Assembly (NCBI RefSeq): GCF_988243305.1
Contig: NZ_OZ547136.1
Length of the DNA: 64,000 nucleotides
Reading direction: 5' to 3' (one strand)
This document shows, piece by piece, positions 1 through 64,000 of the stretch. Position 1 is the stretch's first letter. The number at the start of each line of letters is the position of its first letter. The translations under genes were made by a program, and so were the position numbers. The notes under the pieces are model-generated. The model searched no databases. It was given only the letters and a program-made list of their open reading frames with translations, and was not told the origin of the DNA.

Positions 1-524
1 GCGTGCGTGCGGTTCGCGATCTGAAAGCGCTCTACCCGCACAAAATCGTACTGGCTGACGCCAAAATTGCCGATGCAGGCAAAATCCTTTCGCGTATGTG
101 CTTCGAAGCCAACGCTGACTGGGTGACCGTGATTTGTTGTGCGGATATCAACACCGCCAAAGGTGCGCTGGACGTGGCAAAAGAGTTTAACGGCGACGTG
201 CAGATCGAACTGACCGGTTACTGGACCTGGGAACAGGCGCAACAGTGGCGCGATGCAGGTATTCAGCAGGTGGTTTATCACCGCAGCCGTGACGCGCAGG
301 CCGCTGGCGTGGCATGGGGTGAAGCCGATATCACTGCGATCAAACGTCTTTCCGATATGGGCTTCAAAGTCACCGTCACCGGTGGCCTGGCGCTGGAAGA
401 TCTGCCGCTGTTCAAAGGCATTCCAATTCATGTGTTTATCGCCGGTCGCAGCATCCGTGATGCCGCTTCTCCGGTTGAAGCCGCGCGTCAGTTCAAACGT
501 TCCATCGCCGAACTGTGGGGCTAA
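1..524 (+). CDS. ulaD: 3-keto-L-gulonate-6-phosphate decarboxylase UlaD (5' end outside window)
   Basis: Translation matches the UlaD/SgbH decarboxylase C-terminal 173 aa (recalled); immediately followed by a ulaE start, and ulaF lies after the island. Confidence 0.9.
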
Positions 525-533
525 GGAGCGGAT

Positions 534-647
534 ATGTTGTCCAAACAAATCCCGCTTGGCATCTATGAAAAAGCGCTCCCCGCCGGGGATGAGCTTAAGA
601 TAGCTATAACATTGAATAATAAAAATATATTTAAATATATCGTATAA
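534..647 (+). pseudogene. ulaE: ulaE 5' fragment (L-ribulose-5-phosphate 3-epimerase), first 18 codons then island-derived read-through
   Basis: MLSKQIPLGIYEKALPAG matches the UlaE N-terminus; frame then enters AT-rich island sequence and stops. Confidence 0.8.
576..589. repeat. 14-bp direct repeat CTCCCCGCCGGGGA, left island junction (att core)
   Basis: Identical 14-mer at 50681..50694; deleting 590..50694 restores a continuous ulaE reading frame (…[13 protein letters not shown]…). Confidence 0.75.
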
Positions 648-669
648 ATAGCCCCCAATATAGCCCCCA
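647..669. repeat. Tandem ATAGCCCCCAA x2 (candidate integrase arm-type sites, left end)
   Basis: Two copies 1 bp apart; same TAGCCCCCA motif occurs twice at 50522..50542 just upstream of the integrase start. Confidence 0.45.
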
Positions 670-795
670 AGGTGTAGTTGTTATACATGAAGGTATATTG
701 AACTCTGTTGAAATATTATCTGTAATGGTTCAGTGAATGCAGCATACCTACCTGTCTTGTTCCGGGACGAGACACAATATCTGTGATATATAAGT

Positions 796-1644
796 CTATA
801 CTGAAGAAGAGACTTTTCCCGCATAATGTTTCGCAATAATATCATTTAGCCGATCAACCAGTTCTGGTTTCCTGAACGTGATATGTGCGGAGCCCTTCTT
901 AAAGTATCTGATGCTGAACATCTCATCTTCATAGCACGCTTTGCCCTGAACGGAGCGGATGTGATCATCCAGACGAATAGTGATGTTTTCCCGGTTGTCG
1001 GGGATTGGTTTGCCGCTGAACAGGTGCAGCATTCTTTCCTGGTCGGCAAGTCTATCTGCCTGTTGCCCGGTGATAAGATGCAATCCCCATCGGTCCCATC
1101 TCACCAGATTGTTGACGATAATTTTATTGCCAAATTTACAGGGGGAGTTGGTTTTGTAATTCCAGCTCAGCCCTCTGAAGAGGTTGATCACACCTCGCTC
1201 AAACACTTCATCCTTATTCTGGTGCAGTTGTTCAAATGTGCTCAGGATATTCGCCTCGCTGATTTCCGGAAAATTATCGTACTCCAGTGACCGGTACCAT
1301 GTATCACGGGCCTGTGCATCCATTAATGACAGCATCCCTGAACGTTGCATCAGGTCACGCCAGATTTCGCGGTCAAGGTTGCGGGTGATAGCTTTCATTG
1401 CGGTTTCCGTTTTATCCATCAGCCAGCAGCCGCAGCGAAAATCCTGTTTCATGGCCCAGTCCCGGGCGGTTTTACCTCCAATACTTTCTGTCAGTACTGA
1501 GATTTCTGCCAGTTGCCGGATAAGTGTGTCGATTTGCAGCAGCGCACTCTTTCGCACAGCTAGAATGTGGCTGACTGAGGTGGAGCAGATAACGTCCGTA
1601 TGCCCGTTGACCACTTCCGGACGGGAGGCTGTGATTTCAGACAT
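796..1644 (-). CDS. Hypothetical protein (282 aa) at the distal end of the CP4-like backbone
   Basis: Long ORF, same strand as the backbone genes; family not recognised. Confidence 0.5.
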   Translation of the reverse strand: MSEITASRPEVVNGHTDVICSTSVSHILAVRKSALLQIDTLIRQLAEISVLTESIGGKTARDWAMKQDFRCGCWLMDKTETAMKAITRNLDREIWRDLMQRSGMLSLMDAQARDTWYRSLEYDNFPEISEANILSTFEQLHQNKDEVFERGVINLFRGLSWNYKTNSPCKFGNKIIVNNLVRWDRWGLHLITGQQADRLADQERMLHLFSGKPIPDNRENITIRLDDHIRSVQGKACYEDEMFSIRYFKKGSAHITFRKPELVDRLNDIIAKHYAGKVSSSV

Positions 1645-1728
1645 AATCGTTTTTCCTTTTTACTGATAAACGAAAACGCCAGCCGTATTCAGGCTGGCGT
1701 CAGTGGAATGAAGTCTGGTGAGTAAGAC

Positions 1729-1926
1729 TCACCGGTTCTGTTGCAGAAACTGCACCTGGCGCAGGGTACGGATATCTTCCCTGGCCTGTTCAATGCAGGG
1801 CAGCAGTGCTGCTGAATCCGTGTTATCCTCATCGTTGTCGAAGATAATCCCTGATTCGCAGTCAATATTGTCCTGCAGCCACGCAATCAGAATATCCAGC
1901 GCCGTTTCTGTGGTTAATAATTTCAT
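1729..1926 (-). CDS. Small hypothetical protein (65 aa, MKLLTTETALDILIAWLQDN…)
   Basis: In-frame internal Met of a 144-aa ORF; lies just downstream of the YeeW-like gene. Confidence 0.35.
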   Translation of the reverse strand: MKLLTTETALDILIAWLQDNIDCESGIIFDNDEDNTDSAALLPCIEQAREDIRTLRQVQFLQQNR

Positions 1927-1945
1927 CCAGTGTCTTTTGTCCTGA

Positions 1946-2434
1946 TTACCAGTCGAAAGTGGGTAAATCCGGCAGACATTCTGCGCTGGCATCCAGATGA
2001 ATGAGACTGACGCCATAACGCCGGATGAGAGTGACAACCAGACGACGGAACGTTTTTGACAGGCCCAGGCGTTTAAGCTGCAGAATCGGGTATGACCATG
2101 CATTGGCACGTAACAGATATCCGCTGCCTGTAAAATGAATCCATTCTGATTCGCCGGTGTCATTCGTCTGATGTGACAGCGAGTACAGCCAGGCGTTGTC
2201 TGTTTCCGTGATATGTGCGGTGCTGCAGCGTATACCGCTCAGGGCAGCAGAGGGGGGCATGCTGTCAGTTGCGGTCCGGTCAGATGCATCAACAACACGA
2301 AGGGAGTAGCCATTATCGCAGACCACGTTAATCAGTTCGGCAAGCTCAATACCATCGATGTCAACGACAATGCGCCCCATGTTCAGCGCCTGCACGTTAA
2401 TGCTGTCGGCCTCCAGCGTCAGGGCCAGTTTCAT
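1946..2434 (-). CDS. YeeW-like hypothetical protein
   Basis: 162-aa ORF directly downstream of cbtA, the position YeeW-type genes occupy in CP4-44-like elements. Confidence 0.5.
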   Translation of the reverse strand: MKLALTLEADSINVQALNMGRIVVDIDGIELAELINVVCDNGYSLRVVDASDRTATDSMPPSAALSGIRCSTAHITETDNAWLYSLSHQTNDTGESEWIHFTGSGYLLRANAWSYPILQLKRLGLSKTFRRLVVTLIRRYGVSLIHLDASAECLPDLPTFDW

Positions 2435-2478
2435 TGTTTCGCCTCCGGATGCTTACCCAGGATAATGTCATTTACCGT

Positions 2479-2808
2479 TCAGTAGTGGCTGCGGGTCATC
2501 AGGCCGGTTGCCCGGCGGGCCCGGAGAATATCAATGCTGTTGATTAACTGCGACGGGGCTCCTGCGCTGAATCCCGGCTGGTCAGTTCGTACCAGCGCGT
2601 ATTTTTCAACGAGAAAGTTCACCGCATCACACAGTGAAATCCCTGCCTCAATATGCTGCTCAATCACACGTTCATCAGCGAACGGTGTGTCATTCAGCGT
2701 GAGGCCATAGTGCTGGTCCAGCAGTCGGGTGAGCAGTGTCTGCCAGATGGTGACGGGAGACGGGCAGCCCGATGCCTCCCGTACGTGAGTGTCGGGTAAT
2801 GTATTCAT
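2479..2808 (-). CDS. cbtA: CbtA/YeeV-family toxin (type IV toxin-antitoxin, cytoskeleton inhibitor)
   Basis: …[52 protein letters not shown]… matches CbtA/YkfI/YpjF; start taken at MNTLPD. Confidence 0.8.
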
Positions 2809-2854
2809 CTTAAGTTCTCTGTAACAGGTGGTGATAAAGGGGAGATATCCGGGG

Positions 2855-3232
2855 TTATACGGTGATTGTGGGCGCTGCCGGTGTCGGATAAACAGCCAGA
2901 TAAACGTAACCACAACTGCCAAGGGTATCGGCTTCGCAGGTCAGCCCTTTCGCATACAGTGTGACGGTATGCTGATGACGGGGATTCAGTTCACCGCCGG
3001 TGAGCATGAGTTCCAGTTGTTTCATCAGCAACGGAAAGGCCTGGTCCAGATGGTACGCATCCGCGTCGCTGAACCGGCCTCTGATACCGGCGCGGTCGGC
3101 AAGGTAATGCAGGCGGTTACCCTCCTGTACCAGTCGGGCCCCGAAACAGGGCGTCACGGTGCAGGGCCCCCCCCACCAGGGGCGGTCGTGATTGTCGTCG
3201 GGATGCGTTGTCCCGGGGAGTGTGTCTGACAC
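2855..3232 (-). CDS. cbeA: CbeA/YeeU-family antitoxin
   Basis: [21 protein letters not shown]…[12 protein letters not shown]… matches CbeA/YafW/YfjZ; directly upstream of cbtA. Confidence 0.8.
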
Positions 3233-3307
3233 GATAAAGTCCTCACAAAAAATCGGTTAAGAATGGTCCGGTGGTGGCGATAATGCTGCTCATCAGAATG
3301 CCCTGAT

Positions 3308-3529
3308 TCAGTTCAGGGTGACGCTCATCAGCCGGACATACGGGCCAAAACTGTCCTTATGGCGTTCAGCAAACACGGCCAGCACTCCGGGAATATCCTG
3401 CACTTCACGACCGGTATACGCCCCGGCACTGCCGTGCCAGCGGTACTTACCGGTGCAGAACGGAAAAAGACGGGATGCCGGATGCTGTTGGTGAATACGC
3501 ATGGCTTCACCACGGGTGATGATTTTCAT
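3308..3529 (-). CDS. DUF987 protein (YeeT/YkfH-like)
   Basis: 73-aa ORF between RadC-like and cbeA, the conserved position of this family. Confidence 0.65.
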   Translation of the reverse strand: MKIITRGEAMRIHQQHPASRLFPFCTGKYRWHGSAGAYTGREVQDIPGVLAVFAERHKDSFGPYVRLMSVTLN

Positions 3530-3597
3530 GATGTGATACCTCTGAAGACAGAAGATAAAAGTGAAAACAGGTATGATGTGGTTGTGACGGTGACGGG

Positions 3598-4089
3598 TTA
3601 AAGCAGACCGTGTTCCGCAAAGGAGAAAACCTGGCTGCCACCGATTATCAGATGGTCCGGTACCCGGATATCCACCAGGGCCAGTGCCTGTACCAGACGC
3701 TCAGTGATAAGGCGGTCTGCCTTGCTGGGGGTGACTTCACCGGACGGGTGATTGTGCGCCAGCACCACGGCAGCGGCATTGTGGTACAGGGCGCGTTTAA
3801 TCACCTCCCGGGGATGGACTTCTGTGCGGTTGATGGTGCCAGTGAAGAGGGTTTCACCGGCAATCAGCTGATTCTGGTTGTTCAGGTACAGCACCCGGAA
3901 CTCTTCACGCTCCAGCCCTGCCATGTTCAGAATCAGCCATTCCCGTGCCGCACGGGTGGAGGTGAAGGCCACGCCGGGTTCATGAAGATGGCGGTCCAGG
4001 GTTTTCAGGGCCCGTTGAATGAGGCTGCGCTCGCCGGGCGTCATCTCTCCGGGCAGAAAGGAAAGCTGTTGCATTGTACTTCTCTCCAT
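3598..4089 (-). CDS. RadC-like JAB/MPN-domain protein (YeeS/YkfG/YfjY family)
   Basis: HNHPSG JAMM motif; conserved CP4-type context. Confidence 0.85.
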   Translation of the reverse strand: MERSTMQQLSFLPGEMTPGERSLIQRALKTLDRHLHEPGVAFTSTRAAREWLILNMAGLEREEFRVLYLNNQNQLIAGETLFTGTINRTEVHPREVIKRALYHNAAAVVLAHNHPSGEVTPSKADRLITERLVQALALVDIRVPDHLIIGGSQVFSFAEHGLL

Positions 4090-4563
4090 TCAGTCGATGA
4101 TGCGCATAATGGCGCTGCATTCCGGATGCTGCAGGGCGTAATCCCGCAGCCGGTAATAATGGACCGTCATGGCATAACACTCCGTACGACAGGCATGATG
4201 ACTGTACGTCATCAGACAGGCAGCAATGCCGGCAGCTTCCGGACTCATTTCAGCGCGGTTACCGTTCATGGCATTGAACAGTACCCATGTTTCGTCATCA
4301 TCGTCATCCGGTTCGGGTGCCATAAATGCCCCGCCGTTGTTCAGGGTGTACAGATTCCAGATACCACCGCAGTAGTCTTCGCACAGACGGTCCATCCAGC
4401 CGAAGACACGGGGCTCCAGGGTCACCCACTGTGGAATGAGGCCAAAGTGCTGCGGCCAGAAGCTGATGCGCTGTTCATCAGGGACGAGGGTGGCAACCAG
4501 TTGTTGCAGGTCAGTCTCCGGTGCACAGGCTGAAGAGGTGGTGTTCTGAGACAATGTTTTCAT
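4090..4563 (-). CDS. Antirestriction protein, KlcA/ArdB family (YfjX-like)
   Basis: Acidic DDDDDE stretch and conserved context upstream of radC-like; start taken at MKTLSQ. Confidence 0.7.
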   Translation of the reverse strand: MKTLSQNTTSSACAPETDLQQLVATLVPDEQRISFWPQHFGLIPQWVTLEPRVFGWMDRLCEDYCGGIWNLYTLNNGGAFMAPEPDDDDDETWVLFNAMNGNRAEMSPEAAGIAACLMTYSHHACRTECYAMTVHYYRLRDYALQHPECSAIMRIID

Positions 4564-4656
4564 GTATGAAATCCTTGTAATGTGAATAAATGAGAGGGAG
4601 TAAAGGCCGGGGGCTGACAACATCACGTTCATCACTGAGCGTGAGACCCGGTAATG

Positions 4657-4902
4657 TCAGGGATGAATGATATTCGGCTGAAATTCCGGACAGCCGTACG
4701 CGTAACCGTTCCGGTCACAGACGGATGGCCAGATGCCATTGCCTGTACTCAGTCTGCACAGACTGAGTTCTCCGGGACGGTAAAGCAGACGGGTACACCA
4801 GGCGCACAGGTCATCATCAGAAATGGAACGACACCCCGGCAGCGCCTCCGGGGCGTCGGGTGATTCTGGTACCTGAATCACGCCTTCAGGGATATGTTTC
4901 AT
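4657..4902 (-). CDS. Small hypothetical protein
   Basis: ORF between DUF932 and antirestriction genes; family not recognised. Confidence 0.3.
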   Translation of the reverse strand: MKHIPEGVIQVPESPDAPEALPGCRSISDDDLCAWCTRLLYRPGELSLCRLSTGNGIWPSVCDRNGYAYGCPEFQPNIIHP

Positions 4903-5723
4903 CAGCGCATACTCTCCAGCAGCGTTTCTGCCATTACCCACAATGCGCGGTTGAGCTTAATATCGGTGTCGATGCTGTGAATGGCACGGGTGTGGATACG
5001 TTTTCCTCTGGCACTGCGCCCGGAAATCCCCCCTTTCAGCATATTCTCCTGGATGGTCTGATAAGCACTCCACAGGTCCTTTCCGTAATCCTCCCGGCGT
5101 CGTGGCGTCAGAATGTCGGCGGTGGTGACGGGCTGATGTTCGTCACCATAACGGTAAGTCAGTGCCGCCTGTGCCAGCGCCTGGCGTGCCGGTGGCGGCA
5201 GGACCAGCGACTGCATGGCATCACGCTTCTCCTCTATCCGGTCAAAAACCCCCACCACCTCGTAAGCCCCTTCGATAACTTTCTCCACTACATTTCCCCG
5301 GTGCGGAACACGCACTTCCCCCAGAGACTGACCACAGACGCACCCGTTCTGGCAGACGAACCTGAAGTAACCCGGCAGCATCTGGTAGCTGGATGAACCG
5401 TCATGAGAGTTGAGCAGAATAATTTCAGGGACATGCTGACCGGTTATCTGTCCGGCCCGCCGCAGACGCAGCATGTGTTTTGTGTATTCCCGGCGACCCG
5501 GGTCACGCACACGTGTCTGGCAGGCGAAGAATGGCTGAAAGCCTTCCCGCTGCAGGCTTTCCAGTACGGTGATGGTGGGAATGTACGCATAGCGTTTACT
5601 GCGGGAAGTATGCCGGTCTTCACCGAAAATACTGGGAACATAGTGCATCAGTTCTTCGTGTGTCAGCGGACGGTCACGGCGTATCTGGTTTGCAGCATAA
5701 CCAAAACGACTGGCTAGTCGCAT
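4902..5723 (-). CDS. DUF932-family protein (YfjQ/YafZ/YkfF-like)
   Basis: 273-aa ORF with the recalled family signature (…EIILLNSHDGSSSYQ…); conserved CP4-type gene. Confidence 0.7.
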   Translation of the reverse strand: MRLASRFGYAANQIRRDRPLTHEELMHYVPSIFGEDRHTSRSKRYAYIPTITVLESLQREGFQPFFACQTRVRDPGRREYTKHMLRLRRAGQITGQHVPEIILLNSHDGSSSYQMLPGYFRFVCQNGCVCGQSLGEVRVPHRGNVVEKVIEGAYEVVGVFDRIEEKRDAMQSLVLPPPARQALAQAALTYRYGDEHQPVTTADILTPRRREDYGKDLWSAYQTIQENMLKGGISGRSARGKRIHTRAIHSIDTDIKLNRALWVMAETLLESMR

Positions 5724-6115
5724 AATTTGCTCCTTATCGGTGGTTAAGATTTACTGGTGTAATAAATGAAAAAGCCACGTCTCCCGGAGAAGACGCGGCC
5801 TGATGGACGAAATTAATGAGGTTTATTGTCTGAGAAGACCGTCACTGGCGAACCTTCCGGCGTCAGTCTCTGCGTTGCGGATAACCCGACGGAAATGAGT
5901 TCCCTGGTCATCGTCGATAAACACATTGCGGTAAGCTGTTGTGATGACAACAGCCTGCTCGCGTGAGAAAGGGACTTCGGGCAATAAACGTGACATACAA
6001 CCAGACCTGTATTTGGTTCCCTGAAAATATAAGTCCCTGTCATCATGGCAGAGCCGTATTTACTTTTGATATCAATAAATTAATAACGCGAAGATGAACC
6101 GCATAACTTACGCCT

Positions 6116-6379
6116 TTAATTTGTTTTGTTTACGTAGTCCCTGACCAGGTACGCGAATTCGTGAACGCCAGTTTCACCAAACCAAATCAGGTAACCAGGG
6201 TCGATGTTGTAATAGTAACCAACGACTTTATGCGTTTTTGGGTTATAGAGTGTTACGATATAGTCCCAGCCGCAGGCGTGGGCTTTACAACCGCCACCTT
6301 CTACCCAGGTCGTTCCGTTAATGTTTACAGGATACGCACCACCATCAGGACCATCCATATAGCCGTCTTCCCCAAACAT
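6116..6379 (-). pseudogene. Possible C-terminal remnant of a gene truncated by IS1
   Basis: 87-aa ORF whose upstream side runs into the IS1 end at 6547; no credible start. Confidence 0.25.
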
Positions 6380-6561
6380 TCCGTTTAACCCAACAGGGTT
6401 TAATGCTTTGTCGATAGCAGCTCTGTAGGTAGCGTCACCTTCGTATAACTCGTACGTTGTTGGACATGCACCAGGCTGGTCAGCCCGGGCTTTTGAGTCG
6501 CATTTAAGTGTCTGATTTACAGTGGCGGCGTTTGTGTCAGGACTTAGGTAATGACTCCAAC

Positions 6562-7065
6562 TTATTGATAGTGTTTTATGTTCAGATAATGCCCGATGAC
6601 TTTGTCATGCAGCTCCACCGATTTTGAGAACGACAGCGACTTCCGTCCCAGCCGTGCCAGGTGCTGCCTCAGATTCAGGTTATGCCGCTCAATTCGCTGC
6701 GTATATCGCTTGCTGATTACGTGCAGCTTTCCCTTCAGGCGGGATTCATACAGCGGCCAGCCATCCGCCATCCATATCACCACGTCAAAGGGTGACAGCA
6801 GGCTCATAAGACGCCCCAGCGTCGCCATAGTGCGTTCACCGAATACGTGCGCAACAACCGTCTTCCGGAGCCTGTCATACGCGTAAAACAGCCAGCGCTG
6901 GCGCGATTTAGCCCCGACATAGCCCCACTGTTCGTCCATTTCCGCGCAGACGATGACGTCACTGCCCGGCTGTATGCGCGAGGTTACCGACTGCGGCCTG
7001 AGTTTTTTAAGTGACGTAAAATCGTGTTGAGGCCAACGCCCATAATGCGGGCTGTTGCCCGGCAT
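6562..7065 (-). CDS. insB: IS1 InsB (expressed as InsAB' by frameshift)
   Basis: 167-aa IS1 transposase ORF overlapping insA. Confidence 0.9.
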
Positions 7066-7259
7066 CCAACGCCATTCATGGCCATATCAATGATTTTCTG
7101 GTGCGTACCGGGTTGAGAAGCGGTGTAAGTGAACTGCAGTTGCCATGTTTTACGGCAGTGAGAGCAGAGATAGCGCTGATGTCCGGCGGTGCTTTTGCCG
7201 TTACGCACCACCCCGTCAGTAGCTGAACAGGAGGGACAGCTGATAGAAACAGAAGCCAC
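6984..7259 (-). CDS. insA: IS1 InsA
   Basis: 91 aa, [23 protein letters not shown]… zinc-finger/HTH InsA. Confidence 0.9.
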
Positions 7260-7425
7260 TGGAGCACTTCAAAAACGCCATCATACACTAAATCAGTAAG
7301 TTGGCAGCATCACCTAAGTGCTTTTACGATGAATTTCATGATAACTCTCCTTATGACATTAATAAATGCGTTAATCTTAAATCTCACCCAGGTAATATAT
7401 ATCTGAAAATATTTTCAACAACACC

Positions 7426-7450
7426 AGACAGGAAAAACACCACCACAGGC
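7426..7450 (-). terminator. Putative rho-independent terminator downstream of the patatin gene
   Basis: On the minus strand CCACC-N6-GGTGG stem followed by a T-rich tract, about 25 bp after the stop codon. Confidence 0.4.
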
Positions 7451-7473
7451 GGTGGCGTTTCTTTGGGGCGTCT

Positions 7474-8544
7474 TTATTTAATCCGGGCCATCGCGCTTCT
7501 CAGTGCCAAATCTGCCTCTTCCGTTATCTCCAGACTTTTCTGCAACACCGTTTCTGACCGGGACAGTGCCTGACGTGCTGCCAGCGGTTTCCGGATATGC
7601 TCCATCGTCAGCATCGTGTCCTCGTAGCCCTGCTGACGCCAGGCGTCGGTATGTGCCGACGTGAAACTGAGCAGACCGCCACTGTTGCCACCATCACCTG
7701 CATATTTCAGCCTTTTCCGGGGACGGATCTCAAGGATTGTGGTGTCCGGAAAAGCCTGGCGATCCCATAAAGAACCGTCACTCAGATGCGACACAATCAC
7801 CATATTGCATCCGGCATCGACCAGAGGCGTTACAGGGGTATTTCCCTGCATATTTCGCCATCCTCCCATACCACCATCACCGAACATTGTCCCCTGAACC
7901 TCACGGGGACGGAACAACAGGGGCAGTGCGGCTGACGCAAGCAGAGCCTCTTTCTGCTGTCCGCGGGGCAGACTCTGGATATGCTGAAAAACGGCGTTTT
8001 TCGTGGTTCCGGAACCCAGTTCAGCACGAATGCAGTCAATAATATCCTGCATGCCCCCTTCTGTGGGGTACAGCGACACATACAGCGGTAGCCCGTCTGC
8101 CAGAGCATCTGTATCAAGATAATGATCCATCAGCGCTGTCAGGGGCCCATCTGACAACAACGGCTGAGTCATCGGATTGTCGAAGCCGTTGATTATCGAT
8201 ATATGGCGAAGAAGTGTCGTAAGCAGTGCTCCTGCACGTCCGGGGATCTGGCAGAGGTTCATTGCCTGGAACAATTTTTTCAGCAATGAAAAGTAAACCG
8301 ATCGGTTTACCGACAGCACCTGATTATTCCCAAGATGATCCCAGAGCGCCTCCAGGCGTACGGCAGCTTCTGACAGATCGGGAGAGGCCGCGATAATGGC
8401 ACCATTGAATGCGCCAATGCTGGCCCCTGAAACCATGCTGATCTGTGTACCACACTCTGCCAGTGCCTTAACCACTCCCGCCTGATAAGCGCCCACCGCC
8501 CCACCGCCGGACAGCACCAGCCCTGTTTTTATTTCTATACTCAT
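7474..8544 (-). CDS. Patatin-like phospholipase (356 aa)
   Basis: GGGAVGAYQAG glycine-rich oxyanion motif, GASIGA (GxSxG) nucleophile, DGG catalytic Asp; start overlaps upstream stop (ATGA). Confidence 0.85.
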   Translation of the reverse strand: MSIEIKTGLVLSGGGAVGAYQAGVVKALAECGTQISMVSGASIGAFNGAIIAASPDLSEAAVRLEALWDHLGNNQVLSVNRSVYFSLLKKLFQAMNLCQIPGRAGALLTTLLRHISIINGFDNPMTQPLLSDGPLTALMDHYLDTDALADGLPLYVSLYPTEGGMQDIIDCIRAELGSGTTKNAVFQHIQSLPRGQQKEALLASAALPLLFRPREVQGTMFGDGGMGGWRNMQGNTPVTPLVDAGCNMVIVSHLSDGSLWDRQAFPDTTILEIRPRKRLKYAGDGGNSGGLLSFTSAHTDAWRQQGYEDTMLTMEHIRKPLAARQALSRSETVLQKSLEITEEADLALRSAMARIK

Positions 8545-9446
8545 GCAGCCCCCTTCTGAAATATTTCATCGACCATACTTTCAGAGAGGCGTTCTGCAGA
8601 GCAGAGACGGGGCATGCGAACCGGTAAGTGTTCTGCAGCCTGCGTGGTTGACCAGATCACCGGATGCTGCTCTTCACTGCACCAGTCCCCCAGCCAGTTA
8701 ATCGCGTCATGCCACTCGTTATCTGCCTGCTCCCGGCCCTGACCACCAAGCCAGTCCAGAGTGTTCAGACGCACGGTTGCACTACCGCCACTCTCCTGTG
8801 CCATCTGCGTTAATGCTTTATGTCTGAGAATATCCAGTAGCTGGTTAACCTGGCCTGTTTCGCCCTGACGTATCACATCACCAAACGCGCCCCAGCGAAG
8901 CTCTTCAAGTGCCACATAACAACGTCCGGCAGGGGAAAATGACGCATATCGCCCGGCGCTCCACCAGGAGAATATCTGCTCAAGATGTAACTGCGCCCGC
9001 TGAACCAGGTCAACACGGTGGAGTTTTTCTTCAAGATGATTCAGTTTCTGGTGAACCTGATCGGCCAGGGTGAGTAACTGCTCCCGCGTATCTGCGGAAT
9101 AATGCGCCAGCCTGGCAGTATCACTGACCAGTGAACTGACCCTGTCGTTTACCCGGGTAATCGCGTAGTTTGTGGTGGCAAGTGACGTTGTCAGCTCCGT
9201 CAGCCAGCGCAGGGACGCCTCAACGCCCTGTGCAAGCGAAGCATTGATGGCATTCTGCCGTGCAGCACCTTCGCCGCTCAGCCCCTCTTTTAACCGCCGG
9301 AAGAACGTGCGCTCTCCGGCCGTACGGATATGCTCCTGTGCAACATCAATACCGTTTGCGAAATCAACCACAAATTTTTCAGGAAGACAGGTGAGTACCT
9401 GACATACCCGGTTATCAGCAATTTGTTGAATAAATGGTGAAGTCAC
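8541..9446 (-). CDS. Hypothetical protein, partner of the dynamin-like GTPase (possibly YjcZ-like), 301 aa
   Basis: ORF overlapping both neighbours by 4 bp; no TM segments; YjcZ-like assignment is only by synteny with crfC(yjdA)-yjcZ. Confidence 0.6.
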   Translation of the reverse strand: MTSPFIQQIADNRVCQVLTCLPEKFVVDFANGIDVAQEHIRTAGERTFFRRLKEGLSGEGAARQNAINASLAQGVEASLRWLTELTTSLATTNYAITRVNDRVSSLVSDTARLAHYSADTREQLLTLADQVHQKLNHLEEKLHRVDLVQRAQLHLEQIFSWWSAGRYASFSPAGRCYVALEELRWGAFGDVIRQGETGQVNQLLDILRHKALTQMAQESGGSATVRLNTLDWLGGQGREQADNEWHDAINWLGDWCSEEQHPVIWSTTQAAEHLPVRMPRLCSAERLSESMVDEIFQKGAA

Positions 9447-11827
9447 AGCATTGTCTCCAGTTCTTCCCTTAACGCCTTACTGTCAGTAATGAGCTCAGGA
9501 ACCCTTTCATTTAACGCCTGAAGACGCCCGGTCAGCCGTTCCTGCGCCTGCTGATCGCGTTTATGATCTTCAGAGCTCTGAATCAGCGTGTTACGCAGCT
9601 GTTCAACTTTCTCCCTGAATGTACAGAAAAAGGCATCGATTTCCTGGCGGACGGGCTGGTTAATATCCTGCTCAATGGATGCCTGCAGCTCCCCGAAATA
9701 TGCCCGGGTCAGTGACATCACTTCCTCTCTGACCTTGTTGATATTGATCACGCTGCGGCTCACATCCACACTGTACTCTTTCCAGCCCCAGTCACTGGTG
9801 TTTGCCCATCGACAAAGCGTACCCCAGACACCATCCTGTCGACAGCGACGGGTTACTGTCTCCGTTCTTTCCTCCATAAGCGCGCTCAGATTTGTTTTTA
9901 CTGCGAGCCGGGTCTGTAACTGGCTGACTGCCGGAAAACTGATTTTTACAGTGAAACCTTCATCCTCCAGACGGGCATTGATGCGTCCGGCAATATTTTC
10001 TGTGGCGTACAGGGCCGTACCACGAAAACCTGTTTCAATACCCCTGACGATTTTTTCCAGTTCAGGACGGAACTGTGCTTCAGCCTCACGGTGCAGGCTG
10101 GTCACGGTCGATTCGATTTGCGTCATCAGTTCAAGGGCTTCCCTGCGATCACTGAATTTTATTTCGGGGCTGTCCGGATCAAAGTCCCGCATCCTGTCAT
10201 GCTGATTTCCGGTTCCGAAAATATCGTGAAAGAAAGCGAATGCGTTTCTCTCCCGGGGCTGCGCTGAATTTTCTTCCTCCAGCATTTGCTGTTCTTTGCG
10301 TTTACCGCTTCTGAAATAGTCATTCAGCTCCTCTTCCAGTGAGGTGCAGACCCCCGTCAGTAATTCCCGGGTTCTGGCATCGATCTCCTCCATGGCCATT
10401 CTGACATCAGCGGTCACCTGCTCCTGACAGTCCGCGATTTCCCGGATATCCGCAAGCAGGCTGGTGATATGCGACTGCAGTGACTGAATGCTTTGCTGTA
10501 GCCCCTGATGGCGTAATGACAGATATTCGCTGACATTTTCCGCATTCTGCATCAGTTTTGCGGCGGCAGAATCAACCGCCAGTGCCGCCGCTCTGGAATG
10601 GGAGCTCTGTATGACTTCCGTTATCAGTTGATCGATAAGTGAGCCTTCCCACAGGTCTGTCGCCCCTTCGGTTGCCATTTCACTGTCTTTACAGACGTAT
10701 TCTTTTTTCATGCGACCGAAGGCTTCCCTGACAAAATCATCGACCCAGGCTTCATCAACAGGAAGGGTTCTGTTTTTCCGTAACTCATGAAGCGCACGGT
10801 TAGCCAGGTACGCCTGACGTGATGAGCCTGGATAAACGCGGGAGGCGGGCAGCACATCGCTGTTCAGCATTGCCGGAACTTTCTGGCGTACGGCATCTGC
10901 CCCATCGCCATTGCGGTCTTTCTCATCAAATTTATTGACCAGCACAAACAGGCGGCCAGCTGATACGTCAGCAATGGCATTAAGCTCTTTACGGACGTCT
11001 TCATCCGCTTTTGAGTTCATCTGGGTGTAATCCATCACCGCCAGCACCGCAGAGGCTTTCTGCAGTTGATCCCGCATCATCACTTCCATCTGCGGTTGTC
11101 CGGCCTCATTAGGGCCGGGGGTATCCAGCAGTGTGAGTGTTCCCTGGCATGGATCCATCCCCACCAGATGGCTGAATTCCACGTCGATCACCGGCAGTTT
11201 CTGCACTTCTGCGTATTCATCAAAAGGAAACTCACTCCCCATTGCCGCAGCAAGGCGAACCAGATCGTTTAACGATGCCAGTCCGGTAAAAATTTCCTCC
11301 TCCCCGTGGTATTCATTTTTGAGCCAGCCATCATTTGCCAGAATATCCAGCAGTTCGCAGGTATCCCCGGTTTGCTGCAGGGTCTGTGCGACTTGCTGTC
11401 CTGCCGGGGTGTCGAGTTTTTGTTTCAGTGTGCTTAATAAATTGCGGACGGGCTGAATATGTTCCAGATGGAGGACCGGCTCAGTTTTTCCGGGAACGTG
11501 GCGGATGAGCGTCGGTACAGAGGTCATGGGGCGGTTACGGTTAGGCAGAATTTCCTGCCCCACAATGGCGTTGATGGTGGTTGATTTACCTGCTTTCATC
11601 GTGCCGACAACAGCCAGCACCATCTCCCTGCGGGCGGTTTTGATTTGTTCGCCCTCCAGCTCCTCAATTCTTTTCAGTGCTTTCTGTTTATCAAAAAGCA
11701 GTCTGTTTTCGTTCTTACTGTCAGATAACACATCCGGCTCATCAACCATTTGCCGGAGCAGATTAATGTTCAGTTGCAAAAGTCGGTCGGCTTCATCACA
11801 AAGCAGGGCGATGTTCTTTTCGTGCAT
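9443..11827 (-). CDS. Dynamin-family GTPase, CrfC/YjdA-like bacterial dynamin-like protein (794 aa)
   Basis: G1 GTMKAGKST, G3 DTPG, G4 NKFD; N-terminal GTPase region resembles E. coli CrfC as recalled; long coiled-coil-rich C-terminus. Confidence 0.85.
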   Translation of the reverse strand: MHEKNIALLCDEADRLLQLNINLLRQMVDEPDVLSDSKNENRLLFDKQKALKRIEELEGEQIKTARREMVLAVVGTMKAGKSTTINAIVGQEILPNRNRPMTSVPTLIRHVPGKTEPVLHLEHIQPVRNLLSTLKQKLDTPAGQQVAQTLQQTGDTCELLDILANDGWLKNEYHGEEEIFTGLASLNDLVRLAAAMGSEFPFDEYAEVQKLPVIDVEFSHLVGMDPCQGTLTLLDTPGPNEAGQPQMEVMMRDQLQKASAVLAVMDYTQMNSKADEDVRKELNAIADVSAGRLFVLVNKFDEKDRNGDGADAVRQKVPAMLNSDVLPASRVYPGSSRQAYLANRALHELRKNRTLPVDEAWVDDFVREAFGRMKKEYVCKDSEMATEGATDLWEGSLIDQLITEVIQSSHSRAAALAVDSAAAKLMQNAENVSEYLSLRHQGLQQSIQSLQSHITSLLADIREIADCQEQVTADVRMAMEEIDARTRELLTGVCTSLEEELNDYFRSGKRKEQQMLEEENSAQPRERNAFAFFHDIFGTGNQHDRMRDFDPDSPEIKFSDRREALELMTQIESTVTSLHREAEAQFRPELEKIVRGIETGFRGTALYATENIAGRINARLEDEGFTVKISFPAVSQLQTRLAVKTNLSALMEERTETVTRRCRQDGVWGTLCRWANTSDWGWKEYSVDVSRSVININKVREEVMSLTRAYFGELQASIEQDINQPVRQEIDAFFCTFREKVEQLRNTLIQSSEDHKRDQQAQERLTGRLQALNERVPELITDSKALREELETML

Positions 11828-11884
11828 TATTTAACCTTCCTGAGACGCATTTTCATGACAACCACGGAGGAGGTCATTTACTAC

Positions 11885-11910
11885 AAACGATCGTTTATAA
11901 CGATCGATAT
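11885..11910. promoter_or_regulatory. Palindromic operator-like motifs upstream of the dynamin operon (AAACGATCGTTT, CGATCGAT)
   Basis: Perfect 12-bp palindrome plus adjacent palindrome in the 199-bp gap between the GTPase stop and the dynamin start. Confidence 0.3.
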
Positions 11911-12026
11911 ACTCTATTAACTTGAGAAACACAACGCAAGGGGACAACCCGGGTATGGCTGCGTTTGCATAGTGTTTTCATGGAGTTAAAAATCTGTAAC
12001 AATAGCCTGGTACATCACCACCGGGT

Positions 12027-12899
12027 TCAGAAGAAAATCCAGTTCCATACCGCGCGGGCAACAGAGACCACCGAGTCACGGACGGCTCGCAGAACCGTAC
12101 GAGCCACAGAGGCAACACAGACGCTCTCCGCTGTGTCAAATATCCGGTCCACCGCACCGGTAAACTGTTCACGGGCCTGAGAGCGGACAGACTCCGTGCG
12201 CAGTTCGTCCTGCAGGCGGGTCATCAGGGGGCTGGCGGCATGGTCGGGAAGCGCTGTCATGAGCGCACTGACCAGCGTATCCAGTTCCCAGCCGGTGCAG
12301 GCCGATACGGCCACAACCGGATGTACGGGCCGGAACAGCCGGAATACCGCCTCCGTTTTCTCACGAATGTTCTGTGCCTGTGCGGGAGAAGGCTGAATGC
12401 CGGCCATATCCCATTCATGGCAGGGCTCCGTTTTGTCGGCCTGCGTCACCACAAACAGCACCTGCTGATGTCCCCGGTGCAGGATGTGTCGCCAGAAATA
12501 CTCATCCACAGACAGGGCACGGTCATCGGCTTTAATCAGCCACAGTACCAGGTCAAGTTCAGGCAGAATGTCACGGTACAGGGCTTCATACTCTGCATCC
12601 CTGTCCCGGCTCTCGCCCACCCCGGGCAGGTCAGTGATAATCATGCTGTGACCGTGGCCACTCAGACGGAAGCGCCGCACTTCCCGGGTGCCGGCGTGAA
12701 CATCACTGACCGGGGTGACCTCCCCCTGAAACAGCGCATTACAGAGTGAGGATTTACCGGCCCCGCTTTTACCCATAATGCCAATCACGGGTTCGTGACT
12801 GGTGAGTTTGCGCAGATGTTCCTGGATGTGACGGGAAAGTGAGTAAGGCAGGGAGGAGAGCGGTTTTTCAATTGCCTCAATGGCATCAGACGGATTCAT
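12027..12899 (-). CDS. YfjP/YeeP/YkfA-family GTPase
   Basis: P-loop GIMGKSGAGKSS and DLPG motifs; conserved CP4-type gene; start taken at MNPSDAIE. Confidence 0.8.
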   Translation of the reverse strand: MNPSDAIEAIEKPLSSLPYSLSRHIQEHLRKLTSHEPVIGIMGKSGAGKSSLCNALFQGEVTPVSDVHAGTREVRRFRLSGHGHSMIITDLPGVGESRDRDAEYEALYRDILPELDLVLWLIKADDRALSVDEYFWRHILHRGHQQVLFVVTQADKTEPCHEWDMAGIQPSPAQAQNIREKTEAVFRLFRPVHPVVAVSACTGWELDTLVSALMTALPDHAASPLMTRLQDELRTESVRSQAREQFTGAVDRIFDTAESVCVASVARTVLRAVRDSVVSVARAVWNWIFF

Positions 12900-12983
12900 A
12901 CATGTATTCCCGGTGAAAAAAGACAAAACCCCCGCACACCGGAAAGGTGGCGGGGGACTCACAGAGATAATATATGTCTGAAA

Positions 12984-13901
12984 TTATCTGGAATGTCGGT
13001 ACCTTTTATACTCTTCAACAATCAGGTCATGCAGCATTTCGCCGGTACTGAGTCTTCTGACCCTCGATAATTCTTTGAGCTGCGCCCTGGTTTCTGCGTC
13101 AAGAAAAAACTGTACATTGACTTTATCTTCCTGCATTTTTTTGTACTTGCGCTGCGCCTTGGCCTTATTGAAACTGTTTCTGAAATTTTTTATATCGTCA
13201 GGTGAGGTGAGTGTACAGGTAACCCATATGTCAAATGAAAGGTGAATTGCGTGGTAAATATCAGCAGAACCAGGAAAACTGGCCAGTTTTTCCAGTGCAA
13301 TATTTTTTCCCTTCAAATAATTCCATGTCCATATGCATTCATGTTCGTTCTCCGGGAGGAGGTAACTGAAAGGACTCTTTGATTTAAATGCCCGTATCCA
13401 TCTGTCTTTGGTCTGGATTATCCACTCATCCCGCAAATTCTTATCAGAAAGAATATCGAGAACTCTGAGTATTTGTCTGAACTGTGTCGATGAGTCCGAC
13501 GGGAAGGCATTCCCTTCTAAATACTCTTCTTTAAGATACAGTTTATTCTTTTGAAGCAAGTCTGCACTTATTTTTGCCCTGTTATTCTGGATAAACTGCA
13601 TCAACAGATACCAGGAAAATAAGCATGCGCGTTCACTGCCCGCGATCCAGGATATTTTTTCCAGGGGGACCAGGAAGGCCTGGGCCTTCAGACGCATACC
13701 AGAAATGATTTGTTCAAGTTCAAAATCTGAAAGTGTGATGTTCAGATTTTCTCTGTTTTTTTTTATGTAAGCGATAAAACGTTCCGGGGGATCATAAACA
13801 TTAAGGGGCAGTACGGAGATATTACGCTCTCCAAGATAATAAGAGTAATACGCATTTGTTCTTTCATTCATAACCTTATCCGACAAAATTTTCTGAACCA
13901 T
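12984..13901 (-). CDS. Hypothetical protein (305 aa), AT-rich, with C-terminal ribbon-helix-helix-like segment
   Basis: Long ORF with low-GC codon usage; C-terminus VQFFLDAETRAQLKELSRVRRLSTGEMLHDLIVEEY resembles CopG/Arc-type RHH. Confidence 0.55.
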   Translation of the reverse strand: MVQKILSDKVMNERTNAYYSYYLGERNISVLPLNVYDPPERFIAYIKKNRENLNITLSDFELEQIISGMRLKAQAFLVPLEKISWIAGSERACLFSWYLLMQFIQNNRAKISADLLQKNKLYLKEEYLEGNAFPSDSSTQFRQILRVLDILSDKNLRDEWIIQTKDRWIRAFKSKSPFSYLLPENEHECIWTWNYLKGKNIALEKLASFPGSADIYHAIHLSFDIWVTCTLTSPDDIKNFRNSFNKAKAQRKYKKMQEDKVNVQFFLDAETRAQLKELSRVRRLSTGEMLHDLIVEEYKRYRHSR

Positions 13902-15101
13902 CCCCTTTCTCCGGTTGCTTAAAAATTAAACACAACAAGGTGATAATAACATGATAAAAAGAAGTTTATAATGGTATATTAAGGTGGTCAATAAAAAGGC
14001 AATCTGCGCACTGTATAGTCATTATGACAGGAAATGCAGGAGGAAGGGAAGGTAACCGGCTTCGTTATGCTGACAGGAATACCTGTTATCATGGAAGTGC
14101 ATTCATGTGGCCGACGTAGCTTAAGAGGATGGAAGAGTGGAGACTGCAGACAGGGGGTATTGAAAGGTAAACATGTTTCGCCCGCCAGCTGCACCGGAGG
14201 CCAGCATCACTTTTTTTACGTTGTAACCTGGTATGCATTCCGGCTTTGATGATTACAGTCAGAGGGCAGCAGACTGACGTTATTTAACCGGACAGCAAAA
14301 TTATGGACACTGAAATATCGTCCGTTAATACCTCGTTTGTCGGTGTGGTATTCCCTGTATTACCGGCGTCACCGATAAAGAGAGTTATAAACGCCAGAAA
14401 GGTACCTGCTTTATGCCGGGGAACACTTATGGAAAATGAAGTCTGAAAAGGAGCACAATGAAAAGAGACGTGTCCCGTAAATATAACGAATCATCGCAGG
14501 ATATGCATTATCAGGTGATACCAGAGTGCATTAAACTGCCGTCACGGATAAGAATATACAACATTTCTGATAACAAAACATCATAACGTGTTTCAGATAT
14601 GTTCCGGCATCAGTCTGACGGATATTATTTCCCGGGAAAACAAACCTGCTACTGTGACGGTTAACTGTATCTGCATAAATTATTTATGATGAAAGAACAG
14701 TATTACGGATTCAAATATCATCCTGTTTGCATTCAGGCGGACATTCCCGGATGCCGAAAAGAATATCCTGCAGGCTGAGTGAGTCTCTTCCACAGTGCCG
14801 GGATCGCTGTCGCCACGTACATATTGTCACCAGGATGGGTATGTACCGCAGCATGCCATTTCTGGTGAATAACCGCACCTGCACATTCAGTCTGCTGAGA
14901 ACCTGGCGTGCATCGGGCTGTAAAGAACATCCCTGTCCGTGGCTCCTCTGGTGGTGTTGCCTGCTCAGTAATGACAGGATGCCCTTAAGACGCCCGTCAT
15001 GGCTCAGTATGATGACGACGAACACGCTCTGCAGGTGAGCATGCGGGGCCGGGAGCATCATCATTTCCGTATTTTGTCACACCTTCCGGAAGCAACCGGC
15101 A

Positions 15102-15719
15102 TCAGTTGCGGTTATCGTCAACCGTTGTGCGGTATGCCAGGAGCACGTACTGATCCATCAGATCCGTCAGTGCTGCGCTCTGCCTCTGACGGTTGATGAT
15201 CCATTCCTCCAGCTCTTTTTCTGATTTCCGTTTCAGGTTCTCTTTCCAGTCTTCAAGGCTGTTTCCGGTCATTAAATCAAGCCAGCAAAGCCAGACCAGT
15301 TTGAGGCGCAACTCCGTGCCACCAAACTGACGGAAGAGGCTAATCAGTTTATTTGCCAGAGAACGCTGCCTCAGACGTTCACATTCAGACAGGAGAATGC
15401 CTTCCAGCATCGGATGATGAACCAGCAGATGTTCACTGGTGCATAAATTCACTATCAGATCATCATCCAGGGGCGGCGTGGCCCGTTTGTCAGGGCCATA
15501 AATCAGCCGGTGCAGGCTCTGGGGTACGATGGCAATCTCCGGTTTTTCACCATTGAATGACACCCACCCGGGCGTCAGATTATGGAAGTAGTAGATATTC
15601 GGATGACACACGCCCCAGGATACGGCGTGCCGGGTGAAGCCGGTCAGCCATTTCTGGTAGCTTTCGTGGAGCAGTTCGTAACGGGTCTGATACTGTTGTT
15701 TCATTTTCATATTCCTCAC
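15102..15719 (-). CDS. Hypothetical protein (205 aa) downstream of alpA
   Basis: ORF on the backbone strand; family not recognised. Confidence 0.45.
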   Translation of the reverse strand: MRNMKMKQQYQTRYELLHESYQKWLTGFTRHAVSWGVCHPNIYYFHNLTPGWVSFNGEKPEIAIVPQSLHRLIYGPDKRATPPLDDDLIVNLCTSEHLLVHHPMLEGILLSECERLRQRSLANKLISLFRQFGGTELRLKLVWLCWLDLMTGNSLEDWKENLKRKSEKELEEWIINRQRQSAALTDLMDQYVLLAYRTTVDDNRN

Positions 15720-15798
15720 GGGGATATAACAGGCAGCAGAATGCCGCCGGCAGGCCGGGGATTACGTCTGCTGCGGGTGAACGGATAACGGTCAGAAA

Positions 15799-16005
15799 TT
15801 ACGGACGGGACTGTGCAATACGCGCCTGCAGCCAGGCTTCCACTTCACTTTTCAGCCATCGGGAACTGCGGCCCAGCTTGATGGGGGCCGGAAAGGCCCC
15901 ATCCCTGATGAGTTTGTAAAACCACTTATCGGTCAGGCCAGTCAGTTGAGTGATAAACGCCATGTCGACCATCTGGTCATCCATCAGTGAAACTGGGGTG
16001 GTCAT
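15799..16005 (-). CDS. alpA: AlpA-family transcriptional regulator / excisionase-like protein
   Basis: MTTPVSLMDDQMVDMAFITQLTGLTDKWFYKLIRDGAFPAPIKLGRSSRW… matches AlpA. Confidence 0.8.
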   Translation of the reverse strand: MTTPVSLMDDQMVDMAFITQLTGLTDKWFYKLIRDGAFPAPIKLGRSSRWLKSEVEAWLQARIAQSRP

Positions 16006-16911
16006 GAGAATGTTCCTCCGGATGTTGTTAATCTCAACCGGCGTTGGTGATGAAAACAACGCACCACCTTCACCGGCATAACAACCGGGGAGAAACGTAA
16101 AAAATAATCGGGAATGTGACCGCCAGGAGATAAACGGGGGGATTGCGGTGGCTGAGCCGTACCGGTATGTCGGGTGGTTGTTGCGAAACGATGCTTCCGC
16201 ACGCGATAAAGGAGGGAGGACTTTCGTGAGACAAGGGGAAAACTAGCGTTCTGATAATTGCAGAGTTGTTTTTGAAGGCGGTTGTGGTATATCAGCCTGT
16301 GACCTGTGGGCAGGCGACAGTTATCACTGGTGGGATAATACTGTCTGATTGGTATTATAAATATATAAGAGAGATCAAACACATGAGATCAAACACATGA
16401 GTTCATATATGTGAAATAAATCTGTGAGTGTGATCAGCAGACCAGTCTACCCAGTAGCAACAGATTGCGTTGTACTCACAGGGTTATCCCTGATAACTGG
16501 CGTATAACCTGCGTACATAAAACGTACCTGCAATGCACCTGAACAGAGTGCATTAAGCATCCGCCTGAGCGGTAAACGTATCCGATCTGGTGAGTGACAG
16601 TCTGAGAGCATTCTCAGTAATCGCCCCCTTGTATCCTGGAAATTGGTTAAGATAACAGCGATTAGATTTGGCAAGGTGTATGCAGCCAGCAGCTTAACAT
16701 CTCAGCTAACTGGCTGGTTACCTTCAGGTTGTCGCAATGGCATCGGACATCCGGTGTCGGATAACTAAACGTAGCGTTAAGGCGATATTGCTGAGAGACC
16801 GGTTAAGTGGTTGCACGGGAGTAATGAGTTTGGGGAGGGCACCAGAATGCCAGGTTGGTGCGGTATGCTGACAGCATCCTGTTAACCGCAGCATAAAGTA
16901 ATGAGAGGCTA

Positions 16912-17124
16912 ATGGAAGTTAAAACCAAAGAAGACTGGCTGTATCAGCTCCGTCGTTGTTCATCCCGGGAGACACTGGAAAAAGTGATTTCCCACACACG
17001 TTATAAACTTACCCCTGCGGAGCTGGAAGCCTTCAACTCTGCGGTCGATCACCGGCTGGCAGAACTGACAATGAACAAGCTTTACGATCGCGTGCCGGCT
17101 TCAGTCTGGAAATATGTCATCTGA
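16912..17124 (+). CDS. Hha/YmoA-family nucleoid-associated modulator
   Basis: 70 aa; …[14 protein letters not shown]…VPASVWKYV closely parallels Hha/Cnu. Confidence 0.8.
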
Positions 17125-17720
17125 GCGTTCGGTAATCACAACGGCATCGCGCCAGGTGTTATCCGCTTTGTGATTCTTATTGGCTCTTCTCAGGTTATTA
17201 AAAGCTGAATATGTTCCTGTTGTCGGGAACCAGGATAATGTCGGGAACGTTAAGCTGTATAACGACAACAAAGAATTCGAAATCAAAAGGGAATGGTGTA
17301 CGGAGGTGTGGACGGTAATGGGCCGATTTTCGGGCATTACCGACCTCTGCTGAGGTTTTCTCGTATTTCTGGGGATCCGGTGAGTTACTGTCACTGTCTG
17401 GCACAGCAAGCGCAGAGGCGGCGGGGCGCTTTGCTCCGCTGATTCCGGATAATTCCTCCCCTGTAACCTACCGCAACAGTACAAATACACTGACGCCTGA
17501 AACGACAGCCAGAATCAGCACAAGCCACAATCCCTGCACACCGTTTTGCGTATCACCATAACGCCTCCTCACAGCCTTACCCGTAACCGGTTTTTTACAT
17601 TAAAAAAACAACGCTGGGAATTCAATCGTCAGTCCGGAGACGACAGTCGGGTTATCACAGAGTGCCTGAGACAGTGTCCTGCCGGAGGTCACCTCAGGGA
17701 CTCTGCACATTTTTTACAGC

Positions 17721-18326
17721 GTGGCTATTCCGTATGAACCATACGGAGATTTAACCATGACCTACAAATACAACCCCTTCTGGCAGCAACGTATTCGTGA
17801 GACGGTGCGGCACGCACTGAATGTTCATCCCCGCCTGACGGCATTGCGGGTTGACCTGCGTCTCCCGGATGTACCGGCAGCAACGGACGCAGCTGTGATA
17901 TCCCGCTTCATCAATGCCCTGAAAGCCCGAATCGACGCTTACCAGAAACGTAAGCATCGGGAAGGTAAACGCGTGCATCCCACAACCCTGCATTACGTCT
18001 GGGCCCGGGAGTTTGGGGAGTGCAAAGGTAAAAAACACTATCACCTGCTGCTGCTGGTCAACCGGGATACCTGGTGTCGTGCCGGTGATTACCGCGCTCC
18101 GGGGTCACTGGCCGGGATGATTAAACAGGCCTGGTGCAGTGCCCTGGGAGTGGATGCCGGACGTTATGACACGCTGGCACATTTTCCGGTCAGGCCGGCG
18201 GTGTGGCTGGAACGCGATGATGACACCGGCTTTCAGCAGGTGCTGGAGCGTGCTGACTATCTGGCGAAGGAGAGTACCAAAGCTTACGGCACCGGTGAGC
18301 GCAACTTTGGCTGCAGTCGTGGCTGA
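17721..18326 (+). CDS. YagK/YfjJ-family (inovirus Gp2-like) protein with HUH-like motif
   Basis: HYHLLLLVN His-hydrophobic-His motif; family assignment from memory; start may be the internal Met at 17757. Confidence 0.55.
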   Translation: MAIPYEPYGDLTMTYKYNPFWQQRIRETVRHALNVHPRLTALRVDLRLPDVPAATDAAVISRFINALKARIDAYQKRKHREGKRVHPTTLHYVWAREFGECKGKKHYHLLLLVNRDTWCRAGDYRAPGSLAGMIKQAWCSALGVDAGRYDTLAHFPVRPAVWLERDDDTGFQQVLERADYLAKESTKAYGTGERNFGCSRG

Positions 18327-18455
18327 GCCCGACAGACGACTTATCTGACTTCAGTGTGATGACGTGTTCACAGCGACCACACTGATTTTCCCTTCTGAGA
18401 CTGAACTGAAAACCGCCATTCACACCTGACCACGCTGCCCGTACCGGGACGGCTG

Positions 18456-19057
18456 TTGCCTGCGTGTCGTCTGGCGGTAAGGAACCACACTATGTACGCA
18501 AAATCTTTTCTCGCACTTGATGGCAACGGACGTCTGACCGGTGCCCGTACCGCACAGACCGCACCTTATGCTTACTACACCTGCCACCTTTGCGGCAGTG
18601 CACTCAGATACCACCCGCAGCACGACACGGAACGTCCCTGGTTTGAACACACTGACGACGGGCTGACGGAGCACGCGCAGCAATGTCCTTATGTCAGGCC
18701 GGAACGCAGAGAAATACGGTTGATTAAACGTCTGCAGCAATTCGTCCCGGATGCCTTACCCGTGGTACGTAAAGCCAGCTGGTACTGCAGGCAATGTCAC
18801 CACGATTATTATGGGGAGCAGTACTGCACACACTGCCAGACCGGGCGCTTCAGTGAGGACGGGGAGCAGAATGAACGGTATAAAAACGGGGCTGGGGATC
18901 ACGCCGGGTGAGCACATTATCAGTGCCGACTCTGCGCTCAGCAGAAATATCCGGCATTGTTTCTGCCTTTCCTGTCATGGCCGGTTGATTCTGCAGACAG
19001 ATGCTCAGGGGGCGTGGTTTGAGCACGATTTACATGCCCTGAGTGAGCAACAGAAGG
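18456..19057 (+). pseudogene. Disrupted gene for a Cys-rich protein with repeated C..C…WFEH modules; frameshifted and cut by IS66
   Basis: Two overlapping ORFs in different frames each carry CxxC…WFEH(D/T) modules; 3' end runs into the IS66 terminus. Confidence 0.4.
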
Positions 19058-19094
19058 GTAAGCGTGCAGCAAGAACCGTATTGACGGGGATGTG

Positions 19095-20633
19095 TTATTC
19101 AGTCGGCAGTGCTACGCGCCAGGGGAGCAGTTCGCCGACCCGGTTTATCGGCCAGTCGGCTATGACGTCAAGGACATAGCGGAGGTAGCTTTCTGGCTCC
19201 ACTCCGTTCAGTTTGCACGTCCCGATCAGGCTGTACAGCAGCGCTCCCCGCTCTCCTCCATGATCCGAACCGAAGAACAGGTAGTTTTTGCGGCCCAGAC
19301 TGACCATCCGCAACGCATTTTCAGCGATGTTATTGTCCGCCTCAGCCCAGCCATCATCTGCATAGTACGTCAGCGCCGGCCACTGGTTCAGGGCGTATGC
19401 GAACGCTTTCGCCAGTTCTGAGTGTCGCGACAGGGTTTTCATCTTTTCACGCAGCCAGCTTTCCAGGGATTTCAGCAGCGGTTTCGTTTTCAACTGACGT
19501 TCGGCAAGGCGCTGTTCCGCCGTCATTCCCCTTATCTCTGCCTCGATGGCGTACAGTTCGCCGATCCGTTTCAGCGCTTCCTCCGTCAGGGCTGACGGGG
19601 TGCGAACGTGCACATCGTGGATTTTACGGCGGGCGTGAGCCCAACAGGCGGCTTCCGTTATCCGGCCATCCCGGTACAGCTCGTTGAACCCGGCGTATGC
19701 ATCCGCCTGCAGTACACCACTGAACCCCGCAAGATGGGTCTGCGGATGGATGCCTTTTCTGTCCGGGCTGTAAGCGAACCACACCGCCGGCGCCAGCGTT
19801 GACCCGGCGTTACGGTCGTCACGAACATACGCCCACAACCGCTCGGTCTTCGTTTTCTTATTGCCTGGCAACAGCACCGGGACAGGCGTGTCATCAACAT
19901 GGAGCTTACCGTCAGTCAGCACATAGCCATGAAGCGCCTCTTCCAGCGGAGACAGCTGCCGGCAGCATGCATCCACCCAGCCCGACAGCAGTGAACGGCT
20001 CAGCTCCACACCTTGCCGGCCGTATATTTCTGACTGGCGATACAGCGGGGTGTGCTCTGCATACTTCGAGGTCAGCACGCGGGCCAGCAGCCCCGGTCCG
20101 GCGATACCCCGCTCGATGGGCCGCGAAGGTGCAGGTGCCTGCACGATGGCATCGCACTGAGTACAGGCATGTTTTTCCCGTACCGTCCGGATAACCCGGA
20201 AGGCGCTACGCATCAACTCCAGCTGTTCGGCGATATCCTCGCCCAGATAGCTCAGTGAACCGCCGCAGTTCGGGCAGCACGGCGCCGCAGGCAACAGTCG
20301 CTTTTCGTCACGGGGTAGTGATTCAGGGAACGGCTTACGGGTGCGGGTCTGACGCAACGGACGCTGTACTGCCGGGTCATACACCCTACCAGTCAGCGTA
20401 TCGCTCTCTTTCTGAAGCCGGTTCAGATCGGCTTCCATTTGTGCGATACGGCGGGAGACTTTTTCGGAACGACTGCCGAAGTTCATCCGGCGGAGTTTAT
20501 CCAGCTGCGCCTGCAGATGGTCTATTTCGCGCTCCCGGTTGCTCAGCTTTTCCTGCAGGGCGTGGATCAGCGCTTCCTGTTCGGCCAGGCGCTGTTTCAG
20601 CAGGAAAATGTCGTCAGAAGAGATGTCGTTCAT
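19095..20633 (-). CDS. IS66-family transposase TnpC (complete, about 512 aa)
   Basis: Full-length TnpC with CPNCGG zinc motif; start taken at MNDISSDD. Confidence 0.9.
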
Positions 20634-21730
20634 ACATCGTGTATTTTTCGCCGGGCATGGACCCAGCACGCAACTTCTGTCTGTGCACCACCTTCACGTT
20701 TGGCACTGAACAGCCGATCGTAACCGCTGAATGCATCCGCCTGCAGGATACCCCGGAAGGGACGAAGGTGTTGTACCGGATGTTTTCCCTGCCTGTCTGG
20801 TGAGTAGGCGAACCAGACCGCCGGTGGCTCTGATGAGCCCGCATTCCGGTCATCCCGGACATACGTCCAGATGCGTCCTGTTTTTGCCTTTTTTCTGCCC
20901 GGTGTCAGCACTTTTACCGGTGTGTCGTCAGTGTGAACCTTGCGGGTGTTCATCACGTAACGGTACAGGGCATCATTCAGCGGAGTCATTAACTGGCAGC
21001 ACGCGTCAACCCAGTTGGAGATTAATGCACGGCTCAGTTCGGCACCCTGTCGGGCAAAGATTTCACTCTGACGATACAGTGGCAGGTGTTCGCAGTATTT
21101 TCCCGTTAACACGCGGGCAAGTAATCCGGAGCCCGCGATGCCGCGCGCTATCGGGCGGGACGGCGCTGGCGCTTCAACTATACAGTCACATTTTGTACAG
21201 GCTTTTTTTACCCGAACAGTGCGGATCACTTTCAGGGCGCTACTCACCAGTTCCAGCTGCTCAGCACTGACTTCACCCAGATAATCCAGCTCACTGCCAC
21301 ACTCCGGGCAACAACTTTCTTCAGGCTCCAGGCGGTGTATTTCACGGGGAAGATGTGCTGGTAACGGACGACGATGACGTGACTGTCGCAACTGGCGGGG
21401 AACCTGCGGGTCATCCTCACGCCCACTGTAACGATCGCTTTCCTGTTCGCGTTGTTTCAGTTGGGCCTCAGCCTGTTCAACCTCACGCTGCAGTTTTTCA
21501 GAACGGGTACCGAACAGCATCCGGCGCAGTTTTTCTATCTGGGCCCTCAGATATTCTATTTCCCGCTCCTCCTCTTCGATCTTTTCTTCGGCACGTGCCA
21601 GTGCAGAGCGCAGGAAGGCCTCCGTCTCTTCAACCAGACTCAGTTGCAGATCTCTCTGACGGAGGGCTTCAGCCTGCTCAGAGAGCAGCCTTTCCAGCTC
21701 AGTGATACGAATGAGGTATTTCCGACTCAT
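20630..21730 (-). pseudogene. IS66-family transposase TnpC, C-terminally truncated (N-terminal 366 aa of a different copy)
   Basis: Ends at …[12 protein letters not shown], the point homologous to the middle of the complete TnpC; its stop overlaps the next start. Confidence 0.8.
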
Positions 21731-21760
21731 GACCGTTTTTATAATCCGGCCATGACATTT

Positions 21761-22111
21761 TTACAACATTGTCAGTGCGTTAAGACGGGATGTTTTTGGC
21801 TGACGCCAGTCCAGCTTATCGAGGAGCATTGCCAGCTGCGAGCGGGTAATGGATACCTTACCGTCACGCACCGCAGGCCAGATAAACAGGCCTTCCTCCA
21901 GGCGTTTGGTGAACAGGCACAGACCATCAGCATCAGCCCAGAGGATTTTAATCATGTCACTCCGTCGGCCACGGAAGATGAACAGGTGACCGGAGAAGGG
22001 GTTCTCATCCAGCACATGTTGTACCTGTTCCCCCAGACCGTTGAAGGATTTACGCATATCAGTAACGCCGGCAACCAGCGAGATTCGAGTGTCTGATGGG
22101 AGCGAGATCAT
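21761..22111 (-). CDS. IS66-family TnpB (Orf2)
   Basis: 116-aa IS66 Orf2-like protein overlapping tnpA. Confidence 0.85.
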   Translation of the reverse strand: MISLPSDTRISLVAGVTDMRKSFNGLGEQVQHVLDENPFSGHLFIFRGRRSDMIKILWADADGLCLFTKRLEEGLFIWPAVRDGKVSITRSQLAMLLDKLDWRQPKTSRLNALTML

Positions 22112-22533
22112 CGCCCCCTCCCGGTCAGTTCACGGATCAACACCGTGAGCAGCTCTGGTGAAGGATTTTCCAGCGTCATGTTACCGTGGCGGAACTCAAC
22201 TTTACAGGAACTGGCACTGACTGTGCTTTGTGAAGGAGTGGATAAAAGCGGAGTAAGAGCCGCCATAGGCTCTTTCTGCTCATCAGGCGTTATCTCAACA
22301 GGTAATAATTCAACGCCAGCGTCAGAAGAGGTTGTTACCGGAAGACGCCGCGATATACGCCCTTCGTTCTGCCAGAGCCTGAGCCATTTGAACAGGAGGT
22401 TATCATTGATATCGTGTTCCCTGGCAATACGGGCAACAGAGGCTCCTGGTTGCAAAGCCAGTTTAACCATTTGAAGTTTAAACTCATTTGAAAATGTTCT
22501 GCGGGGTTCTGCGGATAATATTTTCTGTTCCAT
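22108..22533 (-). CDS. IS66-family TnpA (Orf1, HTH)
   Basis: 141-aa IS66 Orf1-like protein. Confidence 0.85.
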   Translation of the reverse strand: MEQKILSAEPRRTFSNEFKLQMVKLALQPGASVARIAREHDINDNLLFKWLRLWQNEGRISRRLPVTTSSDAGVELLPVEITPDEQKEPMAALTPLLSTPSQSTVSASSCKVEFRHGNMTLENPSPELLTVLIRELTGRGR

Positions 22534-23194
22534 AACAGGTGTCCACTAGTTGATGAAAAGGTGGGCACCTACGTTACCAATACTGGCTTAATGGCTACAT
22601 ACGGCGGTCAGTTTACGCTTACCATGTATCTGGCGAGTGAAGCTTTATGTCGTGTTCTGGCGTGTCCTGTGTTAGTTAGAACACGCCATCGATGGTCAGC
22701 AGGTTCATATTGCACCAGAGCGGATACAGCGTGGTGTTATGTCAGGGCTGCGCTGTTTACGTGAACACGTGGCGTATGGCCCCGCTTCCTGGCCGCTGCT
22801 GGGCATGGATCACGGCGCGACAAAGGGGCGACTACCTGGCAGCATGTGTCCAGCCGGTTCACAATCTGGTGAAGGTTCCTTACGCTCATGGGCCATACTG
22901 ATAATTCACCAGGCCATCATTTCCAGAGGAAGACGCCGTTTGCGTAGCGTGACAGTGTCGGACTCTTCAGGGCTGTGGGTAATCAGTTCCGGGGCAAGAT
23001 AGTCGCAGAGGGTTACGCAGAGAATAGTAACTGGACACTGGATCGATCAACCGATCCTTAACTGAGCGGCATGACAGCTTTCTGATGGTTTTTTTTTGAT
23101 AATCTTCACATTGTGCTTCTTTTCTGTTGGATAATCTTTGTACTTGATGGTGTACTAGGTATCCCATTATGCAGTTAAGTGAAGGTGATTAAAA

Positions 23195-24112
23195 ATGCAA
23201 TGTGAATTTAAAGGGGTCATATCAGCATTACCCACTCCTTATGACCAATCCCAGCAAACCGATATGGAGAGTCTTCGAAAACTGATCCGTTTTAATATCG
23301 AACAAAATATTAAGGGATTGTATGTTGGAGGCTCTACTGGAGAAGCATTTCTTCAGAATGTTGCAGAGCGAGAAAAAATTCTTGAAACAGTAGCCGATGA
23401 ATCAGATGGAAGACTGACACTTATAGCGCATGTGGGCGGAATCAGTACGGCAGAAAGCGAGGTACTTGCAAAAGCTGCAAAAAAATACGGATATCATGCT
23501 ATATCTGCTGTTACTCCATTTTATTATCCTTTTTCATTTGAAGAGCATTGTATCCATTACAGGAAGATTATTGATTCTGCAGATGGACTTCCGATGGTAG
23601 TTTATAATATACCGGCTCTTAGCGGAGTGCGTTTTTCTTTAGATCAGATAAATGAGCTTGTCACAATACCCAGGGTTTGTGCATTAAAACAGACATCCGG
23701 TGATTTATTCCAGATGGAACAAATCAAAAGGAATCATCCAGAGCTTGTGTTATATAATGGTTACGATGAAATATTTGCATCAGGGTTAATTGCAGGTGCA
23801 GATGGGGGAATCGGTAGTACATATAATATAATGGGGTGGCGTTATCTTGAAATATTTGAAGCAGTCAAAAACAATGATGTGATTAAGGCGAAGGAAATGC
23901 AAGTAGCCTGTAACCAGGTTATTGACACTCTTATTCAGAGTGGTGTCCTGGCAGGTATAAAAACTCTTCTTTACTATATGGGGATTATAAATACTCCTGT
24001 ATGCAGAAGTCCTTTTTCTCCGGTAAAGGAAAAGAATCTGGATGTATTATCAAAACTTGCAGAGCGACTGTTCGAAGAACATGACAGAAACAAAAAAATG
24101 AAAATAATCTGA
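23195..24112 (+). CDS. nanA: N-acetylneuraminate lyase (NanA paralog)
   Basis: High similarity to E. coli NanA across the full length (…[12 protein letters not shown]…[14 protein letters not shown]…). Confidence 0.9.
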
Positions 24113-24145
24113 ATAATTGCAAGATTGTTATATAGGTGAAAATGA

Positions 24146-25021
24146 ATGATAACACTGGCTGTTGATATAGGAGGAACGAAAATTTCAGCGGCGTTGATAT
24201 CTGATGACGGTTCATTTTTGCTGAAAAAACAGATATCAACACCTCATGAAAGATGTCCTGACGAAATGACAGGGGCTTTACGTCTACTGGTTTCTGAAAT
24301 GAAGGGAACAGCGGAGCGATTTGCAGTAGCATCAACAGGGATTATTAATAATGGAGTATTGACAGCTCTGAATCCAGACAATCTTGGAGGGCTGAAAGAG
24401 TATCCTCTGAAAAATATAATGGAAGATATAACTGGTTTAAATGGAAGTGTGATAAATGATGCCCAGGCAGCCGCATGGGCAGAATATACAGTTTTGCCGA
24501 AAGAAATTTGTGATATGGTTTTTATAACCGTTTCTACGGGGGTTGGAGGGGGAATTGTAGTTAACAGAAAATTATTAACAGGTGTTTCTGGATTAGCCGG
24601 ACATGTTGGGCATATATTGTCCGGAGTAACGGATACAGAATGTGGATGTGGTCGTCGGGGATGCGTTGAAGCGGTTTCATCTGGTCGGGCCATCATGGGG
24701 GCAGCAAAAAATAAACTTGCAGGATATAGCACCAAATATATTTTTGAATTAGCGAGACAGGGATATAAGGAAGCAGAATTTTTGACAGAGCGTTCTGCCA
24801 GTACTATTGCTGAATTAATAGTAAGTTTAAAATTACTGCTTGATTGTCAGGTTGTTGTTGTCGGAGGAAGTGTTGGACTTGCTGATGGGTATGTTCAGAA
24901 AGTGTCGAAACATCTTTCCATATATTCTGAAATTTGTAATGTAATGCTGTTTCCGGCATATTTCAGAAGTGACTCTGGTCTTATTGGTGCAACTCTTTGG
25001 GACCGGGATTGTATTACTTAA
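24146..25021 (+). CDS. nanK: N-acetylmannosamine kinase (NanK-like, ROK family)
   Basis: ROK motifs, N-terminal DIGGTK, CGCGRRGC zinc site. Confidence 0.85.
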   Translation: MITLAVDIGGTKISAALISDDGSFLLKKQISTPHERCPDEMTGALRLLVSEMKGTAERFAVASTGIINNGVLTALNPDNLGGLKEYPLKNIMEDITGLNGSVINDAQAAAWAEYTVLPKEICDMVFITVSTGVGGGIVVNRKLLTGVSGLAGHVGHILSGVTDTECGCGRRGCVEAVSSGRAIMGAAKNKLAGYSTKYIFELARQGYKEAEFLTERSASTIAELIVSLKLLLDCQVVVVGGSVGLADGYVQKVSKHLSIYSEICNVMLFPAYFRSDSGLIGATLWDRDCIT

Positions 25022-25069
25022 AGTAATACTCCAGTGTATTATAAATCCGCTATTATTGTGAGGTTTAAT

Positions 25070-26536
25070 ATGGACTCCTGTATTCAGAAAAAGCAGGTTT
25101 GGTATAAGCATCTTTCACCCAGACAGTGGAAGATATTCGGTGCGGCATGGACAGGTTATTTACTTGATGGTTTTGATTTCGTTCTGATATCTCTGGTTCT
25201 TACAGAGGTTCAGCATGAATTCGGCTTGACGACAATAGAAGCGGCAAGCCTTATTTCCGCTGCTTTTATTTCTCGATGGTTTGGGGGGCTTGCTATTGGC
25301 GCTTTATCGGACAAGATGGGGCGCAGGATGGCAATGGTTTTAAGTATAGTGCTATTCTCTCTCGGAACCCTTGCCTGTGGTCTGGCTCCTGGATATGCAG
25401 TGATGTTTATTGCTCGCATTGTTATTGGGCTTGGTATGGCAGGTGAATATGGCTCAAGTGTAACATATGTTATCGAAAGCTGGCCTGTTCATCTCAGAAA
25501 CAAGGCAAGTGGTTTTTTAATTTCTGGATTTTCTATTGGGGGAGGTTTAGCTGCACAGGTTTATAGCATTGTAGTACCACTATGGGGCTGGCGTTCTCTT
25601 TTCTTTGTCGGCATGCTTCCAATATTATTTGCTTTTTATCTTCGCAAGAATCTTCCGGAGTCTGATGACTGGCAAAAAAGGCAACAAGAGAATAAACCCG
25701 TCAGAACAATGGTGGATATTCTGTACAGAGAAAAGAATAAATACATAAATATTCTTCTGTCTTGTATTGCATTTGCATGTCTATATGTTTGTTTTTCAGG
25801 CGTCACTGCAAACGCTGCTTTAATCACAGTTATGGCATTGTGCTGTGCGGCTGTTTTTATCAGTTTTATATATCAGGGTATGGGGAAAAGATGGCCAACA
25901 GGCATTATGTTGATGCTTGTGGTTATGTTCTGTTTCCTCTACGGATGGCCACTGCAGGCTTTTCTTCCTACATGGCTTAAGGTTGATATGCAGTATTCAC
26001 CAGAAACTGTTGCTCTCATATTTATGCTGGCAGGTTTTGGCTCTGCAGCTGGAAGTTGTATAGGTGGTTTTATGGGGGACTGGCTTGGAACCCGAAAAGC
26101 ATATGTTATATCACTTCTTATCGGTCAGCTTGTTATTATCCCCGTTTTTCTTGTGGACCGGGACTATGTATGGTTACTTGGCCTTCTAATCTTTACTCAG
26201 CAGGTTTTTGGTCAGGGGATTGGTGCTCTGGTGCCGAAAATAATCAGTGGTTATTTTAATGTGGAGCAGCGTGCGGCAGGACTGGGGTTTATTTATAATG
26301 TAGGTTCACTTGGTGGAGCATGTGCGCCTATTCTTGGTGCAGTTGTTGCGTCTCATACAAGTCTTGGTACAGCAATGTGTTCTCTTGCTTTTATCTTAAC
26401 ATTTGTTGTTCTTGTCCTTATTGGTTTTGATATGCCATCACGTGTACAGAGATGGATCCATCCAGAAGCTGCGCTTGAATATGATACTGTCGATGGAAAA
26501 CCTTTTTATGGAGCAAGAAAAAAGAATGTTGCATAA
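25070..26536 (+). CDS. nanT: Sialic acid MFS transporter (NanT paralog)
   Basis: Strong similarity to NanT throughout (…[12 protein letters not shown]…GEYGSS…TYVIESWP…). Confidence 0.9.
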
Positions 26537-26545
26537 GAATAACGG

Positions 26546-27376
26546 ATGCTATCAGGGAATAAAAAAATGATTCATTACAGGGAGAATATATATTCTCTTG
26601 ATAATTATGAGCGTTATATAACTGACAGTTCGCTATTTGAGAATACTGGCGATGGCATAATATATACAGGTATTGTGCCCCTTATTACAGTTGTTGAGCC
26701 TGTTGTATCTAATCAACATAGTGTGCTGATTATACCTGGAGGTGGATACAGGAGGATTGTTTATGAAAGAGAGGGACTTGATGTTGGCAGATGGATAGCA
26801 GGTCAGGGATATACGGCATTTATTCTTTCTTACAGAATGCCCTCCGTTAATGGTTATTATTCCTTTGCAGATGCGAAGAATGCCCTGAACTTTATTTCTT
26901 ACTGGGCCGGAATGTCGGAGAGAACATTTAAGAGTGTTGGATGTATGGGGTTTTCGGCAGGTGGTCATCTTGCTGGATATATTACTCATCTCCATTATGA
27001 GGAAGAGACTTCTGTGCGTCCTGACTGGATGGCTCTGATATATCCAGTTATATCTCTTGACAGGAGTATTGCTCATCAGGGATGCCGGAAACGTCTTCTG
27101 GATGCAGGTGAAAGTGAATATTCAGCCAGTCTTGAAAATAGTGTTACAGAGTATATGCCACCAGTCTTTATTGTGCATGCAACAGATGATAAGGATGTTC
27201 CAGTTATTCATTCTCTGAGATATTTTAACTCTATTCGGGATAAGGGACATCATGCAGAAGCTCATTTTTTTGATAAGGGAGGTCATGGATTTGGTGTATC
27301 CGGAAAAAATGGATATCCGATAGAAAAATGGCAAAGCCTGCTTCTGGAATGGCTTGCGGAACATAAGTTTTATTGA
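26546..27376 (+). CDS. Alpha/beta-hydrolase esterase (putative sialate O-acetylesterase), copy 1
   Basis: GFSAGG (GxSxG) and HGF motifs; nan-cluster context; start may be the internal Met at 26567. Confidence 0.65.
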   Translation: MLSGNKKMIHYRENIYSLDNYERYITDSSLFENTGDGIIYTGIVPLITVVEPVVSNQHSVLIIPGGGYRRIVYEREGLDVGRWIAGQGYTAFILSYRMPSVNGYYSFADAKNALNFISYWAGMSERTFKSVGCMGFSAGGHLAGYITHLHYEEETSVRPDWMALIYPVISLDRSIAHQGCRKRLLDAGESEYSASLENSVTEYMPPVFIVHATDDKDVPVIHSLRYFNSIRDKGHHAEAHFFDKGGHGFGVSGKNGYPIEKWQSLLLEWLAEHKFY

Positions 27377-27421
27377 GAAATCAAATTACAAGTGATAAAT
27401 ATATTTAATGATGAGGCATTT

Positions 27422-28132
27422 ATGAAAAAATATTATCCACTATTAACTGTAATTCTTCTTGGTTTACCTTTGTGCTCTCAGGCATTAACTCTTAATCTAC
27501 GTGGGGGATACAGAAGCGCCAGTCACGCTTATGAAACGTTGATTCAGGTTAGTCAGGGGTGGAATAATGGTTGGTGGGCAAGTTTTGAGTCAAACACCTG
27601 GAATACAATTCACAACAATGAAAATGAATTGTTTGCACTCAATTATAATAAAATAGATATAAATAAAACATATAAAATAGATGACAAATGGGCTCTAATC
27701 CCAGGGATTCAGACACAATGGATGTCAGCAGGAAGTCAGTATAACCCTTATCTGAAAATTTCGTATCAGGCAACGCCAGATCTTAATCTGGCCTTACGCT
27801 ATCGCTATGACTGGAAAGCTTTCCGACAGACGGATTTAGATGGCAACAGGGCGCGTAATGATCAGCATCAGTTTGATGGTTATGTGACATACAAAATTAA
27901 TGATTCATGGTTGTTTGCATGGCAGACCACGGTATATACGAAGGTTAATAATTTCAAATATGGGAATCATAAAAAAACAGCAACTGAAAATGCATTTGTT
28001 CTGCAATATAAAATGTCACCGGTGTTCACCCCATATATAGAATATGATTACTTGGATAAACAAGGGGTGTATAAGGGGAAAGATAATAAACATGAAAATA
28101 GTTACCGTGTCGGTGTTCTGATTAATTTTTAA
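27422..28132 (+). CDS. KdgM/NanC-family outer-membrane porin
   Basis: Signal peptide MKKYYPLLTVILLGLPLCSQA, Tyr-rich beta-barrel ending in F. Confidence 0.75.
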   Translation: MKKYYPLLTVILLGLPLCSQALTLNLRGGYRSASHAYETLIQVSQGWNNGWWASFESNTWNTIHNNENELFALNYNKIDINKTYKIDDKWALIPGIQTQWMSAGSQYNPYLKISYQATPDLNLALRYRYDWKAFRQTDLDGNRARNDQHQFDGYVTYKINDSWLFAWQTTVYTKVNNFKYGNHKKTATENAFVLQYKMSPVFTPYIEYDYLDKQGVYKGKDNKHENSYRVGVLINF

Positions 28133-28144
28133 AAGGTGATTACA

Positions 28145-29254
28145 ATGAAAGTGAAAAACTTTATATATCTTCCCTTCTGCTTGTTTATTGGAACGTCGGT
28201 AGCCGGAGCTTTACCGGAAATTCCTGAACCATTTAAATATGGTGTAGGAGGGATCGAGAATGGTAAAATATATATAGGACTGGGAAGTCTGGGAAATAAC
28301 TGGTATATGATAGATACAAACCAGAGTGAAAAAAAATGGACTAAGATAGCGCAATGGCCGACAGTTCCCAGAGAGCAGGCAACAGCTACTATTATTGATG
28401 GTAAGATCTATGTATTTGGAGGAATTGGAAAAGATAAAAGTGGAGTCATAACCTTACAAAAAGATGTCTATTCCTATGATATTGCTAAAGATAAATGGGA
28501 AAAATTGATGACCCGTCCCCCTGTATCTCTTGCCGGTCATGTTTCTTTTATCCATAATGGTCATGCGGTATCTACTGGTGGTGTAAATGAGAATATTTTT
28601 AATGGATACTTTTCAGATGTCGAGTTATCAAAAGGGAATTCCGCGCTGACAGAGAAAGTCAACAGGGATTATTTTAGTAAACCTGCTGATGATTATTTTT
28701 TAAATAATCATATAATTTCTTATGACCCGTCAAAAAACCAGTGGAAGAACCTGGGAACGACTCCATTTCCGGGAACTGCTGGTTCATCGGTGATTTTTGC
28801 AGAACAGCAAATTTATATACTGGGAGGGGAGAGAAAACCGGGGCTTCGTTCTGTTAGATCCTGGACGGGGGAGCTTTCGCATGATCGAATTAAATGGTTT
28901 GAACTTCCACCAGTAGCTTCACCCGAGGGGGTGTCAGGAGCATATGCCTCTGTTATTGATGGAAATATCTTTCTGGCCGGTGGTGCATATTTCCCGGGGG
29001 CGGCAGAAAAGTATAGCAATGGTGAATACTGGTCTCATAAAGGACTGGATAAAGCCTATTCAAAAGAGATATATCAGCTAATAAAAAATGACTGGAAAAA
29101 AGTTGGTTCTTTGCCGGAAGGACTTGCTTATGGTGTAAGCCTGCCCTGGCAGGGGGGGATGCTCATTCTGGGGGGGGAGAAAAAAGATGGTAAAGCTGTT
29201 TCAGATGTTATTTATCTGAAAAAAAATGACAAACAAATAAAGATTGTTAAATAA
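28145..29254 (+). CDS. nanM: N-acetylneuraminate mutarotase (NanM/YjhT-like, Kelch repeats)
   Basis: Signal peptide plus repeated Kelch-type (IYV/I F GG) blades. Confidence 0.8.
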   Translation: MKVKNFIYLPFCLFIGTSVAGALPEIPEPFKYGVGGIENGKIYIGLGSLGNNWYMIDTNQSEKKWTKIAQWPTVPREQATATIIDGKIYVFGGIGKDKSGVITLQKDVYSYDIAKDKWEKLMTRPPVSLAGHVSFIHNGHAVSTGGVNENIFNGYFSDVELSKGNSALTEKVNRDYFSKPADDYFLNNHIISYDPSKNQWKNLGTTPFPGTAGSSVIFAEQQIYILGGERKPGLRSVRSWTGELSHDRIKWFELPPVASPEGVSGAYASVIDGNIFLAGGAYFPGAAEKYSNGEYWSHKGLDKAYSKEIYQLIKNDWKKVGSLPEGLAYGVSLPWQGGMLILGGEKKDGKAVSDVIYLKKNDKQIKIVK

Positions 29255-29315
29255 CTGTAATGCAGGTGACTGTATTAGTTGTTCAGTCACCTGAGTTATT
29301 TTAATGGGGTTTATA

Positions 29316-30239
29316 ATGAATAAAGATAGATCTTTAAATGAAATGATGTTAAGCTTGTTTAATAAATCAACTATTGTTGACTTGTCAAGTGAGACAATAT
29401 CTGAGAGTAAATCTCTTTCAGGCCGTATTTATCAGGATCCTGAACATAACGGGGAATTTGAACTTGATCGTGTATTGACAGATATTTATGCTCCTCAGTT
29501 AATTATTTTTTTACCAGATAAACCAAATGGAACAGGAATATTGATTATTCCCGGGGGGGGCTACCAGGCTGTTATGTTAGATAAGGAAGGTACAGCTCTT
29601 GCTCCAGAGTTTTTATCTCAGGGCTATACATTATTTGTTCTTAGTTACAGATTACCATCGCCAGTTGAGGGAGAAAATATAAACAAAACTTTTATTGATG
29701 CAATATCTGCAATGCTTTATATTCGTAAGAATGCTGATAAATGGCATCTACAGCGTCATCGTATTGGTGTATTAGGATTTTCTGCTGGGGGGCATATCGC
29801 CTCAACGTTTGTGAATCAGATTTGTGATTTCAAACGTTCTTCTGACAGTAAAGAACAAGAGATTTTCGCTATTCCCGATTTTGTCGGGTTAATTTATCCT
29901 GTAATATCAATGAAAGATGATGTGACACATCCAGGCTCCAGGAAGCAATTACTGGGGGACAATAGTACCTCAGAAAATATAATACAATATAGTGCGGATC
30001 TTAATGTCACATCATGTTTTCCTCCTGTGTTTTTACTCCATTGTTGTGATGATGATCTTGTGTCAATTGAAAACAGTCTGCTCATGTACCGTGGCCTAAT
30101 AGAGAAAGGTGTTTCTGCTGAAATGCATCTCTATGAGAAAGGAGGGCATGGTTTTAGTATTCAGTGGGCCACAGATCTTCCTGTTGGAGGATGGATAAAA
30201 CTGTTTATGGACTGGATGTATTCTCATGGATTTAAATAA
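29316..30239 (+). CDS. Alpha/beta-hydrolase esterase, copy 2
   Basis: Paralog of 26546..27376 with the same GFSAGG and HGF motifs. Confidence 0.65.
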   Translation: MNKDRSLNEMMLSLFNKSTIVDLSSETISESKSLSGRIYQDPEHNGEFELDRVLTDIYAPQLIIFLPDKPNGTGILIIPGGGYQAVMLDKEGTALAPEFLSQGYTLFVLSYRLPSPVEGENINKTFIDAISAMLYIRKNADKWHLQRHRIGVLGFSAGGHIASTFVNQICDFKRSSDSKEQEIFAIPDFVGLIYPVISMKDDVTHPGSRKQLLGDNSTSENIIQYSADLNVTSCFPPVFLLHCCDDDLVSIENSLLMYRGLIEKGVSAEMHLYEKGGHGFSIQWATDLPVGGWIKLFMDWMYSHGFK

Positions 30240-30274
30240 TATTTATGGTGACTACCTGGTGAAGCGTCGAGTAA

Positions 30275-31009
30275 CTATGATGCTTCAATTCGTTTATAAA
30301 GGTGATTATACATTAGCTGTTCAGCTTTATCACAATCATGCTCTTTTATGGCCGTAAGTATTTCAATATGCTGCTGATGGGTTTTTTTGTTATTTTCATA
30401 TGTCATTTTATTCTTTTCCAGAGGTTTGGCCATTATCAGCCATTCAGAAAATGCTGAGTGTATTGTTTTTAATACTTTATTGTCAGGTATATCAGCAAGT
30501 ATACTATGAAATTCAATATCATATTGAGCATACACTTCGGGGGTTCTCAGTGAGTTATGATGGATACTGAGCACCTTCTCAAGCCTGTGAATATCCTCAG
30601 GCGTTGCATTTTTTGCTGCATATCTTACAAGGTTGGTTTCAAAAAAGATGCGTAGTCTTTCAAAATCCTTGATGCCATCAGCTGTAGATAAAAAATCTTT
30701 AACAATGCCTGATAACCCATTAATGATGGTTTCTGGTGATGGACGGCAGACACTGGCTTTTTCTCCCTTGTTATACCGGATTAGCCCTTTATGTCTGAGA
30801 GATGATAAAGCCTCTCTGACAGATGGTCTTCCAACGCCAAAGAATGCCATAAGTTCACGTTCAGAAGGCAGGTATTCACCTTCCCTTATCTCCTCCTGGC
30901 GGATCATTCTTTCAAGCTCTTCGGCAACGATTTCTGAAAGTTTTTTTGTAACAATGGGCTTTCTGGTCGTTGTTAGCCCGGGTAACACGGTTTTTTTGTT
31001 GTCGGACAT
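30275..31009 (-). CDS. GntR/FadR-family regulator (NanR-like)
   Basis: …LPSERELMAFFGVGRPSVREAL… and overall colinearity with NanR. Confidence 0.8.
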   Translation of the reverse strand: MSDNKKTVLPGLTTTRKPIVTKKLSEIVAEELERMIRQEEIREGEYLPSERELMAFFGVGRPSVREALSSLRHKGLIRYNKGEKASVCRPSPETIINGLSGIVKDFLSTADGIKDFERLRIFFETNLVRYAAKNATPEDIHRLEKVLSIHHNSLRTPEVYAQYDIEFHSILADIPDNKVLKTIHSAFSEWLIMAKPLEKNKMTYENNKKTHQQHIEILTAIKEHDCDKAEQLMYNHLYKRIEAS

Positions 31010-31105
31010 ATATTGATTTATATGGATTAGAGCAAATGAGTTTTTAATTTAACACTTTCTTTTAATAATGAAAATATTTAATTAAATCTATTATGTAAAG
31101 GGGGA

Positions 31106-32095
31106 ATGATGTATCATCATGATTTTAATGAAAAAATAGGTTTCTGGTATGTGATAGCCCTCGCAGGACAGTCTAATGGTATGGCCTACGGTGAAGGTAT
31201 TCCCCTGCCAGATACACTCGACAAACCCGAGTCCCGTGTAAAACAACTGGCTCGTCGAAAAACAATCACACCAGGAGGAAAAGAGTGTAAATTCAATGAG
31301 ATTATTCCGGCAGATCACTGCCTGCATGATGTTCAGGATATGAGTGGATATCACCATCCGGCTGCTGATTTGCATAAAGGGGAATATGGTTGTGTCGGAC
31401 AGGGATTGCATATAGCTAAAAAGTTACTGCCATACATACCTGAGCAAGCAGGGATATTACTGGTTCCTTGTTGCAGAGGAGGTGCCGCCTTTACTGTTGG
31501 AGCTGAAGGTATGTATGTACCTGATACAGGGGCAACAGCTGATGCAATGCGGTGGGGCACCGGAACAGCACTCTATGAGGACTTAGTAGCCCGGGTTAAG
31601 GTAGCTCTGGAATATAACAGAAAGAATAAACTGCTATCTGTCTGCTGGATGCAGGGGGAGTTTGATCTTATGTCACCAGATTATGAAAAGCATCCTGACT
31701 TGTTTTATCAGATGGTAACTTCTTTCAGGTCTGAGTTATCTGAATACTCATCTCAGTGTGTTGGTAATTCGTCAGAAAGAGTTCCATGGTTGTGTGGTGA
31801 TACAACCTGGTACTGGAAGGAATCTTATCAAAAAGAATATGATTTTATATATGGACATTACAGACAACGGACTGATGATGAAATACATTTTCTCAGCTTT
31901 CAGGATAGTAACCGACATGAATTAACTAATGAGCCAGAAGAAGATGCCGATGATTTATCTGTCGGGTATCTGGGGTCATCATGGAGGACAGAATTAAGCT
32001 GGACAACGTCACAGAGAAGTACACATTTTAATTCAATGGCCAGAAGGGGAGTTATTGCTGAATGTTATGCGCAAAAAATAAGAAATTATTTGTAG
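31106..32095 (+). CDS. nanS: Sialate O-acetylesterase NanS/YjhS-like (SGNH hydrolase)
   Basis: ALAGQSNGMAYGE GDS-type motif; similarity to YjhS as recalled. Confidence 0.8.
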   Translation: MMYHHDFNEKIGFWYVIALAGQSNGMAYGEGIPLPDTLDKPESRVKQLARRKTITPGGKECKFNEIIPADHCLHDVQDMSGYHHPAADLHKGEYGCVGQGLHIAKKLLPYIPEQAGILLVPCCRGGAAFTVGAEGMYVPDTGATADAMRWGTGTALYEDLVARVKVALEYNRKNKLLSVCWMQGEFDLMSPDYEKHPDLFYQMVTSFRSELSEYSSQCVGNSSERVPWLCGDTTWYWKESYQKEYDFIYGHYRQRTDDEIHFLSFQDSNRHELTNEPEEDADDLSVGYLGSSWRTELSWTTSQRSTHFNSMARRGVIAECYAQKIRNYL

Positions 32096-32139
32096 ACTGA
32101 ACCGCCCCGGGTTTCCTGGAGAGTGTTTTATCTGTGAAC

Positions 32140-34882
<2,743 letters not shown>

Positions 34883-35300
34883 CGTAAGTAAAATCAGCCA
34901 CCCACAGCTGGTCAGGACGTTCTGCCACGCACTGACGGTTTACGCGGTCACCTGTGGCAACGGTTTTCCGGCTGACGGTAGTGCGGACCTTTTTACCCCG
35001 GAGAACACCGGCAAGTCCCATAACCGCCATGAGGCGCGCCACTGTACATCTGGCCACCCTGATTCCTTCCCGTAACAACTGACGCCAGACTTTACGCACA
35101 CCGTACACCTGATGATTTTCATCGTATACGCGCTGTATCTCTCTCTTCAGCCAGTCATCGTGCTGCGCACGGGCACTGCGTTTATCCGGATGATGTCGCT
35201 GTTGCTGACAATGGTAATACGTTGACGGGGCAATATGCAGTTCGCTGCATACCGGTCCGACCCCGTACTGCTCACGCAGCTTATCCAGCAGTGGCATCAT
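34883..35300 (-). pseudogene. IS629 orfB, 5' exon portion
   Basis: [21 protein letters not shown]…QLWVADFTY then intron sequence. Confidence 0.8.
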
Positions 35301-35623
35301 TTTTTCCAGAGGCGGTCGAACTCCGCCTTCGCAAAATAAGCGGAAGCCTGGCGAAGGATATCGTTACTGCGGCGCAGTTCACGATTTTCACGTTCCAGCT
35401 CTTTCAGACGCTGACGTTCAGCGGTGGTGAGCCCTCCATCACCGCCCCCGGTATCCCGCTCATGCTGGCGAACCCAGACACGCAGAGTCTCCGGCGTACA
35501 GCCAATCTTTGGGGCAATGGAACAAATTGCCGCCCACTGTGAGTCATACTCATCCTGACTTTCCAGAACCATACGAATCGCCCGCTGACGGACTTCGGGG
35601 GAAAAACGAGTATTTTTAGTCAT
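35297..35623 (-). CDS. IS629 OrfA
   Basis: [60 protein letters not shown]…. Confidence 0.85.
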
Positions 35624-36027
35624 CCTGTTTACCTCTTTCTCAGGGAGTTTAGTCTCCAGGATTCCCGGGACGGTTCAGTTTCCATTCATGCTTTTAATCT
35701 TTCCCAAAATAACTAAAGCCAGATGTAACAGGCGAACATGGTAAAGTGTCCGCATATTTGAACCTCGCTGATAACGCCTTCACCTGACAACATATTGTCA
35801 GTGCTTCAGCATGTTAAGCTGTTCTTCTGAAAGGTCGGTAAGCTCCAGGACCATATTCCGACTTATCCTGGAAGGATGGCTGGTTCAGACTTCAGGATAT
35901 GGTTGAGGGTTACCTAGTGATGAAGTCTCTTGATCAGGAGATCTGATCAAGAGACAGCACTGGGTGGGGGTGACCATCTCATATCTATGCCTCCATTTGG
36001 CAATCATCAATTTTGACAGAAATAAAG

Positions 36028-36055
36028 CACAGGGGCTGTTCACATAGCCCCTGTG
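36028..36055 (-). terminator. Rho-independent terminator downstream of the MFS transporter gene
   Basis: 10-bp stem CACAGGGGCT / AGCCCCTGTG with 8-nt loop, T-rich 3' side on the minus strand. Confidence 0.5.
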
Positions 36056-36138
36056 CAGAGCAATTGATAACTCTTACTTTGTTGAAAATTCATTGCAGCT
36101 AAGGTCAATGCCACAACAACAAAGCAAATAAAGATTAA

Positions 36139-37425
36139 TCAGGCTTTATTAGGTAAAGTATTTACCGAATGTGAAATCTTCACTGTCAGTGTAACAACTG
36201 CTGAACACAATAGCGTGGCTATCATAAAGATGAATGCACTGTTGTAACTTCCGTCGCTGCTTTGGATCAACCAGCCAATGACAGGGGCAGAAATAACCCC
36301 AGCCATCTGACCGCCAAAGTTAACGATACCTGATGCTCGCCCCATGATATTACTGGGAATAGTATCCATCAAAATGCCCCAGAACATTGCCATAGCGAAG
36401 AACATAAACAACGCTGAAACACATTGATAAACAACAGCCATATCCGCACTACTTACGCTGAAAGTCAAGTACAGGAACCCTGCAGCAATTACGGAAGTCA
36501 AGACATATAGTGTTTTACGTTGTGGTTTTAATTTATCTGAGCAATAGCCACCTAATAATGTCCCCCCAGCTCCAAATAGAAAGGGGATCGCAGCCATTAC
36601 GCCAGTTTTGGCCAATGAGAATTCACGAACAGTAATTAGATAACTTGGCAACCAAGTTGAAAAGCCCCAGAACGTAATATCAAACAAAAACCAAATGCAG
36701 GCCATCTGCCAAAGTACAGGCATCTTAAGTACATCTTTAAATGCAATATTACTTTTGCCTTGCCCCCCGTCCTGGTTATCTGATGCTAGCTCAACCAGAT
36801 CCTGCTGCGTTATTGCTGGATGATCTTTTGGATTATCACGGGTAAATAACCAGATACCCGCAGCAATAAATAAACCTGGTATACCCAATACGATGAAGAC
36901 CATGTGCCAGCCAAATGCACCGATAATGCTCGCCGCTACAACAACCGCCAGTGCTGGCCCTAAGGTGTTCACCGTAGACTGAATGGCTGTTGCGCGTCCT
37001 CGCTCTTTCGATGGAAAATAGGTCGAAATCATCTTCCATGAAGCTGACGGGAAACAACCTTCCCCTATACCAAAGAAGAAACGAACAATCAGCATTAACG
37101 GCAGAGCAAGTACCGCACCAGTAAGGCTGGTAAATATGGACCACCATGCAATACCAATGGCCATAATTTTCCTTGAGCCAAACTTATCGGCTAACATTCC
37201 ACCGGGAATCTGAAATGCAGCATAACCAATAAAAAAAGCACTAATAATTAAACCTTGTTGTGTTGTATCAAGATTTAAATCTTTGCCAATATAAGGTAAT
37301 GAAACACTCATGACCATTCTGTCGAGAAAAGAGAGTAACCATGCTAACCAAATTAAGGTCAAGACGGTATATCTTGCTTTCCAAAGTTTTGGTTTACCTA
37401 AAGGTAAAGATGTTTGTAGATTCAT
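36139..37425 (-). CDS. MFS transporter (428 aa)
   Basis: 12-TM-type hydrophobic profile; last gene of the sigma-54 operon. Confidence 0.85.
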   Translation of the reverse strand: MNLQTSLPLGKPKLWKARYTVLTLIWLAWLLSFLDRMVMSVSLPYIGKDLNLDTTQQGLIISAFFIGYAAFQIPGGMLADKFGSRKIMAIGIAWWSIFTSLTGAVLALPLMLIVRFFFGIGEGCFPSASWKMISTYFPSKERGRATAIQSTVNTLGPALAVVVAASIIGAFGWHMVFIVLGIPGLFIAAGIWLFTRDNPKDHPAITQQDLVELASDNQDGGQGKSNIAFKDVLKMPVLWQMACIWFLFDITFWGFSTWLPSYLITVREFSLAKTGVMAAIPFLFGAGGTLLGGYCSDKLKPQRKTLYVLTSVIAAGFLYLTFSVSSADMAVVYQCVSALFMFFAMAMFWGILMDTIPSNIMGRASGIVNFGGQMAGVISAPVIGWLIQSSDGSYNSAFIFMIATLLCSAVVTLTVKISHSVNTLPNKA

Positions 37426-37502
37426 TGTAATGTCCTTTGAGTGTAACTATCTATCGCGACTCTTTTGGTCGCGATAGATCAATAAGTATTTAACGTAATT
37501 TA

Positions 37503-39098
37503 TTAATATTCTTTTCTGATAACTTTACCGCTACAGGCATAACTTTCCGTACCATTAATTAAGGCGATACGTCCATTGACCATTACAAGTTCAATTCCTT
37601 CTGGATACTGATTTGGCTCTACAAATGTTCCCTTATCTGCAATGGTTTTGGGATCGAACATTACAATATCAGCCGCATACCCAACTTTAAGTAATCCCCT
37701 GTTTTGCAGACCTAATACTTCCGCAGGTTTGCCGGTCATTTTACGAATTGCATCCTCCCAACTTAGGCATCCCTCTTCACGCACATATTTGCCCAGTACA
37801 CGAGGAAAGGCTCCAAACACTCGAGGATGGGGTTTTCCTGCCCCCATTAAACCATCAGTACAGACGTTCTGCTCTGCACGACAGAGGAATTTAATAACGT
37901 GTTCTTCTGTCCCATAGAAATCAACCATTCCTACAGCGTTTTCTTCTTCAAGAAGCAAATCGAAAGTGGCGTTATAGGGATCTTTACCGCGTAATTCGCC
38001 TAACTGGACAAGATTCAAACCTACGGCATCCTGATTTTTGGCAGTTTTCACACTGGTGACAAAAATTTGGTCTAGACCAGCAAAGTCAATAAAGTTATCC
38101 CATCCTGGAATACCTTGCTGAATGTCGTCGATCATTTTTGCACGCAGTTCTGGCGAAGCTAGTCGTTTCAGCAATTTATCCGTTCCTCCGGAATGGACCC
38201 ACGGAGGTAGGATTACACCAAGCATAGTGCTACCTGCAACATACGGATATTGATCGTAAGAGATACGTATTCCCTCTTTCTGCGCCTGTTCCAACATGCC
38301 AAGCATTTGGTCAATAAGCCCCCAGTTTTTCTTCCCACATACTTTCATATGTGATATATGGAGCCACACACCACTAGCTTTGGCTATATCGATTAATTCT
38401 TGGGTTGAATTGATAATATCATCAGCTTCACTGCGCTGATGCACCACAAAGAGCCCATCATATTTCGCTGTGACTTTACATAATTCAATCAACTCAGCAG
38501 TATCGCCAAAGGCGCAGGGCATATAGATAAGCCCAGAGGAAAGACCAAATGCCCCAGCTTTTAACTCCCGCTCAAGGATTTCACACATCTTTGCGACGTC
38601 TTCACGGGTAGAAGGGCGACCATCAAGTCCCATCGCTTCCATACGTACATTACCATGCGGAACCAGATACGCTAGATTTGTTGCTGGATGGTGAGATTCC
38701 AATAGGTTTAGGTATCCATCGGTATTTTTATATTTCCAGTCTATTTTATCGGTATCACCGTCAAGTCCAGCAATATTTTTACGCCAAGCTGGAATATATT
38801 TCTCAGGTAGTGGAGCCAATGCGACACCATCCTGTCCAAGTAACTCAGTAGTAATACCTTGACGTATTTTTGCCGATAGTTCAGGATTTATAATGGCCGA
38901 TAAATCAGAATGTGTGTGTGTATCAATAAAACCAGGGCAAATAATTTTTCCGCTTGCATCAATAAATTGTTCATTCTTACCAACATCAACGTGGCCGATG
39001 GAAATAATATATCCATCATCAACTACCACGTCAGTAATTATGCCCGGACTTCCTGTTCCATCAATAACATTTCCATTTTTAAAAATTGTTTTCATCAT
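37503..39098 (-). CDS. Amidohydrolase, N-acyl-D-amino-acid deacylase (D-aminoacylase) family
   Basis: GFIDTHTH metal-binding motif and family-like N-terminus; start taken at MMKTIF with GGAG RBS. Confidence 0.8.
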   Translation of the reverse strand: MMKTIFKNGNVIDGTGSPGIITDVVVDDGYIISIGHVDVGKNEQFIDASGKIICPGFIDTHTHSDLSAIINPELSAKIRQGITTELLGQDGVALAPLPEKYIPAWRKNIAGLDGDTDKIDWKYKNTDGYLNLLESHHPATNLAYLVPHGNVRMEAMGLDGRPSTREDVAKMCEILERELKAGAFGLSSGLIYMPCAFGDTAELIELCKVTAKYDGLFVVHQRSEADDIINSTQELIDIAKASGVWLHISHMKVCGKKNWGLIDQMLGMLEQAQKEGIRISYDQYPYVAGSTMLGVILPPWVHSGGTDKLLKRLASPELRAKMIDDIQQGIPGWDNFIDFAGLDQIFVTSVKTAKNQDAVGLNLVQLGELRGKDPYNATFDLLLEEENAVGMVDFYGTEEHVIKFLCRAEQNVCTDGLMGAGKPHPRVFGAFPRVLGKYVREEGCLSWEDAIRKMTGKPAEVLGLQNRGLLKVGYAADIVMFDPKTIADKGTFVEPNQYPEGIELVMVNGRIALINGTESYACSGKVIRKEY

Positions 39099-39161
39099 AA
39101 TTCTCCATGACGATGTCACATGGTGACACCGCCTGTAAGGGAAGAGGTTTTATCTTTAAAT

Positions 39162-40346
39162 TTAACGGAGATATAGTGTCTGAATAATGCTGTAATAACC
39201 ACTGGCCGAACCGGTTAATTGCTCGATCTCAATGTACTCATCAATGGTGTGCGCCAAGTTTTCCCGTGAAGGTCCAAACCCAATAGTTTTGATCCCCGCT
39301 TCACCAGCATAGTGGCTTCCGTTTGTACAAAATGAGTACTGCGTGATGGTCGGTGAAAACCCTGCCTTACGAATACCAACCAACGCAGCTTGTACAAATT
39401 CATCAGATTCGTCAAACACCCACCCAGGGAAGAAACGCTCACCTTCAATAGTTGCTCCTGTGTAGCAGGACTCTTGGCCTACTGCGTACGAGACCCGCCC
39501 TTTAAACTGCGGATCGAGGATTGCGAACTCTGCCAGTACACGTTCCAGAGGTGCAATAACGTTTTCTTTCGTTTCTCCGACAAGCAAACGGCGATCGTAA
39601 GTTGCACGGCAGTAATCCGGCACTACTGATGCTCCCGGATATGGCGATGATTTAATGTCTGTTAACTCTAAAATTCCGGGGCCAAGTATCGGATGCATTG
39701 GTGGTACAATGGTACGAATTTTGTCAATTAATTGTGCCATTTTGTAGACAGCATTTATTCCTGCCTGTGGATTGGCTGAGTGAGCTGGTTTCCCAAATGT
39801 TTCGACAACAATTTCAGCGCGTCCACGCTGACCGATTTTCAGGTTTAATTCGGAAGCTTCACCGATAATTACGTAATCAGGTTTAAAACGTTCACTGACC
39901 AAGCGTGCCGCAACACCTTCAAAACACTCTTCATGGACAATACAGGCTACGTAAATTTTGCCGGAAAAATTACGCTGGTAATCCTGACCAAAAAAACCAA
40001 CGGCGGAGATCATAGCCGCAACAGCTCCCTTCATGTCGGTTGCCCCCCGACCATAAATTTTGCCTTCGTCAATATCACCGCCATATGGATTCCGAGTCCA
40101 CATATCTTCGTTTACAGGCACAGTATCAATATGCCCATCCAAAACGAGAGTTTTCCCTGGCTGATTGCCAATAATACCACCAATAATATTGCCATACTTA
40201 TCGATATGAATATCGTCAAACTGGTAATACTGCATCATATCTTTTATGGCATTCACTACATCCCCTTCCTGACCGGAATAGCTTTTTTGTTGGATCAATG
40301 TCTGACAATTTTTAATAACTTCTTTATAACGACTTGCAGATAACAT
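39162..40346 (-). CDS. M20-family metallopeptidase/deacylase (YgeY/ArgE/DapE-like)
   Basis: LDGHIDTVP and GRGATDMKG motifs. Confidence 0.8.
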   Translation of the reverse strand: MLSASRYKEVIKNCQTLIQQKSYSGQEGDVVNAIKDMMQYYQFDDIHIDKYGNIIGGIIGNQPGKTLVLDGHIDTVPVNEDMWTRNPYGGDIDEGKIYGRGATDMKGAVAAMISAVGFFGQDYQRNFSGKIYVACIVHEECFEGVAARLVSERFKPDYVIIGEASELNLKIGQRGRAEIVVETFGKPAHSANPQAGINAVYKMAQLIDKIRTIVPPMHPILGPGILELTDIKSSPYPGASVVPDYCRATYDRRLLVGETKENVIAPLERVLAEFAILDPQFKGRVSYAVGQESCYTGATIEGERFFPGWVFDESDEFVQAALVGIRKAGFSPTITQYSFCTNGSHYAGEAGIKTIGFGPSRENLAHTIDEYIEIEQLTGSASGYYSIIQTLYLR

Positions 40347-40378
40347 GGTGTTCCTCCGTTATTATTTAAATTAGAAAA

Positions 40379-41593
40379 TTACTGCTGAAGTACCGGATAC
40401 TGAGTCCCCCAGACAATATTGCGATATGATTCTGGGTCAGTGTCACCTTCAGTGCTGATTAGCAAAACACGGGAATGTGAATCCAGCCCCAACTGTTCAC
40501 GGGTTTGCCTAAATGTAGGGGAGGTCATCAGTAACGCCAGAAGCCCTGTGGTTACTGCCCCTGACTCTCCAGAAATAATCTGCGGATCTCCTGCTAACGG
40601 ATTTCCCAAAATACGCATACCCAACATTGCAACCTCGTCAGGACAGGAGGCAAAGGCTGTAGCATAGTCACGTAGCAGCTTCCAGCCGATACTGTTAGCC
40701 TCGCCACAAGCCAGTCCTGCCATGAGTGTCTGCAAATCCCCCCCTACTGCCACGGCATTTCCATCTTTCGCCAAGGCTGAGCGGTAGAGGCAATCGGCAA
40801 TTAATGCTTCTACAACGATTACTTTTGGACGATTATCCCCCCAAGCAGCAGTCACCATTCCCTGGACCATACCCGCAAACGAACCAACCCCCGCTTGGAC
40901 AAAGATATGTGTTGGTGCTACCTGATGGAGTTGAGCCATAGCCTCCAGCATCAACGTGCTATAGCCCTGCATGATCCATAGAGGAATTTTTTCATACCCT
41001 TCCCAAGCGGTGTCCTGAACAACAATCCAGCCGGATTTATCTGCCTGCTCTGCGGTCATTCGAACAGCATCGTCATAGTTCATATTGACAATTTCAGCCG
41101 TAGCACCTTCATTGCGAATTGATGACAGGCGTTGTTGCGAAGACCCCTTTGGCATATAAACTACTGCATTTTGCTTTAGCTGACGCGCCATCCACGCTAC
41201 TCCCCGCCCGTGGTTACCGTCAGTAGTAGTAGCAAAGGTAACTGTTTTCAGATAATGGCGCACATCGTCACTAGTCATGATATCAAACGACAATTCATCA
41301 ATCTCTTTCCCTAGTAATTCTGCGATATGACATGCCATGGCATAGGCGCCACCCAGCACTTTGAAGGCTTTTAGGCCAAAACGCTGAGACTCATCTTTGA
41401 GATAGATCTTTTTTATCCCTAATTTTTGTGAAAGCGCAGGTAATGTATAGAGCGGCGTTGGCTCGTAGCCTGGTATTGTCCGATGAAAATTCAATGCTTT
41501 TACCAGCTCATTGTGACTAAATGAAGCTAGTGGTGCGCTAGGTTGCTGAGTAAATTGTGTCTGGTTAATAAAAAAGGATATTTTTTCCTGCAT
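40379..41593 (-). CDS. PLP-dependent diaminopropionate ammonia-lyase-like enzyme (DpaL/YgeX family)
   Basis: Family-level resemblance to YgeX-type ammonia-lyases; first gene of the operon. Confidence 0.75.
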   Translation of the reverse strand: MQEKISFFINQTQFTQQPSAPLASFSHNELVKALNFHRTIPGYEPTPLYTLPALSQKLGIKKIYLKDESQRFGLKAFKVLGGAYAMACHIAELLGKEIDELSFDIMTSDDVRHYLKTVTFATTTDGNHGRGVAWMARQLKQNAVVYMPKGSSQQRLSSIRNEGATAEIVNMNYDDAVRMTAEQADKSGWIVVQDTAWEGYEKIPLWIMQGYSTLMLEAMAQLHQVAPTHIFVQAGVGSFAGMVQGMVTAAWGDNRPKVIVVEALIADCLYRSALAKDGNAVAVGGDLQTLMAGLACGEANSIGWKLLRDYATAFASCPDEVAMLGMRILGNPLAGDPQIISGESGAVTTGLLALLMTSPTFRQTREQLGLDSHSRVLLISTEGDTDPESYRNIVWGTQYPVLQQ

Positions 41594-41675
41594 GATAAGA
41601 CCTCATTGTACTGGTATCTCGCACCCTGTAATCAGAGAAATCCAAAGATGCCTTCTGTATGACTATTCACTAAAA

Positions 41676-41691
41676 AGCAAAATGCGTACCA
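41676..41691 (-). promoter_or_regulatory. Candidate sigma-54 (-24/-12) promoter for the dpaL-like operon
   Basis: Minus strand reads TGGTAC-GCATT-TTGCT (GG-N10-GC spacing) about 85 bp upstream of the dpaL-like start; sigma-54 activator encoded divergently. Confidence 0.5.
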
Positions 41692-41973
41692 GTTTTTTAT
41701 TAGAGTTAGTAAAAAGTAACATATATTTCTTTAACCTTTTCATTTCAATGAATTAGGAAGTCATTGCGTCATAATGAATCCCCCTCCCTAGTATTGGCCT
41801 TATTTCAATGCCTGATAAATTCTCATTAATGAGAATTTATGTGATCAATCAAAAGAAAATAATAAAAACACAAATAAAACATATAGATATATTGATCTTT
41901 TTCAAGTAAATTTTTCCTAATATCATATAATTTCTCATTTTTCTGAGAATTTTATACTGACTGGAGGAGAACC

Positions 41974-43719
41974 ATGATTTCAGTACTGAGAAACATTCAG
42001 GATGATATATGTAATTATGCCGATGCTATCTCTGGCATAATCGGAACTGATGTAGAAATCATTGATGAGTCATTAATGCGCATAGCTGGTACAGGTCAAT
42101 ACAGGTATATGCTCAATGAGAGTGTGGTAAAAAATGGTTACATTTATCGGCATGTATTACAGGTACGAAAAACAGTTCTGATCACAAATCCAGGAGAACA
42201 TCCTCTCTGCCAGTTATGTGAGAAAAACCATTATTGCTCGGAAATGTTAGATTTGAACACACCCATTTTTCTCAATGAGCGTGTCATCGGAGTCATTGGA
42301 ATTATTTGCTCTACCCAGACACAGCGTAAAATCTTGTTGAACCAGATTGATAAATTTATTACCTTTATTGAGCAAATTGCTGCGATGATTTCCAGTAAAG
42401 TCTTCGAATGTCTGGAACGCCTGCGGGCCCAAGAAACTCTCAGTACATTTCGTCGATTGATTGATGCGATGGATCGCGGTGTTGTAGCTATTGATGGTAA
42501 GGGCCGAATCTGGCACGCTAACAACTCAGCCGATCGCATACTTAACCGCAAGGTTCAAGGTATTACGTTAACGATTGAAACAACCGGGGACATTCTATAT
42601 GGAGATGAAGAAGCATGGTTGACGCTGGAAGGAGAAAGATACCATGTGTTGTGCAAACAAATTTCTCTTTCCTCATTAGATAATGATCGACTCACCATGA
42701 TTATCTTTCGTGATGCACATGACTATCTGAGCACAATAGTTTATCCTTACGAATCTGATGCTCAAGTGCGATTAATTGGACATTCACCACTAATGGAACA
42801 ACTCAGAAGCACCGTTAGAAAAATCGCCAGTAGTTGTGCCAGCGTACTGATCACCGGAGAAAGTGGCTCAGGTAAAGAAGTTGTGGCATTTGCTATTCAT
42901 CAGAATAGTCCACGTAAATCCGCTCCTTTTGTAACAATCAACTGCGCTGCAATCCCAGAGCAACTGCTGGAAAGCGAGCTATTTGGCTACGTGAAGGGGG
43001 CATTTAGTGGGGCGAATCCTAAAGGACGTATAGGTAAATTTGAACTGGCCAATGGGGGAAGTCTCTTTCTCGATGAGATCGGAGATATGCCGCTCCATCT
43101 GCAGGCCAAGCTGCTTAGAGTTCTTCAGGAAAAAAACATTACCCGCGTTGGCTCTAATAATATTATCAATATTGATGTGCGCATTATTGCTGCGACCAAC
43201 AAAAACATCCGTGAAATGGTTGAGAGTAATCAGTTTCGAGAAGACCTTTATTATCGCCTGAATGTGGTTCCTCTAGTAATTCCTTCTTTACGGGAACGAC
43301 GGACTGATATTGCCCTCCTTGCACAATATTTTGCTGATGAGTTCTCTGAAAGCTATCAACGTCCAGTGAAAAAACTCCCCGATGATATAATTAACCATCT
43401 TTACGCTTGGCACTGGCCTGGTAACATCCGTGAATTACGTAATGTCATTGAGTATATTTTTGTTATGCGTGGTGAAACTACTGATATCAACGTCAGCCAT
43501 CTTCCCCCTTATCTGCTCAATGTAGTGGACAACAGCAAAACTGTTATGACAATCAACACCAAGCAGCTACTGAGTCAGGGAAGACAAGCGGAAAGGAGGG
43601 CAATTGAAACTGCATTACAACGATATAGCCCAAGTGGAGAGGGGAAAAAACAAGCTGCCGCTGAATTAGGAATAAGTATTGCTACACTATACCGAAAGAT
43701 AAAACAATATGGTTTATAG
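41974..43719 (+). CDS. Sigma-54-dependent transcriptional activator (YgeV-like)
   Basis: AAA+ Walker [15 protein letters not shown] and ESELFGY sigma-54 interaction motifs, C-terminal HTH; GGAGGAG RBS. Confidence 0.85.
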
Positions 43720-43948
43720 GCGAATTTTCTTTATCACACAATATTTAGATAAGCAAATTGAGTAATTATTCTGTAAAGCATTCAGCGAATGCCTGTTATG
43801 TCACAAAAATTATTTACAGATCACATAAGTCATTTTCAAATGGCTTTGACTCTGGAAAAATAAGGTGTGCACTACTGTACGGGGTGAGCAACACTGGTGA
43901 TGGCGGGGTATTGTTTCATGAAATGCTAAATAACTGCTCCTAATGCCG

Positions 43949-44835
43949 CTACACTTTAGCCAGCCCATGTTTTCCACCGGGAAATGGGCTGACGGTATCC
44001 ATAAAGTGACGAACCTTTTTCAACAACTGCCACATTGAACGGCACTGGTGATTTCGGGTTACTGTCTCATGAAGCGCCTGCCATAACCGTTCGATATGAT
44101 TGACCCACGGCGAGTAAACCGGCTGATAAATTATCCTGAACTTCGAGTTTGCTTTCAGCCAGCGCAACGTTTCACGGCTTTTGTGGATGATGTAGTTATC
44201 GACAATGAGTGTAATCGTTTTTGCCCGCCGGTATGTCGCTTTCAGGTGTTTTAACAGACTGATAAATAAGGACGAACCTTTACTGTTCCCACCAACGTAG
44301 CTGACTTTTCCCGTACCGCTGTGCAGCGCACCGGCAAGATAGTACTTTTCATTCTGACCCGGCGTGACAACGCGCTTTTGCTGCCCACGTAGCTGCCAGC
44401 CTGCACCAATTTTGGGATTGAGGTGAATATCCACTTCATCTTCGTAAAACACGGGGTTTTCCGCACAGCATTTCGCCAGTGCTTCATGAATAGCGACCAT
44501 TTTTTCTTCTTTGTGTGGGTCACGGATACGCAGTGTCGGCGCAGTTCTCCGCCATACCAGTCCGGCAGCAGGCAACCAGCGGCATATACACTCGGCAGGT
44601 AATGATTTGTCCATTAACACCCGACTGCGTGAACCAGTTAATCCAGGGTCCAACATAGGAACGGACTCAGCAGAGCATTCTAGCAACATCGCTGACACGG
44701 TGGAGCCATTGCAGTATCACCATAGCAGTCAGTCTGCGGGCATAATTTTTATCGTGTGTTTTGTGGATAGCTTTCTGTATCAGGTGTCGTTCGTTACAGG
44801 GAATTGGCTCTATGATTGGCATAGTTCAGTCCGGT
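43949..44835 (-). pseudogene. IS630-family transposase, decayed (frameshift and internal deletion)
   Basis: N-terminal MPIIEPIPCNERHLIQKAIHKTHDKNYARRL… in one frame, DDE part (…TITLIVDNYIIHKS…) in another, about 150 bp missing. Confidence 0.75.
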
Positions 44836-47179
44836 TGGTGATTTGTTTTAATTTGTCGATTGAACAAACGCACAATCCGGGCTGAGTTCCCTCAAAGTGA
44901 TCTACTATTCCGTGCAGCTATTTAGATCAAGGCTAAGGCAGGAATTTTATGTAATTAATGCTAGAGGTAAACGTTGTGGGTAAATGGTTTGCATGGTTAA
45001 TATTTAACCATAAGGAATAAGAGGTATTGCAGAATTAATTCCGTATAGTTATTCTTCTTGTAAGAAGATTTTTGGGTGCTAGTGATAAATTACAGAGCCT
45101 ATAGAAATGTAAAGTAACAAATCACAGAATAAGGATACAATAGCATAATTTATTGTCACACAAAGCCCCAAGACATTCTGTAATAAAAGGAATTTCCATA
45201 AGAAGAACCATTGACAATAATATGAGCACCACCATTGTAGAGATATTTATTTATGACTGAAAAGGAACTCCAAAATTTGGCTATTTCTATATATGAAAGG
45301 CAACGAGAGAAGTTATCACGTGAGACAGAGTGTAATAAATCTACCTCAATAAGATTTGCCCTAGAAGATTTCCTAAAGAATGCTCCGAAACGTATGCGAT
45401 CTGCGCGTGCTCGCCCCCCAGGGTAATAAATGTCGCAAACTCTGATAATATTTTTATGAAAACAAGCATATTTACAAACGTAAACTAATGATTCTAATTT
45501 GACAGAATATAAACTATAAGTATTAATAAATACCATACGGAGCAGAAAAAAATATCAAAATGAGTTAATTTGATTAGAAAGATTTATCCCATTTATAAAG
45601 ATAATTGTAGAAAGATTCATTGACTCTAAGAGCAAATAAGGAGAGGGCATACAGGATATAACTAGTACTCATAATAAAAATCCCTCTACCGATATAAGTA
45701 AAATTTATTTCCCAGACGAGTTTTTAATAATACATATCAGAAACAGTGCTAAACGATGGGCCGTAATCCTCATGAATAGTAACTCATGGTTATTTTACAC
45801 TGGATTATCGGTGGGGTAATTCTGATAATAGAAACACCTGAAAAACTAAAATCATTAATTTTAAAATACAACCATATACTCATCAAACTCTCGATACACC
45901 ATTCTTCTTTTAAAGTAAAGAAAAACTCTATCTGTGCTTATGTTCCACAACATAAATAGAATAAAAAAATTAAGGATTTATATATTAAGAGTGAATTTAC
46001 ATTTTAGGCTAACTTTAGTACATATTAATTATTGTTTCTTATTAATTTTAAACTTCAAAAGCTATATCAAGGGTTGCCACTTCTATCTGCGACTAACAGC
46101 ATATCTATCAGCAACAATTGATTAATTCCAGCACCTCATGTCGGCGCGATCTGGTGGAAAAGCCATTCCACCAAAACAACCCCAAGCGCTGGCACGTTGG
46201 GGAGATCTGCACTGTGAACCAGCTGGCAATGAGCCGCTTTATTATCGAGTTCGGTGACCGCCTAGACGGTCACTTCTGAGAAAAGGCATTTACACAGAAT
46301 CCTAAACCGGCTCGCAGGTTTCCCCCACTCCCCATCCGCACTCAAGTTCAGACGGCGAATAACATAGCTAATCAGCTCATTACGGAATGACTACCATCCA
46401 GATAGTGTGCCGCAGTTTAAGGTTCGGTCAACCGCTTTTTAACCATTCAGCATTGCCTACAATACAAATAAGGAGCCTTATATTATGCCTAATCTCTGTA
46501 TGCTGCATAGTGCCGGGTGCCTCCCGGTGAGTCCAGCCTGGTGTCTCTGAACCCGCATAGAAAGGATTAGGGTAATATAAAAACAAACACCTGTTACTGA
46601 TATGCTCCGCCGCTTAGGGGAGTTCACCATACATTTTTATTTTTAACAAAAAAGCTCAAGGCGACAATAATAAATACTATAAAATGTGAGCAGCATAACA
46701 TTTTAACTTAGTAACTAATATTCACTAAACTTACCAATTCACATACGCCCCACGGCATGGCAAAGCTTCGTTACGTTAGTTTATACCACATAGGTATTAT
46801 TACCAAACTAAATAATCACTTTACGCTCTGTATTTTGCCTGTTTTCACTGCGGTTTTTCTCAATACCCCGTCCAGAATAACGTTAACACATTATTAACTT
46901 AAATCCGGAGAACATGATGATGACTGGATTCAAACACACTTAACATGAATATCCTCTATCCATTAAAATAACTGTCATTGAGCCGGTTGAAAAAACGAGA
47001 TGAACTATAAACAGATCTAGCAGTGGCATGGCTGGCGAATGGCGTTATCAATCCACTGCCTTTACTGAGTGCTGAATATCCCTTCACTGACCTGGAAGAG
47101 GTGCTACGTTTCGCCGGTGATAAAACCCAGGCATCAAAAGTCCAGCTTGTTTTCTTAGAGATAAATAAAGGAATAATAC

Positions 47180-47863
47180 AATGAACAAGCAATTTTCACT
47201 GGCAGAAAAAATATCTTGATTACCGGATCAGCACAGGGCATTGGCTTTTTACTGGCAACCGGTCTGGGTAAATATGGCGCACAAATAATTATTAATAATA
47301 TTACTGCCGAACGCGCATAACTTGCTGTAGAAAAACTCCACCAGGTGGGTATTCAGGCCGTTGCCGCACCTTTTAATGTTACTCATAAACATGAAATTGA
47401 TGCCGCCGTTGAACATATCGAAAAGGACATCGGCCCCATTGATGTGCTGGTGAATAACGCCGGTATCCAGCGCCGTCATCCTTTTACTGAGTTCCCTGAA
47501 CAAGAGTGGAATGATGTGATCGCAGTAAACCAGACCGCCGTGTTCCTGGTGTCGCAAGCGGTAACCCGTCACATGGTTGAACGCAAGGCAGGTAAAGTTA
47601 TTAATATTTGCTCGATGCAAAGCGAACTGGGACGTGGCACCATCACCCCTTATGCCGCATCGAAAGGGGCGGTAAAAATGCTCACCCGCGGCATGTGCGT
47701 CGAGCTGGCGTGCCACAATATTCAGGTCAACGGTATTGCGCCGGGCTATTTCAAAACAGAAATGACTAAAGCACTGGTTGAGGACGAAGCCTTCACCGCC
47801 TGGTTGTGCAAGAACAAATTTCCATTGCGGGTTTTTATGGGCTGGAGATTGGCAGGCAAATGA
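47180..47863 (+). pseudogene. idnO: Gluconate 5-dehydrogenase idnO pseudogene (frameshift, in-frame stop, 3' truncation)
   Basis: MNKQFSLAEK… then frameshift; …ITGSAQGIGFLLATGLGKYGAQII… and a 172-aa ORF match IdnO; C-terminus diverges. Confidence 0.8.
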
Positions 47864-47865
47864 TC

Positions 47866-48003
47866 CCAAGCCTCGCCAGCGTAATTACTCCCCGTTTTGA
47901 TATTGGTCGGATGGCCGCCCAAATGTTGCTGAGCAAAATTAAGAATAACGATCACAACACTGTTGACCTCGGGTATCAGATTTATCACTGTAACACGCTT
48001 TAG
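47866..48003 (+). pseudogene. LacI-family regulator 3' fragment (possibly idnR)
   Basis: …SLASVITPRFDIGRMAAQMLL… is a LacI-type C-terminal signature; follows idnO as in the idnDOTR operon. Confidence 0.45.
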
Positions 48004-48745
48004 GTTATTTTCTCTTCATTACACGTATTCTCTTTGCCGGACGTTGCCTATACTCCAAGCAGGAAACTGGAGGAAATCTCATGAGCGCCTCCCTGTTAAT
48101 TGCCCGCATGCCAATACGGTGGGGTGGGATATCTTTGGCGAGAAAGGCCATCCGGTGCGGGCAACGGTTTCAGACCTAGGGCCACTGTTGCTGGCGTGGC
48201 TGTTGAATCTCAACGATGTGCAGTCTGGCGTGCTGGATATCATTTTCCGCATTGCTGATGATCAGGGATTGTTGCTGCTCGACTTTAAAGATCTGCGGGC
48301 AATTACCCAGTACATCGGCGATAACGCCAAATCCTTCCAGAATCAGTACGGTAATATCAGTAGCGCATCGGTTGGTGCCATCCCGCGCGGATTACTGTCG
48401 CTGGAGCAACAAGGCGCAGAGCATTTCTTTGGCGAGCCGATGCTGGATATCAAAGACTGGATGCGCACCGATACCAACGGTAAAGGCGTTATTAATATCC
48501 TCAGCGCCGAGAAGCTTTATCAGATGCCGAAACTGTATGCAGCCAGTCTGCTGTGGATGCTCTCGGAGCTGTATGAACAATTGCCGGAAGCGGGCGATCT
48601 GGAGAAACCAAAACTGGTGTTTTTCTTCGACGAAGCGCATCTGCTGTTTAACGATGCAGCACTGGTACTGCTGGATAAGATTGAGCAGGTGATAAGGCTT
48701 ATTCGCTCAAAAGGCGTTGTCGTCAGAACGGCTTCCCCTGTGTGA
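47990..48745 (+). pseudogene. yjgR: yjgR internal fragment (DUF853 ATPase)
   Basis: …[26 protein letters not shown]…[18 protein letters not shown]… matches the middle of YjgR; both ends missing. Confidence 0.7.
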
Positions 48746-49263
48746 CAAAGCCATAGCTCAGGTGCGTGCGGTCCGCACGGCGCGGAGCCTGAGGGCTTCA
48801 CGGCGGAGGATATGCGGACCATCGGGCGCTACCTGCACTGCGAGGCGAATTGGAACATCGACTCGGACTTGAGCCTGTGAGGGGGGCCGTCCTCGGGAGA
48901 AGTTTTTCTGCGAAATAACTATGCGCCGACGGACGAACACTCGTTCGTGTGGCCTATGGCCCAGGGCAAAGGCTGGGGGGCCCCTATTAAGTTGTCAAGA
49001 ATGTTTATTACACCAGCGGGGTATAAAAAGTACCGTCACGCATCATGGCGAATAGAACGTCGCAGCGCCTTGTTCACAGTGTTTTCACTCGTGGTTATCT
49101 GTACCCGTGAATATCAGACCATTGTCACCAGCCCATGCCTGTAATTCTGTCAGAATGGCTACAGCCTGTTTGTTGGGTGGTACAAGATGCAGTGCCCTCT
49201 GGTTCCCTCTGATGAGAGTCCTGGCGGGGTGAACAAATAAAAAAGAAAACATAAATAAAACCA

Positions 49264-49292
49264 TCCGGCTTTTGGGGCCGGATGGTTATTCA
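49264..49292 (-). terminator. Rho-independent terminator downstream of the integrase gene
   Basis: AACCATCCGGC-N7-GCCGGATGGTT hairpin followed by a T-rich run on the minus strand. Confidence 0.6.
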
Positions 49293-49321
49293 TTATTTCT
49301 GTGTCACTGAATTTTCATTCA

Positions 49322-50503
49322 TCAGGTCTGCTCAGAAAGTGAATCAATGTAGTCAGCGTACCATTGCATCATTTCACGGCGACCATCGAGATACTGTGCG
49401 TGGTTATAGGTACCGCGCATGATGTTTTTATCAACATGGGCAAGCTGGAGTTCAATCCAGGCAGAGCTGAAATCATGGTCATGGAGAATGGTACTGAAAG
49501 TATGCCGAAAACCATGAGCTGTAGTGAATGTATGCCAGCCAACTTGTTGAAGAAACTCATTGATGCAACCACGGCTACGAGGTTGATTACCCCTGTATAC
49601 ACCAGGAATAACCAGATCTGAGTTACGGGGATTTGTGATTATTTTTATATCTTTCAATAACATTTGAGCCTGATGAGAAAGAGGAACAACATGCGGCCTC
49701 CGCATTTTCATTCTCTCTTTTGGGATTACCCAGAGGGCATTGGTAAAATCAATTTCATCCCAAGTAGCCAGGCGTAATTCTCCCGTTCGAACAGCAGTCA
49801 GAACCAGTATCCGCGTTACCAGAGACATAAAATTTCCTGAAACTTTCATTTGGTACATGAAAGCTCCTAACTGTTCTTCAGATAGCATCCGTCTCTGCTG
49901 TTTTTCAGGATGCAGAACAACACTGCTGAGAGTCGATGCTGGGTTAATAGTGGCGCGCCCCGTCGCAATGGCATAATCAAATATTTGAGAACAGAGCTGA
50001 CGAGTCTTACGTAACGCTTCAAGTTTGCCATTCCTTTCAATAACCCTCAGTGCATTCAATATTTCCAAGGGGCGAATATCAGCCACAGGACGCTTCCCTA
50101 GCGTGGGATTAATATGATTCTCGAATCTTGCACGCTGGTCCGCTAAATAACCCGCAGTCCAACGACAAGCCATATGTGTGAACAACTCTTCTGCAAGAGT
50201 ACAAAATGTGCATGCAATACTTTCTCTTAGTGCATGTTTACTCGCCTGTTTTTCATATGAAGGATCTTTTCCTTCAGCCAGGAGTTTACGTGCGTCATCC
50301 CGTTTCTGACGCGCCAGAGCCAGTGATATGCCTGGATAGACACCAATCACCAATTTCTTTTCTTTACCCGCAAATCGATACTTCAGATTCCAGTAACGAG
50401 CGCCAGATTTCTTGATAAGAAGGTAAAGTCCTTGACCATCAGAAAGTTTGTAATCCTTGTCAGCGGGTTTGGCCGACTCAATTTGTCGAACAGTAAGTGG
50501 CAT
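49322..50503 (-). CDS. int: Tyrosine integrase, P4-type
   Basis: 393 aa; N-terminal …KLSDGQGLYLLIKKSGARYWNLKYRFAGKEK… and C-terminal HGFRHTF…LAHVD…Y catalytic signature; 177 bp from the right junction. Confidence 0.9.
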   Translation of the reverse strand: MPLTVRQIESAKPADKDYKLSDGQGLYLLIKKSGARYWNLKYRFAGKEKKLVIGVYPGISLALARQKRDDARKLLAEGKDPSYEKQASKHALRESIACTFCTLAEELFTHMACRWTAGYLADQRARFENHINPTLGKRPVADIRPLEILNALRVIERNGKLEALRKTRQLCSQIFDYAIATGRATINPASTLSSVVLHPEKQQRRMLSEEQLGAFMYQMKVSGNFMSLVTRILVLTAVRTGELRLATWDEIDFTNALWVIPKERMKMRRPHVVPLSHQAQMLLKDIKIITNPRNSDLVIPGVYRGNQPRSRGCINEFLQQVGWHTFTTAHGFRHTFSTILHDHDFSSAWIELQLAHVDKNIMRGTYNHAQYLDGRREMMQWYADYIDSLSEQT

Positions 50504-50521
50504 GATGTTAACTCCGAAAAG

Positions 50522-50542
50522 TAGCCCCCAGAGTAGCCCCCA
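50522..50542. repeat. TAGCCCCCA x2 direct repeats just upstream of the integrase start (candidate arm sites or operator)
   Basis: Same motif and orientation as the pair at 647..669 at the other island end. Confidence 0.45.
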
Positions 50543-50680
50543 AAATCATCTTGATGCTCATGGAAGATGGTTTACATCCAGAGTAAAAGAATTTCTGATA
50601 ATACCTTATTTTAACGTGTGTTAAAGGGGATGAAGAGAGTTCTGTTGAAATCAGTCGAAATAAATAGGGCTTAATAAATC

Positions 50681-50694
50681 CTCCCCGCCGGGGA
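50681..50694. repeat. 14-bp direct repeat CTCCCCGCCGGGGA, right island junction (att core)
   Basis: Identical to 576..589. Confidence 0.75.
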
Positions 50695-51493
50695 GTGCTG
50701 GCTGGAACGCCTGCGACTGGCAAAAACGTTGGGCTTCGATTTTGTCGAGATGTCGGTAGATGAAACTGACGAGCGCCTGTCGCGCCTCGACTGGAGCCGC
50801 GAGCAGCGTCTGGCGCTGGTGAATGCGATTGTTGAAACCGGCGTGCGTGTGCCGTCCATGTGCCTTTCTGCCCATCGTCGTTTTCCGTTGGGCAGCGAAG
50901 ATGACGCGGTGCGGGCGCAGGGGCTGGAGATTATGCATAAAGCCATCCAGTTCGCCCAGGACGTTGGCATTCGCGTGATCCAGCTGGCGGGCTATGACGT
51001 TTACTATCAGGAAGTCAATAACGAAACGCGTCGTCGTTTCCGTGACGGCCTGAAAGAGAGCGTTGAGATGGCAAGCCGCGCGCAGGTGACGCTGGCGATG
51101 GAGATCATGGATTATCCGTTGATGAACTCCATCAGCAAGGCGCTGGGTTACGCGCACTATCTCAACAACCCGTGGTTCCAGCTCTACCCGGATATCGGCA
51201 ACCTGTCGGCGTGGGACAACGATGTGCAGATGGAGTTGCAGGCCGGAATCGGGCATATCGTCGCGGTACATGTGAAAGACACCAAACCTGGCGTCTTCAA
51301 AAACGTGCCGTTTGGCGAAGGTGTAGTGGATTTCGAACGTTGTTTCGAAACGCTCAAACAGAGTGGCTATTGCGGGCCGTACCTGATTGAGATGTGGAGC
51401 GAAACGGCGGAAGACCCGGCGGCAGAAGTGGCGAAAGCGCGTGATTGGGTGAAAGCGCGCATGGCGAAAGCGGGCATGGTGGAGGCGGCATAA
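50681..51493 (+). pseudogene. ulaE: ulaE 3' portion (L-ribulose-5-phosphate 3-epimerase lacking its first about 14 codons)
   Basis: Resumes …[24 protein letters not shown]…; in-frame stop immediately upstream in island sequence; first Met at 50729. Confidence 0.85.
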
Positions 51494-52179
51494 TGCAAAA
51501 GCTAAAACAGCAGGTATTTGAAGCCAACATGGAGCTGCCGCGCTACGGGCTGGTGACCTTTACCTGGGGCAACGTCAGCGCTATCGACCGCGAACGCGGG
51601 CTGGTGGTGATCAAGCCCAGCGGCGTTGCCTACGAAACCATGAAAGCGGCCGATATGGTGGTGGTTGATATGAGCGGCAAGGTGGTGGAAGGGGAGTATC
51701 GCCCATCTTCCGACACTGCGACGCATCTCGAACTCTACCGTCGTTACCCGTCGCTTGGCGGCATTGTCCATACCCACTCCACTCATGCCACCGCATGGGC
51801 GCAGGCGGGGCTGGCAATTCCGGCGCTAGGCACCACGCACGCCGACTACTTCTTTGGCGATATCCCGTGCACGCGCGGATTAAGCGAAGAAGAGGTGCAG
51901 GGCGAGTATGAACTGAACACCGGCGAAGTGATTATCGAAACGCTGGGTGACGCCGAGCCGCTGCATACGCCGGGGATTGTGGTGTATCAGCACGGGCCGT
52001 TCGCCTGGGGGAAAGATGCTCACGATGCGGTGCATAACGCGGTAGTGATGGAAGAAGTGGCGAAAATGGCGTGGATTGCGCGCAGTATTAACCCACAACT
52101 GAATCACATCGACAGCTTCCTCATGAATAAACACTTCATGCGTAAGCACGGTCCTAACGCTTATTACGGGCAGAAGTAA
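51493..52179 (+). CDS. ulaF: L-ribulose-5-phosphate 4-epimerase UlaF
   Basis: [45 protein letters not shown]… class II aldolase-type epimerase; start overlaps ulaE stop. Confidence 0.9.
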
Positions 52180-52248
52180 AACACGCGCTGCGGAAATTTC
52201 CTTCTTCGGGAGATAACTGGTCTAATTCCGCAGCCGTTTTTCAAAAAA

Positions 52249-52268
52249 AGCCCCCTGCGAAGGGGGCA
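52249..52268 (-). terminator. Intergenic hairpin terminator between ulaF and yjfY
   Basis: GCCCCCT-GCGAA-GGGGGC with a T-run on the minus strand. Confidence 0.5.
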
Positions 52269-52307
52269 AAGCAAACTATGGCAATGTTTCGTTGGTTATA
52301 CCTGGTG

Positions 52308-52583
52308 CTAGCGATAAATATCCGCGCTGGCGTGCATATTGCCGTTACTCCCCGGTTCCCGCATCAGAATTACGTGGTAGTACGTTGCGCCCTGCGCATC
52401 TGTTTCTTCATTTAATGCCTGACGTGCTTCACTTTCAGTGGCGAAATTATGATTGATATAAATCACGCCTAAGCTTTGCATATCGTCCATATTTCTGGCC
52501 TGGTGGTTATTGATTTCAATGGCTGCCCATGTATTTGCACTTAGCAAAAGCACAGCCAGAAGGGCTAAAACTCGACTGAACAT
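52308..52583 (-). CDS. yjfY: YjfY (DUF1471 periplasmic protein)
   Basis: Signal peptide MFSRVLALLAVLLLSANTWA; conserved position before rpsF. Confidence 0.8.
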   Translation of the reverse strand: MFSRVLALLAVLLLSANTWAAIEINNHQARNMDDMQSLGVIYINHNFATESEARQALNEETDAQGATYYHVILMREPGSNGNMHASADIYR

Positions 52584-52891
52584 AGATACCTCCTCGACGG
52601 CTGACTTTGTGTGCTCTCCTCTGTGATGATCTTCTGATTTAATTTTAATCAATGATAAAGAAGTTGATGGTGACCATTTCTGATGCAGTTGTTCAAAAAA
52701 ACACCATGATGAAGTGTGATGAACTCCAAATCAGCGGTTTAGAGGTTAATTGCGAAAGGGGAGATTTATTTCGGCTCTGCCCTTGAGTTTAGCGGGGCAT
52801 ACAAGTACTATAACGCGTCATTTTTCAGCCGACCTTTAACACGTTCCTTGCCTCCCCGGGATTCGGCTGACCCAGACAGGAGGCTGAATAA

Positions 52892-53305
<414 letters not shown>

Positions 53306-53311
53306 TTTCTG

Positions 53312-53858
<547 letters not shown>

Positions 53859-53887
53859 TCGGTCACGGTCCATTAATACGACTTTGA

Positions 53888-54349
<462 letters not shown>

Positions 54350-54370
54350 TTCGTTATTCAACGAGACGTA

Positions 54371-54397
54371 AAAACGCCGACCATTGGTCGGCGTTTT
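54371..54397 (+). terminator. rplI rho-independent terminator
   Basis: AAAACGCCGACC-ATT-GGTCGGCGTTTT perfect hairpin followed by a T-run. Confidence 0.8.
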
Positions 54398-54450
54398 GCT
54401 TTATAGCGAAAGCGTTACAACTGGTAGTATAACGCTCTGATATCTATTAA

Positions 54451-55267
54451 TTAGCTTGTCGCTAACTGTACTTGCGGTTCTTCATCTTTAACTTTGATAA
54501 GCGTCCACAGCGCAATGGCGCCAATAATGTCAAAGAAAGCCAGGGCAATAAAGAACGGCGCGAAGCCGATAATGTGAACGAATGCCCCGATAAACAGGTT
54601 GAAAATCAACTGACCGCTCCACGCACAGGCTCCTGCCATACCCACTGCGGTAGCTACTTCGTCTTTTTTGAACAGATCGCCACCCAGAGTTGCTGCTACA
54701 GTAGAAAGACATTGATGCGAGAACGCGCCAATACTAATCAGTAATACGGCAATGTAGGGATTTTCGACAATACTCACCAGGCCAATCGTCATCATAATGA
54801 CGGCTGCAATAGTGAAGGTAATTCTTCGTGAGTTAATTAAACTCACGCCGCGATCGTGGAAGAACTTCGCGACAAAACCACTGGCTAAACAGCCGAGATC
54901 GCCCAGCAGGAAAGGCAGCCAGACGAACATGGCAATTTCTTTCAGGCTAAAATGCAGCGTTTCGACGAAGAAAATCGGCACCCAGAAGTTAATGGTTCCC
55001 CATGCCGGGTCTGCGAGAAAACGCGCGATGCCAATCCCCCAGAAATTACGTTGGCTGAGGATATGCTTGATTGACGTTTTTTCTTTCTTATCTGTTTTAA
55101 GATGCTGTTCTTGTCCTGATTCAATATAGTGGCGCTCTTCATCAGAAAGGCGTTTGGCATCTTTCGGATCTTTATAACAAAAGAACCAAAATAAAGCCGC
55201 GAGCAAAGCAAGGCTACCTGAAACAATAAACGCAAATTGCCAGCTATGAAACATAATGCACCAGGCA
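54451..55267 (-). pseudogene. MFS transporter gene, 5'-truncated by IS1 (C-terminal about 276 codons remain)
   Basis: ORF with multiple TM segments runs directly into the IS1 end at 55268 without a start codon. Confidence 0.7.
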
Positions 55268-55282
55268 GGTAATGACTCCAAC

Positions 55283-55786
55283 TTATTGATAGTGTTTTAT
55301 GTTCAGATAATGCCCGATGACTTTGTCATGCAGCTCCACCGATTTTGAGAACGACAGCGACTTCCGTCCCAGCCGTGCCAGGTGCTGCCTCAGATTCAGG
55401 TTATGCCGCTCAATTCGCTGCGTATATCGCTTGCTGATTACGTGCAGCTTTCCCTTCAGGCGGGATTCATACAGCGGCCAGCCATCCGTCATCCATATCA
55501 CCACGTCAAAGGGTGACAGCAGGCTCATAAGACGCCCCAGCGTCGCCATAGTGCGTTCACCGAATACGTGCGCAACAACCGTCTTCCGGAGACTGTCATA
55601 CGCGTAAAACAGCCAGCGCTGGCGCGATTTAGCCCCGACATAGCCCCACTGTTCGTCCATTTCCGCGCAGACGATGACGTCACTGCCCGGCTGTATGCGC
55701 GAGGTTACCGACTGCGGCCTGAGTTTTTTAAGTGACGTAAAATCGTGTTGAGGCCAACGCCCATAATGCGTGCAGTTGCCCGGCAT
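55283..55786 (-). CDS. insB: IS1 InsB
   Basis: One amino-acid difference from the first copy (…VIWMTDGW…). Confidence 0.9.
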
Positions 55787-55980
55787 CCAACGCCATTCAT
55801 GGCCATATCAATGATTTTCTGGTGCGTACCGGGTTGAGAAGCGGTGTAAGTGAACTGCAGTTGCCATGTTTTACGGCAGTGAGAGCAGAGATAGCGCTGA
55901 TGTCCGGCAGTGCTTTTGCCGTTACGCACCACCCCGTCAGTAGCTGAACAGGAGGGACAGCTGATAGAAACAGAAGCCAC
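55705..55980 (-). CDS. insA: IS1 InsA
   Basis: Identical to the InsA of the first copy. Confidence 0.9.
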
Positions 55981-56099
55981 TGGAGCACCTCAAAAACACC
56001 ATCATACACTAAATCAGTAAGTTGGCAGCATCACCCTGGAAGCCAGACGTAAGGTCATCAAAGAGACAATCCTTAGCTGGCTTTTGGTTGACCCTTCAT

Positions 56100-56738
56100 C
56101 TACCGCGCACGAATAAAACTGCCATCCGGCTGGCGGGTGAACAGGACCTGTTGATTATTCCCCGTATCAATGGTTAAGCCCGTCACCACGCCGCTGGCGT
56201 TCTGGCGGATTTTCACCATTTGCCCGTTTTGCAAATTACTCAGCGGCTTACCCGCGCCTTCTACCTGCGCCATTGCATAGACATCGGTAGCGGGCAGTCC
56301 GTGGTCGCGGAACAGCTGCGCCATCGTTTTACCGGGTTCGACACGGTAAGAGCGCCATTGATTATCAATTCCGCTATCTGGCTGGAATGGTTGTGTTTGG
56401 GTAGTTTGCGGCTGTTCTTCTGGCTGGCCTTCCTGTATAGGTTCTGGAGCGACCGGAGCCACCTGATCAGGATCATTTTGTGGTGTGACTAATTGCGCCC
56501 GCAGCTGTTCTTCTGTCGGCGGTTGTGATTGCGACTGAATATCTAACTGCGCTTCACGCGTCACCACCGGCGCGTTGGGCGTATCATCAGATGGAAGCAG
56601 AAATCCGACCACCAATATAATGGCGGCAATAATGATCCCCCGACGATGCATCGGCGGCAGCGGGTCCATGAAGCGAAAATTGTCCGGCGCGTGCCAGACT
56701 TTCTCCAGGGTTGGTTTTAGTTCAAAGCGCCCGGGCAT
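56100..56738 (-). CDS. ytfB: Cell-division protein YtfB (OapA/LysM-like)
   Basis: [33 protein letters not shown]… with Pro/Gln-rich linker; conserved position before fklB. Confidence 0.85.
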
Positions 56739-56956
56739 GGTTTCCTCCTGCTCCGCGTCTTGTTCCTCAATCATAGCCTATGAATAAGCTAACGCTATGA
56801 TGTCCGTGGTAAACCCGCCTTTATTATATTCATACGGGATATTGCTATTGTTTCTTTTTCCCCGGGATTTGTCATCATTCCTGCGACAAAGTTTTACCCA
56901 AAGAAGTGTGGCTGATATGCTGCCCGCTACTTTTATACCCTAAGAAAGGAAATACG

Positions 56957-57577
56957 ATGACCACCCCAACTTTTGACACCATCGAAGCGCAAGCAAGCTA
57001 CGGCATTGGTTTACAGGTAGGCCAACAACTGAGTGAATCTGGCCTGCAAGGGCTGCTGCCGGAGGCGCTGGTGGCTGGTATTGCAGATGCGCTGGAAGGC
57101 AAACATCCGGCTGTTCCGGTTGATGTGGTGCATCGCGCGCTGCGTGAAATCCACGAACGCGCCGATGCCGTTCGTCGTCAGCGTTTCCAGGCGATGGCTG
57201 CCGAAGGTGTGAAATATCTTGAAGAAAATGCCAAAAAAGAAGGTGTGAACAGCACCGAATCTGGCCTGCAATTCCGCGTGATCAACCAGGGTGAAGGCGC
57301 AATTCCGGCACGTACTGACCGCGTTCGTGTTCATTACACCGGTAAACTGATCGACGGCACCGTGTTTGACAGCTCCGTTGCTCGTGGTGAACCCGCTGAA
57401 TTCCCGGTTAATGGCGTGATCCCTGGCTGGATTGAAGCACTGACTCTGATGCCGGTAGGTTCTAAATGGGAACTGACTATCCCGCAGGAACTGGCATATG
57501 GCGAGCGCGGCGCAGGCGCATCCATCCCTCCGTTCAGCACCCTGGTGTTTGAAGTCGAACTGCTGGAAATCCTCTAA
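56957..57577 (+). CDS. fklB: FKBP-type peptidyl-prolyl cis-trans isomerase FklB
   Basis: [25 protein letters not shown]…FEVELLEIL. Confidence 0.9.
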
Positions 57578-57885
57578 GCAGCGCATTCTGTTCCCCTCGA
57601 ACCAGAGGGGAGCAGGCATTCAGCAATAAACCCTTCAGTTTGCCAAACGGCGCTATTTTGTGTTGCAAAGACCCCGTAAGCGTGTATTTTTGTGAGCTGT
57701 TTCGCGTTATCACCGTGATATGACACTCACTTTAAACATAAAATTAACATTAGATCTAAATCTTAGTATTCATCCCGCGTATTGTTACCTAATATCGATG
57801 AGTCCCGATACAGATTCGTCGTATCATAGACTGACTAAAGGCCGTAGAGCCTGAACAACACAGACAGGTACAGGAAGAAAAAAAC

Positions 57886-59298
57886 ATGGTAGATCAGGTA
57901 AAAGTCGTTGCCGATGATCAGGCTCCGGCTGAACAGTCGCTACGGCGCAATCTCACAAACCGACATATTCAGCTTATTGCCATTGGCGGTGCCATTGGTA
58001 CGGGGTTGTTTATGGGGTCTGGCAAAACGATTAGCCTTGCCGGGCCGTCGATCATTTTCGTTTATATGATCATCGGTTTTATGCTCTTTTTCGTGATGCG
58101 GGCAATGGGGGAATTGCTGCTTTCGAATCTGGAATACAAATCTTTTAGTGACTTCGCTTCCGATTTACTCGGGCCGTGGGCAGGATATTTCACCGGCTGG
58201 ACTTACTGGTTCTGCTGGGTTGTAACCGGTATGGCAGACGTGGTGGCGATCACTGCTTATGCTCAGTTCTGGTTCCCCGATCTCTCCGACTGGGTCGCCT
58301 CGCTGGCGGTGATAGTGCTGCTGTTGACGCTCAACCTTGCCACCGTGAAAATGTTCGGTGAGATGGAGTTCTGGTTTGCGATGATCAAAATCGTCGCCAT
58401 CGTGTCGCTGATTGTCGTCGGCCTGGTCATGGTGGCGATGCACTTTCAGTCACCGACCGGTGTGGAAGCGTCATTCGCGCATTTGTGGAATGACGGCGGC
58501 TGGTTCCCGAAAGGTTTAAGTGGCTTCTTTGCCGGATTCCAGATAGCGGTTTTCGCTTTCGTGGGGATTGAGCTGGTAGGTACAACAGCTGCGGAAACCA
58601 AAGATCCGGAGAAATCACTGCCACGCGCGATTAACTCCATTCCGATCCGTATCATTATGTTCTACGTCTTCGCGCTGATTGTGATTATGTCCGTGACGCC
58701 GTGGAGTTCGGTAGTCCCGGAGAAAAGCCCGTTTGTTGAACTGTTCGTGTTGGTAGGGCTGCCTGCTGCCGCAAGCGTGATCAACTTTGTGGTGCTGACC
58801 TCTGCGGCGTCTTCCGCTAACAGCGGCGTCTTCTCTACCAGCCGTATGCTGTTTGGTCTGGCGCAGGAAGGTGTGGCACCGAAAGCGTTCGCTAAACTTT
58901 CTAAGCGCGCAGTACCAGCGAAAGGGCTGACCTTCTCCTGCATCTGCCTGCTCGGTGGCGTGGTGATGCTGTATGTGAATCCTAGCGTGATTGGCGCGTT
59001 CACGATGATTACAACCGTTTCCGCGATTCTGTTTATGTTCGTCTGGACGATTATCCTTTGCTCGTACCTGGTTTACCGCAAACAGCGTCCTCATCTGCAT
59101 GAGAAGTCGATCTACAAGATGCCGCTCGGCAAGCTGATGTGCTGGGTATGTATGGCGTTCTTTGTGTTCGTGGTCGTGTTGCTGACACTGGAAGATGACA
59201 CTCGCCAGGCGCTGTTGGTCACCCCGCTGTGGTTTATCGCACTGGGGCTGGGCTGGTTGTTTATTGGTAAGAAGCGGGCTGCTGAACTGCGGAAATAA
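57886..59298 (+). CDS. cycA: D-serine/D-alanine/glycine transporter CycA
   Basis: 470-aa APC-family permease matching CycA as recalled. Confidence 0.9.
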   Translation: MVDQVKVVADDQAPAEQSLRRNLTNRHIQLIAIGGAIGTGLFMGSGKTISLAGPSIIFVYMIIGFMLFFVMRAMGELLLSNLEYKSFSDFASDLLGPWAGYFTGWTYWFCWVVTGMADVVAITAYAQFWFPDLSDWVASLAVIVLLLTLNLATVKMFGEMEFWFAMIKIVAIVSLIVVGLVMVAMHFQSPTGVEASFAHLWNDGGWFPKGLSGFFAGFQIAVFAFVGIELVGTTAAETKDPEKSLPRAINSIPIRIIMFYVFALIVIMSVTPWSSVVPEKSPFVELFVLVGLPAAASVINFVVLTSAASSANSGVFSTSRMLFGLAQEGVAPKAFAKLSKRAVPAKGLTFSCICLLGGVVMLYVNPSVIGAFTMITTVSAILFMFVWTIILCSYLVYRKQRPHLHEKSIYKMPLGKLMCWVCMAFFVFVVVLLTLEDDTRQALLVTPLWFIALGLGWLFIGKKRAAELRK

Positions 59299-59342
59299 CC
59301 GCATTATCATGCTGGATGGCGCAATGCCATCCAGCTTTTAGA

Positions 59343-60005
59343 TTACTCACCCGCCAACGCGCGTGGGAACAGTACATTGTTTTCCAGACTGATGTGATCC
59401 ATCAGGTCATCAATCAGTTCATTAATGCCGTTATACATCGCTTTCCAGGTGGTGCAGGCTTCTGGCGGCGGTGTGACGTTATTGGTAGTGTGTTTGATCA
59501 CTTCCAGCAGTTCGCCCGCTTCATCGTGCTCGCTTTCCATTACGCTGATTGGCCCCATTGCCTGGCTGCCCATGCCTTGTTTGATCATCGGGAAGAGGAT
59601 CTGCTCTTCTTTCATCATGTGGCTGGAAAGCTCTTCATGCAGCATGGTCAGGTATTTTGTCAGCCCTTTTGGCACGCTCGGTTTGTCGGCGTGAACGCGC
59701 TCGACTTTAGTCGCTTGCAGGATCAGCTCCGGCAGTTGCTCGCGGTGACGATCGTGGTAGCGCACGATGATATGGTCGATGATTTCTGCCAGCGGGGCGC
59801 TACGCCAGTCTTTCTCAATCGGTTGTTCAGCAAGCTTTGCCAGCTCAGCTTCAATGACCTCAACATCCAGTTCTTTACGTGCCGCCGCACGCGCCAGCGT
59901 TTGCTTACCGCCGCAGCAGTAATCCATATCATATTTACGAAACAGAGCCGAAGCGCGAGGGATAGAGAGCGCCAGTTCACCTAAAGGTTGGTCGCGATAA
60001 GCCAT
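59343..60005 (-). CDS. ytfE: Iron-sulfur cluster repair di-iron protein YtfE
   Basis: [37 protein letters not shown]… hemerythrin-like. Confidence 0.9.
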
Positions 60006-60112
60006 AGCTGATACCTCATTCTTAATAAGATAAGATGTATTTTAAATGCATCTTTAAGGCAAATGCTATAACCCTTACGTAGCAGAGGCTTATTTAACTC
60101 ACTGCCAGTATG

Positions 60113-61087
60113 TCAACTTTCTGAGACAGATTCAGTTAAAGGCTTTTCCGGTTTTGCTCTGACTGCAATGACCACGCCAACCACTAACAGCGCGATACCG
60201 CTCAGCGTCATCAGCGGCGGCATTTGCTGGCGTATCAAAAAGGTGTACAGCAAACCTGCCAGTGTTTCGAAAACGATCAGCGGCCCGAGAATCACTGTCG
60301 GTAATCGCTGGCTGGCGACGTTCCAGCAGAGTGCGCCAACCCATGAGCAAAGCACGGCTATCGCAACCATCAGACTAATAAACACCAGCGGACGGGGGCC
60401 AAAAGGTAAGGAGAAGTCCGGCGTTTGTATATTCAGCCAGTAACAGGCGACGAGATAGCCGATGAGAGAAACCGGCAGCGTGACCAGCGCCTGCGCCGTC
60501 GCCCACATCATCGGATGTTTGTCGGGATTTTCCCGCAGCCAGCGGGCGTTGCGCAGGGCATACCATGCCCAGCAGACCACGGAAACTAACGCTAGCACGA
60601 TGCCAGAGGTATAACGTGCCCAGTCAAAATCGGGGAGTCCGTGGTTTAACTCAGCAATATTCACACACGCCAGGCCGATGCCAATACAAATCAGTGCCGG
60701 GGCGAGTTTTCCCCACGCGAGTTTGCCGTCGCGCTGGCTATAAAGCAGATTGGCAAAGACAGGAATGACCACCGGCAGGGTGCCAATAATCATCGTAGAA
60801 ACAGGCGCGCCAGTACGTTGAATGGCACTGGCAAGGCAGAAGTAATAGATGAGGTTGCCCATCATAGTGAGCATCAAGGCGGTAAGCCAGTCGCGACGCG
60901 CCAACTGACGCAGACGCACGCGTCCCAGCCAGGCAATGGGTAGCGCAATTAACCCTAACGCCAGATAACGCCCCATCGACTGCAACATCGCCGGGTATTC
61001 CGGCACGATCAACGGCCCGACAAAAATAAGCCCCCACATCAACCCTGCTAACAGGGCGTACAGCACGCCGCTAATCATTACTGGCAT
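60113..61087 (-). CDS. ytfF: Inner-membrane EamA/DMT-family transporter YtfF
   Basis: 324-aa polytopic membrane protein in the conserved position. Confidence 0.8.
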   Translation of the reverse strand: MPVMISGVLYALLAGLMWGLIFVGPLIVPEYPAMLQSMGRYLALGLIALPIAWLGRVRLRQLARRDWLTALMLTMMGNLIYYFCLASAIQRTGAPVSTMIIGTLPVVIPVFANLLYSQRDGKLAWGKLAPALICIGIGLACVNIAELNHGLPDFDWARYTSGIVLALVSVVCWAWYALRNARWLRENPDKHPMMWATAQALVTLPVSLIGYLVACYWLNIQTPDFSLPFGPRPLVFISLMVAIAVLCSWVGALCWNVASQRLPTVILGPLIVFETLAGLLYTFLIRQQMPPLMTLSGIALLVVGVVIAVRAKPEKPLTESVSES

Positions 61088-61186
61088 CCATTGGTCTGTC
61101 AGAAGAAACGTTCAGGAAGCAGACATGATTGCTCCCGGCATCCCGTCATTATCAGAGAGGATGCGGGAGGATGCCACTTTAATTAA

Positions 61187-62047
61187 CTATTTATTAACAT
61201 TAAAAAGATGGCTTACGCTTTCGGCTAACGTTGTCGTTGGGCGGCCAATCAATTTGCTCAGCGTTTTGCTGTCATCAAACAGACCGCCTTTCGATGCGCC
61301 AACGTCAGAATCCGCCAGCATATCCGCCAGTCCGTCAGGCAGGCCAACGCTTTTCAGCGCCGCAGCGAAATCGGTTTCGCTCAGATTTTGATAGGTAACC
61401 TGTTTGCCGCTCTGTTTGGTCAGCTCTGCCGCTAACTGTGTCAACGTCCAGGCACTATCGCCCGCCAGCTCGTAAACCTTGCCTTCGTGACCGGCTTCGC
61501 TAATCACGCGTGCCGCAGCTGCCGCATAATCTGCCCGCGTTGCCGAGGCAATTTTGCCATCGCCCGCGGCACCGATAAATACGCCGTGCTCCAGTGCTGC
61601 CGGGGCGCTGGCGAGATAGTTTTCGGTGTACCAGCCGTTGCGCAGCAGGGTGTAAACGATGCCAGAATCAGCCAACATTTTCTCCGTCTCGATGTGCTCA
61701 TCGGCGAGGCCGAGCGGAGATTTATCCGCGTGAAGCAGACTGGTATAAGCGATAAATTTCACGCCAGCCGTCTTTGCGGCATTAATAACATTACGATGCT
61801 GCGGGGCACGTTGACCCACTTCGCTGGAAGAGATCAGCAGTAGTTTTTCCACTCCCTGAAGTGCAGATGTCAGTGCGGCTTCATCGCCGTAGTCAGCCTG
61901 ACGCACGGTAATGCCTTGTGCTGTCAGTGCCTGGGCTTTTGCCGGATTACGAACGATAGCCACTATTTGGCTGGCAGGAACCGTTTTCATCAAGGATTTA
62001 ATAACATAGTGACCAAGTTGGCCAGTGGCACCAGTAATAGCGATCAT
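61187..62047 (-). CDS. qorB: NAD(P)H:quinone oxidoreductase QorB (YtfG)
   Basis: MIAITGATGQLGHYVI… NmrA-like Rossmann N-terminus. Confidence 0.85.
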   Translation of the reverse strand: MIAITGATGQLGHYVIKSLMKTVPASQIVAIVRNPAKAQALTAQGITVRQADYGDEAALTSALQGVEKLLLISSSEVGQRAPQHRNVINAAKTAGVKFIAYTSLLHADKSPLGLADEHIETEKMLADSGIVYTLLRNGWYTENYLASAPAALEHGVFIGAAGDGKIASATRADYAAAAARVISEAGHEGKVYELAGDSAWTLTQLAAELTKQSGKQVTYQNLSETDFAAALKSVGLPDGLADMLADSDVGASKGGLFDDSKTLSKLIGRPTTTLAESVSHLFNVNK

Positions 62048-62135
62048 GGGAAGTCTCCATCGTTTTGTCTTGTGTTTAAATACGCTAACACCTAAACTTA
62101 CTTTTAGTAAGTACGTACAAAAAGGTAAGTATGAA

Positions 62136-62516
62136 ATGAGTCAGGTTAGCCTGTCACAACAACTGAAAGAGGGTAATCTCTTTGCGGAACAGTGCCCGTC
62201 GCGCGAGGTGTTGAAACACGTCACCAGCCGTTGGGGGGTGTTGATTCTGGTGGCGCTACGCGAAGGTACTCATCGCTTTAGCGACCTGCGGCGCAAAATC
62301 GGTGGGGTGAGTGAAAAGATGCTTGCGCAGTCGTTACAGGCGTTAGAACAGGATGGTTTTCTTAACCGTATCGCGTATCCGGTGGTGCCGCCGCATGTGG
62401 AATATAGCCTCACGCCGCTGGGCGAGCAGGTGAGCGAAAAGGTTGCTGCACTGGCGGACTGGATTGAGTTGAATTTGCCCGAGGTGTTGGCGGTGCGGGA
62501 TGAACGTGCGGCATAA
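62136..62516 (+). CDS. ytfH: HxlR-family transcriptional regulator YtfH
   Basis: …CPSREVLKHVTSRWGVLILVALREGTHRFSDLRRKIGGVSEKMLAQSLQALEQDGFLNR… winged helix; start at MSQVSL. Confidence 0.8.
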   Translation: MSQVSLSQQLKEGNLFAEQCPSREVLKHVTSRWGVLILVALREGTHRFSDLRRKIGGVSEKMLAQSLQALEQDGFLNRIAYPVVPPHVEYSLTPLGEQVSEKVAALADWIELNLPEVLAVRDERAA

Positions 62517-62638
62517 CTGCCGGCTGCGCTTATCCGGCCTACGGTTCATGACTTGTAGGGCGGATAAGATGCGCCAGCATCGCATCCGACAAAAGTGCCG
62601 GATGCGGTTGATGATTTATAGGCCGAAAAAGAAGTGTA

Positions 62639-64000
62639 TTACTTACTCAAATCCACCTGATAAATCGCAAACCCGATATCATCGGTCGCGACTTTATTCA
62701 TCGGATATTGCCCTTTCTCTTTAATAAACGCCGCGGCTTTATCTGATGGAGAGGTTTCGAAACGGATATCCAGTTTCTTATCGCCAGCTATCGGTGCTAA
62801 ACGCCAGTTGTTATCTGCCGCCGGGTGAATTTCCCCCGCACGTTTCGACTCATCAGCAATCCACGCTGCCAGCACCGAGCGGTTCTCATCCGGTGAAGCA
62901 AAAGCGATATGGCTGTCGCCCGTACCGGCAAATTTGCCGCCGTAAGCGCGATAGTTATTGGTGGCAACCAGGAACATGGCGTTCGGATCAATCGGCTTGC
63001 CATTAAAGGTCAGGTTCTTAATCCTTTCCGCATTGGCATTAACCATCTGGCACTCGCCGTCATAACGGGCAGGCTGGGTAACATCAATCTGATAATTCAC
63101 ACCATCAATCACATCAAAGTTATAGGTGCGGAAACCATCCCAGTTGATGAGTGACTGTGGTTTCGTGTTGTCAGGATCAATCTGGTTAAACTGTCCGGCG
63201 GAGCACTCCAGCCACTCTTTCACCTCTTTACCGCTGGCTTTCACCACAATCAGCGTATTGGGGTAGAGATAAAGATCGGCGGCATTACGGAAGGTCAACT
63301 GGCCTTTTTCCACCTCCACATAGCTTGCCGGATCATTTTTGCGACCACCAACTTTAAACGGTGCAGCAGCTGAAAGCACCGGCAGTTTTGCCAGATCCGG
63401 ATCGCCCTGAATGTAATGCTCGACATACGCTTTTTGCGCGTTGTTCACCACCTGCACGGTCGGATCGTCCTGCACCAGCGCCAGATAGCTATACATATTG
63501 TCGGCGGATTTACCGATTGGCTTGCTGACGAACTGGCGTGTGGCATCGTGATCGGCTTTGAGTGTTTCTACTAGCTTGCTGTCTTCCGCCGCGAGGGATT
63601 TTTTATTGGCGATGTCGTAAATCGGCCGTGCTTCCGCTTTCGCCTGCGTCACCTGCCATTTACCGCTGTTATTACTGAGTTGTAAGTCGACCACCCCAAG
63701 ATGATCGCCCCACATGCCCGGCATTACCGCCGGAACACCATTCAGCGTGCCTTTCGCGATATCAGCCCCTTCGATATCAGCAAAATCTTTACCTGGGAAA
63801 ACGGCGTGAGCATGGCCAAACATAATGGCGTTAACGCCAGGAATTTCACTGAGGTAATAAACTGAGTTTTCCGCCATCACTTTATACGGATCGGCAGATA
63901 GCCCGGAATGCGCCAGAACGACAACGACATCGGCACCTTTCTCGCGCATTTCAGGCACGTATTTGCGCACGGTTTCGGTAATATCATTCACCGTCACTTT
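62639..64000 (-). CDS. cpdB: 2',3'-cyclic-nucleotide 2'-phosphodiesterase / 3'-nucleotidase CpdB (N-terminus outside window)
   Basis: C-terminal 452 aa with metallophosphoesterase and 5'-nucleotidase C-domain similarity; conserved position after ytfH. Confidence 0.9.

Follow-up and report, generated by a model that had tools for sequence, protein, structure and literature searches.

The analyzed window, a 64-kb stretch of DNA, contains a 50.1-kb mosaic island of the CP4/PAI type within the ulaE gene. Most probably (roughly 0.85), this island was inserted by conservative site-specific recombination at a palindrome in ulaE, mediated by the DUF4102 (P4-like) tyrosine integrase that it encodes, a member of a clade found mostly at BoxC hairpins. 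An island in ulaE is already published. In the available text of the corresponding papers, the ula operon is described as a site for pathogenicity islands that has an integrase of its own (Biggel et al., 2020, PMC7686366), both the ula and gln operons are given as island sites with site-specific integrases, and an island named GI-S21EC-ulaE is reported (Alvarez-Fraga et al., 2022, PMC8764528). The original prediction missed this, as well as the palindrome allowing both orientations and the integrase clade specialized on such hairpins. No analysis of the att core, palindrome, orientation, or integrase clade was found in the available parts of PMC7686366 and PMC8764528. The ulaE island per se is therefore routine; the part worth pursuing is the logic of the att site, whose palindromic core permits the same island to lie either way round.

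Junctions of the Island in ulaE

The ulaE gene starts with the ATG at position 534 and is read through 18 codons and 2 nt up to the end of a 14-mer, CTCCCCGCCGGGGA (576-589). A perfect second copy of this 14-mer was found at 50681-50694 and no third copy was found on that strand of the window; the chance expectation is 0.01 matches. In silico deletion of positions 590-50694 (50,105 bp), joining 534-589 to 50695 onward, produced an open 284-aa UlaE, residues 2-284 of which align with E. coli UlaE (PDB 3CQH, E = 1e-190). Thus, both the 14-mer at the two ends and the restoration of the UlaE frame by removal of one copy with the intervening DNA were confirmed as originally predicted. The integrase gene also lies as predicted, with its ATG 177 bp from the right-hand 14-mer, reading away from the junction and into the island. 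The features of the island and its surroundings are listed in Table 1.

Table 1. Features of the ulaE locus and the inserted island (positions in the window).
Feature	Position	Strand	Basis
ulaD, 3' part, cut by window start	3..524	+	Frame-3 translation ending RSIAELWG*; matching DNA annotated as ulaD in E. coli genomes
ulaE 5' fragment (534-589) continuing into island DNA as 37-codon fusion ORF	534..647	+	Translation MLSKQIPLGIYEKALPAGDELKIAITLNNKNIFKYIV*
attL core, first 14-mer copy	576..589	.	Sequence
Distal att arm: two TAGCCCCCA (649-657, 661-669) and CTCTGTTGAAAT (703-714)	590..795	.	
DUF4942 gene, distal island end	796..1644	-	ORF; annotated as DUF4942 at this junction in all genomes listed
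CP4/PAI-type end module: DUF957, DUF5983, CbtA toxin, CbeA antitoxin, DUF987, JAB domain protein, antirestriction protein, DUF932, DUF905	1729..5990	-	98% DNA identity to BR1220 island and its PGAP annotation
IS1 copy within island	6546..7314	-	ORFs; BR1220 has an annotated IS1A at the corresponding position
Patatin-like phospholipase, RdcB-family, dynamin-family, and GTPase-family proteins	7474..12962	-	ORFs; identity to BR1220
Candidate excisionase / AlpA-like HTH regulator	15799..16059	-	PHROG matches; HTH regulator in BR1220 annotation
IS66-family element: tnpC twice (one partial), tnpB, tnpA	19095..22533	-	ORFs and BR1220 annotation
Sialic-acid utilization: Neu5Ac lyase, ManNAc kinase, MFS transporter, two alpha/beta hydrolases, KdgM porin, Neu5Ac epimerase, nanR (-), sialate O-acetylesterase	23195..32095	+	
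Group II intron: domain V/VI RNA (32613-32699), ltrA reverse transcriptase (32703-34226)	32613..34226	-	Rfam RF00029, 64.9 bits; ltrA annotation
Metabolic cluster: MFS transporter, amidohydrolase, YgeY-family hydrolase, diaminopropionate ammonia-lyase (-); sigma-54 activator (+)	36139..43719		NCBIfam
Integrase, 393 aa, intact, DUF4102/P4-like tyrosine recombinase	49322..50503	-	Translation; NF007246 domain
Integrase-proximal att arm: two TAGCCCCCA (50522-50530, 50534-50542) and TTCTGTTGAAAT (50640-50651)	50504..50680	.	
attR core, second 14-mer copy inside 15-bp palindrome CTCCCCG-C-CGGGGAG	50681..50695	.	Sequence
ulaE 3' part, last base of codon 19 through stop, own start missing	50695..51493	+	
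ulaF	51493..52179	+	Sequence and annotation

Occupancy and Orientation of the ulaE Site

The survey included 5,426 complete E. coli genomes. The reconstructed site was found continuous, with ulaE uninterrupted, in 5,350 of them, and a single copy of the 14-mer was found in the empty site of Nissle 1917. An island exactly at this site was found in 72 genomes, and the finding serves mainly to recall that ulaE is split in about 1.3% of complete E. coli genomes. These islands have sizes of approximately 38-130 kb and differing cargo. Forward junction pairs, oriented as in the window, were found in 63 genomes, including S21EC, and precisely inverted pairs were found in 9 genomes. The abundance of empty sites, together with the joint presence of both junctions in the 63 genomes, bears out the predicted site-specific integration into ulaE.

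The many IS copies in the island and the presence of about 33 kb of its cargo at the selC locus of another strain could suggest an error of assembly, or a rearrangement, mediated by IS elements or by homologous recombination, that is flanked by a short repeat by chance. This explanation is effectively refuted by the base-precise identical junctions in 72 independent complete genomes, which come from many laboratories and differ in cargo. Additionally, neither junction is abutted by an IS end, and the distance of about 177 bp between the integrase and the core resembles that in most of the tRNA-targeting relatives.

For the inverted islands, the same 9 genomes were returned by each of two junction queries, and the inverted junction was read base by base as ...aataaatcCTCCCCGGCGGGGAGcgctttttcat.... 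Unchanged copies of each of two integrase proteins, WP_021513337.1 and WP_001131670.1, were found in forward and inverted islands, and the DNA of the window integrase is 99.5% identical to that of the integrase in the inverted island of DETEC-P1056. The core is symmetric apart from its central base pair, and therefore the same island with the same integrase can be found in both orientations. The orientation would be decided by the base pair in the center of the overlap; we infer this role, the cleavage positions, and the overlap region itself.

The central base is host-oriented and identical at both junctions in all 8 of the 8 genomes for which both cores were read and matched the motif, whereas simple reciprocal exchange with a mismatched central base predicts unlike junctions. 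In UPEC 26-1, a C-to-T change is present in both core copies and missing from the nearest empty sites. Either attP alleles may co-vary with the host, or repair may homogenize the junctions.

The two orientations could also originate after integration, if the integrase recombined attL with attR and the nearly symmetric core occasionally gave inversion in place instead of excision. The palindromic core and the occurrence of the same integrase proteins and arms in both orientations agree with such inversion, which would yield the host-oriented central base at both junctions as readily as oriented integration. However, a central mismatch must be tolerated for it just as for reverse integration. 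Moreover, at least three classes of size and two subtypes of integrase are seen among the 9 inverted islands, and therefore several independent inversions would be needed. Inversion after integration is thus possible but rather unlikely.

Palindromic Target and Attachment Arms

The target of the island, attB, is the 15-bp palindrome CTCCCCG-C-CGGGGAG in codons 15-19 of ulaE, encoding the UlaE residues LPAGE. The sequences flanking the core prolong this palindrome to an imperfect 10-bp stem. According to the proposed mechanism of integration, the attP of the island would hold 14 of the 15 palindrome bases, which would then be seen as the flanking direct repeat.

Both island ends contain repeats that are putative arm-type sites for the N-terminal domain of the integrase. 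The motif TAGCCCCCA occurs just four times in the 64 kb, twice per arm, with copies 12 bp apart in the same orientation; four matches were reached in 0 of 100 shuffles. A pair of GGGGGCYA motifs directly upstream of the integrase ATG is kept across the integrase clade. The reconstructed attP was absent from the plasmid and phage records searched, and no excised circle was seen there.

Integrase and Its Clade

The integrase was assigned to the P4-like type by its domains: the arm-binding N-terminal, the central, and the catalytic Phage_integrase domain. NF007246 matches residues 2-387 with E = 1e-75, the score of 254.6 being below the curated cut-off of 434. Precomputed matches to PF13356, PF22022, and PF00589 were found for a 97% identical homologue (P0001) and for all relatives listed. 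The best-matching phage integrases (IntS-type and DUF4102-type) have 41-43% identity over the full length.

Protein-coding targets were predicted to be unusual for this integrase family. In agreement, 49 of the 60 relatives with at most 55% identity were found approximately 160-390 bp (mostly 160-300 bp) downstream of a tRNA gene. The spacing of about 177 bp between the window integrase and its junction resembles this arrangement, many of these relatives having a tRNA that ends about 160-200 bp upstream. No tRNA or tmRNA genes were found within the 64-kb window. For all 12 of the 12 examined relatives with 63-90% identity, no tRNA was found in the loci scanned and none is annotated beside the integrase. 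These 12 relatives meet the chromosome at CCCC-N3-GGGGAG or CTCCC-N3-GGGAG, and in a neighbor-joining tree the relatives at 63-90% identity form one clade.

The clade of the window integrase spans 63-99% identity, and its sites are mostly BoxC/TMECO intergenic repeats. The junction sequences correspond to the first half of the published TMECO/BoxC elements, with GCC, GGC, TCT, TTT, ACA, ACC, GTC, and ACG seen as loops. Identical copies of one integrase, WP_072648864.1, were found at three BoxC loci, namely after ycjD, zntA, and gcvP; another integrase (P0011) has one copy after acs and one after nrdD. Sister integrases are located exactly in the true BoxC hairpin at ycjD, zntA, gcvP, ypfG, and glnH.

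Most probably, the clade has left the tRNA genes and recombines at GC-rich C(T)CCCC-N3-GGGGAG hairpins, usually at the first hairpin of BoxC/PIT/TMECO. The ulaE gene would be targeted because its coding sequence mimics a hairpin of the BoxC type. It is further plausible, at slightly less than even odds, that these enzymes represent an undescribed clade of P4-like integrases that moved from tRNA genes to the GC hairpin CCCC-N3-GGGGAG, with every BoxC/TMECO repeat and chance mimics of the ulaE type as landing pads for large islands, and with the orientation set by one central base pair. If this is true, it could explain the BoxC/TMECO hot spots of large-scale variation, which were reported without noticed mobility genes. 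The multiple BoxC/TMECO sites of the sister lineages would provide a concrete and testable mechanism for large-scale variation there. They would also lengthen the list of places to seek virulence and fitness islands (pap, afa, kps, ter, iol, and sialic-acid clusters) in E. coli and its relatives.

The shape of the targets raises another alternative, in which a folded hairpin or cruciform is recognized, one strand pair is exchanged, and replication resolves the junction, as for integron attC or CTX-phage/XerCD. As single-stranded DNA, the ulaE site folds with -9.8 kcal/mol (z = -3.6), intrastrand structures have been reported for BoxC elements, and the targets of the clade resemble one another in stem-loop geometry more than in the sequence of the loop. 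Recognition of a folded strand would also account for both repeat copies always appearing host-derived, including the identical host-oriented central base at both junctions. Nevertheless, the enzyme is an ordinary lambda/P4-type integrase with an arm-binding domain, and arm repeats are present on both sides, therefore indicating a classical intasome on duplex DNA. Neither a single-stranded intermediate nor a replication module is evident. Accordingly, we consider folded-strand recombination to be very improbable compared with duplex recombination by the integrase.

Comparison with Known Systems

The window island resembles the published ula-site pathogenicity islands and GI-S21EC-ulaE, as far as their available descriptions go, in the ulaD|ulaE site, the insertion-site-specific integrase, and the mosaic cargo. 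In contrast to the ula-site pathogenicity islands so described, it has no pap or afa operon and carries sialic-acid and diaminopropionate clusters instead.

With the P4-like/CP4-type islands that target tRNA or tmRNA genes (pheV, pheU, selC, leuX, thrW, ssrA), the island shares the domain architecture of the integrase, the usual location of the integrase 160-300 bp from the junction, the distal DUF4942/CbtA-CbeA/antirestriction module, and some cargo. It differs from them in its target, a palindrome within a coding sequence; the gene is not rebuilt, and both orientations occur. Its integrase does not exceed 55% identity to any of the tRNA-associated relatives sampled.

Tyrosine-integrase islands of the dusA and prfC types likewise insert within the first few codons of a gene with a housekeeping or metabolic role. 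SXT/R391 inserts into the 5' end of prfC and rebuilds this gene. Islands with dusA-specific integrases also insert into the 5' end of a protein gene and rebuild it (PMC4482086). Gene-restoring elements of the dusA, prfC, and icd types replace the displaced gene end and keep the target functional; the forward ulaE island brings no such replacement.

The ulaE core CTCCCC-GCC-GGGGAG matches the first hairpin, CGCCCC-TCT-GGGGAG, of the BoxC/PIT/TMECO intergenic repeats of E. coli (Holder et al., 2015, PMC4666352). Of the three-block BoxC/TMECO motif CCCTCNCCCC-loop-GGGGAGAGGG-loop-GGGTGAGGG, the ulaE site has the inner hairpin CTCCCCGCCGGGGAG alone. The site is coding and has no third purine block GGGTGAGGG of the triplex motif, and therefore mimics BoxC without being a copy of it. 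Thus, codons 15-19 of ulaE look like a chance mimic of the BoxC hairpin.

Gene Content of the Island

The integrase and the DUF4942/CbtA-CbeA/antirestriction module lie at opposite ends of the island; the same CP4/PAI-type end module is carried by VTB96816v. About 33 kb of the cargo is 98% identical to the BR1220 island next to setC (selC locus). The original prediction had named the same DNA between other flanks as evidence against site-specific integration, and formally this was found for the cargo but not for the integrase and att module. Because this module stays bound to ulaE, the overlap with BR1220 represents sharing of mosaic cargo between islands.

The sialic-acid cluster has a GC content of about 0.40. 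In the metabolic cluster, TIGR03528 (589 bits) and NF009555 (476 bits) each score above the cut-off. The AlpA-like ORF, located 33 kb from the integrase, matches PHROG "excisionase and transcriptional regulator" families with E = 2e-10 and 2.7e-9. The IS1 copy of the island is 99.1% identical to a second copy at 55267-56035. The island is heavily decayed, with IS1, IS66, IS3, and IS630 elements, a group II intron, and pseudogene remnants, and transfer genes are absent; therefore, the copy in the window may no longer move.

Effects on ulaE and ulaF

In the forward orientation, ulaE lacks codons 1-14 and its translation start, and ulaE'-ulaF are separated from the ula promoter. A lost UlaE function and a polar effect on ulaF are likely, as predicted from the sequence. 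Two in-frame stops, TAA TAA, are located immediately 5' of the right core, and the forward island therefore supplies no new 5' end for ulaE. No sigma-70-like promoter was found in 50300-50800.

In the inverted islands, an in-frame ORF starting with TTG or ATG is joined to ulaE (MIKFI..., or a 33-residue leader). Depending on the orientation, either the integrase arm or the outward-reading DUF4942 operon of the island lies next to the ulaE remnant and ulaF, and therefore expression of these downstream genes could differ. The truncated ulaE remnant is annotated as intact by PGAP, often under the ordinary UlaE label, with 271, 274, or 303 aa, and the equivalent of the 37-codon fusion ORF is annotated as a "hypothetical protein" in other genomes.

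Interruption of ulaE

The original prediction placed an island of about 50 kb, flanked by a 14-bp direct repeat, inside ulaE, and this observation was confirmed. ulaD is followed by the first 18 codons and 2 nt of ulaE, after which (past position 589) the ulaE frame enters AT-rich foreign DNA and meets a stop after 37 codons. The 14-mer CTCCCCGCCGGGGA was found at both junctions, at a chance expectation of 0.01 matches. Removal of positions 590-50694 (50,105 bp) restores the frame and yields a 284-aa protein, which aligns with the crystal structure of E. coli UlaE (PDB 3CQH) over residues 2-284. The integrase is a 393-aa ORF directed toward the interior of the island, and its start lies within the island, 177 bp from the right junction. 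No tRNA or tmRNA genes were found within the 64-kb window. The reading of the split as a site-specific insertion is supported.

Distribution of Islands at the ulaE Site

The uninterrupted, single-copy site that had been expected in related genomes does occur. The reconstructed empty sequence was continuous in 5,350 of the 5,426 complete E. coli genomes, and one copy of gcgCTCCCCGCCGGGGAGtgc was found in Nissle 1917. Both window junctions were found together in 63 genomes of this set; these carry an island placed as in the window, with the integrase beside the 3' part of ulaE (forward). Another 9 genomes carry one flipped, with the integrase beside ulaD (inverted), which gives 72 carriers in total. 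An assembly artefact or IS-mediated origin was rejected, since base-precise junctions recur in these 72. In the 63 forward genomes, the junction-to-junction span varies from ~38 kb (VTB96816v) up to ~130 kb (an O111:H8 strain); therefore, the site has been reused by islands with differing cargo.

According to the original prediction, the same DNA at another locus with different flanks would speak against site-specific integration. Such DNA was found for the cargo only, and not for the integrase/att module. Thus, ~33 kb of the island matches, at 98% identity, an island adjoining setC in strain BR1220, presumably at the selC locus, and further segments are also present in islands of many other genomes, e.g., CFT073. 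The BR1220 match was rejected as a refutation of ulaE-specific insertion, as the cargo is common to both islands and the integrase/att module is not. Such sharing of cargo is typical of mosaic E. coli islands, and the integrase/att module stays tied to ulaE. A search for the reconstructed attP in plasmids gave one irrelevant 67-bp match only.

Two operons, ula (ulaE-ulaD) and gln (glnP-glnH), belong to the six sites at which papGII pathogenicity islands are reported to integrate, and insertion-site-specific integrases are also mentioned (Biggel et al., 2020; PMC7686366). An island in an ST131 strain has been described as GI-S21EC-ulaE (Alvarez-Fraga et al., 2022; PMC8764528), and this host strain was found among the forward-orientation matches. 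An island in ulaE is, as a bare finding, already known. The searchable text of the literature gave no account of the att core or its symmetry, of island orientation, or of the integrase lineage. Three results of direct sequence comparison go beyond anything found described: a core that is palindromic, islands in both orientations, and a clade targeting hairpins and BoxC repeats.

Structure of the att Site

The sequence targeted in the chromosome, CTCCCCG-C-CGGGGAG, is a palindrome of 15 bp, which its flanks lengthen to an imperfect 10-bp stem; the fold of the single-stranded DNA has an energy of -9.8 kcal/mol (z = -3.6). Each arm of the island, i.e., the distal one (left end, DUF4942 side) and the integrase-proximal one (right end), contains a (C/T)TCTGTTGAAAT motif and two copies of TAGCCCCCA located 12 bp apart. 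All four copies have one orientation and are the only ones in 64 kb. By analogy with the lambda/P4 paradigm, the TAGCCCCCA pairs are putative arm-type sites for the N-terminal domain of the integrase.

Integrase Lineage and Hairpin Targets

A scan of species-representative genomes for close relatives of the integrase revealed none above 55% identity. Those at or below 55% identity served as a tRNA-associated outgroup: in 49 of 60 loci, a tRNA gene (Phe, Arg, SeC, Thr, Gly, Asn, or Ser) was found roughly 160-390 bp upstream. Among the loci examined for closer relatives, a tRNA gene was never found beside the integrase. In Enterobacter, Serratia, and Lelliottia, integrases with 62-77% identity are located after iap, ppiC, a GST gene, acs, nrdD, or an FMN reductase gene, with the junction CCCTCTCCC-ACA/ACC/GTC/ACG-GGGAGG. 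The E. coli protein WP_072648864.1, 81% identical to that of the window, was found after ycjD, zntA, and gcvP in three strains, and a near-identical protein after ypfG; the junction at these four loci is always CCCTCGCCCC-TCT/TTT-GGGGAG|GATCTATT. For the gln-site integrases (83% identity), the junction is CCCTCTCCCC-TCT/GCC-GGGGAG|GATCTATT.

The chromosomal halves of these junctions correspond to the first hairpin of the intergenic BoxC/PIT/TMECO repeat, CCCTCGCCCCTCTGGGGAGAGGGTTAGGGTGAGGGG, and a BoxC-like copy is present in the K-12 glnH-glnP spacer. Such hairpin repeats have been tabulated for K-12 (Holder et al., 2015; PMC4666352). One identical integrase can be found at several loci (ycjD, zntA, and gcvP; acs and nrdD), each time inside a BoxC/TMECO-type first hairpin, as read in E. 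coli 135, 23CRST013, HCM-27C-1, and TUM9803 and in Enterobacter ludwigii (acs, nrdD); for the BoxC island of strain 135, the readings cover the integrase-proximal side. In a neighbor-joining tree, a rough one built on identity distances without support values, all hairpin-associated integrases form one clade apart from the tRNA-associated ones. Within the loci examined, one branch of this clade (90-99% identity) was seen at ulaE alone.

Read in the sense of the integrase, the ulaE junction is CTCCCC-GGC/GCC-GGGGAG|GATTTATT. Because the stems and the island-side continuation are the same, we conclude from this sequence comparison that ulaE codons 15-19 probably mimic the hairpin target of the clade. 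The BoxC/TMECO loci were reported as hot spots of large-scale variation at which integrases were never found (Holder et al., 2015; PMC4666352). The hairpin-associated loci found here suggest that integrase-borne islands contribute to this variation.

Two Orientations of the Island

The nearest match of the window integrase, in DETEC-P1056 (99.5% DNA identity), adjoins ulaD and not the 3' part of ulaE. In its junction, ...aataaatcCTCCCCGGCGGGGAGcgctttttcatagatgcc..., the integrase-proximal arm known from the window is joined to the reverse-complemented 5' end of ulaE. Two inverted-junction queries each retrieved the same 9 genomes. The islands of DETEC-P1056 and strain 135 both exceed 50 kb.

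The same protein was found in both orientations. Thus, WP_021513337.1 is forward in VTB96816v and the O111:H8 strain and inverted in CE0026a, and WP_001131670.1 is forward in CP55_Sichuan and UPEC 26-1 and inverted in SCPM-O-B-9427 and DLI.5a. A subtype with 90% identity is inverted in AR_0085 and PK8276; it appears to occur both ways, the forward cases (PKF4 and others) being judged only from the features under the matches.

Some genomes carry more than one such integrase. PK-F-10122 (NZ_CM148631.1) has two islands with integrases of the clade: one is inverted in ulaE, and the junction sequence of the other equals that at the ycjD BoxC site in strain 135. In SCU-387 (NZ_CP051688.1), a forward island occupies ulaE, and another integrase matches the type found at the gln site.

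Central Base and Crossover

Both junctions were read in 9 carrier genomes and the window, i.e., in 10 genomes. Read in the direction of ula, every junction core that matched the palindrome motif had C as its central base; in 8 of the 10 genomes, this held for both junctions, and the base was never mixed within one genome. Seen from the island, the central base is therefore C in the forward and G in the inverted orientation. In DLI.5a, the variant TCTCCG was found at the distal junction only, which places core position 3 on the island side, outside the exchanged segment.

We infer the mechanism, including the overlap position, the orientation rule, and present-day mobility. In the simplest model, a central overlap of ~7 bp, CCG-C-CGG, would have to match between attP and attB, and its sole asymmetric position would set the orientation of the island. 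UPEC 26-1 has CCGCTGG in both repeat copies, which read CTCCCCGCTGGGGA; empty sites of B2 strains (e.g., Nissle 1917) are otherwise identical to it and have CCGCCGG. The variant had no 100% empty-site match among 5,351 genomes. One and the same variant base in both copies is unexpected under simple reciprocal exchange and is not explained by it.

At the gln site, in the glnH-glnP spacer, the integrase-proximal loop reads GCC or TCT, depending on the strain (2/0 and UTME-7 compared), and that of the empty K-12 site is TAT. The GCC loop is the ulaE-type one, which makes cross-reaction between att cores of the ulaE and BoxC types conceivable. The evidence from the gln-site loops and from the T of UPEC 26-1 conflicts as to a host or island origin of the core loop.

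Effect on the ula Operon

In the window orientation, an in-frame TAA TAA directly precedes the core, and a scan of the right-junction arm detected no sigma-70-like promoter, a weak negative; neither native start nor native promoter is thus left for the ulaE remnant and ulaF. In inverted islands, an in-frame TTG start (MIKFI-PAGEC...) or, in AR_0085, an in-frame ATG with a 33-residue leader comes from the distal arm, and the DUF4942 operon of the island reads toward ulaE-ulaF. PGAP calls the remnant UlaE with no pseudogene flag, as a protein of 271 aa (ATC, forward), 274 aa (TTG, inverted), or 303 aa (AR_0085), so that a survey relying on annotation would overlook the split gene. UlaE is likely to be damaged by the loss of its first 14-15 residues. 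The E. coli paralogue SgbU may buffer the loss of UlaE.

Cargo of the Island

Features of the island, its junctions and its flanks, from left to right (last three rows: other loci, in their own coordinates)
Feature	Position (strand)	Details
ulaD	end 524	
ulaE, 5' part	534-589	
14-mer, left copy	576-589	
CP4/PAI end module		Conserved; DUF4942, DUF957, DUF5983, CbtA/CbeA, DUF987, JAB domain protein, antirestriction protein, DUF932, DUF905
IS1, island copy	6546-7314	
Trio block	7474-11827 (-)	Patatin-like phospholipase, RdcB-family protein, 794-aa dynamin-family protein
GTPase-family protein		
AlpA-like candidate excisionase	15799-16059	PHROG, E=2e-10
IS66-family element		
Sialic-acid utilisation cluster		Low GC
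Group II intron and IS3 fragments	32613-34226 (-), intron	Rfam RF00029; ltrA reverse transcriptase
Metabolic cluster		Diaminopropionate ammonia-lyase, YgeY-like hydrolase, amidohydrolase, MFS transporter, sigma-54 activator
IS630 fragment and pseudogene debris		
STnc100 sRNA match	46464-46662 (-)	Rfam, 103 bits
Integrase	49322-50503 (-)	Right end of island
Truncated ulaE call, window	50678-51493	
14-mer, right copy	50681-50694	
IS1, second copy	55267-56035	Chromosomal, between apparent yjfZ and ytfB
Truncated ulaE call, locus L002	166-981	
Truncated ulaE call, locus L094	338-	
Truncated ulaE call, locus L099	247-	

No transfer genes, pap operon, or afa operon were seen in the island. The trio block is conserved in many E. 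coli islands, and its make-up suggests a candidate module for defence or membrane remodelling. The group II intron, inserted beside IS3 remnants, is arranged in the same way in BR1220 and the YL3 strains. The STnc100 match lies where the island is decayed and poor in genes, between the integrase and the IS630 fragment. The two IS1 copies are 99.1% identical and in direct orientation; recombination between them would remove ~49 kb, taking out the larger part of the island together with the ulaE remnant, ulaF, and rpsF-rplI.

Follow-up and report, generated by a model that had tools for sequence, protein, structure and literature searches.

At both ends of a large E. coli island, the same short word, TAGCCCCCA, occurs as a closely spaced tandem pair. 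A sequence-only reading of the locus had taken these pairs for binding sites, either of the arm type used by integrases or of a directionality factor. What are the pairs for, and which of the two proteins would read them? The DNA that we analyzed, a single stretch of 64 kb to which we refer as the window, contains the E. coli ula operon with ulaE interrupted by about 50 kb of foreign DNA.

A direct repeat of 14 bp, CTCCCCGCCGGGGA, marks the two borders of the island, at positions 576–589 and 50681–50694. The left copy (the crossover region of attL) lies inside ulaE codons 15–19, and the right copy (attR) is followed by the 3′ part of ulaE. When the flanks were joined across one core copy, the resulting 241-bp sequence proved contiguous in E. 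coli at 100% identity; it was present uninterrupted, in one place and with at least 80% query coverage, in 5351 of 5426 complete E. coli genomes. The intact ulaE site is a near-palindrome, GCGCTCCCCG-C-CGGGGAGTGC, and in the core, CTCCCCG-C-CGGGGAG, the central base is the sole asymmetry inside the 14-bp identity. The integrase clade to which the island belongs has the near-palindromic core CTCCCCG-N-CGGGGAG.

Located in ulaE coding sequence, the core does not correspond to a tRNA or tmRNA 3′ end, and no tRNA was found at the relatives from the same clade (L031–L036). Other family members (L037, L038) use tRNA-Phe or tRNA-Arg. A tRNA-3′-end core is a typical trait of the P4 family and not a defining one.

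Insertion has cut ulaE after codon 19 and parted ulaABCD from ulaEF (window 535–650 and 50695–51493; compare L001 2950–3765). Two RefSeq gene models at the junctions look like by-products of this event. One is an UlaE with a shortened N-terminus, starting within the end of the island; the other, a short 'hypothetical protein', begins at the start of ulaE and reads through the left pair. The left end of the island carries a DUF4942/DUF957/DUF5983/CbtA module, typical of CP4-type islands. By its genes, the cargo (window 20000–48800) seems metabolic and not virulence-related: there are, among others, a DHDPS-family enzyme, an MFS transporter and a sigma-54 activator, as well as a dynamin-family GTPase, a HerA-like fragment and several IS-like ORFs.

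Next to the right junction, and transcribed away from it, the minus strand encodes a tyrosine integrase of 393 amino acids (49322–50503). The sequence-only reading had assigned this protein to the P4 type, and the domain search bore this out, returning Arm-DNA-bind_3 (PF13356, E = 4e-26) followed by Phage_int_M and Phage_integrase (PF22022, PF00589). Its N-terminal domain is 53% identical to that of P4 Int, as against about 35% for the protein overall and for the rest of Int, and solved homologues of the arm-binding domain are available (3JU0, 3JTZ/3RMP). The ATG is at 50503, with the core 177 bp upstream of it and a ribosome-binding site, GGAG, 8 nt upstream (50512–50515, minus strand). As int adjoins the core and is transcribed away from it, its upstream region is at the same time one arm of attP. 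A second gene of interest, on the minus strand at 15799–16005, encodes a small HTH protein of the AlpA/Vis family (Pfam Phage_AlpA, E = 7.8e-9), 37% identical to P4 Vis over 59 residues; it is a candidate for the recombination directionality factor of the island.

The four copies of TAGCCCCCA occupy positions 649–657, 661–669, 50522–50530 and 50534–50542, all on the plus strand, as the sequence-only reading had it in describing a single orientation. Both pairs have a period of 12 bp, and neither lies more than 160 bp from the island border established above. The int-distal pair, TAGCCCCCA-ata-TAGCCCCCA (649–669), had been placed about 60 bp inside the left junction and is in fact 59 bp from the core. 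The int-proximal pair, TAGCCCCCA-gag-TAGCCCCCA (50522–50542), had been located just upstream of the integrase start; on the sense strand of int it reads TGGGGGCTA-ctc-TGGGGGCTA and spans –39 to –19 from the ATG, separated by 138 bp from the right core and by 6 nt from the ribosome-binding site.

Across the whole 64-kb window, on either strand, there are no exact copies of TAGCCCCCA beyond those four. This is 12-fold above expectation (4 vs 0.33 ± 0.64), and none of 100 dinucleotide-preserving shuffles reached four copies. The 21-bp pattern TAGCCCCCA-N3-TAGCCCCCA, allowing up to three mismatches, matched twice in the window (0.02 expected). Copies with one mismatch numbered 13 vs 12.4 expected, i.e., they were not enriched, so that the signal resides in the exact tandem pairs only.

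A frequent motif would have spoken against a special role, and we scanned one genome from each of 100,044 species (298 Gb) for the exact pair. Only 24 matches were found, where by our own estimate, assuming uniform composition, some 9 would be expected by chance. No enterobacterial match was among these 24, because the representative genomes lack the island; relatives were hence drawn from a protein search and from the E. coli genome collection. With a 12-fold excess in the window, copies confined to two pairs and 24 pair matches in 298 Gb, we rejected the notion of a frequent or compositional word. A single TGGGGGCC occurs on the plus strand at window 15882–15890, inside the minus-strand AlpA-family gene, and is probably a coincidence.

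Circularization of the island joins its two ends into one attP of about 250–300 bp. Read on the sense strand of int, this attP consists of the distal pair, 59 bp, the core CTCCCCGCCGGGGA, 138 bp, the proximal pair, 6 nt, the ribosome-binding site and int. A search of PLSDB for the joined attP as a circular or plasmid form gave no match, and in a terminator scan of both arms the palindromic core was the only terminator-like match.

This order is that of a known attachment site. The arm repeats of the P4 attP were reportedly first described by Pierson and Kahn in 1987, and P4 has the 3′ end of a tRNA-Leu gene as its core. In the P4 record (NC_001609.1), six 12-bp features are annotated as 'attP arm sequence repeat', in addition to the core (4078–4097). 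One tandem pair, at 3942–3965, lies 16–39 bp upstream of the annotated int start (3926) and is the counterpart of our proximal pair; another, at 4151–4174, is found on the opposite arm at a distance of 53 bp from the core, and corresponds to our distal pair (59 bp). Of the two remaining repeats, one is inverted and overlies the start of int, and the other is internal to the gene. Read along the sense strand of int, P4 has the words TTGGGGGCATAA/TTGGGGGCATCT and GTGGGGGCACAA/AAGGGGGCATAT.

Comparison with the att regions of P4-type integrases, which the sequence-only reading had recommended, thus reveals in P4 the same word (TGGGGGCAT in P4, TGGGGGCTA in the window, both of the TGGGGGC type), the same 12-bp tandem unit and the same two-plus-two layout in one orientation, served by an integrase of the same family and accompanied by a Vis/AlpA-type partner gene. 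The two systems differ in that the window has no inverted copy over the int start and no copy inside int, in the distance between proximal pair and core (112 bp in P4, 138 bp in the window) and in the core itself, which in the window is a near-palindrome in ulaE coding sequence. The pairs of the window are thus homologous to the arm repeats annotated in P4, in their layout, in their word and in their period of 12 bp.

CP4-57 of strain K-12 (intA/alpA, inserted at ssrA) offers a second point of reference. It shares with the window a P4-family integrase, a CP4-type end module with YeeU/CbtA-like genes and the two-plus-two layout, with a 12-bp period in both pairs. In CP4-57 the word TAGGCCCA is found twice upstream of intA, and the degenerate copies TAGGACCA/TGGGACCA lie 61 bp from the distal core. 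Unlike the window, CP4-57 has this other word, which aligns with ours about equally well in either direction, an inverted third copy, and a pair placed at –69 to –50 from the ATG; its Int is 34% identical to that of the window.

We could follow the pairs in close relatives. The int–ulaE junction occurs at about 96% identity in 70 of 5426 E. coli genomes, while int with the proximal arm (at least 80% coverage) was found in 90 of the 5426, and the distal-arm block, queried as window 630–800 (the pair plus the stretch 672–745), likewise in exactly 90. For a detailed comparison we used the ulaE islands of the window, CP55_Sichuan and DETEC-P1056, with AR_0085 at the int-proximal end only, and the glnH/glnP islands of strains 400625, ECCNB12-2 and UTME-7. 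The distal pair was present in all six arms compared, 59–60 bp from the core and with a period of 12 bp, although the intervening 60 bp had strongly diverged; the 3-bp spacer was ata, att or atg, and one distal copy among the relatives carried a single change, TGGCCCCCA. At the other end, the proximal 9-mers were exact in the related islands, with gag, taa or aaa as the spacer. In related islands, where the sequence-only reading had proposed to look for enrichment, the outcome takes this form: pairs are kept while the surrounding DNA diverges, a pattern that fits protein-binding words and not neutral DNA.

The pair extends to more distant relatives. Seven non-viral relatives with an Int 54–77% identical to ours belong to Enterobacter, Serratia, Lelliottia, Salmonella and E. 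coli and are inserted at unrelated sites, tRNA-Phe and tRNA-Arg among them. Read on the sense strand of int, each of the seven has two GGGGGC(Y) words in tandem, with a period of 12 bp, immediately before the start codon. We also surveyed 58 viral P4-family loci from IMG/VR for which upstream DNA was available. An automatic 8-mer search tolerating up to one mismatch returned a tandem pair in 52 of the 58, always with a period of 12 bp; a strict GGGGG-type pattern was met in 41, and about 49 are of the GGGGG type if a single G-to-A change is allowed (counted by eye on the printed sequences). The other nine have TGTATA (seven loci), TTGGTATA and CGGGTA.

Most of the viral loci also carry a third, inverted copy that abuts the start codon, and this copy has the word of the locus's own pair (GGGGGTA/TACCCCC, GGGGGCA/TGCCCCC, TGTATA/TATACA). 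Words that change together within a locus suggest that one locus-specific protein reads all copies.

A remote relative is a contig from a Flavipsychrobacter MAG (Bacteroidota; locus L024, 9866–9886 and 10098–10150), whose Int is 30% identical to ours and which shows the full P4 layout with TGGGGGCT words. This locus has a proximal pair and an inverted start-codon copy. A second exact TGGGGGCTA pair is found about 290 bp upstream of int, with a GC-rich hairpin between the pairs. Both pairs are contained within about 310 bp upstream of int; the locus may be an intact attP.

Which protein, then, would bind the pairs? The comparisons favor Int over the directionality factor, and we regard it as likely that the four TAGCCCCCA copies are arm-type binding sites for Int in a P4-family attachment site, a prediction made with good confidence. 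Of the two possibilities left side by side by the sequence-only reading (arm-type or directionality-factor sites), the first is supported by the P4 annotation, by the conservation of the pairs and by the way in which the word tracks the N-terminal domain of Int. The class of word was predicted by identity in the N-domain with an AUC of 0.87, and by identity in the rest of Int with an AUC of 0.71 (values obtained without correction for shared ancestry). Residues in the predicted strands of the N-domain also vary with the word: GLYL/YWxLKYR accompanies GGGGG, GLSL/SWRFRYR accompanies TGTATA, and GLTL/LWQFRYY is found in CP4-57.

The integrase would accordingly be named heterobivalent, with its catalytic and core-binding domains engaged at the near-palindromic core and its N-terminal Arm-DNA-bind_3 domain contacting the TGGGGGCTA words of the two arms. 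With its tandem sites spaced by 12 bp, each arm would accommodate two neighboring Int protomers, and arm–core bridging would become possible. Such bridging would build the intasome, in which the island could be integrated into ulaE or excised from it.

An alternative reading, which we deem unlikely, is that the pairs are sites for the AlpA/Vis-family protein encoded at 15799–16005, which would then serve to bend the arms for excision and to repress int. Directionality factors usually act on one arm only (as in lambda, L5, KplE1 and phage 186), whereas the word is found here on both arms, at the unequal core distances given above. The operators of such factors, on the other hand, typically consist of direct repeats with a spacing of about one helical turn (PMC7498355), and the island does encode a Vis homologue. 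P4 Vis binds the attP region in EMSA and DNase I footprinting, as summarized in PMC2603039, and lowers int expression (PMC2951348). Against these points stand the labels of the P4 record, which call the repeats attP arm repeats, the inverted third copy that most relatives add, and the word class, which tracks the Int N-domain. Identity to P4, higher for the Int N-domain (53%) than for the Vis homologue (37%), leans weakly toward Int and agrees with the near-identity of the arm words.

A further possibility is that the proximal pair acts at the RNA level, as a G-rich element in the 5′ UTR of int that controls translation or is bound by a Vis-like protein, the distal pair being a non-functional relic. 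The position of the proximal pair, 6 nt upstream of the ribosome-binding site, would suit such an element, and binding of P4 Vis to int mRNA has been proposed (PMC2951348). The distal pair, however, lies outside any int transcript, and yet its exact spacing is kept in six diverged islands, in P4 and in CP4-57; we therefore consider this reading very improbable. Finally, that the repeats are a chance or compositional coincidence without function, for which the background level of one-mismatch copies might be invoked, is refuted by the excess of exact copies and of the pair pattern over shuffled and expected values, by the conservation of the pairs across islands and throughout the integrase family, and by their match to the P4 annotation, and has a negligible probability.

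With Int as the predicted reader of the pairs, the differences from the P4 arrangement deserve attention. Every structural feature of a P4-type attP that we looked for is present, with the exception of the inverted copy and of the tRNA-3′-end core. An inverted third copy (GCCCCC on the sense strand) is absent from window 50504–50521, and the inverted start-codon copy is absent from the whole window clade (L031–L036). It is present at the int start in P4 (L044), in CP4-57 (L039), in the tRNA-Phe islands (L037) and in most viral P4-family loci. The distance from the pair to the ATG is also shorter in the window clade, about 14–25 nt vs about 30 nt elsewhere. Lack of the inverted copy is a variant within the family and does not exclude the window from it.

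The arms contain other conserved elements. Immediately islandward of the distal pair, alignments revealed a block at 672–745 (about 75 bp), GTTGTTATACATG.AGGTATATTGAACTCTGTTGA...TAATGGTTCAG, that is highly conserved across the ulaE and gln islands, unlike the 60-bp stretch between core and pair; this block is probably further attP arm sequence. A repeat search on the reconstructed attP identified a second word common to both arms, TCTGTTGAAAT, in direct orientation, with its left copy at 704–714 and its right copy at 50641–50651 (both on the plus strand). More distant relatives (66–76% identical) have an inverted repeat, GTCTGTTGA...TCAACAGAC, by the core, matching the place of TCTGTTGAAAT. 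This second word may represent another class of binding site, for the directionality factor or for a host factor. The arms contain no sequence that matches the IHF consensus, WATCARNNNNTTR, when up to one mismatch is allowed.

The sequence of the int-proximal arm also bears on the control of int. With the pair only 6 nt upstream of the ribosome-binding site, any int promoter must either overlap the pair or be located upstream of it. A scan of both arms called no consensus sigma-70 promoter ahead of int; by eye, only a weak TTAACA-15-TATTAT can be recognized at about 50625–50599 on the minus strand. A protein sitting on the proximal pair would obstruct transcription initiation or elongation into int, and Int bound there would lower int expression, since the pair lies between any int promoter and the ribosome-binding site. 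Negative autoregulation of this kind, which the sequence-only reading had considered for the right-hand pair, has precedents. P4 Int and KplE1 IntS repress their own promoters by binding to att arms, and in KplE1 both IntS and TorI repress PintS through attL sites (PMC2951348); IntI of PAI I536 likewise represses its own promoter (PMC7286903). By analogy, we judge repression of int by Int through the proximal pair to be slightly more probable than its absence. Elsewhere in the family, the inverted start-codon copy may be the main element of autoregulation.

The KplE1/HK620 IntS–TorI system resembles the window in having Int arm-type sites and directionality-factor sites upstream of int (PMC2951348), mapped by experiment there and predicted here. 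In KplE1, int has a promoter that overlaps the att arm and is repressed by its own product (PMC2951348). Phage integrases of the IntS type share about 40% identity with the window Int; KplE1 differs from the window in that its P′ sites have a conserved TAAA motif (PMC2951348) and its target is tRNA-Arg. The logic is also that of the lambda attP (P1, P2, P′1–P′3), where a heterobivalent Int bridges both arms and the core and tandem arm sites are spaced by about one helical turn (PMC4880445). Lambda differs from the window in the family of the N-domain and in the arm word, and its int is transcribed toward attP, without autoregulation through the arm sites.

The island family occurs in ulaE both ways round, 9 of about 70 genomes having it inverted with respect to the window. 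The central core base is C at both window junctions and G at both junctions of DETEC-P1056; three other inverted islands have G at the int-proximal junction, the only one checked in them (loci L004 3840–3860, L041 1140–1160, L125, L126 and L127). In the islands read at both junctions (the window and P1056), the repeats carry the base that fits attB in their own orientation. In the inverted island of DETEC-P1056 (L004 2488–4563), int follows ulaD on the same strand, so that read-through from the ula promoter could transcribe int, which is impossible in the orientation of the window.

A related integrase (80% nucleotide identity) has its islands in a hairpin between glnH and glnP, and these gln-site islands include a papGII/ireA pathogenicity island. 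The gln sites have the same half-sites as ulaE, with GGC or AGA as the central triplet (L003 3840–3860, L029 119–133, L030 7685–7700, and L042/L043 at about 1128–1141), and the middle of the core is therefore not fixed across the clade. The retrieved passages of Biggel et al. (2020, PMC7686366) describe the integration of papGII islands between ulaD/ulaE and between glnH/glnP, by site-specific integrases, and contain no mention of arm sites. In one of the gln islands that we examined, papGII and both motif pairs were present together. The island of the window differs from the papGII islands in its metabolic cargo, devoid of pap genes.

We tentatively entertain a broader proposal, which as a whole is rather doubtful: orientation would be set by one core base or not fixed, and, as a separate matter, an old recognition code would link the N-domain to the arm word. 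Should the first part hold, a tyrosine integrase found in nature would have its orientation decided by one base or left free; in the latter case, polarity would come solely from the asymmetric arm pairs, which lie 59 and 138 bp from the core.

On the whole, the repeats are a real but ordinary part of island integration and excision, and no new mechanism needs to be invoked. The arm repeats of P4 were already known, as were ula and gln as integration loci of papGII islands (PMC7686366). The TGGGGGC word and its 12-bp spacing, found from E. coli to the Bacteroidota (Int 30% identical), suggest that the recognition code is old and predictable, and with a code connecting N-domain and arm word, attP sites and the borders of islands could be located computationally.

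The repeats fix the functional ends of this island to the base, and for the P4 family they provide a border signature: a pair of TGGGGGC-type words spaced by 12 bp ahead of int, which recurs some 60 bp in from the opposite end. The 9-mers are also targets for tests of island stability, as their mutation should block excision or integration and raise int expression. P4-family islands, the papGII islands at ula and gln among them, carry many virulence and fitness genes of E. coli.

Follow-up and report, generated by a model that had tools for sequence, protein, structure and literature searches.

Three elements of E. coli K-12 are the closest described relatives of the locus analysed here. CP4-44 has the gene order yeeP-isrC-flu-yeeR-yeeS-yeeT-cbeA-cbtA-yeeW, with isrC-flu-yeeR placed between yeeP and yeeS. 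CP4-57 and CP4-6 carry a five-gene core (yfjX-yfjY-ypjJ-yfjZ-ypjF and yafX-ykfG-ykfH-yafW-ykfI, respectively), preceded by a DUF932 gene that comes directly after a GTPase gene, the slot between these two being empty. The CP4-57 core is the lfgABCDE operon, for which protease activity of LfgB has been reported, with caveats about solubility and purity stated by the authors of the assay (PMC10846083). The toxicity of CbtA, YpjF and YkfI and their FtsZ/MreB targets are established (PMC5624674, PMC5371832), and published phenotypes related to CbtA/CbeA concern oxidative stress and biofilm (PMC5371832). ArdB and KlcA have anti-type-I restriction activity in vivo; ArdB-type proteins are active in vivo, not in vitro (PMC2836571).

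The window is a stretch of 64,000 nucleotides of contig NZ_OZ547136.1 (assembly GCF_988243305.1), in which an earlier note had described a "CP4-57/CP4-44-like" module. Synteny was proposed there as a check, and the window is indeed collinear with all three K-12 elements. Gene order and orientation are those of CP4-44, with nucleotide identities of 87% over yeeS-yeeW and 96% over yeeP; YeeS, YeeT, CbeA and CbtA share 84-98% identity with their counterparts, the core being near-orthologous. CP4-57 and CP4-6 have the same order of core genes but are only paralogous (61-82% protein and 64-76% nucleotide identity) and have different small genes separating DUF932 from the antirestriction gene. Given these nucleotide identities (87-96% against 64-76%), the element is CP4-44-like rather than CP4-57-like, and only the CP4-44 half of the label describes its closest K-12 relative. 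Unlike the window, CP4-44 of K-12 lacks the DUF905, DUF932, 81-aa and antirestriction genes, and its YeeW is truncated; isrC-flu-yeeR stands where the window has dynamin, RdcB-family and patatin genes and an IS1. The window differs further by its insertion site, in ulaE, and by a nonsense codon in cbtA.

The island and its distal block

The segment 796-5996 is very probably the conserved integrase-distal backbone of a CP4-44-type genomic island with a tyrosine integrase. The island (~50 kb, 590-50680) interrupts ulaE; its site is not a tRNA gene. Its attachment cores were set by alignment with the uninterrupted ulaD-ulaE of K-12, and in CUPS04 the annotation to the right of the island includes ulaE and ulaF.

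576-589: attL core, a 14-bp direct repeat CTCCCCGCCGGGGA found by repeat search inside ulaE, at about codons 15-19
49322-50503, minus strand: island tyrosine integrase, adjoining attR, with Arm-DNA-bind_3, Phage_int_M and Phage_integrase domains; RefSeq-annotated in CUPS04
50681-50694: attR core, where the 14-bp repeat recurs; the remainder of ulaE comes next

The island is mosaic. Positions 797-35677 are 98-99% identical to the island of BR1220 at selC/setC (NZ_CP093068.1; 98% over 797-16000, about 99% on to 35677), while the ends are of the ulaE type. The BR1220 island also has the dynamin, RdcB-family and patatin genes, the IS1 and the whole block, but it occupies another chromosomal site, has other ends and carries an intact cbtA. 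The ulaE island of CP55_Sichuan (NZ_CP053731.1) has the same ulaD-DUF4942 junction and the block at 88-94% nucleotide identity; it lacks the 81-aa gene, and an additional 645-bp 'antitoxin' gene separates DUF987 from the YeeU-family antitoxin.

The block comprises eleven genes, all co-oriented and running toward the island end. They are listed below in that order with two terminator-like hairpins:

5823-5996, minus strand: DUF905 small protein (YkfF-like), first block gene after the cargo slot; PF06006, E 4.7e-13; 55% identity with K-12 YkfF; RefSeq-named in BR1220
5772-5801, minus strand: terminator-like hairpin between DUF905 and DUF932, 13-bp stem and T tract; intergenic fold z = -3.6
4902-5723, minus strand: DUF932 protein (YfjQ/YafZ paralogue; YubP of IncF plasmids); PF06067, E 7.2e-52; 75% identity with YfjQ and YafZ
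4657-4902, minus strand: 81-aa Cys-rich protein, 184 homologues across Enterobacterales; the start ATG and the DUF932 stop codon share 1 nt
4090-4563, minus strand: ArdB/KlcA-family antirestriction protein (YfjX/LfgA paralogue); Antirestrict PF03230, E 2.2e-37; 75% identity with K-12 YfjX
3598-4074, minus strand: RadC-like JAB/JAMM metalloprotease-type protein (YeeS orthologue; LfgB/YfjY paralogue); PF04002, E 4.8e-45; 98% identity with YeeS, 77% with LfgB
3308-3529, minus strand: DUF987 protein (YeeT orthologue); PF06174, E 3.3e-38; 96% identity with YeeT
2855-3232, minus strand: CbeA (YeeU) type IV antitoxin; CbeA_antitoxin PF06154, E 2.2e-53; 94% identity with K-12 CbeA
2479-2808, minus strand: CbtA (YeeV) type IV toxin; CbtA_toxin PF06755, E 8.3e-61; 84% identity with K-12 CbtA
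1946-2434, minus strand: DUF5983 protein, the full-length form of K-12 YeeW; PF25638, E 8.1e-32 (N-terminal) and PF19419, E 3.4e-22 (C-terminal); 69% identity with YeeW over the 52 aa surviving in K-12
1729-1926, minus strand: 65-aa ORF, near-identical homologues of which are RefSeq-named 'DUF957 domain-containing protein'
1675-1701, minus strand: terminator-like hairpin before DUF4942, 10-bp stem and T tract; fold z = -4.0
796-1644, minus strand: DUF4942 protein, last gene of the island; PF13708, E 2.5e-68; PHROG 'DNA methyltransferase'-type match, E 1.3e-16

Family assignments have Pfam E-values of 1e-13 to 1e-68; the 81-aa protein matched no Pfam or PHROG family and the 65-aa ORF nothing in current Pfam. 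The seven genes that had been named earlier, DUF932 to YeeW-like, lie on the minus strand in the order and positions assigned to them, each with a Pfam match far above the gathering score, and the expected similarity to the YfjQ, YfjX, YfjY, YeeT, CbeA and CbtA families holds in Pfam and in the K-12 identities. The limits of the module need correction. The proposed range, 1729-5723, has the right order, but its lower bound is the stop of the 65-aa ORF and not of the YeeW-like gene; this ORF and the 81-aa gene were missing from the list, and the conserved block passes both ends of the range, to DUF4942 and DUF905.

At a coverage of at least 80%, the block is found in 3,804 of 5,426 complete E. 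coli genomes, at a median of 3 places per genome, and its ORFs are intact in thousands of genomes with 90-97% nucleotide identity (10 of the 11 are intact here). The same order and RefSeq names recur whether the island lies at selC, at ulaE, at a tRNA-Ser gene or near the fim/nan genes, and RefSeq annotation already covers the block. The description "mostly known biology" is apt: the block is confirmed as genuine and correctly read, a well-known and ordinary backbone that many E. coli islands have at their far end.

Structural matches agree with several of these assignments. The antirestriction protein, for which an upstream GTG start at 4635 would give a 181-aa form, matches ArdB of E. coli CFT073 over its full length (PDB 2WJ9, E 2.7e-110) with no difference of note; KlcA of IncP plasmids (2KMG, E 2.6e-21) also belongs to PF03230 but is a distant plasmid homologue. 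The JAB protein matches 2QLC (E 6.5e-25) and has an intact HxHx7Sx2D motif, HNHPSGEVTPSKAD, at residue 107. CbeA matches 2INW (E 4.6e-83) and 2H28 (E 6.2e-77).

The one interrupted gene is cbtA. DNA alignment with BR1220, CP55 and K-12 places a premature TGA at 2479-2481, where the relatives have AGA, so that CbtA has 109 aa instead of 125; the ancestral ORF reached 2431. The identical 81-nt stretch with this change was absent from the 5,426 genomes searched, and the nonsense codon is, by this sequence comparison, strain-specific. Translational coupling to DUF5983 is lost and the toxin may be weakened. The truncated protein keeps the Pfam domain (profile positions 1-109 of 112) and the conserved F65, and its length equals that of YpjF, the toxic paralogue of CP4-57 with 109 aa (PMC5624674).

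The variable cargo slot

Upstream of the block, collinearity with the comparison locus L002 breaks at 5971 and 12024, which delimits a segment of variable cargo:

5997-12023, minus strand: variable cargo slot
About 6116-6540, minus strand: truncated Ivy-like ORF
6547-7314: IS1
7474-8544, minus strand: patatin-like phospholipase (Pfam, RefSeq names)
8541-9446, minus strand: YjcZ/RdcB-family protein (Pfam, RefSeq names)
9443-11827, minus strand: dynamin-family GTPase (Pfam, RefSeq names)
12027-12962, minus strand: YeeP-type GTPase at the proximal slot border; PF01926, E 1.1e-14; 96% nucleotide identity with the K-12 yeeP pseudogene

The operon had been placed in the slot where CP4-44 has flu (Ag43), and the CP55_Sichuan island bears this out: collinear with the window on either side of 5972-12023, its genes in that interval encode IrmA, an 838-aa YeeR-like protein and Ag43. 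Further strains have other small cargo there, the variability being seen across eight loci. The term "defence-like" for the operon expresses resemblance only. The dynamin, RdcB-family and patatin genes have just weak PADLOC matches (LeoBC, 1.9e-5; phospholipase effector, 9.9e-5), and they share 31-33% identity with K-12 RdcA/RdcB, regulators of a diguanylate cyclase (PMC6510439).

Possible roles of the block

By analogy with characterised relatives, the block would be an establishment-and-retention set to the benefit of the element and not of the host. ArdB would block type I restriction of the incoming element and the JAB protein would act as a zinc metalloprotease, like its paralogue LfgB. 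CbtA would inhibit FtsZ and MreB and CbeA would counteract it; such a pair would penalise loss of the island, and we infer a role in island retention. Cargo is swapped in the slot, which lies between the genes for the YeeP GTPase and DUF905/DUF932. Since some three copies of the block are present in a typical genome, it probably also gives homology for recombination between islands, which would fit the mosaic make-up seen here.

A tentative rival reading, which we consider possible but doubtful, is that the block corresponds, on the chromosome, to the leading region of a conjugative plasmid. The island would be mobilised by conjugation and the block expressed early in the recipient, for anti-defence and establishment; DUF932, the 81-aa protein, JAB and DUF4942 would then be uncharacterised establishment factors. 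These four and the antirestriction protein have homologues in such leading regions. DUF932 shares 64% identity with an IncF protein whose gene neighbours the SLT gene and traM, the expected place of oriT in F-like plasmids. Its homologues occur on at least 5,000 plasmids, of which 4,372 are conjugative. Homologues of the 81-aa protein occur on 1,172 plasmids, including pOXA-48 (IncL), whose leading region, adjoining mobA/traI (again where oriT is expected), encodes JAB (60% identity), 81-aa (58%), DUF4942 (34%) and antirestriction (33%) homologues together with Hha and ssb, all co-oriented. Leading regions have also been reported to unite, on a single strand, genes for anti-restriction, methyltransferases, SSBs and toxin-antitoxin pairs (PMC11541004). 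Against this, gene order on the plasmids differs at identities of 33-64%; on the plasmids there are also ssb, psiB-type genes and a relaxase, none of which was seen in the island, whereas the island adds CbeA/CbtA, DUF987 and DUF5983. A pattern search, which is a weak test, found no F-type nic sequence, the largest non-coding gap within the block (99 nt) is too short for an Frpo-type single-strand promoter of ~300 nt, and common gene ancestry does not prove a common mode of transfer.

That the block is mainly a host stress-response module, with JAB degrading host regulators and the toxin-antitoxin pair modulating growth under stress, is unlikely. In K-12, induction of the paralogous CP4-57 operon runs through MqsR/MqsA, LfgB degrades MqsA and lfgB deletion causes sensitivity to H2O2, acid and heat (PMC10846083); cells that lack all three toxin genes are less resistant to oxidative stress (PMC5371832), and the JAB protein, 77% identical to LfgB, retains its metal-binding motif. 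These data nevertheless describe a paralogue, studied in a single laboratory strain, with the assay caveats given above, and the block is strictly tied to mobile islands and plasmid leading regions, which points to element-level selection. Toxin-antitoxin systems are often anti-phage, and the neighbouring phospholipase and dynamin genes could suggest abortive infection by CbtA/CbeA, possibly with the dynamin-RdcB-patatin operon. Anti-phage defence is nonetheless highly improbable: no PADLOC model was matched by any module protein, an anti-restriction gene is the opposite of defence, and the block is unchanged beside unrelated cargo such as Ag43 or beside none, so that it is not functionally tied to that operon. 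Scarcely more probable is that the block is what remains, in decay and without function, of a cryptic element, in spite of the cbtA nonsense codon, the adjoining IS1 insertion and truncated gene, and the partial deletion of K-12 copies (the yeeP pseudogene, truncated yeeW, and CP4-44 without DUF932 and antirestriction genes). The remaining ORFs are intact here and in thousands of genomes, catalytic and binding residues are conserved, and even the shortened CbtA retains its whole domain at the length of toxic YpjF.

Gene content, order and relatives of the block

The DNA between positions 5996 and 796 carries a run of eleven genes on the minus strand, as determined from the ORF listing and from inspection of start sites. 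Nine of these genes were assigned to a Pfam family, all with scores well over the gathering thresholds, and two strong terminator-like hairpins bracket the unit from DUF932 to the 65-aa ORF.

Features of the CP4-44-like block (coordinates, strand, assignment)
5823-5996, minus, DUF905 (Pfam E 4.7e-13)
5772-5801, strong terminator-like hairpin (fold z = -3.6)
4902-5723, minus, DUF932 (E 7.2e-52)
4657-4902, minus, Cys-rich ORF of 81 aa, without Pfam family
4090-4563, minus, antirestriction protein (Antirestrict, PF03230; E 2.2e-37)
3598-4074, minus, RadC-like JAB protein (PF04002; E 4.8e-45)
3308-3529, minus, DUF987 (E 3.3e-38)
2855-3232, minus, CbeA_antitoxin (PF06154; E 2.2e-53)
2479-2808, minus, CbtA_toxin (PF06755; E 8.3e-61)
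1946-2434, minus, DUF5983, N- and C-terminal domains (E 8.1e-32 and 3.4e-22)
1729-1926, minus, ORF of 65 aa, without Pfam family; named DUF957 by RefSeq in relatives
1675-1701, strong terminator-like hairpin (fold z = -4.0)
796-1644, minus, DUF4942 (E 2.5e-68), the last gene of the block

The seven genes named in the earlier note are thus present on the strand and in the order it gave, as seen from the Pfam matches and the ORF coordinates. They lie within its range of 1729-5723, although the lower bound is that of the DUF957-named ORF and not of the YeeW-like gene. The order typical of this backbone at the integrase-distal end (GTPase, a variable cargo slot, DUF932, antirestriction, JAB, DUF987, antitoxin, toxin) is found here as well. 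Among NCBIfam models only those for RadC match the block, TIGR00608 over its cut-off and NF000642 under it. An Rfam search of the whole window gave nothing in 1-12000, where an isrC-like sRNA was not found, and a scan for sigma-70 promoters returned no more sites than shuffled sequence.

The annotated regions of the K-12 elements CP4-44, CP4-57 and CP4-6 were compared to the window at the DNA and protein level. The similarities to the expected families hold, and all three elements are collinear with the block. CP4-44 is the near-orthologue, its DNA being 87% identical across yeeS-yeeW and 96% across the yeeP pseudogene; at the protein level the identities are 98% for YeeS, 96% for YeeT, 94% for CbeA and 84% for CbtA, and 69% for YeeW over 52 residues, which are all that survives in K-12. 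CP4-57 and CP4-6 are collinear paralogues with 64-76% nucleotide identity; their proteins are 61% (YkfI), 67% (YafX), 68% (YfjZ), 75% (YfjQ, YafZ and YfjX), 77% (LfgB/YfjY) and 82% (YkfG) identical to those of the block. A megablast search with 1729-5723 against 5,426 complete E. coli genomes gave a match in 5,019 of them. In 3,804 genomes (about 70%) at least one place spans 80% or more of the query length; there are three places per genome at the median and 18 at the most, and 14,714 of the 14,721 places are chromosomal. RefSeq names all of the block genes, with the same family names, in the homologous loci checked, and the same genes appear in descriptive papers on Shigella and STEC islands (PMC6980539, PMC6174562, PMC13182975). 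The block is already known, ordinary biology; the observation is confirmed and its interpretation is supported.

The island in ulaE and its cargo slot

The window starts in ulaD. A 14-bp direct repeat, CTCCCCGCCGGGGA, is found at 576-589, about 200 bp from DUF4942, and again at 50681-50694, with a tyrosine integrase gene (49322-50503) just before the second copy. The repeat lies in ulaE at about codon 19, where an alignment shows K-12 to be uninterrupted, and there is no tRNA gene in the window, the insertion being in neither a tRNA nor a tmRNA gene. The block therefore stands at that end of a ~50-kb island which is distal to the integrase. The target of the insertion is the protein-coding gene ulaE, which makes this a site variant of the CP4-44/CP4-57-type island. 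The insertion splits ulaE and ulaF from ulaA-D, and the junction between ulaD and DUF4942 is common to 63 complete genomes. Just inside both ends of the island (661-683 and 50531-50555), tandem TAGCCCCCA(A/G) motifs occur in the same orientation; these may be arm sites for the integrase or an excisionase.

The interval 797-35677 is 98-99% identical to the selC/setC island of strain BR1220; the outermost segment 590-796 and the integrase end (49322-50680) are instead common to islands at the ulaE site. The island is a mosaic, and this distribution suggests recombination between islands via their common backbone.

The block is of use chiefly as a landmark, for the integrase-distal end of the island and for a slot of variable cargo between the gene for the YeeP-type GTPase (12027-12962) and DUF905/DUF932. 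The content of this slot in the window is as follows.

Features of the cargo slot (coordinates, strand, assignment)
about 6116-6540, minus, truncated ORF
6547-7314, IS1
7474-8544, minus, patatin-like phospholipase
8541-9446, minus, YjcZ/RdcB-family protein
9443-11827, minus, dynamin-family protein of 794 aa

The proposal that this operon stands where other islands hold Ag43 is borne out by the ulaE island of CP55_Sichuan, which has the same ulaD junction and is collinear with the window over 1-5971 and again from 12024; its slot contains IrmA, an 838-aa YeeR-like protein and Ag43. In CP4-44 of K-12 the slot holds isrC-flu-yeeR, between yeeP and yeeS, and in UPEC_U013 the Ag43 set. The slot of CM2 has a single 225-aa gene, which is joined in 1008S19 by an HTH regulator, whereas CP4-57 and CP4-6 have an empty slot in which the GTPase gene is followed by DUF932. 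The position of the slot being so marked, the dynamin-RdcB-patatin operon is exchangeable cargo that occupies the place of Ag43 in other islands. Two minor points of variation fall in the block: the 81-aa gene is missing in CP55_Sichuan, and both CP55_Sichuan and UPEC_U013 have a 645-bp "antitoxin" gene that the window lacks.

That the operon is defence-like is not established. PADLOC 2.0 matches to the slot proteins are weak and partial (the dynamin to LeoBC, 1.9e-5; the patatin to a phospholipase effector, 9.9e-5), short of a recognised system. The dynamin is 33% identical to K-12 RdcA, and the RdcB-family protein 31% identical to K-12 RdcB; RdcA and RdcB make up a GTPase system by which the diguanylate cyclase DgcE is controlled (PMC6510439). 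The interval 7474-11827 is a three-gene operon that PADLOC does not recognise as a system, the first two genes being distant paralogues of rdcA-rdcB with a phospholipase gene added. In 114 complete genomes there is a stretch that covers 80% or more of window 1-12000, operon and block included. The IS1 element cuts the 5' end of the adjacent ORF, and BR1220 has the same insertion. In the truncated ORF there is a CKAHACG motif, along with a sub-threshold match to the Pfam family Ivy (lysozyme inhibitor), with E 0.006; its identification as IrmA was dropped, as tblastn gave no match.

Elsewhere in the island are a group II intron with a reverse transcriptase/maturase (32613-34226), an ALIL pseudoknot, which is an IS3-type frameshift signal (35226-35342), and a match to the STnc100 sRNA (46464-46662). 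Low-GC metabolic cargo occupies 36139-43719 (MFS transporter, amidohydrolase, M20 peptidase, PLP-dependent enzyme and sigma-54 activator), and a truncated HerA-like gene (47963-48745) lies close to the integrase.

Predicted properties of the block proteins

For the antirestriction protein, the match to ArdB of CFT073 (PDB 2WJ9) extends over all 157 residues with E 2.7e-110, and KlcA (PDB 2KMG) is matched with E 2.6e-21. Its Antirestrict domain and these solved structures confirm it as an ArdB/KlcA protein; ArdB and KlcA alleviate type I restriction in vivo (PMC2836571), an activity that the copy here may share. The JAB protein scores 150.8 bits against TIGR00608 (cut-off 133.85), is confirmed by its match to the solved structure PDB 2QLC, and has an intact metal-binding JAMM motif, HxHx7Sx2D, at residues 107-120 (HNHPSGEVTPSKAD). 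Protease activity has been reported, with caveats, for its 77%-identical paralogue LfgB of CP4-57 (PMC10846083).

The cbeA gene is located directly upstream of cbtA on the same strand, with 46 nt between them. The identity of CbeA is confirmed by its matches to the YeeU structure PDB 2H28 (E 6.2e-77) and to 2INW; a PDB sequence search with CbtA gave no match. Characterised CbtA acts as a block on FtsZ and MreB, an effect that is counteracted by CbeA (PMC5624674, PMC5371832). The toxin scores 203 bits against PF06755 (cut-off 25), covering profile positions 1-109 of 112, and aligns without gaps to residues 1-109 of K-12 CbtA. F65, the determinant of the FtsZ interaction (PMC5624674), is kept, in the identical segment AVNFLVEKY. 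At residue 15 the toxin has Cys, in common with YpjF and YkfI, whereas K-12 CbtA has Arg; R15 matters for MreB binding of the K-12 protein, but the residue is not conserved across the family (PMC5624674), and Cys15 is a variant rather than a family-defining feature. The idea that Cys15 abolishes MreB binding, in the manner of R15C, was dropped, because elongation is still blocked by YpjF and YkfI, in which Cys is the natural residue at this position (PMC5624674).

The cbtA gene ends early. A nonsense change at 2479-2481 (TGA, compared to AGA in BR1220, CP55_Sichuan and K-12) leaves a toxin of 109 aa instead of the full length of 124-125 aa, and also abolishes the ATGA overlap with the start of DUF5983, so that toxin and DUF5983 are uncoupled. 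An identical copy of the 81-nt stretch around this codon was found in none of the 5,426 complete genomes, the closest being that of BR1220 with one mismatch. The shortened CbtA may well still work, given that its Pfam domain is complete and F65 is kept, and because YpjF, a toxic paralogue (PMC5624674), is likewise 109 aa long (gene of 330 bp).

The 81-aa ORF has 184 homologues in Escherichia, Citrobacter, Enterobacter, Klebsiella, Salmonella and Yersinia, which have in common the conserved motif GCRSISDDDLCAWC...YRPGE.SLCRL, and it is a real gene. Its ATG overlaps the stop codon of DUF932 by one base, and the protein is translationally coupled to DUF932. The family, conserved across Enterobacterales, has no entry in Pfam or PHROG. 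AlphaFold2 models were too poor for use, both for the 81-aa protein (54-sequence alignment, mean pLDDT 47.5) and for DUF932 (mean pLDDT 54, pTM 0.52; 21 sequences, with only relatives of at least 63% identity to hand). A PDB sequence search with DUF932 gave no match, and Foldseek of its model against PDB nothing credible (best E 0.33; a few RAD52 chains at E ~3 are noise).

Proposed role and kinship with plasmid leading regions

By analogy with characterised relatives, the block would be an establishment-and-retention set that serves the element. ArdB would shield incoming DNA from type I restriction, as its relatives do in vivo (PMC2836571), the CbtA/CbeA pair would make it costly to lose the island, and the JAB protein would act as a zinc metalloprotease like LfgB (PMC10846083). 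Because there are several copies per genome, the block is probably also a patch of homology for recombination between islands, which would fit the mosaic seen here. The rivals to this element-serving reading are that the block is a host stress module, an anti-phage system, a relic, or the equivalent of a plasmid leading region. As regards an anti-phage role, PADLOC 2.0 found no match among the five block proteins scanned.

The leading-region alternative draws on plasmid homologues. At least 5,000 plasmids, including 4,372 conjugative ones, encode DUF932 homologues with 60-64% identity, and homologues of the 81-aa protein occur on 1,172 plasmids, of which 1,129 are conjugative. In an IncF plasmid the DUF932 gene adjoins the SLT gene and traM, and the oriT of F-like plasmids sits beside these same genes. 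In the IncL plasmid pOXA-48 a homologue of the 81-aa protein is found in the leading region beside mobA/traI, in the company of co-oriented genes for JAB (60% identity), DUF4942 (34%) and antirestriction (33%) proteins, Hha and ssb. Leading regions are known as one-strand anti-defence islands with anti-restriction proteins, methyltransferases, SSBs and toxin-antitoxin pairs (PMC11541004). The block therefore draws on the leading-region gene pool. The stronger proposal, that CP4-44-type "cryptic prophages" are conjugatively mobilised islands with the block as the equivalent of a leading region, seems to us improbable. No relaxase, ssb or psiB gene was seen in the island, the block has no non-coding gap of more than 99 nt that would give space for a single-strand promoter, and an F-type nic sequence is absent from the island, although this last is a weak test for an oriT. 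If the proposal were true, the uncharacterised members of the block, in first place DUF932 and its translationally coupled 81-aa partner, would represent novel establishment or anti-defence factors with early expression in a new host. DUF932, the 81-aa protein, DUF987, DUF5983 and DUF4942 rank with the accessory genes most often met in E. coli and conjugative plasmids.

Follow-up and report, generated by a model that had tools for sequence, protein, structure and literature searches.

A mobile three-gene operon joins an RdcA-like dynamin, an RdcB-like partner, and a patatin-like phospholipase

The proteins RdcA (CrfC/YjdA) and RdcB (YjcZ) of Escherichia coli K-12 interact and, in a manner dependent on GTP hydrolysis, activate the diguanylate cyclase DgcE via its MASE1 domain; RdcA T103D is inactive, and K82A is active (PMC6510439). 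Other dynamin-type GTPases have been tied to antiphage defense. Eleos (formerly "Dynamins"; LeoA plus LeoBC) is a two-dynamin antiphage system that requires the P-loop (Millman et al. 2022, bioRxiv 10.1101/2022.05.11.491447), and phage protection has been described for the dynamins DynA and Eleos (PMC12998192; bioRxiv 10.1101/2022.05.11.491447). An operon of dynamin, RdcB-like, and phospholipase genes has also been noticed by RNA-seq of a lysogen, in which it showed the strongest up-regulation of all clusters, and was named a "putative dynamin phage defense system" (PMC12922286, 2026). That up-regulation was constitutive and not a response to infection, and multi-mapping reads affected some of the counts (PMC12922286). 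The earlier note on the locus studied here did not recognize the three-gene combination as a described system. Given the lysogen study, the operon is uncharacterized rather than unseen, although it still has no model in PADLOC v2.

Within the window, a stretch of 64,000 nucleotides, three intact minus-strand open reading frames of 794, 301, and 356 amino acids (aa) lie exactly where the earlier note had placed them (Table 1), and PGAP annotation of near-identical E. coli genomes gives the same three genes. Neighboring genes overlap by 4 bp at each junction, as had been claimed, but the overlap is ATGA only at the RdcB-like/patatin junction (gcATGAgt). At the dynamin/RdcB-like junction the sequence is ctGTGAct; the RdcB-like gene thus has a GTG start codon and shares GTGA with the dynamin stop. 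HMM searches placed each of the three products in a family (E values in Table 1). This arrangement cannot be put down to chance, given the length of the reading frames, the strength of the HMM matches, and a gene order that is kept across phyla. Together the three genes make up a conserved and self-contained operon.

Table 1. Coordinates of the operon and its flanking features in the window
Feature	Position	Strand	Details
Upstream intergenic region	11828-12026	(-)	199 nt; palindrome and ribosome-binding site AGGAAGG
Perfect palindrome CGATCGTTATAAACGATCG, 8-bp arms	11888-11906	(-)	Fold -10.7 kcal/mol, z=-3.0
Dynamin-like GTPase, RdcA/CrfC subfamily	9443-11827	(-)	794 aa; Dynamin_N E=3e-18; paralog, not ortholog
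YjcZ/RdcB-family partner protein	8541-9446	(-)	301 aa, GTG start; PF13990 E=2.4e-71
Patatin-like phospholipase	7474-8544	(-)	356 aa, ATGA overlap; Patatin E=2e-24; Ser42/Asp223 dyad
Terminator-like hairpin and U-run	about 7438-7460	(-)	14-20 nt past patatin stop; -19 kcal/mol, z=-3.9

The intact G1, G3, and G4 motifs ascribed to the dynamin were located as GTMKAGKS (residues 75 to 82), DTPG (235), and NKFD (298), with T102 as the G2 threonine. K81, T102, D235, N298, and D301 were invariant in an alignment of 28 dynamin homologs, and K81 and T102 correspond to K82 and T103 of RdcA. The resemblance to CrfC/YjdA likewise proved sound as membership of the same subfamily. The protein is 33% identical to K-12 RdcA over 740 aa and aligns end to end with the NCBIfam CrfC model, scoring 560 bits against an equivalog cutoff of 1146 bits. 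Its description as a membrane-remodeling GTPase was an assumption, as no hydrophobic paddle, transmembrane segment, or other hydrophobic segment was detected in its sequence, and its characterized relative RdcA is an activator of DgcE. We propose that it serves as a nucleotide-state switch.

The middle protein, described earlier as a soluble protein in the position of YjcZ, belongs to the YjcZ/RdcB family by its match to PF13990, which covers the full length, and is a paralog of K-12 RdcB with 31% identity. The family is small: clustering of 1.84 billion proteins at 50% identity leaves it with 332 representatives. Its AF2 model (pLDDT 86.9, pTM 0.88) is all helical and had no significant match in a fold search of the PDB; the protein is thus all-alpha, and it is predicted to be soluble. 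When the RdcB-like protein was fused to the patatin through a linker, the AF2 model reached a pTM of 0.65, where two independent domains of this size would give about 0.5 by our own rough estimate. This is well short of the 0.88 for the RdcB-like protein alone, so contact between the two proteins is at most a possibility.

The patatin has the GxSxG and DGG motifs that had been read from it, in the form of GASIG with Ser42 and DGG with Asp223, as well as the oxyanion motif GGGAVG (13). S42, D223, the oxyanion GGG, and the motif DGGxGGWxxxQGNTP are invariant among 16 patatins of the subfamily. Its neighbors in sequence and fold are PlpD, the CBASS lipases CapV and CapE, VipD, and ExoU, and we propose it as the putative effector. 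E. coli protein clusters often hold truncated patatin variants, which fits the expectation for a costly gene. All three proteins lack secretion signals and transmembrane segments, and no secretion system was linked to them at the loci examined.

For linkage, we set 31 loci on species-level genome contigs, each with a patatin sharing 33% or more identity with this one, against 47 loci carrying more distant patatins. The order dynamin–RdcB-like–patatin was kept in 23 of the former, which span four phyla (gamma- and betaproteobacteria, Cyanobacteriota, Bacillota, and Kiritimatiellota); dynamin or RdcB-like partners stood beside none of the 47 more distant patatins. This patatin also followed a YjcZ-family gene in all four randomly sampled representatives (26 to 35% identity), pairwise identities of the three proteins covary (r = 0.78 to 0.88), and start/stop overlaps between the genes recur across many lineages. 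The operon was seen in further genomes, metagenomes, and plasmids, and its hosts' habitats include those of free-living cyanobacteria, soil Bacillota, and marine bacteria. Among complete E. coli genomes, 2441 of 5426 (~45%) carry it, at up to five places per genome. Carriers are CP4-like and other integrase-bearing islands, IncF conjugative plasmids, and one Nostoc plasmid, and the operon is frequently flanked by insertion sequences. It was absent among 50,697 phage records, and one close match was found among 2.9 million viral contigs. The module is horizontally mobile, and its three genes are obligately linked. A truncated second dynamin occurs in the Acinetobacter module only.

True crfC/rdcA orthologs are found in the yjdM–proP interval and lack a patatin gene. 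The idea that the dynamin is itself such a housekeeping ortholog was rejected on the strength of its 33% identity, its score below the equivalog cutoff, and its site on a mobile island. In both trees, the two-gene K-12 rdcAB clade nests inside Enterobacterales three-gene clades (200/200 bootstraps), so that rdcAB looks like a descendant of the three-gene family that lost the patatin gene. This nesting also suggests that the output enzyme was swapped in the rdcAB lineage, from patatin to DgcE. In both arrangements the same two protein families follow one another in one order, the stop and start codons overlap, identities are 33% and 31% over near-full lengths, and the G1 to G4 residues are conserved; by analogy both are likely to be a GTPase-plus-adaptor switch on a third enzyme. 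They differ in that the module lies on a mobile island rather than at the core yjdM–proP locus and includes a coupled patatin gene that rdcAB is missing; no link to DgcE is implied for the module. Because RdcA–RdcB is an activator of another enzyme, it favors a switch-plus-effector logic. RdcAB, the only characterized relatives, have a nonimmune regulatory role.

Other known systems resemble the module in part. Like Eleos, it has a dynamin-superfamily GTPase in a defense-island context. Eleos, however, consists of two consecutive dynamins with neither a YjcZ protein nor a lipase, whereas the module has one dynamin, a dedicated partner, and a dedicated patatin; the LeoBC model matches the G domain weakly (E=1.9e-5, with no stretch passing alone), and the LeoA model matches none of the module proteins. 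DynA of Bacillus subtilis is also a GTPase of the dynamin family that has been linked to phage resistance, where it delays lysis, but it is a two-headed, fused, membrane-binding housekeeping protein without partner or lipase, and the NCBIfam DynA model matches our dynamin at the P-loop only (33 bits against a cutoff of 1600). CapV and CapE of CBASS, which are patatin-fold neighbors, are cytoplasmic, stay inactive until signaled, and kill via membrane degradation. Unlike CBASS, the module has no CD-NTase or cyclic-nucleotide signaling gene, its proposed activator is a protein GTPase pair rather than a nucleotide, and its patatin scores 18 bits with the CBASS_lipase model (cutoff 200 bits) and only E=1e-4 with the PADLOC phospholipase effector. 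Legionella VipD is a patatin-family lipase activated by the GTPase Rab5. It matches our patatin in sequence and fold, and PDB 4kyi is its complex with Rab5. VipD is secreted and its GTPase is a small host protein, whereas the module's GTPase is bacterial, dynamin-type, and encoded in the same operon, so the two are alike by mechanistic analogy alone.

The operon was often found beside known defense systems. These lay within ~6 kb in 7 of ~20 independent non-Escherichia neighborhoods, figures that represent a sample rather than an enrichment statistic, since few genes per locus were scanned; about half of the sampled neighborhoods had no PADLOC match among the neighbors scanned. In Erwinia, JukAB begins 40 nt past the patatin gene. 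Zorya II adjoins the operon in Alcanivoracaceae and in Amphritea, BrxR and SIR2 genes adjoin it in Pseudomonas fluorescens, and BREX BrxL and PglZ lie near it in Vibrio vulnificus. Type IIG restriction–modification, type I HsdR, and a GajB-like helicase are neighbors at other loci, and in E. coli MP1, EcoKI and Druantia share islands with it (PMC12922286). A WYL regulator stands upstream of the operon in seven lineages, and five of the seven are mutually homologous (38 to 62% identity) and travel with it. The operon is not mentioned in the DefensePredictor preprint text, and we know of no published functional screen in E. coli that reports it. As it is very common in E. coli and yet missing from these sources and from PADLOC v2, it may give no protection against the usual coliphage panels or may resist cloning. 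Genes for addiction, virulence, or competition would likewise come to lie beside defense genes if mobile islands carried them.

Tentatively, and with somewhat less than even confidence, we take the likeliest role of this mobile module to be inducible abortive infection directed against phage or other mobile elements. Translational coupling would supply the three proteins in fixed proportion, soluble and either cytoplasmic or membrane-peripheral. By analogy with RdcA–RdcB, the GTPase and its partner would act as the nucleotide-state switch, and we infer that they form a complex in which this pair is the sensor and the patatin the effector. A trigger, for which a shrinking GTP pool, a protein of the phage, or a disturbance of the membrane are candidates, would cause the switch to release or activate the patatin, whose Ser42/Asp223 dyad would then hydrolyze inner-membrane phospholipids, so that the infected cell would be killed or arrested and phage spread presumably curbed. 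Ligand-activated CapV/CapE and the VipD–Rab5 complex offer precedents, by analogy, for gated patatins.

Alternatively, the dynamin could be the working part, sealing or remodeling membrane that has been damaged, in the manner of B. subtilis DynA, and thereby delaying lysis, with the patatin and RdcB-like protein merely assisting, for example through fusion-favoring lysolipids or regulation of the GTPase. This reading, suggested in PMC12922286, draws on Dynamin_N membership and on the precedents of DynA and of Eleos with its needed P-loops, and the defense-island context fits it, but we consider it improbable. The dynamin has no detectable paddle or transmembrane segment, and its closest characterized relative is a regulator, not a remodeler. 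Invariant catalytic residues in a strictly dedicated patatin subfamily suit an effector over a helper, and the structural neighbors CapV, CapE, and ExoU are killing effectors.

Abortive infection also has to be weighed against roles outside immunity. The operon might be an addiction module, with the patatin as a toxin restrained by the other two proteins, or a virulence or competition factor, acting through the release of vesicles, a role put forward for LeoABC, or through a lipase directed at host lipids. It is always found on mobile islands or plasmids, often between insertion sequences and in several copies per genome, truncated patatins are common in E. coli, and the operon lies on PAI-CFT073-aspV, described as important in UPEC colonization (PMC12922286). 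Nevertheless, we regard such a role as unlikely: export signals, transmembrane segments, and linked secretion systems are lacking, host virulence is hard to expect of the cyanobacterial, soil-dwelling, and marine carriers named above, and the WYL regulators and immediate defense neighbors point toward immunity. Addiction and abortive infection are compatible rather than mutually exclusive. Less probable still is a signaling role without any part in conflict, in which the pair would sense GTP or growth state and the patatin would remodel lipids or make a lipid signal in biofilm or stationary phase. In its favor, the module is homologous to rdcA-rdcB, which act in c-di-GMP and biofilm control (PMC6510439), and has the same gene order, but the distribution is patchy, mobile, and multicopy rather than core-genome, the neighbor genes are of defense rather than metabolism, and the housekeeping-like core branch (rdcAB, yjdM–proP) is precisely the one without a patatin.

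The operon has its own upstream gap with a palindrome and a downstream hairpin, as noted earlier, and folding scans bore out both elements (Table 1); for the hairpin, 0 of 200 shuffles folded equally well. The palindrome, which could serve as an operator or weakly terminate the GTPase gene upstream, is kept, partly duplicated, only in E. albertii and is not conserved in the other genera compared. A scan of the gap found no strong sigma-70 consensus site, so read-through from upstream is possible. The surrounding island was recognized as CP4-like, in agreement with the earlier reading of a YfjP-type GTPase and antirestriction genes nearby, its backbone comprising, in order, a YfjP/YeeP-type GTPase (12027-12962), DUF932, antirestriction, RadC, CbeA/CbtA, and DUF4942 genes. 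The adjoining YfjP-type GTPase is part of the island backbone and outside the module; it is ~5 kb off in Pectobacterium and missing at most other loci. An IS1 element lies ~160 bp downstream of the patatin gene.

The three open reading frames (ORFs) that the earlier note had read on the minus strand were borne out as intact, and neighboring genes overlap by 4 bp at both junctions. The shared sequence is ATGA, as had been stated for both junctions, only between the RdcB-like and patatin genes; between the dynamin and RdcB-like genes it is GTGA.

Coordinates of the features discussed (handles beginning with L are loci from the scan of one genome per GTDB species)
Feature	Sequence	Coordinates	Strand	Remarks
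Dynamin-like GTPase gene	window	9443-11827	-	794 aa; intact ORF
RdcB-like gene	window	8541-9446	-	301 aa; GTG start; intact ORF
Patatin-like gene	window	7474-8544	-	356 aa; intact ORF
Upstream palindrome region	window	11818-12040		
Upstream palindrome region, E. albertii	L003	6500-6730		
Orphan ORF	window	12984-13901	-	305 aa; AT-rich, ~40% GC
IS1	window	~6547-7314		inverted repeat GGTGATGCTGCC… begins at 7314, minus strand
Truncated ORF past IS1	window	6116-6379		
Sialic-acid utilization cluster	window	~23000-32100		low GC (~39%)
Group II intron reverse transcriptase/maturase	window	32703-34226		
Four unannotated ORFs	window	36139-41593	-	
Sigma-54-type AAA+ activator	window	41974-43719		581 aa
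Five-gene variant, Acinetobacter chengduensis	L012	3987-11086		
Five-gene variant, A. rudis	L033	4182-11101		
ORF past patatin gene, Budvicia	L007	8957-9442		161 aa
ORF past patatin gene, Serratia oryzae	L008	11120-11605		161 aa
Operon with Zorya II, marine gammaproteobacterium	L017	1549-16192		
Operon with Zorya II, marine gammaproteobacterium	L020	1406-20972		
WYL regulator	L006	2950-3843		
WYL regulator	L011	373-1272		
WYL regulator	L012	3987-4889		
WYL regulator	L033	4182-5096		
WYL regulator	L093	702-1601		

Searches with profile hidden Markov models, which the earlier note had proposed, agreed with its reading of the GTPase and the lipase. The dynamin matched Pfam Dynamin_N (PF00350, E=3e-18) over residues 71-299 and carries motifs G1 (GTMKAGKS), G2 (T102), G3 (DTPG), and G4 (NKFD), all invariant in 28 homologs; it is thus a large GTPase with the G domain and G1-G4 motifs that define the dynamin superfamily. 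The RdcB-like protein matched PF13990 over the entire profile (E=2.4e-71, model positions 1-272 of 272), and its gene lies directly downstream of an RdcA-type dynamin gene, which places it in the YjcZ/RdcB family. The patatin matched PF01734 (E=2e-24), and its oxyanion motif (GGGAVG at 13), GASIG with S42, and DGG with D223 are invariant in 16 subfamily patatins; together with the fold, these features mark it as a putative patatin-like phospholipase. The catalytic motifs of both enzymes are therefore as intact as had been claimed, and their invariance firmly shows that the catalytic residues are under constraint. For closely related copies from E. coli and E. albertii, dN/dS ratios were 0.03 to 0.43, leaving out the misaligned comparison of the dynamin with E. 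albertii, and they carry little weight given the few substitutions. No transmembrane-like segment was found in any of the three proteins. As regards a membrane-binding paddle or hydrophobic tip in the dynamin, no 19-residue window exceeded 1.2 on the Kyte-Doolittle scale. At this level of sequence analysis, the assumption that this is a membrane-remodeling GTPase is not supported.

In near-identical E. coli genomes the products are annotated as a dynamin family protein, a diguanylate cyclase regulator RdcB family protein, and a patatin-like phospholipase family protein. Database names for the proteins of the window are inconsistent, ranging over "dGTPase," "CrfC," "chemotaxis protein," and "ferredoxin reductase." Truncated patatins of ~200 to 260 aa make up many of the E. 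coli protein clusters, some named just "hypothetical protein" (e.g., in O157 and O104:H4 strains), which hints that the gene may be frequently inactivated.

The earlier note had also proposed checking whether the three genes co-occur. With an alignment of the patatin subfamily as the query, we searched one genome for each GTDB species and located partner genes by ORF-level phmmer. The order dynamin, RdcB-like, patatin was found in 23 loci from four phyla. These included Gammaproteobacteria (E. albertii, Erwinia, Pantoea, Budvicia, Serratia, four Pseudomonas species, two Acinetobacter, three Moraxella, Amphritea, and metagenome-assembled genomes [MAGs] of Oceanospirillaceae, Alcanivoracaceae, and Methylococcales), a betaproteobacterium (Aquaspirillum), Cyanobacteriota (Tolypothrix and Scytonema), Bacillota (Cytobacillus and Paenibacillus), and Kiritimatiellota (one Pontiellaceae MAG). 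A third Acinetobacter locus had only the RdcB-like and patatin genes; in the scan as a whole, two loci had this pair without the dynamin, and one had a split patatin gene. Partner genes were found at none of 47 loci with more distant patatins (<33% identity). Beyond the scan, three-gene loci were present in Pectobacterium, Vibrio vulnificus, P. fluorescens, and metagenomes and on 45 plasmids. Some of these plasmids are conjugative IncF replicons from Klebsiella, Enterobacter, or E. coli, and one is from Nostoc. In E. coli itself the operon, counted where at least 80% of the query was present, occurs in 2441 of 5426 complete genomes (~45%), at up to five places per genome.

The three proteins have diverged in step (r = 0.78 to 0.88), and overlapping or abutting gene junctions are widespread among the three-gene loci. 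The YjcZ family is small: clustering at 50% identity leaves it 332 of 1.84 billion representatives. Four YjcZ-family representatives at 26 to 35% identity were sampled, and in all four this patatin was encoded next after the YjcZ-family gene. Taken together, these data firmly show that the operon is a conserved, mobile, three-component module and one evolutionary unit; the finding of the earlier note is real, and its core idea was a reasonable one. We also considered and rejected a phage-encoded origin, as the phage collection held no match and 2.9 million viral contigs (IMG/VR) held one close, partial match.

Several departures from the three-gene plan were seen. Five Synergistaceae MAGs (L021, L024, L027, L029, and L031) encode a sister clade of shorter patatins (~320 aa, 35 to 40% identity), with no dynamin or RdcB-like gene at these loci. 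An alternative sensor partner was rejected, the single upstream gene that could be identified, in L031, being a housekeeping D-Ala-D-Ala carboxypeptidase; 1648-, 380-, and 371-aa neighbors tested in L031, L029, and L027 matched no NCBIfam family. With no partner genes found, these patatins look solitary, and to judge from these neighborhoods the subfamily is evidently able to exist alone. In the five-gene variant of two Acinetobacter species, a WYL regulator and an additional CrfC-like dynamin precede, in that order, the usual set of full dynamin, RdcB-like, and patatin genes. The additional dynamin is truncated (531 or 491 aa) and covers CrfC model positions 18-486. PADLOC did not recognize it, but having two dynamins is reminiscent of Eleos and DLP1/DLP2, where dynamins are paired. 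In Budvicia and Serratia oryzae, a 161-aa ORF without a PADLOC match lies on the same strand 28 to 58 nt past the patatin stop codon and may be a lineage-specific fourth gene.

The function of the K-12 relatives RdcA (CrfC/YjdA) and RdcB (YjcZ) is debated between chromosome partition and control of c-di-GMP. The two proteins interact and jointly activate the membrane diguanylate cyclase DgcE via its MASE1 domain, and this activation needs GTP hydrolysis, RdcA T103D being inactive and K82A active (PMC6510439). If the dynamin of the window were the housekeeping CrfC, the patatin could be its neighbor by chance. Its alignment to the CrfC model of NCBIfam (NF007368) ran from end to end but scored 560 bits against a cutoff of 1146, and the protein is 33% identical to K-12 RdcA over 740 aa (BLASTP); the RdcB-like protein is 31% identical to K-12 RdcB. 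These are therefore paralogs, not the housekeeping genes. True rdcAB orthologs sit between yjdM and proP, whereas the dynamin gene of the window lies in a CP4-like island, and the linkage to the patatin is kept across phyla, so chance adjacency was rejected.

Core-genome rdcAB orthologs between yjdM and proP were the only patatin-less two-gene members found. In unrooted neighbor-joining trees, one for the dynamins and one for the RdcB-like proteins, the rdcAB clade nests inside Enterobacterales three-gene clades. Its monophyly was recovered in 200/200 bootstraps, as was a grouping with some three-gene members that excludes the Bacillota, cyanobacterial, and Alcanivorax-type sequences; in the dynamin tree, rdcAB is sister to Budvicia plus Serratia (200/200). 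Although the root is not placed, the narrow taxonomic range of rdcAB makes it the simplest reading that rdcAB derived from a three-gene ancestor through loss of the patatin. On this view, the K-12 pair RdcA/CrfC-RdcB appears to have branched off from within a mobile three-gene family and to have shed the patatin. RdcA residues K82 and T103 correspond to K81 and T102 of the present dynamin, and the K-12 mutants map directly onto testable K81A and T102D substitutions.

Comparison with known systems gave no established name. PADLOC v2 has no model for the operon and returned only weak LeoBC and weak generic phospholipase matches; NCBIfam offers nothing more specific than the CrfC and RdcB families. 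Eleos ("Dynamins") consists of two consecutive dynamins, LeoA and LeoBC, whereas here a single dynamin gene is followed by YjcZ-like and patatin genes. The LeoBC match (E=1.9e-5) contained no stretch passing alone and LeoA did not match, so membership in Eleos was rejected on model scores and gene content. CBASS was rejected on the same grounds: it combines a CD-NTase with a cyclic-nucleotide-activated effector, but there is no CD-NTase in the operon or its immediate flanks, and the CBASS_lipase model scored 18 bits against a 200-bit cutoff. The earlier claim that the combination is undescribed was too strong, as an RNA-seq study of E. coli MP1 (PMC12922286, BMC Genomics 2026) already notes the operon, with phage defense only proposed. 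We found no other paper noticing it in the literature searched, no functional study or report of phage protection in the searchable literature, and no mention in the DefensePredictor preprint.

Genomic context points toward defense. Known defense systems lay within ~6 kb in 7 of ~20 independent non-Escherichia contexts, a figure that describes a sample with few genes scanned per locus and is not a genome-wide statistic; at about half of the sampled loci, the few neighbors tested had no PADLOC match. In Erwinia sp. S63, JukA and JukB (E=2e-58 and 4e-112) begin 40 nt after the patatin gene, and an SNF2 helicase lies upstream. The Alcanivoracaceae MAG has type IIG restriction-modification upstream and Zorya II (ZorA2, ZorB2, and ZorE) downstream, and Amphritea has Zorya II on the opposite side of the operon. 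Further neighbors were type I HsdR (P. matsuisoli), a type I restriction enzyme and a GajB-like helicase (A. chengduensis), BREX BrxL and PglZ (V. vulnificus), and BrxR, SIR2, an AAA ATPase, and an integrase (P. fluorescens). In E. coli MP1, EcoKI and Druantia are on the same islands as the operon (PMC12922286). In the sampled contexts, then, the operon combines defense neighbors with a patchy, mobile distribution, as expected generically of anti-phage systems. At L017 and L020, where Zorya II flanks the operon on opposite sides, a giant protein of 2134 or 2162 aa (72% identical between the two) is also encoded nearby, and by its gene order the island is evidently rearranged around the operon.

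Defense systems are the typical targets of WYL regulators, examples of which are BrxR and CapW. In seven lineages the operon has a WYL-domain regulator upstream. Five of the seven, from beta- and gammaproteobacteria, are mutual homologs of ~300 aa (38 to 62% identity), which marks them as a specific WYL regulator that accompanies the operon. V. vulnificus and P. fluorescens instead have WYL or BrxR-type regulators unrelated to this five-member subfamily, which suggests that WYL control may have been recruited repeatedly. Across the sampled loci, these data firmly show that the module tends markedly to defense islands and WYL control.

Structure prediction, proposed in the earlier note for the middle protein, gave an all-alpha RdcB-like fold (pLDDT 86.9, pTM 0.88) that matched no solved structure. 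Foldseek matches of the patatin were PlpD, CapV, CapE, VipD (solved together with Rab5), plant patatin, and ExoU, with E values of ~5e-8 to 1e-3. An AF2 model of an RdcB-like-linker-patatin fusion reached a pTM of 0.65, from a partly paired alignment and judged by pTM only; in it, the N-terminal half of the RdcB-like part refolded to one long helix with lower confidence.

By homology with RdcA-RdcB, the GTPase and its adaptor would most likely form a hydrolysis-dependent switch on a third enzyme. Here the third enzyme would be the module's dedicated patatin lipase, which in structure comes closest to killing effectors that are gated. We therefore favor, tentatively, the view that the operon may be an abortive-infection module, a reading to which we give somewhat less than an even chance. 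Three rival roles were weighed. The resemblance to RdcA-RdcB, which act on a diguanylate cyclase, would suit a purely physiological signaling role, in our estimation a very unlikely one. Carriage on plasmids and islands would suit a role in addiction or virulence on behalf of the element that carries the operon, a role we consider improbable. We think it similarly improbable that the dynamin serves in DynA-like membrane maintenance.

The abortive-infection reading has a bolder form, which we regard as unlikely though worth stating. The dynamin would be a nucleotide-state immune switch, not a remodeler, and with a dedicated all-alpha adaptor it would license a suicide phospholipase; the well-known E. 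coli biofilm switch RdcA(CrfC)-RdcB-DgcE would be a domesticated descendant of this immune module, with the lipase swapped for a diguanylate cyclase. Such a switch would be what GTPase-gated lipases and immune dynamins (Mx and GBP, for example) correspond to in bacteria, and the module would be among the commonest unrecognized E. coli defense systems, masked by "CrfC/dGTPase/chemotaxis protein" annotations. Known patatin effectors in bacterial immunity are turned on by cyclic nucleotides; a lipase gated by a large GTPase and an adaptor would possibly follow a new activation logic. The parts are of known kinds, immunity already having dynamin-type GTPases and patatin effectors, and the module is uncharacterized and very common. 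If it does defend against phage, it would be one of the most prevalent E. coli systems, often in several copies, and would bear on phage therapy and on plasmid ecology.

Signals flanking the operon were largely as first described. The 199-nt upstream gap contains a perfect palindrome, CGATCGTTATAAACGATCG (-10.7 kcal/mol, z=-3.0), and no strong sigma-70 match was found in it by scanning; past the patatin stop codon is a hairpin (-19 kcal/mol, z=-3.9) with a U-run. The CGATCG…CGATCG palindrome is conserved within Escherichia only, upstream regions of other genera being unrelated, and in E. albertii an 18-nt insertion supplies one more CGATCG half-site. An Rfam scan of 7 to 15 kb of the window returned no RNA family.

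Comparison with near-identical annotated E. coli genomes also agreed with the proposed CP4-like island. The operon sits within the backbone of this island. The upstream side of the operon holds a YfjP/YeeP-type GTPase gene and the 305-aa orphan ORF, and the downstream side holds IS1, then DUF905, DUF932, antirestriction, RadC, DUF987, CbeA/CbtA, DUF5983, DUF957, and DUF4942. The YfjP-type GTPase was rejected as a general fourth component, since it belongs to the backbone of the island, and other lineages lack it or have it farther away. In E. coli it may still be co-transcribed with the operon, given that the scans showed no strong promoter in the 199-nt gap and that a five-gene cluster is co-induced in MP1 (PMC12922286). 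The 305-aa ORF, 21 nt upstream of the GTPase gene, matched nothing in Pfam, NCBIfam, or PADLOC, and its C terminus (…RRLSTGEMLHDLIVEEYKRY) resembles by eye a ribbon-helix-helix DNA-binding motif. It could be a regulator or, in view of the MP1 cluster, the first gene of a five-gene unit.

The IS1 copy lies ~160 bp downstream of the patatin gene, and the truncated ORF past it bears the annotation of a hypothetical protein incomplete at the N terminus; the cargo first carried in this island slot has thus been disrupted. In the closest genome, BR1220, the operon belongs to a large composite island adjoining setC that also has IS66 copies, a sialic-acid utilization cluster, and a group II intron. 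The sialic-acid cluster of the window comprises, in the matching genome, nan lyase, kinase, epimerase, esterase, and nanR. The four unannotated ORFs, without PADLOC matches, lie beside the 581-aa activator, the AAA+HTH part of which is RtcR/PspF-like. Finally, a study of E. coli ATCC 25922 after olaquindox lists "mutations" in crfC (122), rssA (75), yeeP (10), and yjcZ (3) (PMC7696260). These names fit the island operon and its neighboring GTPase, and the implausibly high counts probably stem from paralogous copies of the island, through mis-mapped reads or recombination between them, and not from selection.

Follow-up and report, generated by a model that had tools for sequence, protein, structure and literature searches.

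GATC-centred palindromes upstream of a dynamin-family operon: probable remnants of an agn43-type Dam/OxyR switch

The window (the whole stretch of DNA analyzed here, 64,000 nucleotides) carries on its minus strand, in the order of transcription, a gene for a 311-aa GTPase of the YeeP/YkfA/YfjP family (12027..12962), a 199-bp gap, and three further genes, encoding a dynamin-family GTPase of 794 aa (9443..11827), a member of the YjcZ/RdcB family (8541..9446), and a patatin-like phospholipase (7474..8544). An IS1 element comes next. The first GTPase matched Pfam MMR_HSR1, and its counterparts in E. coli relatives are annotated as “GTPase family protein”; the three other proteins matched Pfam Dynamin_N (E = 7e-19), YjcZ (E = 2e-71), and Patatin (E = 1e-24), respectively. 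The start of the YjcZ/RdcB-like gene overlaps the stop of the dynamin gene, and the start of the patatin gene overlaps the stop of the RdcB-like gene. The dynamin-family protein is a paralogue of CrfC/RdcA (YjdA), scoring 560 bits against the NCBIfam CrfC model, under the cutoff of 1146. When the operon was searched with PADLOC, only weak matches to LeoBC/LeoA and to phospholipase effectors were obtained, and no recognized defence system. The IS1 copy lies at 6562..7288, just 3' of the patatin gene, and in relatives a truncated hypothetical gene follows the IS1 position (window about 5800..6400).

E. coli BR1220, which among annotated relatives is the closest (98.3% over 24 kb), has these genes in a CP4-44-type backbone with the order HTH gene, hypotheticals, GTPase, cargo, DUF905, DUF932, antirestriction, JAB, DUF987, CbeA/CbtA, and more genes. 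The rest of the island in the window matches the CP4-44 backbone according to the BR1220 annotation, with DUF5983, DUF957, and DUF4942 also represented. In the CP4-44 of K-12, the corresponding cargo slot is occupied by flu (agn43).

The gap between the GTPase and dynamin genes (11828..12026, with the stop of the upstream ORF at 12027) had been noted in a preliminary description for a perfect 12-bp palindrome, overlapping CGATCG and ATCGAT palindromes, and an AGGAAGG ribosome-binding site. Direct reading of the sequence confirmed the length of the gap and all of these elements: AAACGATCGTTT at 11885..11896, CGATCG at 11901..11906, ATCGAT at 11903..11908, and the ribosome-binding site at 11835..11841 (minus strand), 7 nt upstream of the dynamin ATG. 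The order given earlier was that of the plus strand; along transcription, the CGATCG/ATCGAT palindromes come first, then AAACGATCGTTT, and then the ribosome-binding site. The two palindromes are the arms of a 19-bp inverted repeat, CGATCGTT-ATA-AACGATCG (11888..11906), and both are centred on GATC, the target of the Dam methylase, with the two GATCs 13 bp apart.

Taken simply as palindromes, these sequences stand out little. Perfect 12-bp palindromes number 32 in the 64-kb window, where Markov shuffles give about 17, and inverted repeats with 8-bp arms number 25, where shuffles give 6.6; the chance of finding one in a 199-bp gap is about 0.1 for the palindrome and 0.02–0.08 for the inverted repeat. 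GATC pairs no more than 13 bp apart occur nine times in the window, against about 10 times in shuffles. The significance of the sites comes from homology and conservation, not from palindromy. Elsewhere in the window (35927..35954), a perfect 21-bp inverted repeat, TTGATCAGGAGATCTGATCAA, has three GATCs within 17 bp and the flanks GTCTC/GAGAC. It is intergenic, between ORFs ending at 35623 and 36139, and resembles two head-to-head IS50/Tn5 inside-end-like sequences (CTGTCTCTTGATCAGATCT).

A promoter can be traced across the gap by alignment with agn43. On the minus strand, a −35-like hexamer, TTGCGT (11934..11939), aligns with the agn43 −35 element TTGTCC in alignments A1 and A2, and its CTTG core is invariant upstream of dynamin, cah, and flu. 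The −10-like hexamer TAGAGT (11911..11916, minus strand) follows after 17 bp; it reads TAGAAT in agn43 and in the longer form of the gap carried by relatives (hereafter, the long form), and the sequence TAATAGA is invariant in all ten sequences of alignment A2. The geometry, consisting of the −35 element, 17 bp, the −10 element, 5 nt, and the G of a GATC, is identical in the window locus and K-12 agn43. The hexamers and their spacing are thus conserved with agn43, but the hexamers are weak, and a consensus promoter scan made no call in the gap, the −35 match (3/6) being too weak. As judged from the alignment of its −35 and −10 elements with their agn43 counterparts, the dynamin operon is likely to have the independent promoter that the preliminary description presupposed.

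The promoter-proximal GATC (11902..11905) corresponds to GATC-I and GATC-II of the long form fused into one. By analogy with agn43, transcription is predicted to start at its minus-strand G, position 11905, which would give a 5'UTR of 78 nt (11905..11828). In the K-12 record, the annotated 5' end of the isrC RNA is the G of GATC-I, 6 nt past TAGAAT, and the spacing in the window is equal. Wallecha and colleagues reportedly placed the agn43 transcription start in 2002 at this same G, with an OxyR(C199S) footprint from −16 to +42, and the annotated isrC 5' end agrees with that start. The second GATC of the window (11889..11892) corresponds to GATC-III; it forms the centre of AAACGATCGTTT, lies 13 bp from the first, and is invariant in 10/10 sequences of A2.

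No terminator is predicted between the GTPase and dynamin genes, and therefore read-through from the former into the dynamin operon is possible. A terminator scan did flag CGATCGTTATAAACGATCG followed by TTTGTAGTAA, and in the predicted fold of the leader this sequence forms an 8-bp hairpin at the 5' end and CCUCC pairs with the ribosome-binding site in a second helix, so that the inverted repeat might be imagined to act in RNA, as a weak intrinsic terminator of the GTPase gene or as a 5' stem-loop of the dynamin mRNA. We regard this as very unlikely. The hairpin stem has four G-C pairs among its eight and a poor T tract (tail UUUGUAGU); the fold energy of the 5'UTR is not significantly beyond that of shuffled sequences (z = −1.76; 14 of 200 shuffles folded as well); and a search of 11000..13000 against Rfam at E ≤ 1 gave no match, IsrC included. 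Neither a G+C-rich hairpin with a U tract, nor a significant fold, nor an Rfam family was found. Moreover, flu and cah keep the GATCs but differ in the lengths of loop and arms, consistent with a constraint at the DNA level. Within the predicted 5'UTR, a CCUCCUCC tract at 11866..11873 (minus strand CCTCCTCC) pairs with AGGAAGG (11835..11841) in the minimum-free-energy fold. It could be an anti-Shine-Dalgarno element, although the fold is not significant; the region of the tract is invariant in all relatives and hence carries no covariation signal.

The window and its long-form relatives align continuously with the K-12 yeeP–flu region, from the 3' end of the GTPase gene through the −35 and −10 elements to the GATC box (A1 and A2). 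In A1, the homology joins the 3' end of K-12 yeeP and the DNA downstream of it to the 3' end of the window GTPase gene and its downstream DNA. Both homology and synteny with the agn43 switch were thus observed, in A1 and A2 and in the CP4-44-like context. At agn43, Dam and OxyR compete, which results in heritable ON and OFF states of Ag43 expression: where the GATCs are unmethylated, OxyR binds them, represses transcription, and keeps Dam away, and once methylated they no longer admit OxyR (PMC3764049, PMC4872104, PMC13337833). The K-12 box reads TAGAAT-aaaac-GATC(I)-15 nt-GATC(II)-9 nt-GATC(III). The dynamin locus shares with it the position downstream of a YeeP-family GTPase gene, the alignable −35 element, −10 element (TAATAGA), and GATC box, a first GATC 6 nt after the −10 element, the 13-bp distance between GATC-II and GATC-III, and OxyR-type dyads that overlap the GATCs. 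The two loci differ in that the cargo of agn43 is an autotransporter, whereas here it is an operon of dynamin-like, RdcB-like, and patatin genes; the 5'UTR of the dynamin locus is 78–96 nt, without an IsrC-like leader or terminator; GATC-I and GATC-II are 19 bp apart with an extended N17 arrangement in agn43, and 18 bp apart with a compact N7 arrangement in the dynamin long form; and the window retains only two GATCs, after an 18-bp deletion.

GATC-II, GATC-III, TAATAGA, and CTTG were invariant in the ten A2 sequences, which represent three types of cargo (dynamin, cah, and flu), while the spacers and flanks varied. GATC-I was intact in all seven three-GATC sequences of A2. In E. albertii (locus L006), four substitutions have accumulated around the three GATCs and none within them. 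The idea that the palindromes are chance occurrences without function draws on the abundance of 12-bp palindromes and close GATC pairs in the window, but the sites are position-by-position homologues of those in a switch that was defined experimentally, and they do not vary among three cargo contexts or in two other species. We consider chance highly improbable because of this homology; the palindrome statistics themselves are weak.

The junction in which the GTPase gene, the switch, and the dynamin gene adjoin was found in 1,981 of 5,426 complete E. coli genomes (~36%, about a third), as well as in E. albertii. Nearly all carriers have a gap of 217 bp, three GATCs, and an OxyR site that matches the consensus at 16/20 positions, and 47 of 48 sampled full-length E. 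coli records were 18 bp longer than the window region. This long form reads TAGAAT-acatc-GATC-14 nt-GATC-9 nt-GATC, the extra 18 bp bringing the third GATC. The short form occurred in only 5 of 1,982 full-length records, and all seven loci encoding a dynamin protein identical to that of the window carried the 217-bp form. In the A1, A2, and A3 alignments, the net deletion of 18 bp falls at 11910..11912 and has removed ATACATCGATCGTTACTAT, which contains GATC-I and OxyR site B. Judged from these comparisons of sequence, the window copy is a deletion derivative of a three-GATC element. One relative with a dynamin protein identical to that of the window (L129, GCA_032611155.1, positions 1284..1500; included in A3, not in A2) has GATC-I mutated to GATT.

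The short records occur in differing backgrounds and with differing junctions (A2). In ETEC6335 (AATACATCGATCGTTATAAAC) and 50EVA (AATGCATCG...), they are clean deletions between ATCGATCGTTA direct repeats (L125 and L126), and the junction of the window reads AGAGTATATCG... Because the records differ in both background and junction, the 18-bp loss has occurred independently, at least twice and probably three times. ETEC6335 also has a G>A change directly after GATC-III.

The OxyR-binding potential of the region was scored against the consensus ATAGnTnnnAnCTAT-N7-ATAGnTnnnAnCTAT given in PMC2909390. A match at 16/20 positions (ATCGATCGTTACTAT-N7-ATCGTTATAAACGAT) was obtained for the long forms of both E. 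coli 32-4 and E. albertii, and the maximum over the 64-kb window was 15/20, reached twice; 16 was never reached. The flu, cah, and Citrobacter loci scored 16–17/20 with N17 spacing, where site A overlaps the −10 element and GATC-I and site C spans GATC-II and GATC-III. From work of Toledano and colleagues in 1994, the N17 spacing is reportedly what reduced OxyR would be expected to use, in an extended arrangement. GATC-I and GATC-II of the dynamin long form are separated by 18 bp, not 19, and the A and C dyads therefore lie 31 bp apart, compared with 32 bp in flu and cah; its best register is the compact N7 pair of sites B and C. OxyR may therefore bind the dynamin long form with a geometry that differs from that at agn43. 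In the window, two dyads remain. Site C, ATCGTTATAAACGAT (11890..11904), matches ATAGnTnnnAnCTAT at 8/10 positions, is homologous to site C of agn43 and cah, and, in both motif scoring and inverted-repeat scans, forms the core of the 19-bp inverted repeat; site A', ATAGAGTATATCGAT (11903..11917), also scores 8/10 and overlaps the −10 element. The offset between site A' and site C is only 13 bp, compared with 22 or 31–32 bp in intact relatives. No in-register pair of dyads (N7 or N17) covers the GATCs of the window: the best full site scored 13/20, a score equalled at 10 other places in the window. Likewise, the window box contains two GATCs (at 11889 and 11902) and not three within about 36 bp, whereas three GATCs and in-register OxyR features are present in the long form of nearly all relatives.

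On the basis of homology with agn43, we consider it probable (roughly two chances in three) that the palindromes mark the two Dam sites that survive from an agn43-type Dam/OxyR switch lying before the dynamin operon, in a copy that is most likely crippled. In the intact form, with its 217-bp gap, the three GATCs would lie near positions +1, +19, and +32 relative to a sigma-70 promoter. The sequence, its homology and conservation, and the deletion and its rarity were observed directly; OxyR binding, competition with Dam, the start of transcription, and what the deletion does are inferred. An OxyR tetramer on the unmethylated GATC box would cover the −10/+1 region, block RNA polymerase, and shield the sites from Dam (OFF); if Dam methylated the sites first after replication, OxyR would be excluded and the operon transcribed (ON), and each state would be inherited through replication. 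In the window, an 18-bp deletion between ATCGATCGTTA repeats has taken one GATC and one OxyR dimer site, leaving dyads 13 bp apart where 22 or 31–32 bp would be needed, and the −10 element has changed from TAGAAT to TAGAGT. Because a GATC and an OxyR site have been lost, the dyads are out of register, and the −10 element has changed, the window copy is most likely poorly repressible by OxyR and roughly constitutive, probably weak, and not phase-variable.

Whether two GATCs could suffice can be considered in light of the gtr operons (phage P22/Salmonella) and opvAB, where GATC pairs 13 bp apart likewise lie in one OxyR dimer site, and methylation keeps OxyR off just as bound OxyR keeps Dam off (PMC2909390, PMC4856963); for gtr of P22, the location of the pair inside one dimer site has been demonstrated experimentally (PMC2909390), a precedent that also speaks for the agn43-type reading of the box. 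These regions differ from that of the window in that they cannot be aligned with it, contain four GATCs in two pairs, and place OxyR upstream of the promoter at either an activating or a repressing position, unlike the window box, which lies at and after +1 and, by homology, would only repress. The short form might still work as a Dam/OxyR switch, with OxyR on the remaining dyad or dyads, methylation blocking it, and the rates perhaps altered: site C keeps its 13-bp GATC pair inside one 8/10 dyad, as does each gtr half site, a second 8/10 dyad overlaps the −10 element, and the recurrence of the 18-bp deletion in at least two other backgrounds could mean that it is tolerated or useful. However, OxyR is a dimer of dimers that needs two in-register dyads (PMC2909390), and those of the window are 13 bp apart; the 13/20 score of the short form is nothing special within the window, and the form is very rare. 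We therefore think a working two-GATC switch unlikely, though less so than the other alternatives discussed, and favor the view that the agn43-type switch of the window is crippled.

The preliminary description had proposed that the palindromes place a potentially toxic operon under repressor control and had suggested an RHH-tailed protein encoded nearby as the repressor. In part, this agrees with our results: the region is promoter-proximal, the homologous sites of agn43 are repressor-bound, and the site most likely binds a repressor. By homology, however, that repressor would be OxyR competing with Dam, and the arrangement would be not a simple operator but a switch between heritable ON and OFF states. 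The proposed protein, of 305 aa (12984..13901, minus strand), has a plausible RHH-like C-terminal segment (VNVQFFLDAETRAQLKELSRVRRLSTGEMLHDLIVEEY) and is encoded two genes upstream, and dyad symmetry beside a promoter would fit the operator of a dedicated, island-encoded repressor that silences a toxic operon. The protein had no match in Pfam, NCBIfam, or PADLOC, and no support for its role was found. The same palindromes are present at the loci of Ec32-4, O157:H7, and E. albertii without the 305-aa gene, so that the two do not co-occur as such a pairing would predict; the gene is found at ≥95% identity in 1,408 of 5,426 complete E. coli genomes, against the 1,981 with the switch–dynamin junction; and the dyads fit the consensus for OxyR and share homology with the proven OxyR site of agn43. 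A dedicated repressor of this kind is thus quite unlikely, and OxyR in competition with Dam remains the candidate that we prefer.

The switch also precedes other cargos. In E. coli O157:H7 strain 8368 (L003, positions 1807..10364), the order is GTPase, switch, cah, dynamin, RdcB, and patatin, cah being an Ag43 homologue. This locus has the same island backbone, dynamin operon, and three-GATC switch behind the GTPase gene as the window type, but its switch precedes cah, and the dynamin operon stands behind cah after an unlike 110-bp spacer; in the window type and about 1,981 genomes, the switch adjoins the dynamin gene directly. The dynamin operon may be co-transcribed with cah in O157. About 480 E. 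coli genomes match the dynamin start only and not the window-type upstream region. We also considered an origin of the window-type junction by simple deletion of cah from an O157-type island, which local alignments did not support: the local homology between O157 and the window extends only through about 15 nt past GATC-III and over the last ~15 nt before the ATG.

A scan of contigs with the pattern CGATCN{10,13}ATCGATCGNNNNNNNCGATC returned at least 120 loci, swamped by high-GC genomes rich in CGATCG, and among the matches listed only E. albertii and Citrobacter werkmanii (L004, BBMW01000009.1) were relevant. The latter has, on the minus strand at about 7130–7260, an agn43-like promoter and a three-GATC box with spacings of 19 and 13 bp, whose OxyR sites A and C together score 17/20. 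The box lies directly upstream of a gene for a 191-aa membrane protein, which is followed by a SLATT-like gene (weak match) and a SMODS nucleotidyltransferase gene (PF18144, E = 1e-33); the ORFs lie at 6555..7130, 5481..5990, and 4705..5484. Judging by this gene content, the agn43-like switch module seems to drive a CBASS-like cargo in Citrobacter.

In reviews, pap-type fimbrial operons and agn43 are the site-specific, Dam-dependent epigenetic switches of E. coli (PMC11741434). The literature that we consulted, including the ST131 (with supplements), O145, O111, and SMALR methylome studies, contained no mention of this locus or of its Dam/OxyR element, and an olaquindox study that names crfC, rssA, and yjcZ gives variant calls only. 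As far as its sequence indicates, the locus is a known type of switch with a new cargo, of which the window holds a rare truncated allele. If the long form does switch, it would be a third such locus in E. coli beside the pap-type operons and agn43, present in ~36% of complete genomes and in E. albertii, and its cargo, a cytoplasmic or membrane GTPase and a phospholipase, would not be a surface structure. This would explain noisy expression of the dynamin-operon genes between cultures, and it would provide a handle on the function of an uncharacterized RdcA/RdcB paralogue system. Such switching would further show movement of the switch from one cargo to another. The short allele of the window would be a natural mutant with which the number of GATC and OxyR sites needed could be tested. 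More tentatively, and with some doubt, the agn43 Dam/OxyR switch may be a portable module of CP4-44-type islands, which in about one-third of E. coli would impose heritable ON/OFF expression (bet-hedging) on a dynamin operon that may be a costly membrane-remodelling or anti-phage system, which in Citrobacter precedes SLATT/SMODS cargo, and which recurrent repeat-mediated 18-bp deletions, like that of the window, would lock genetically.
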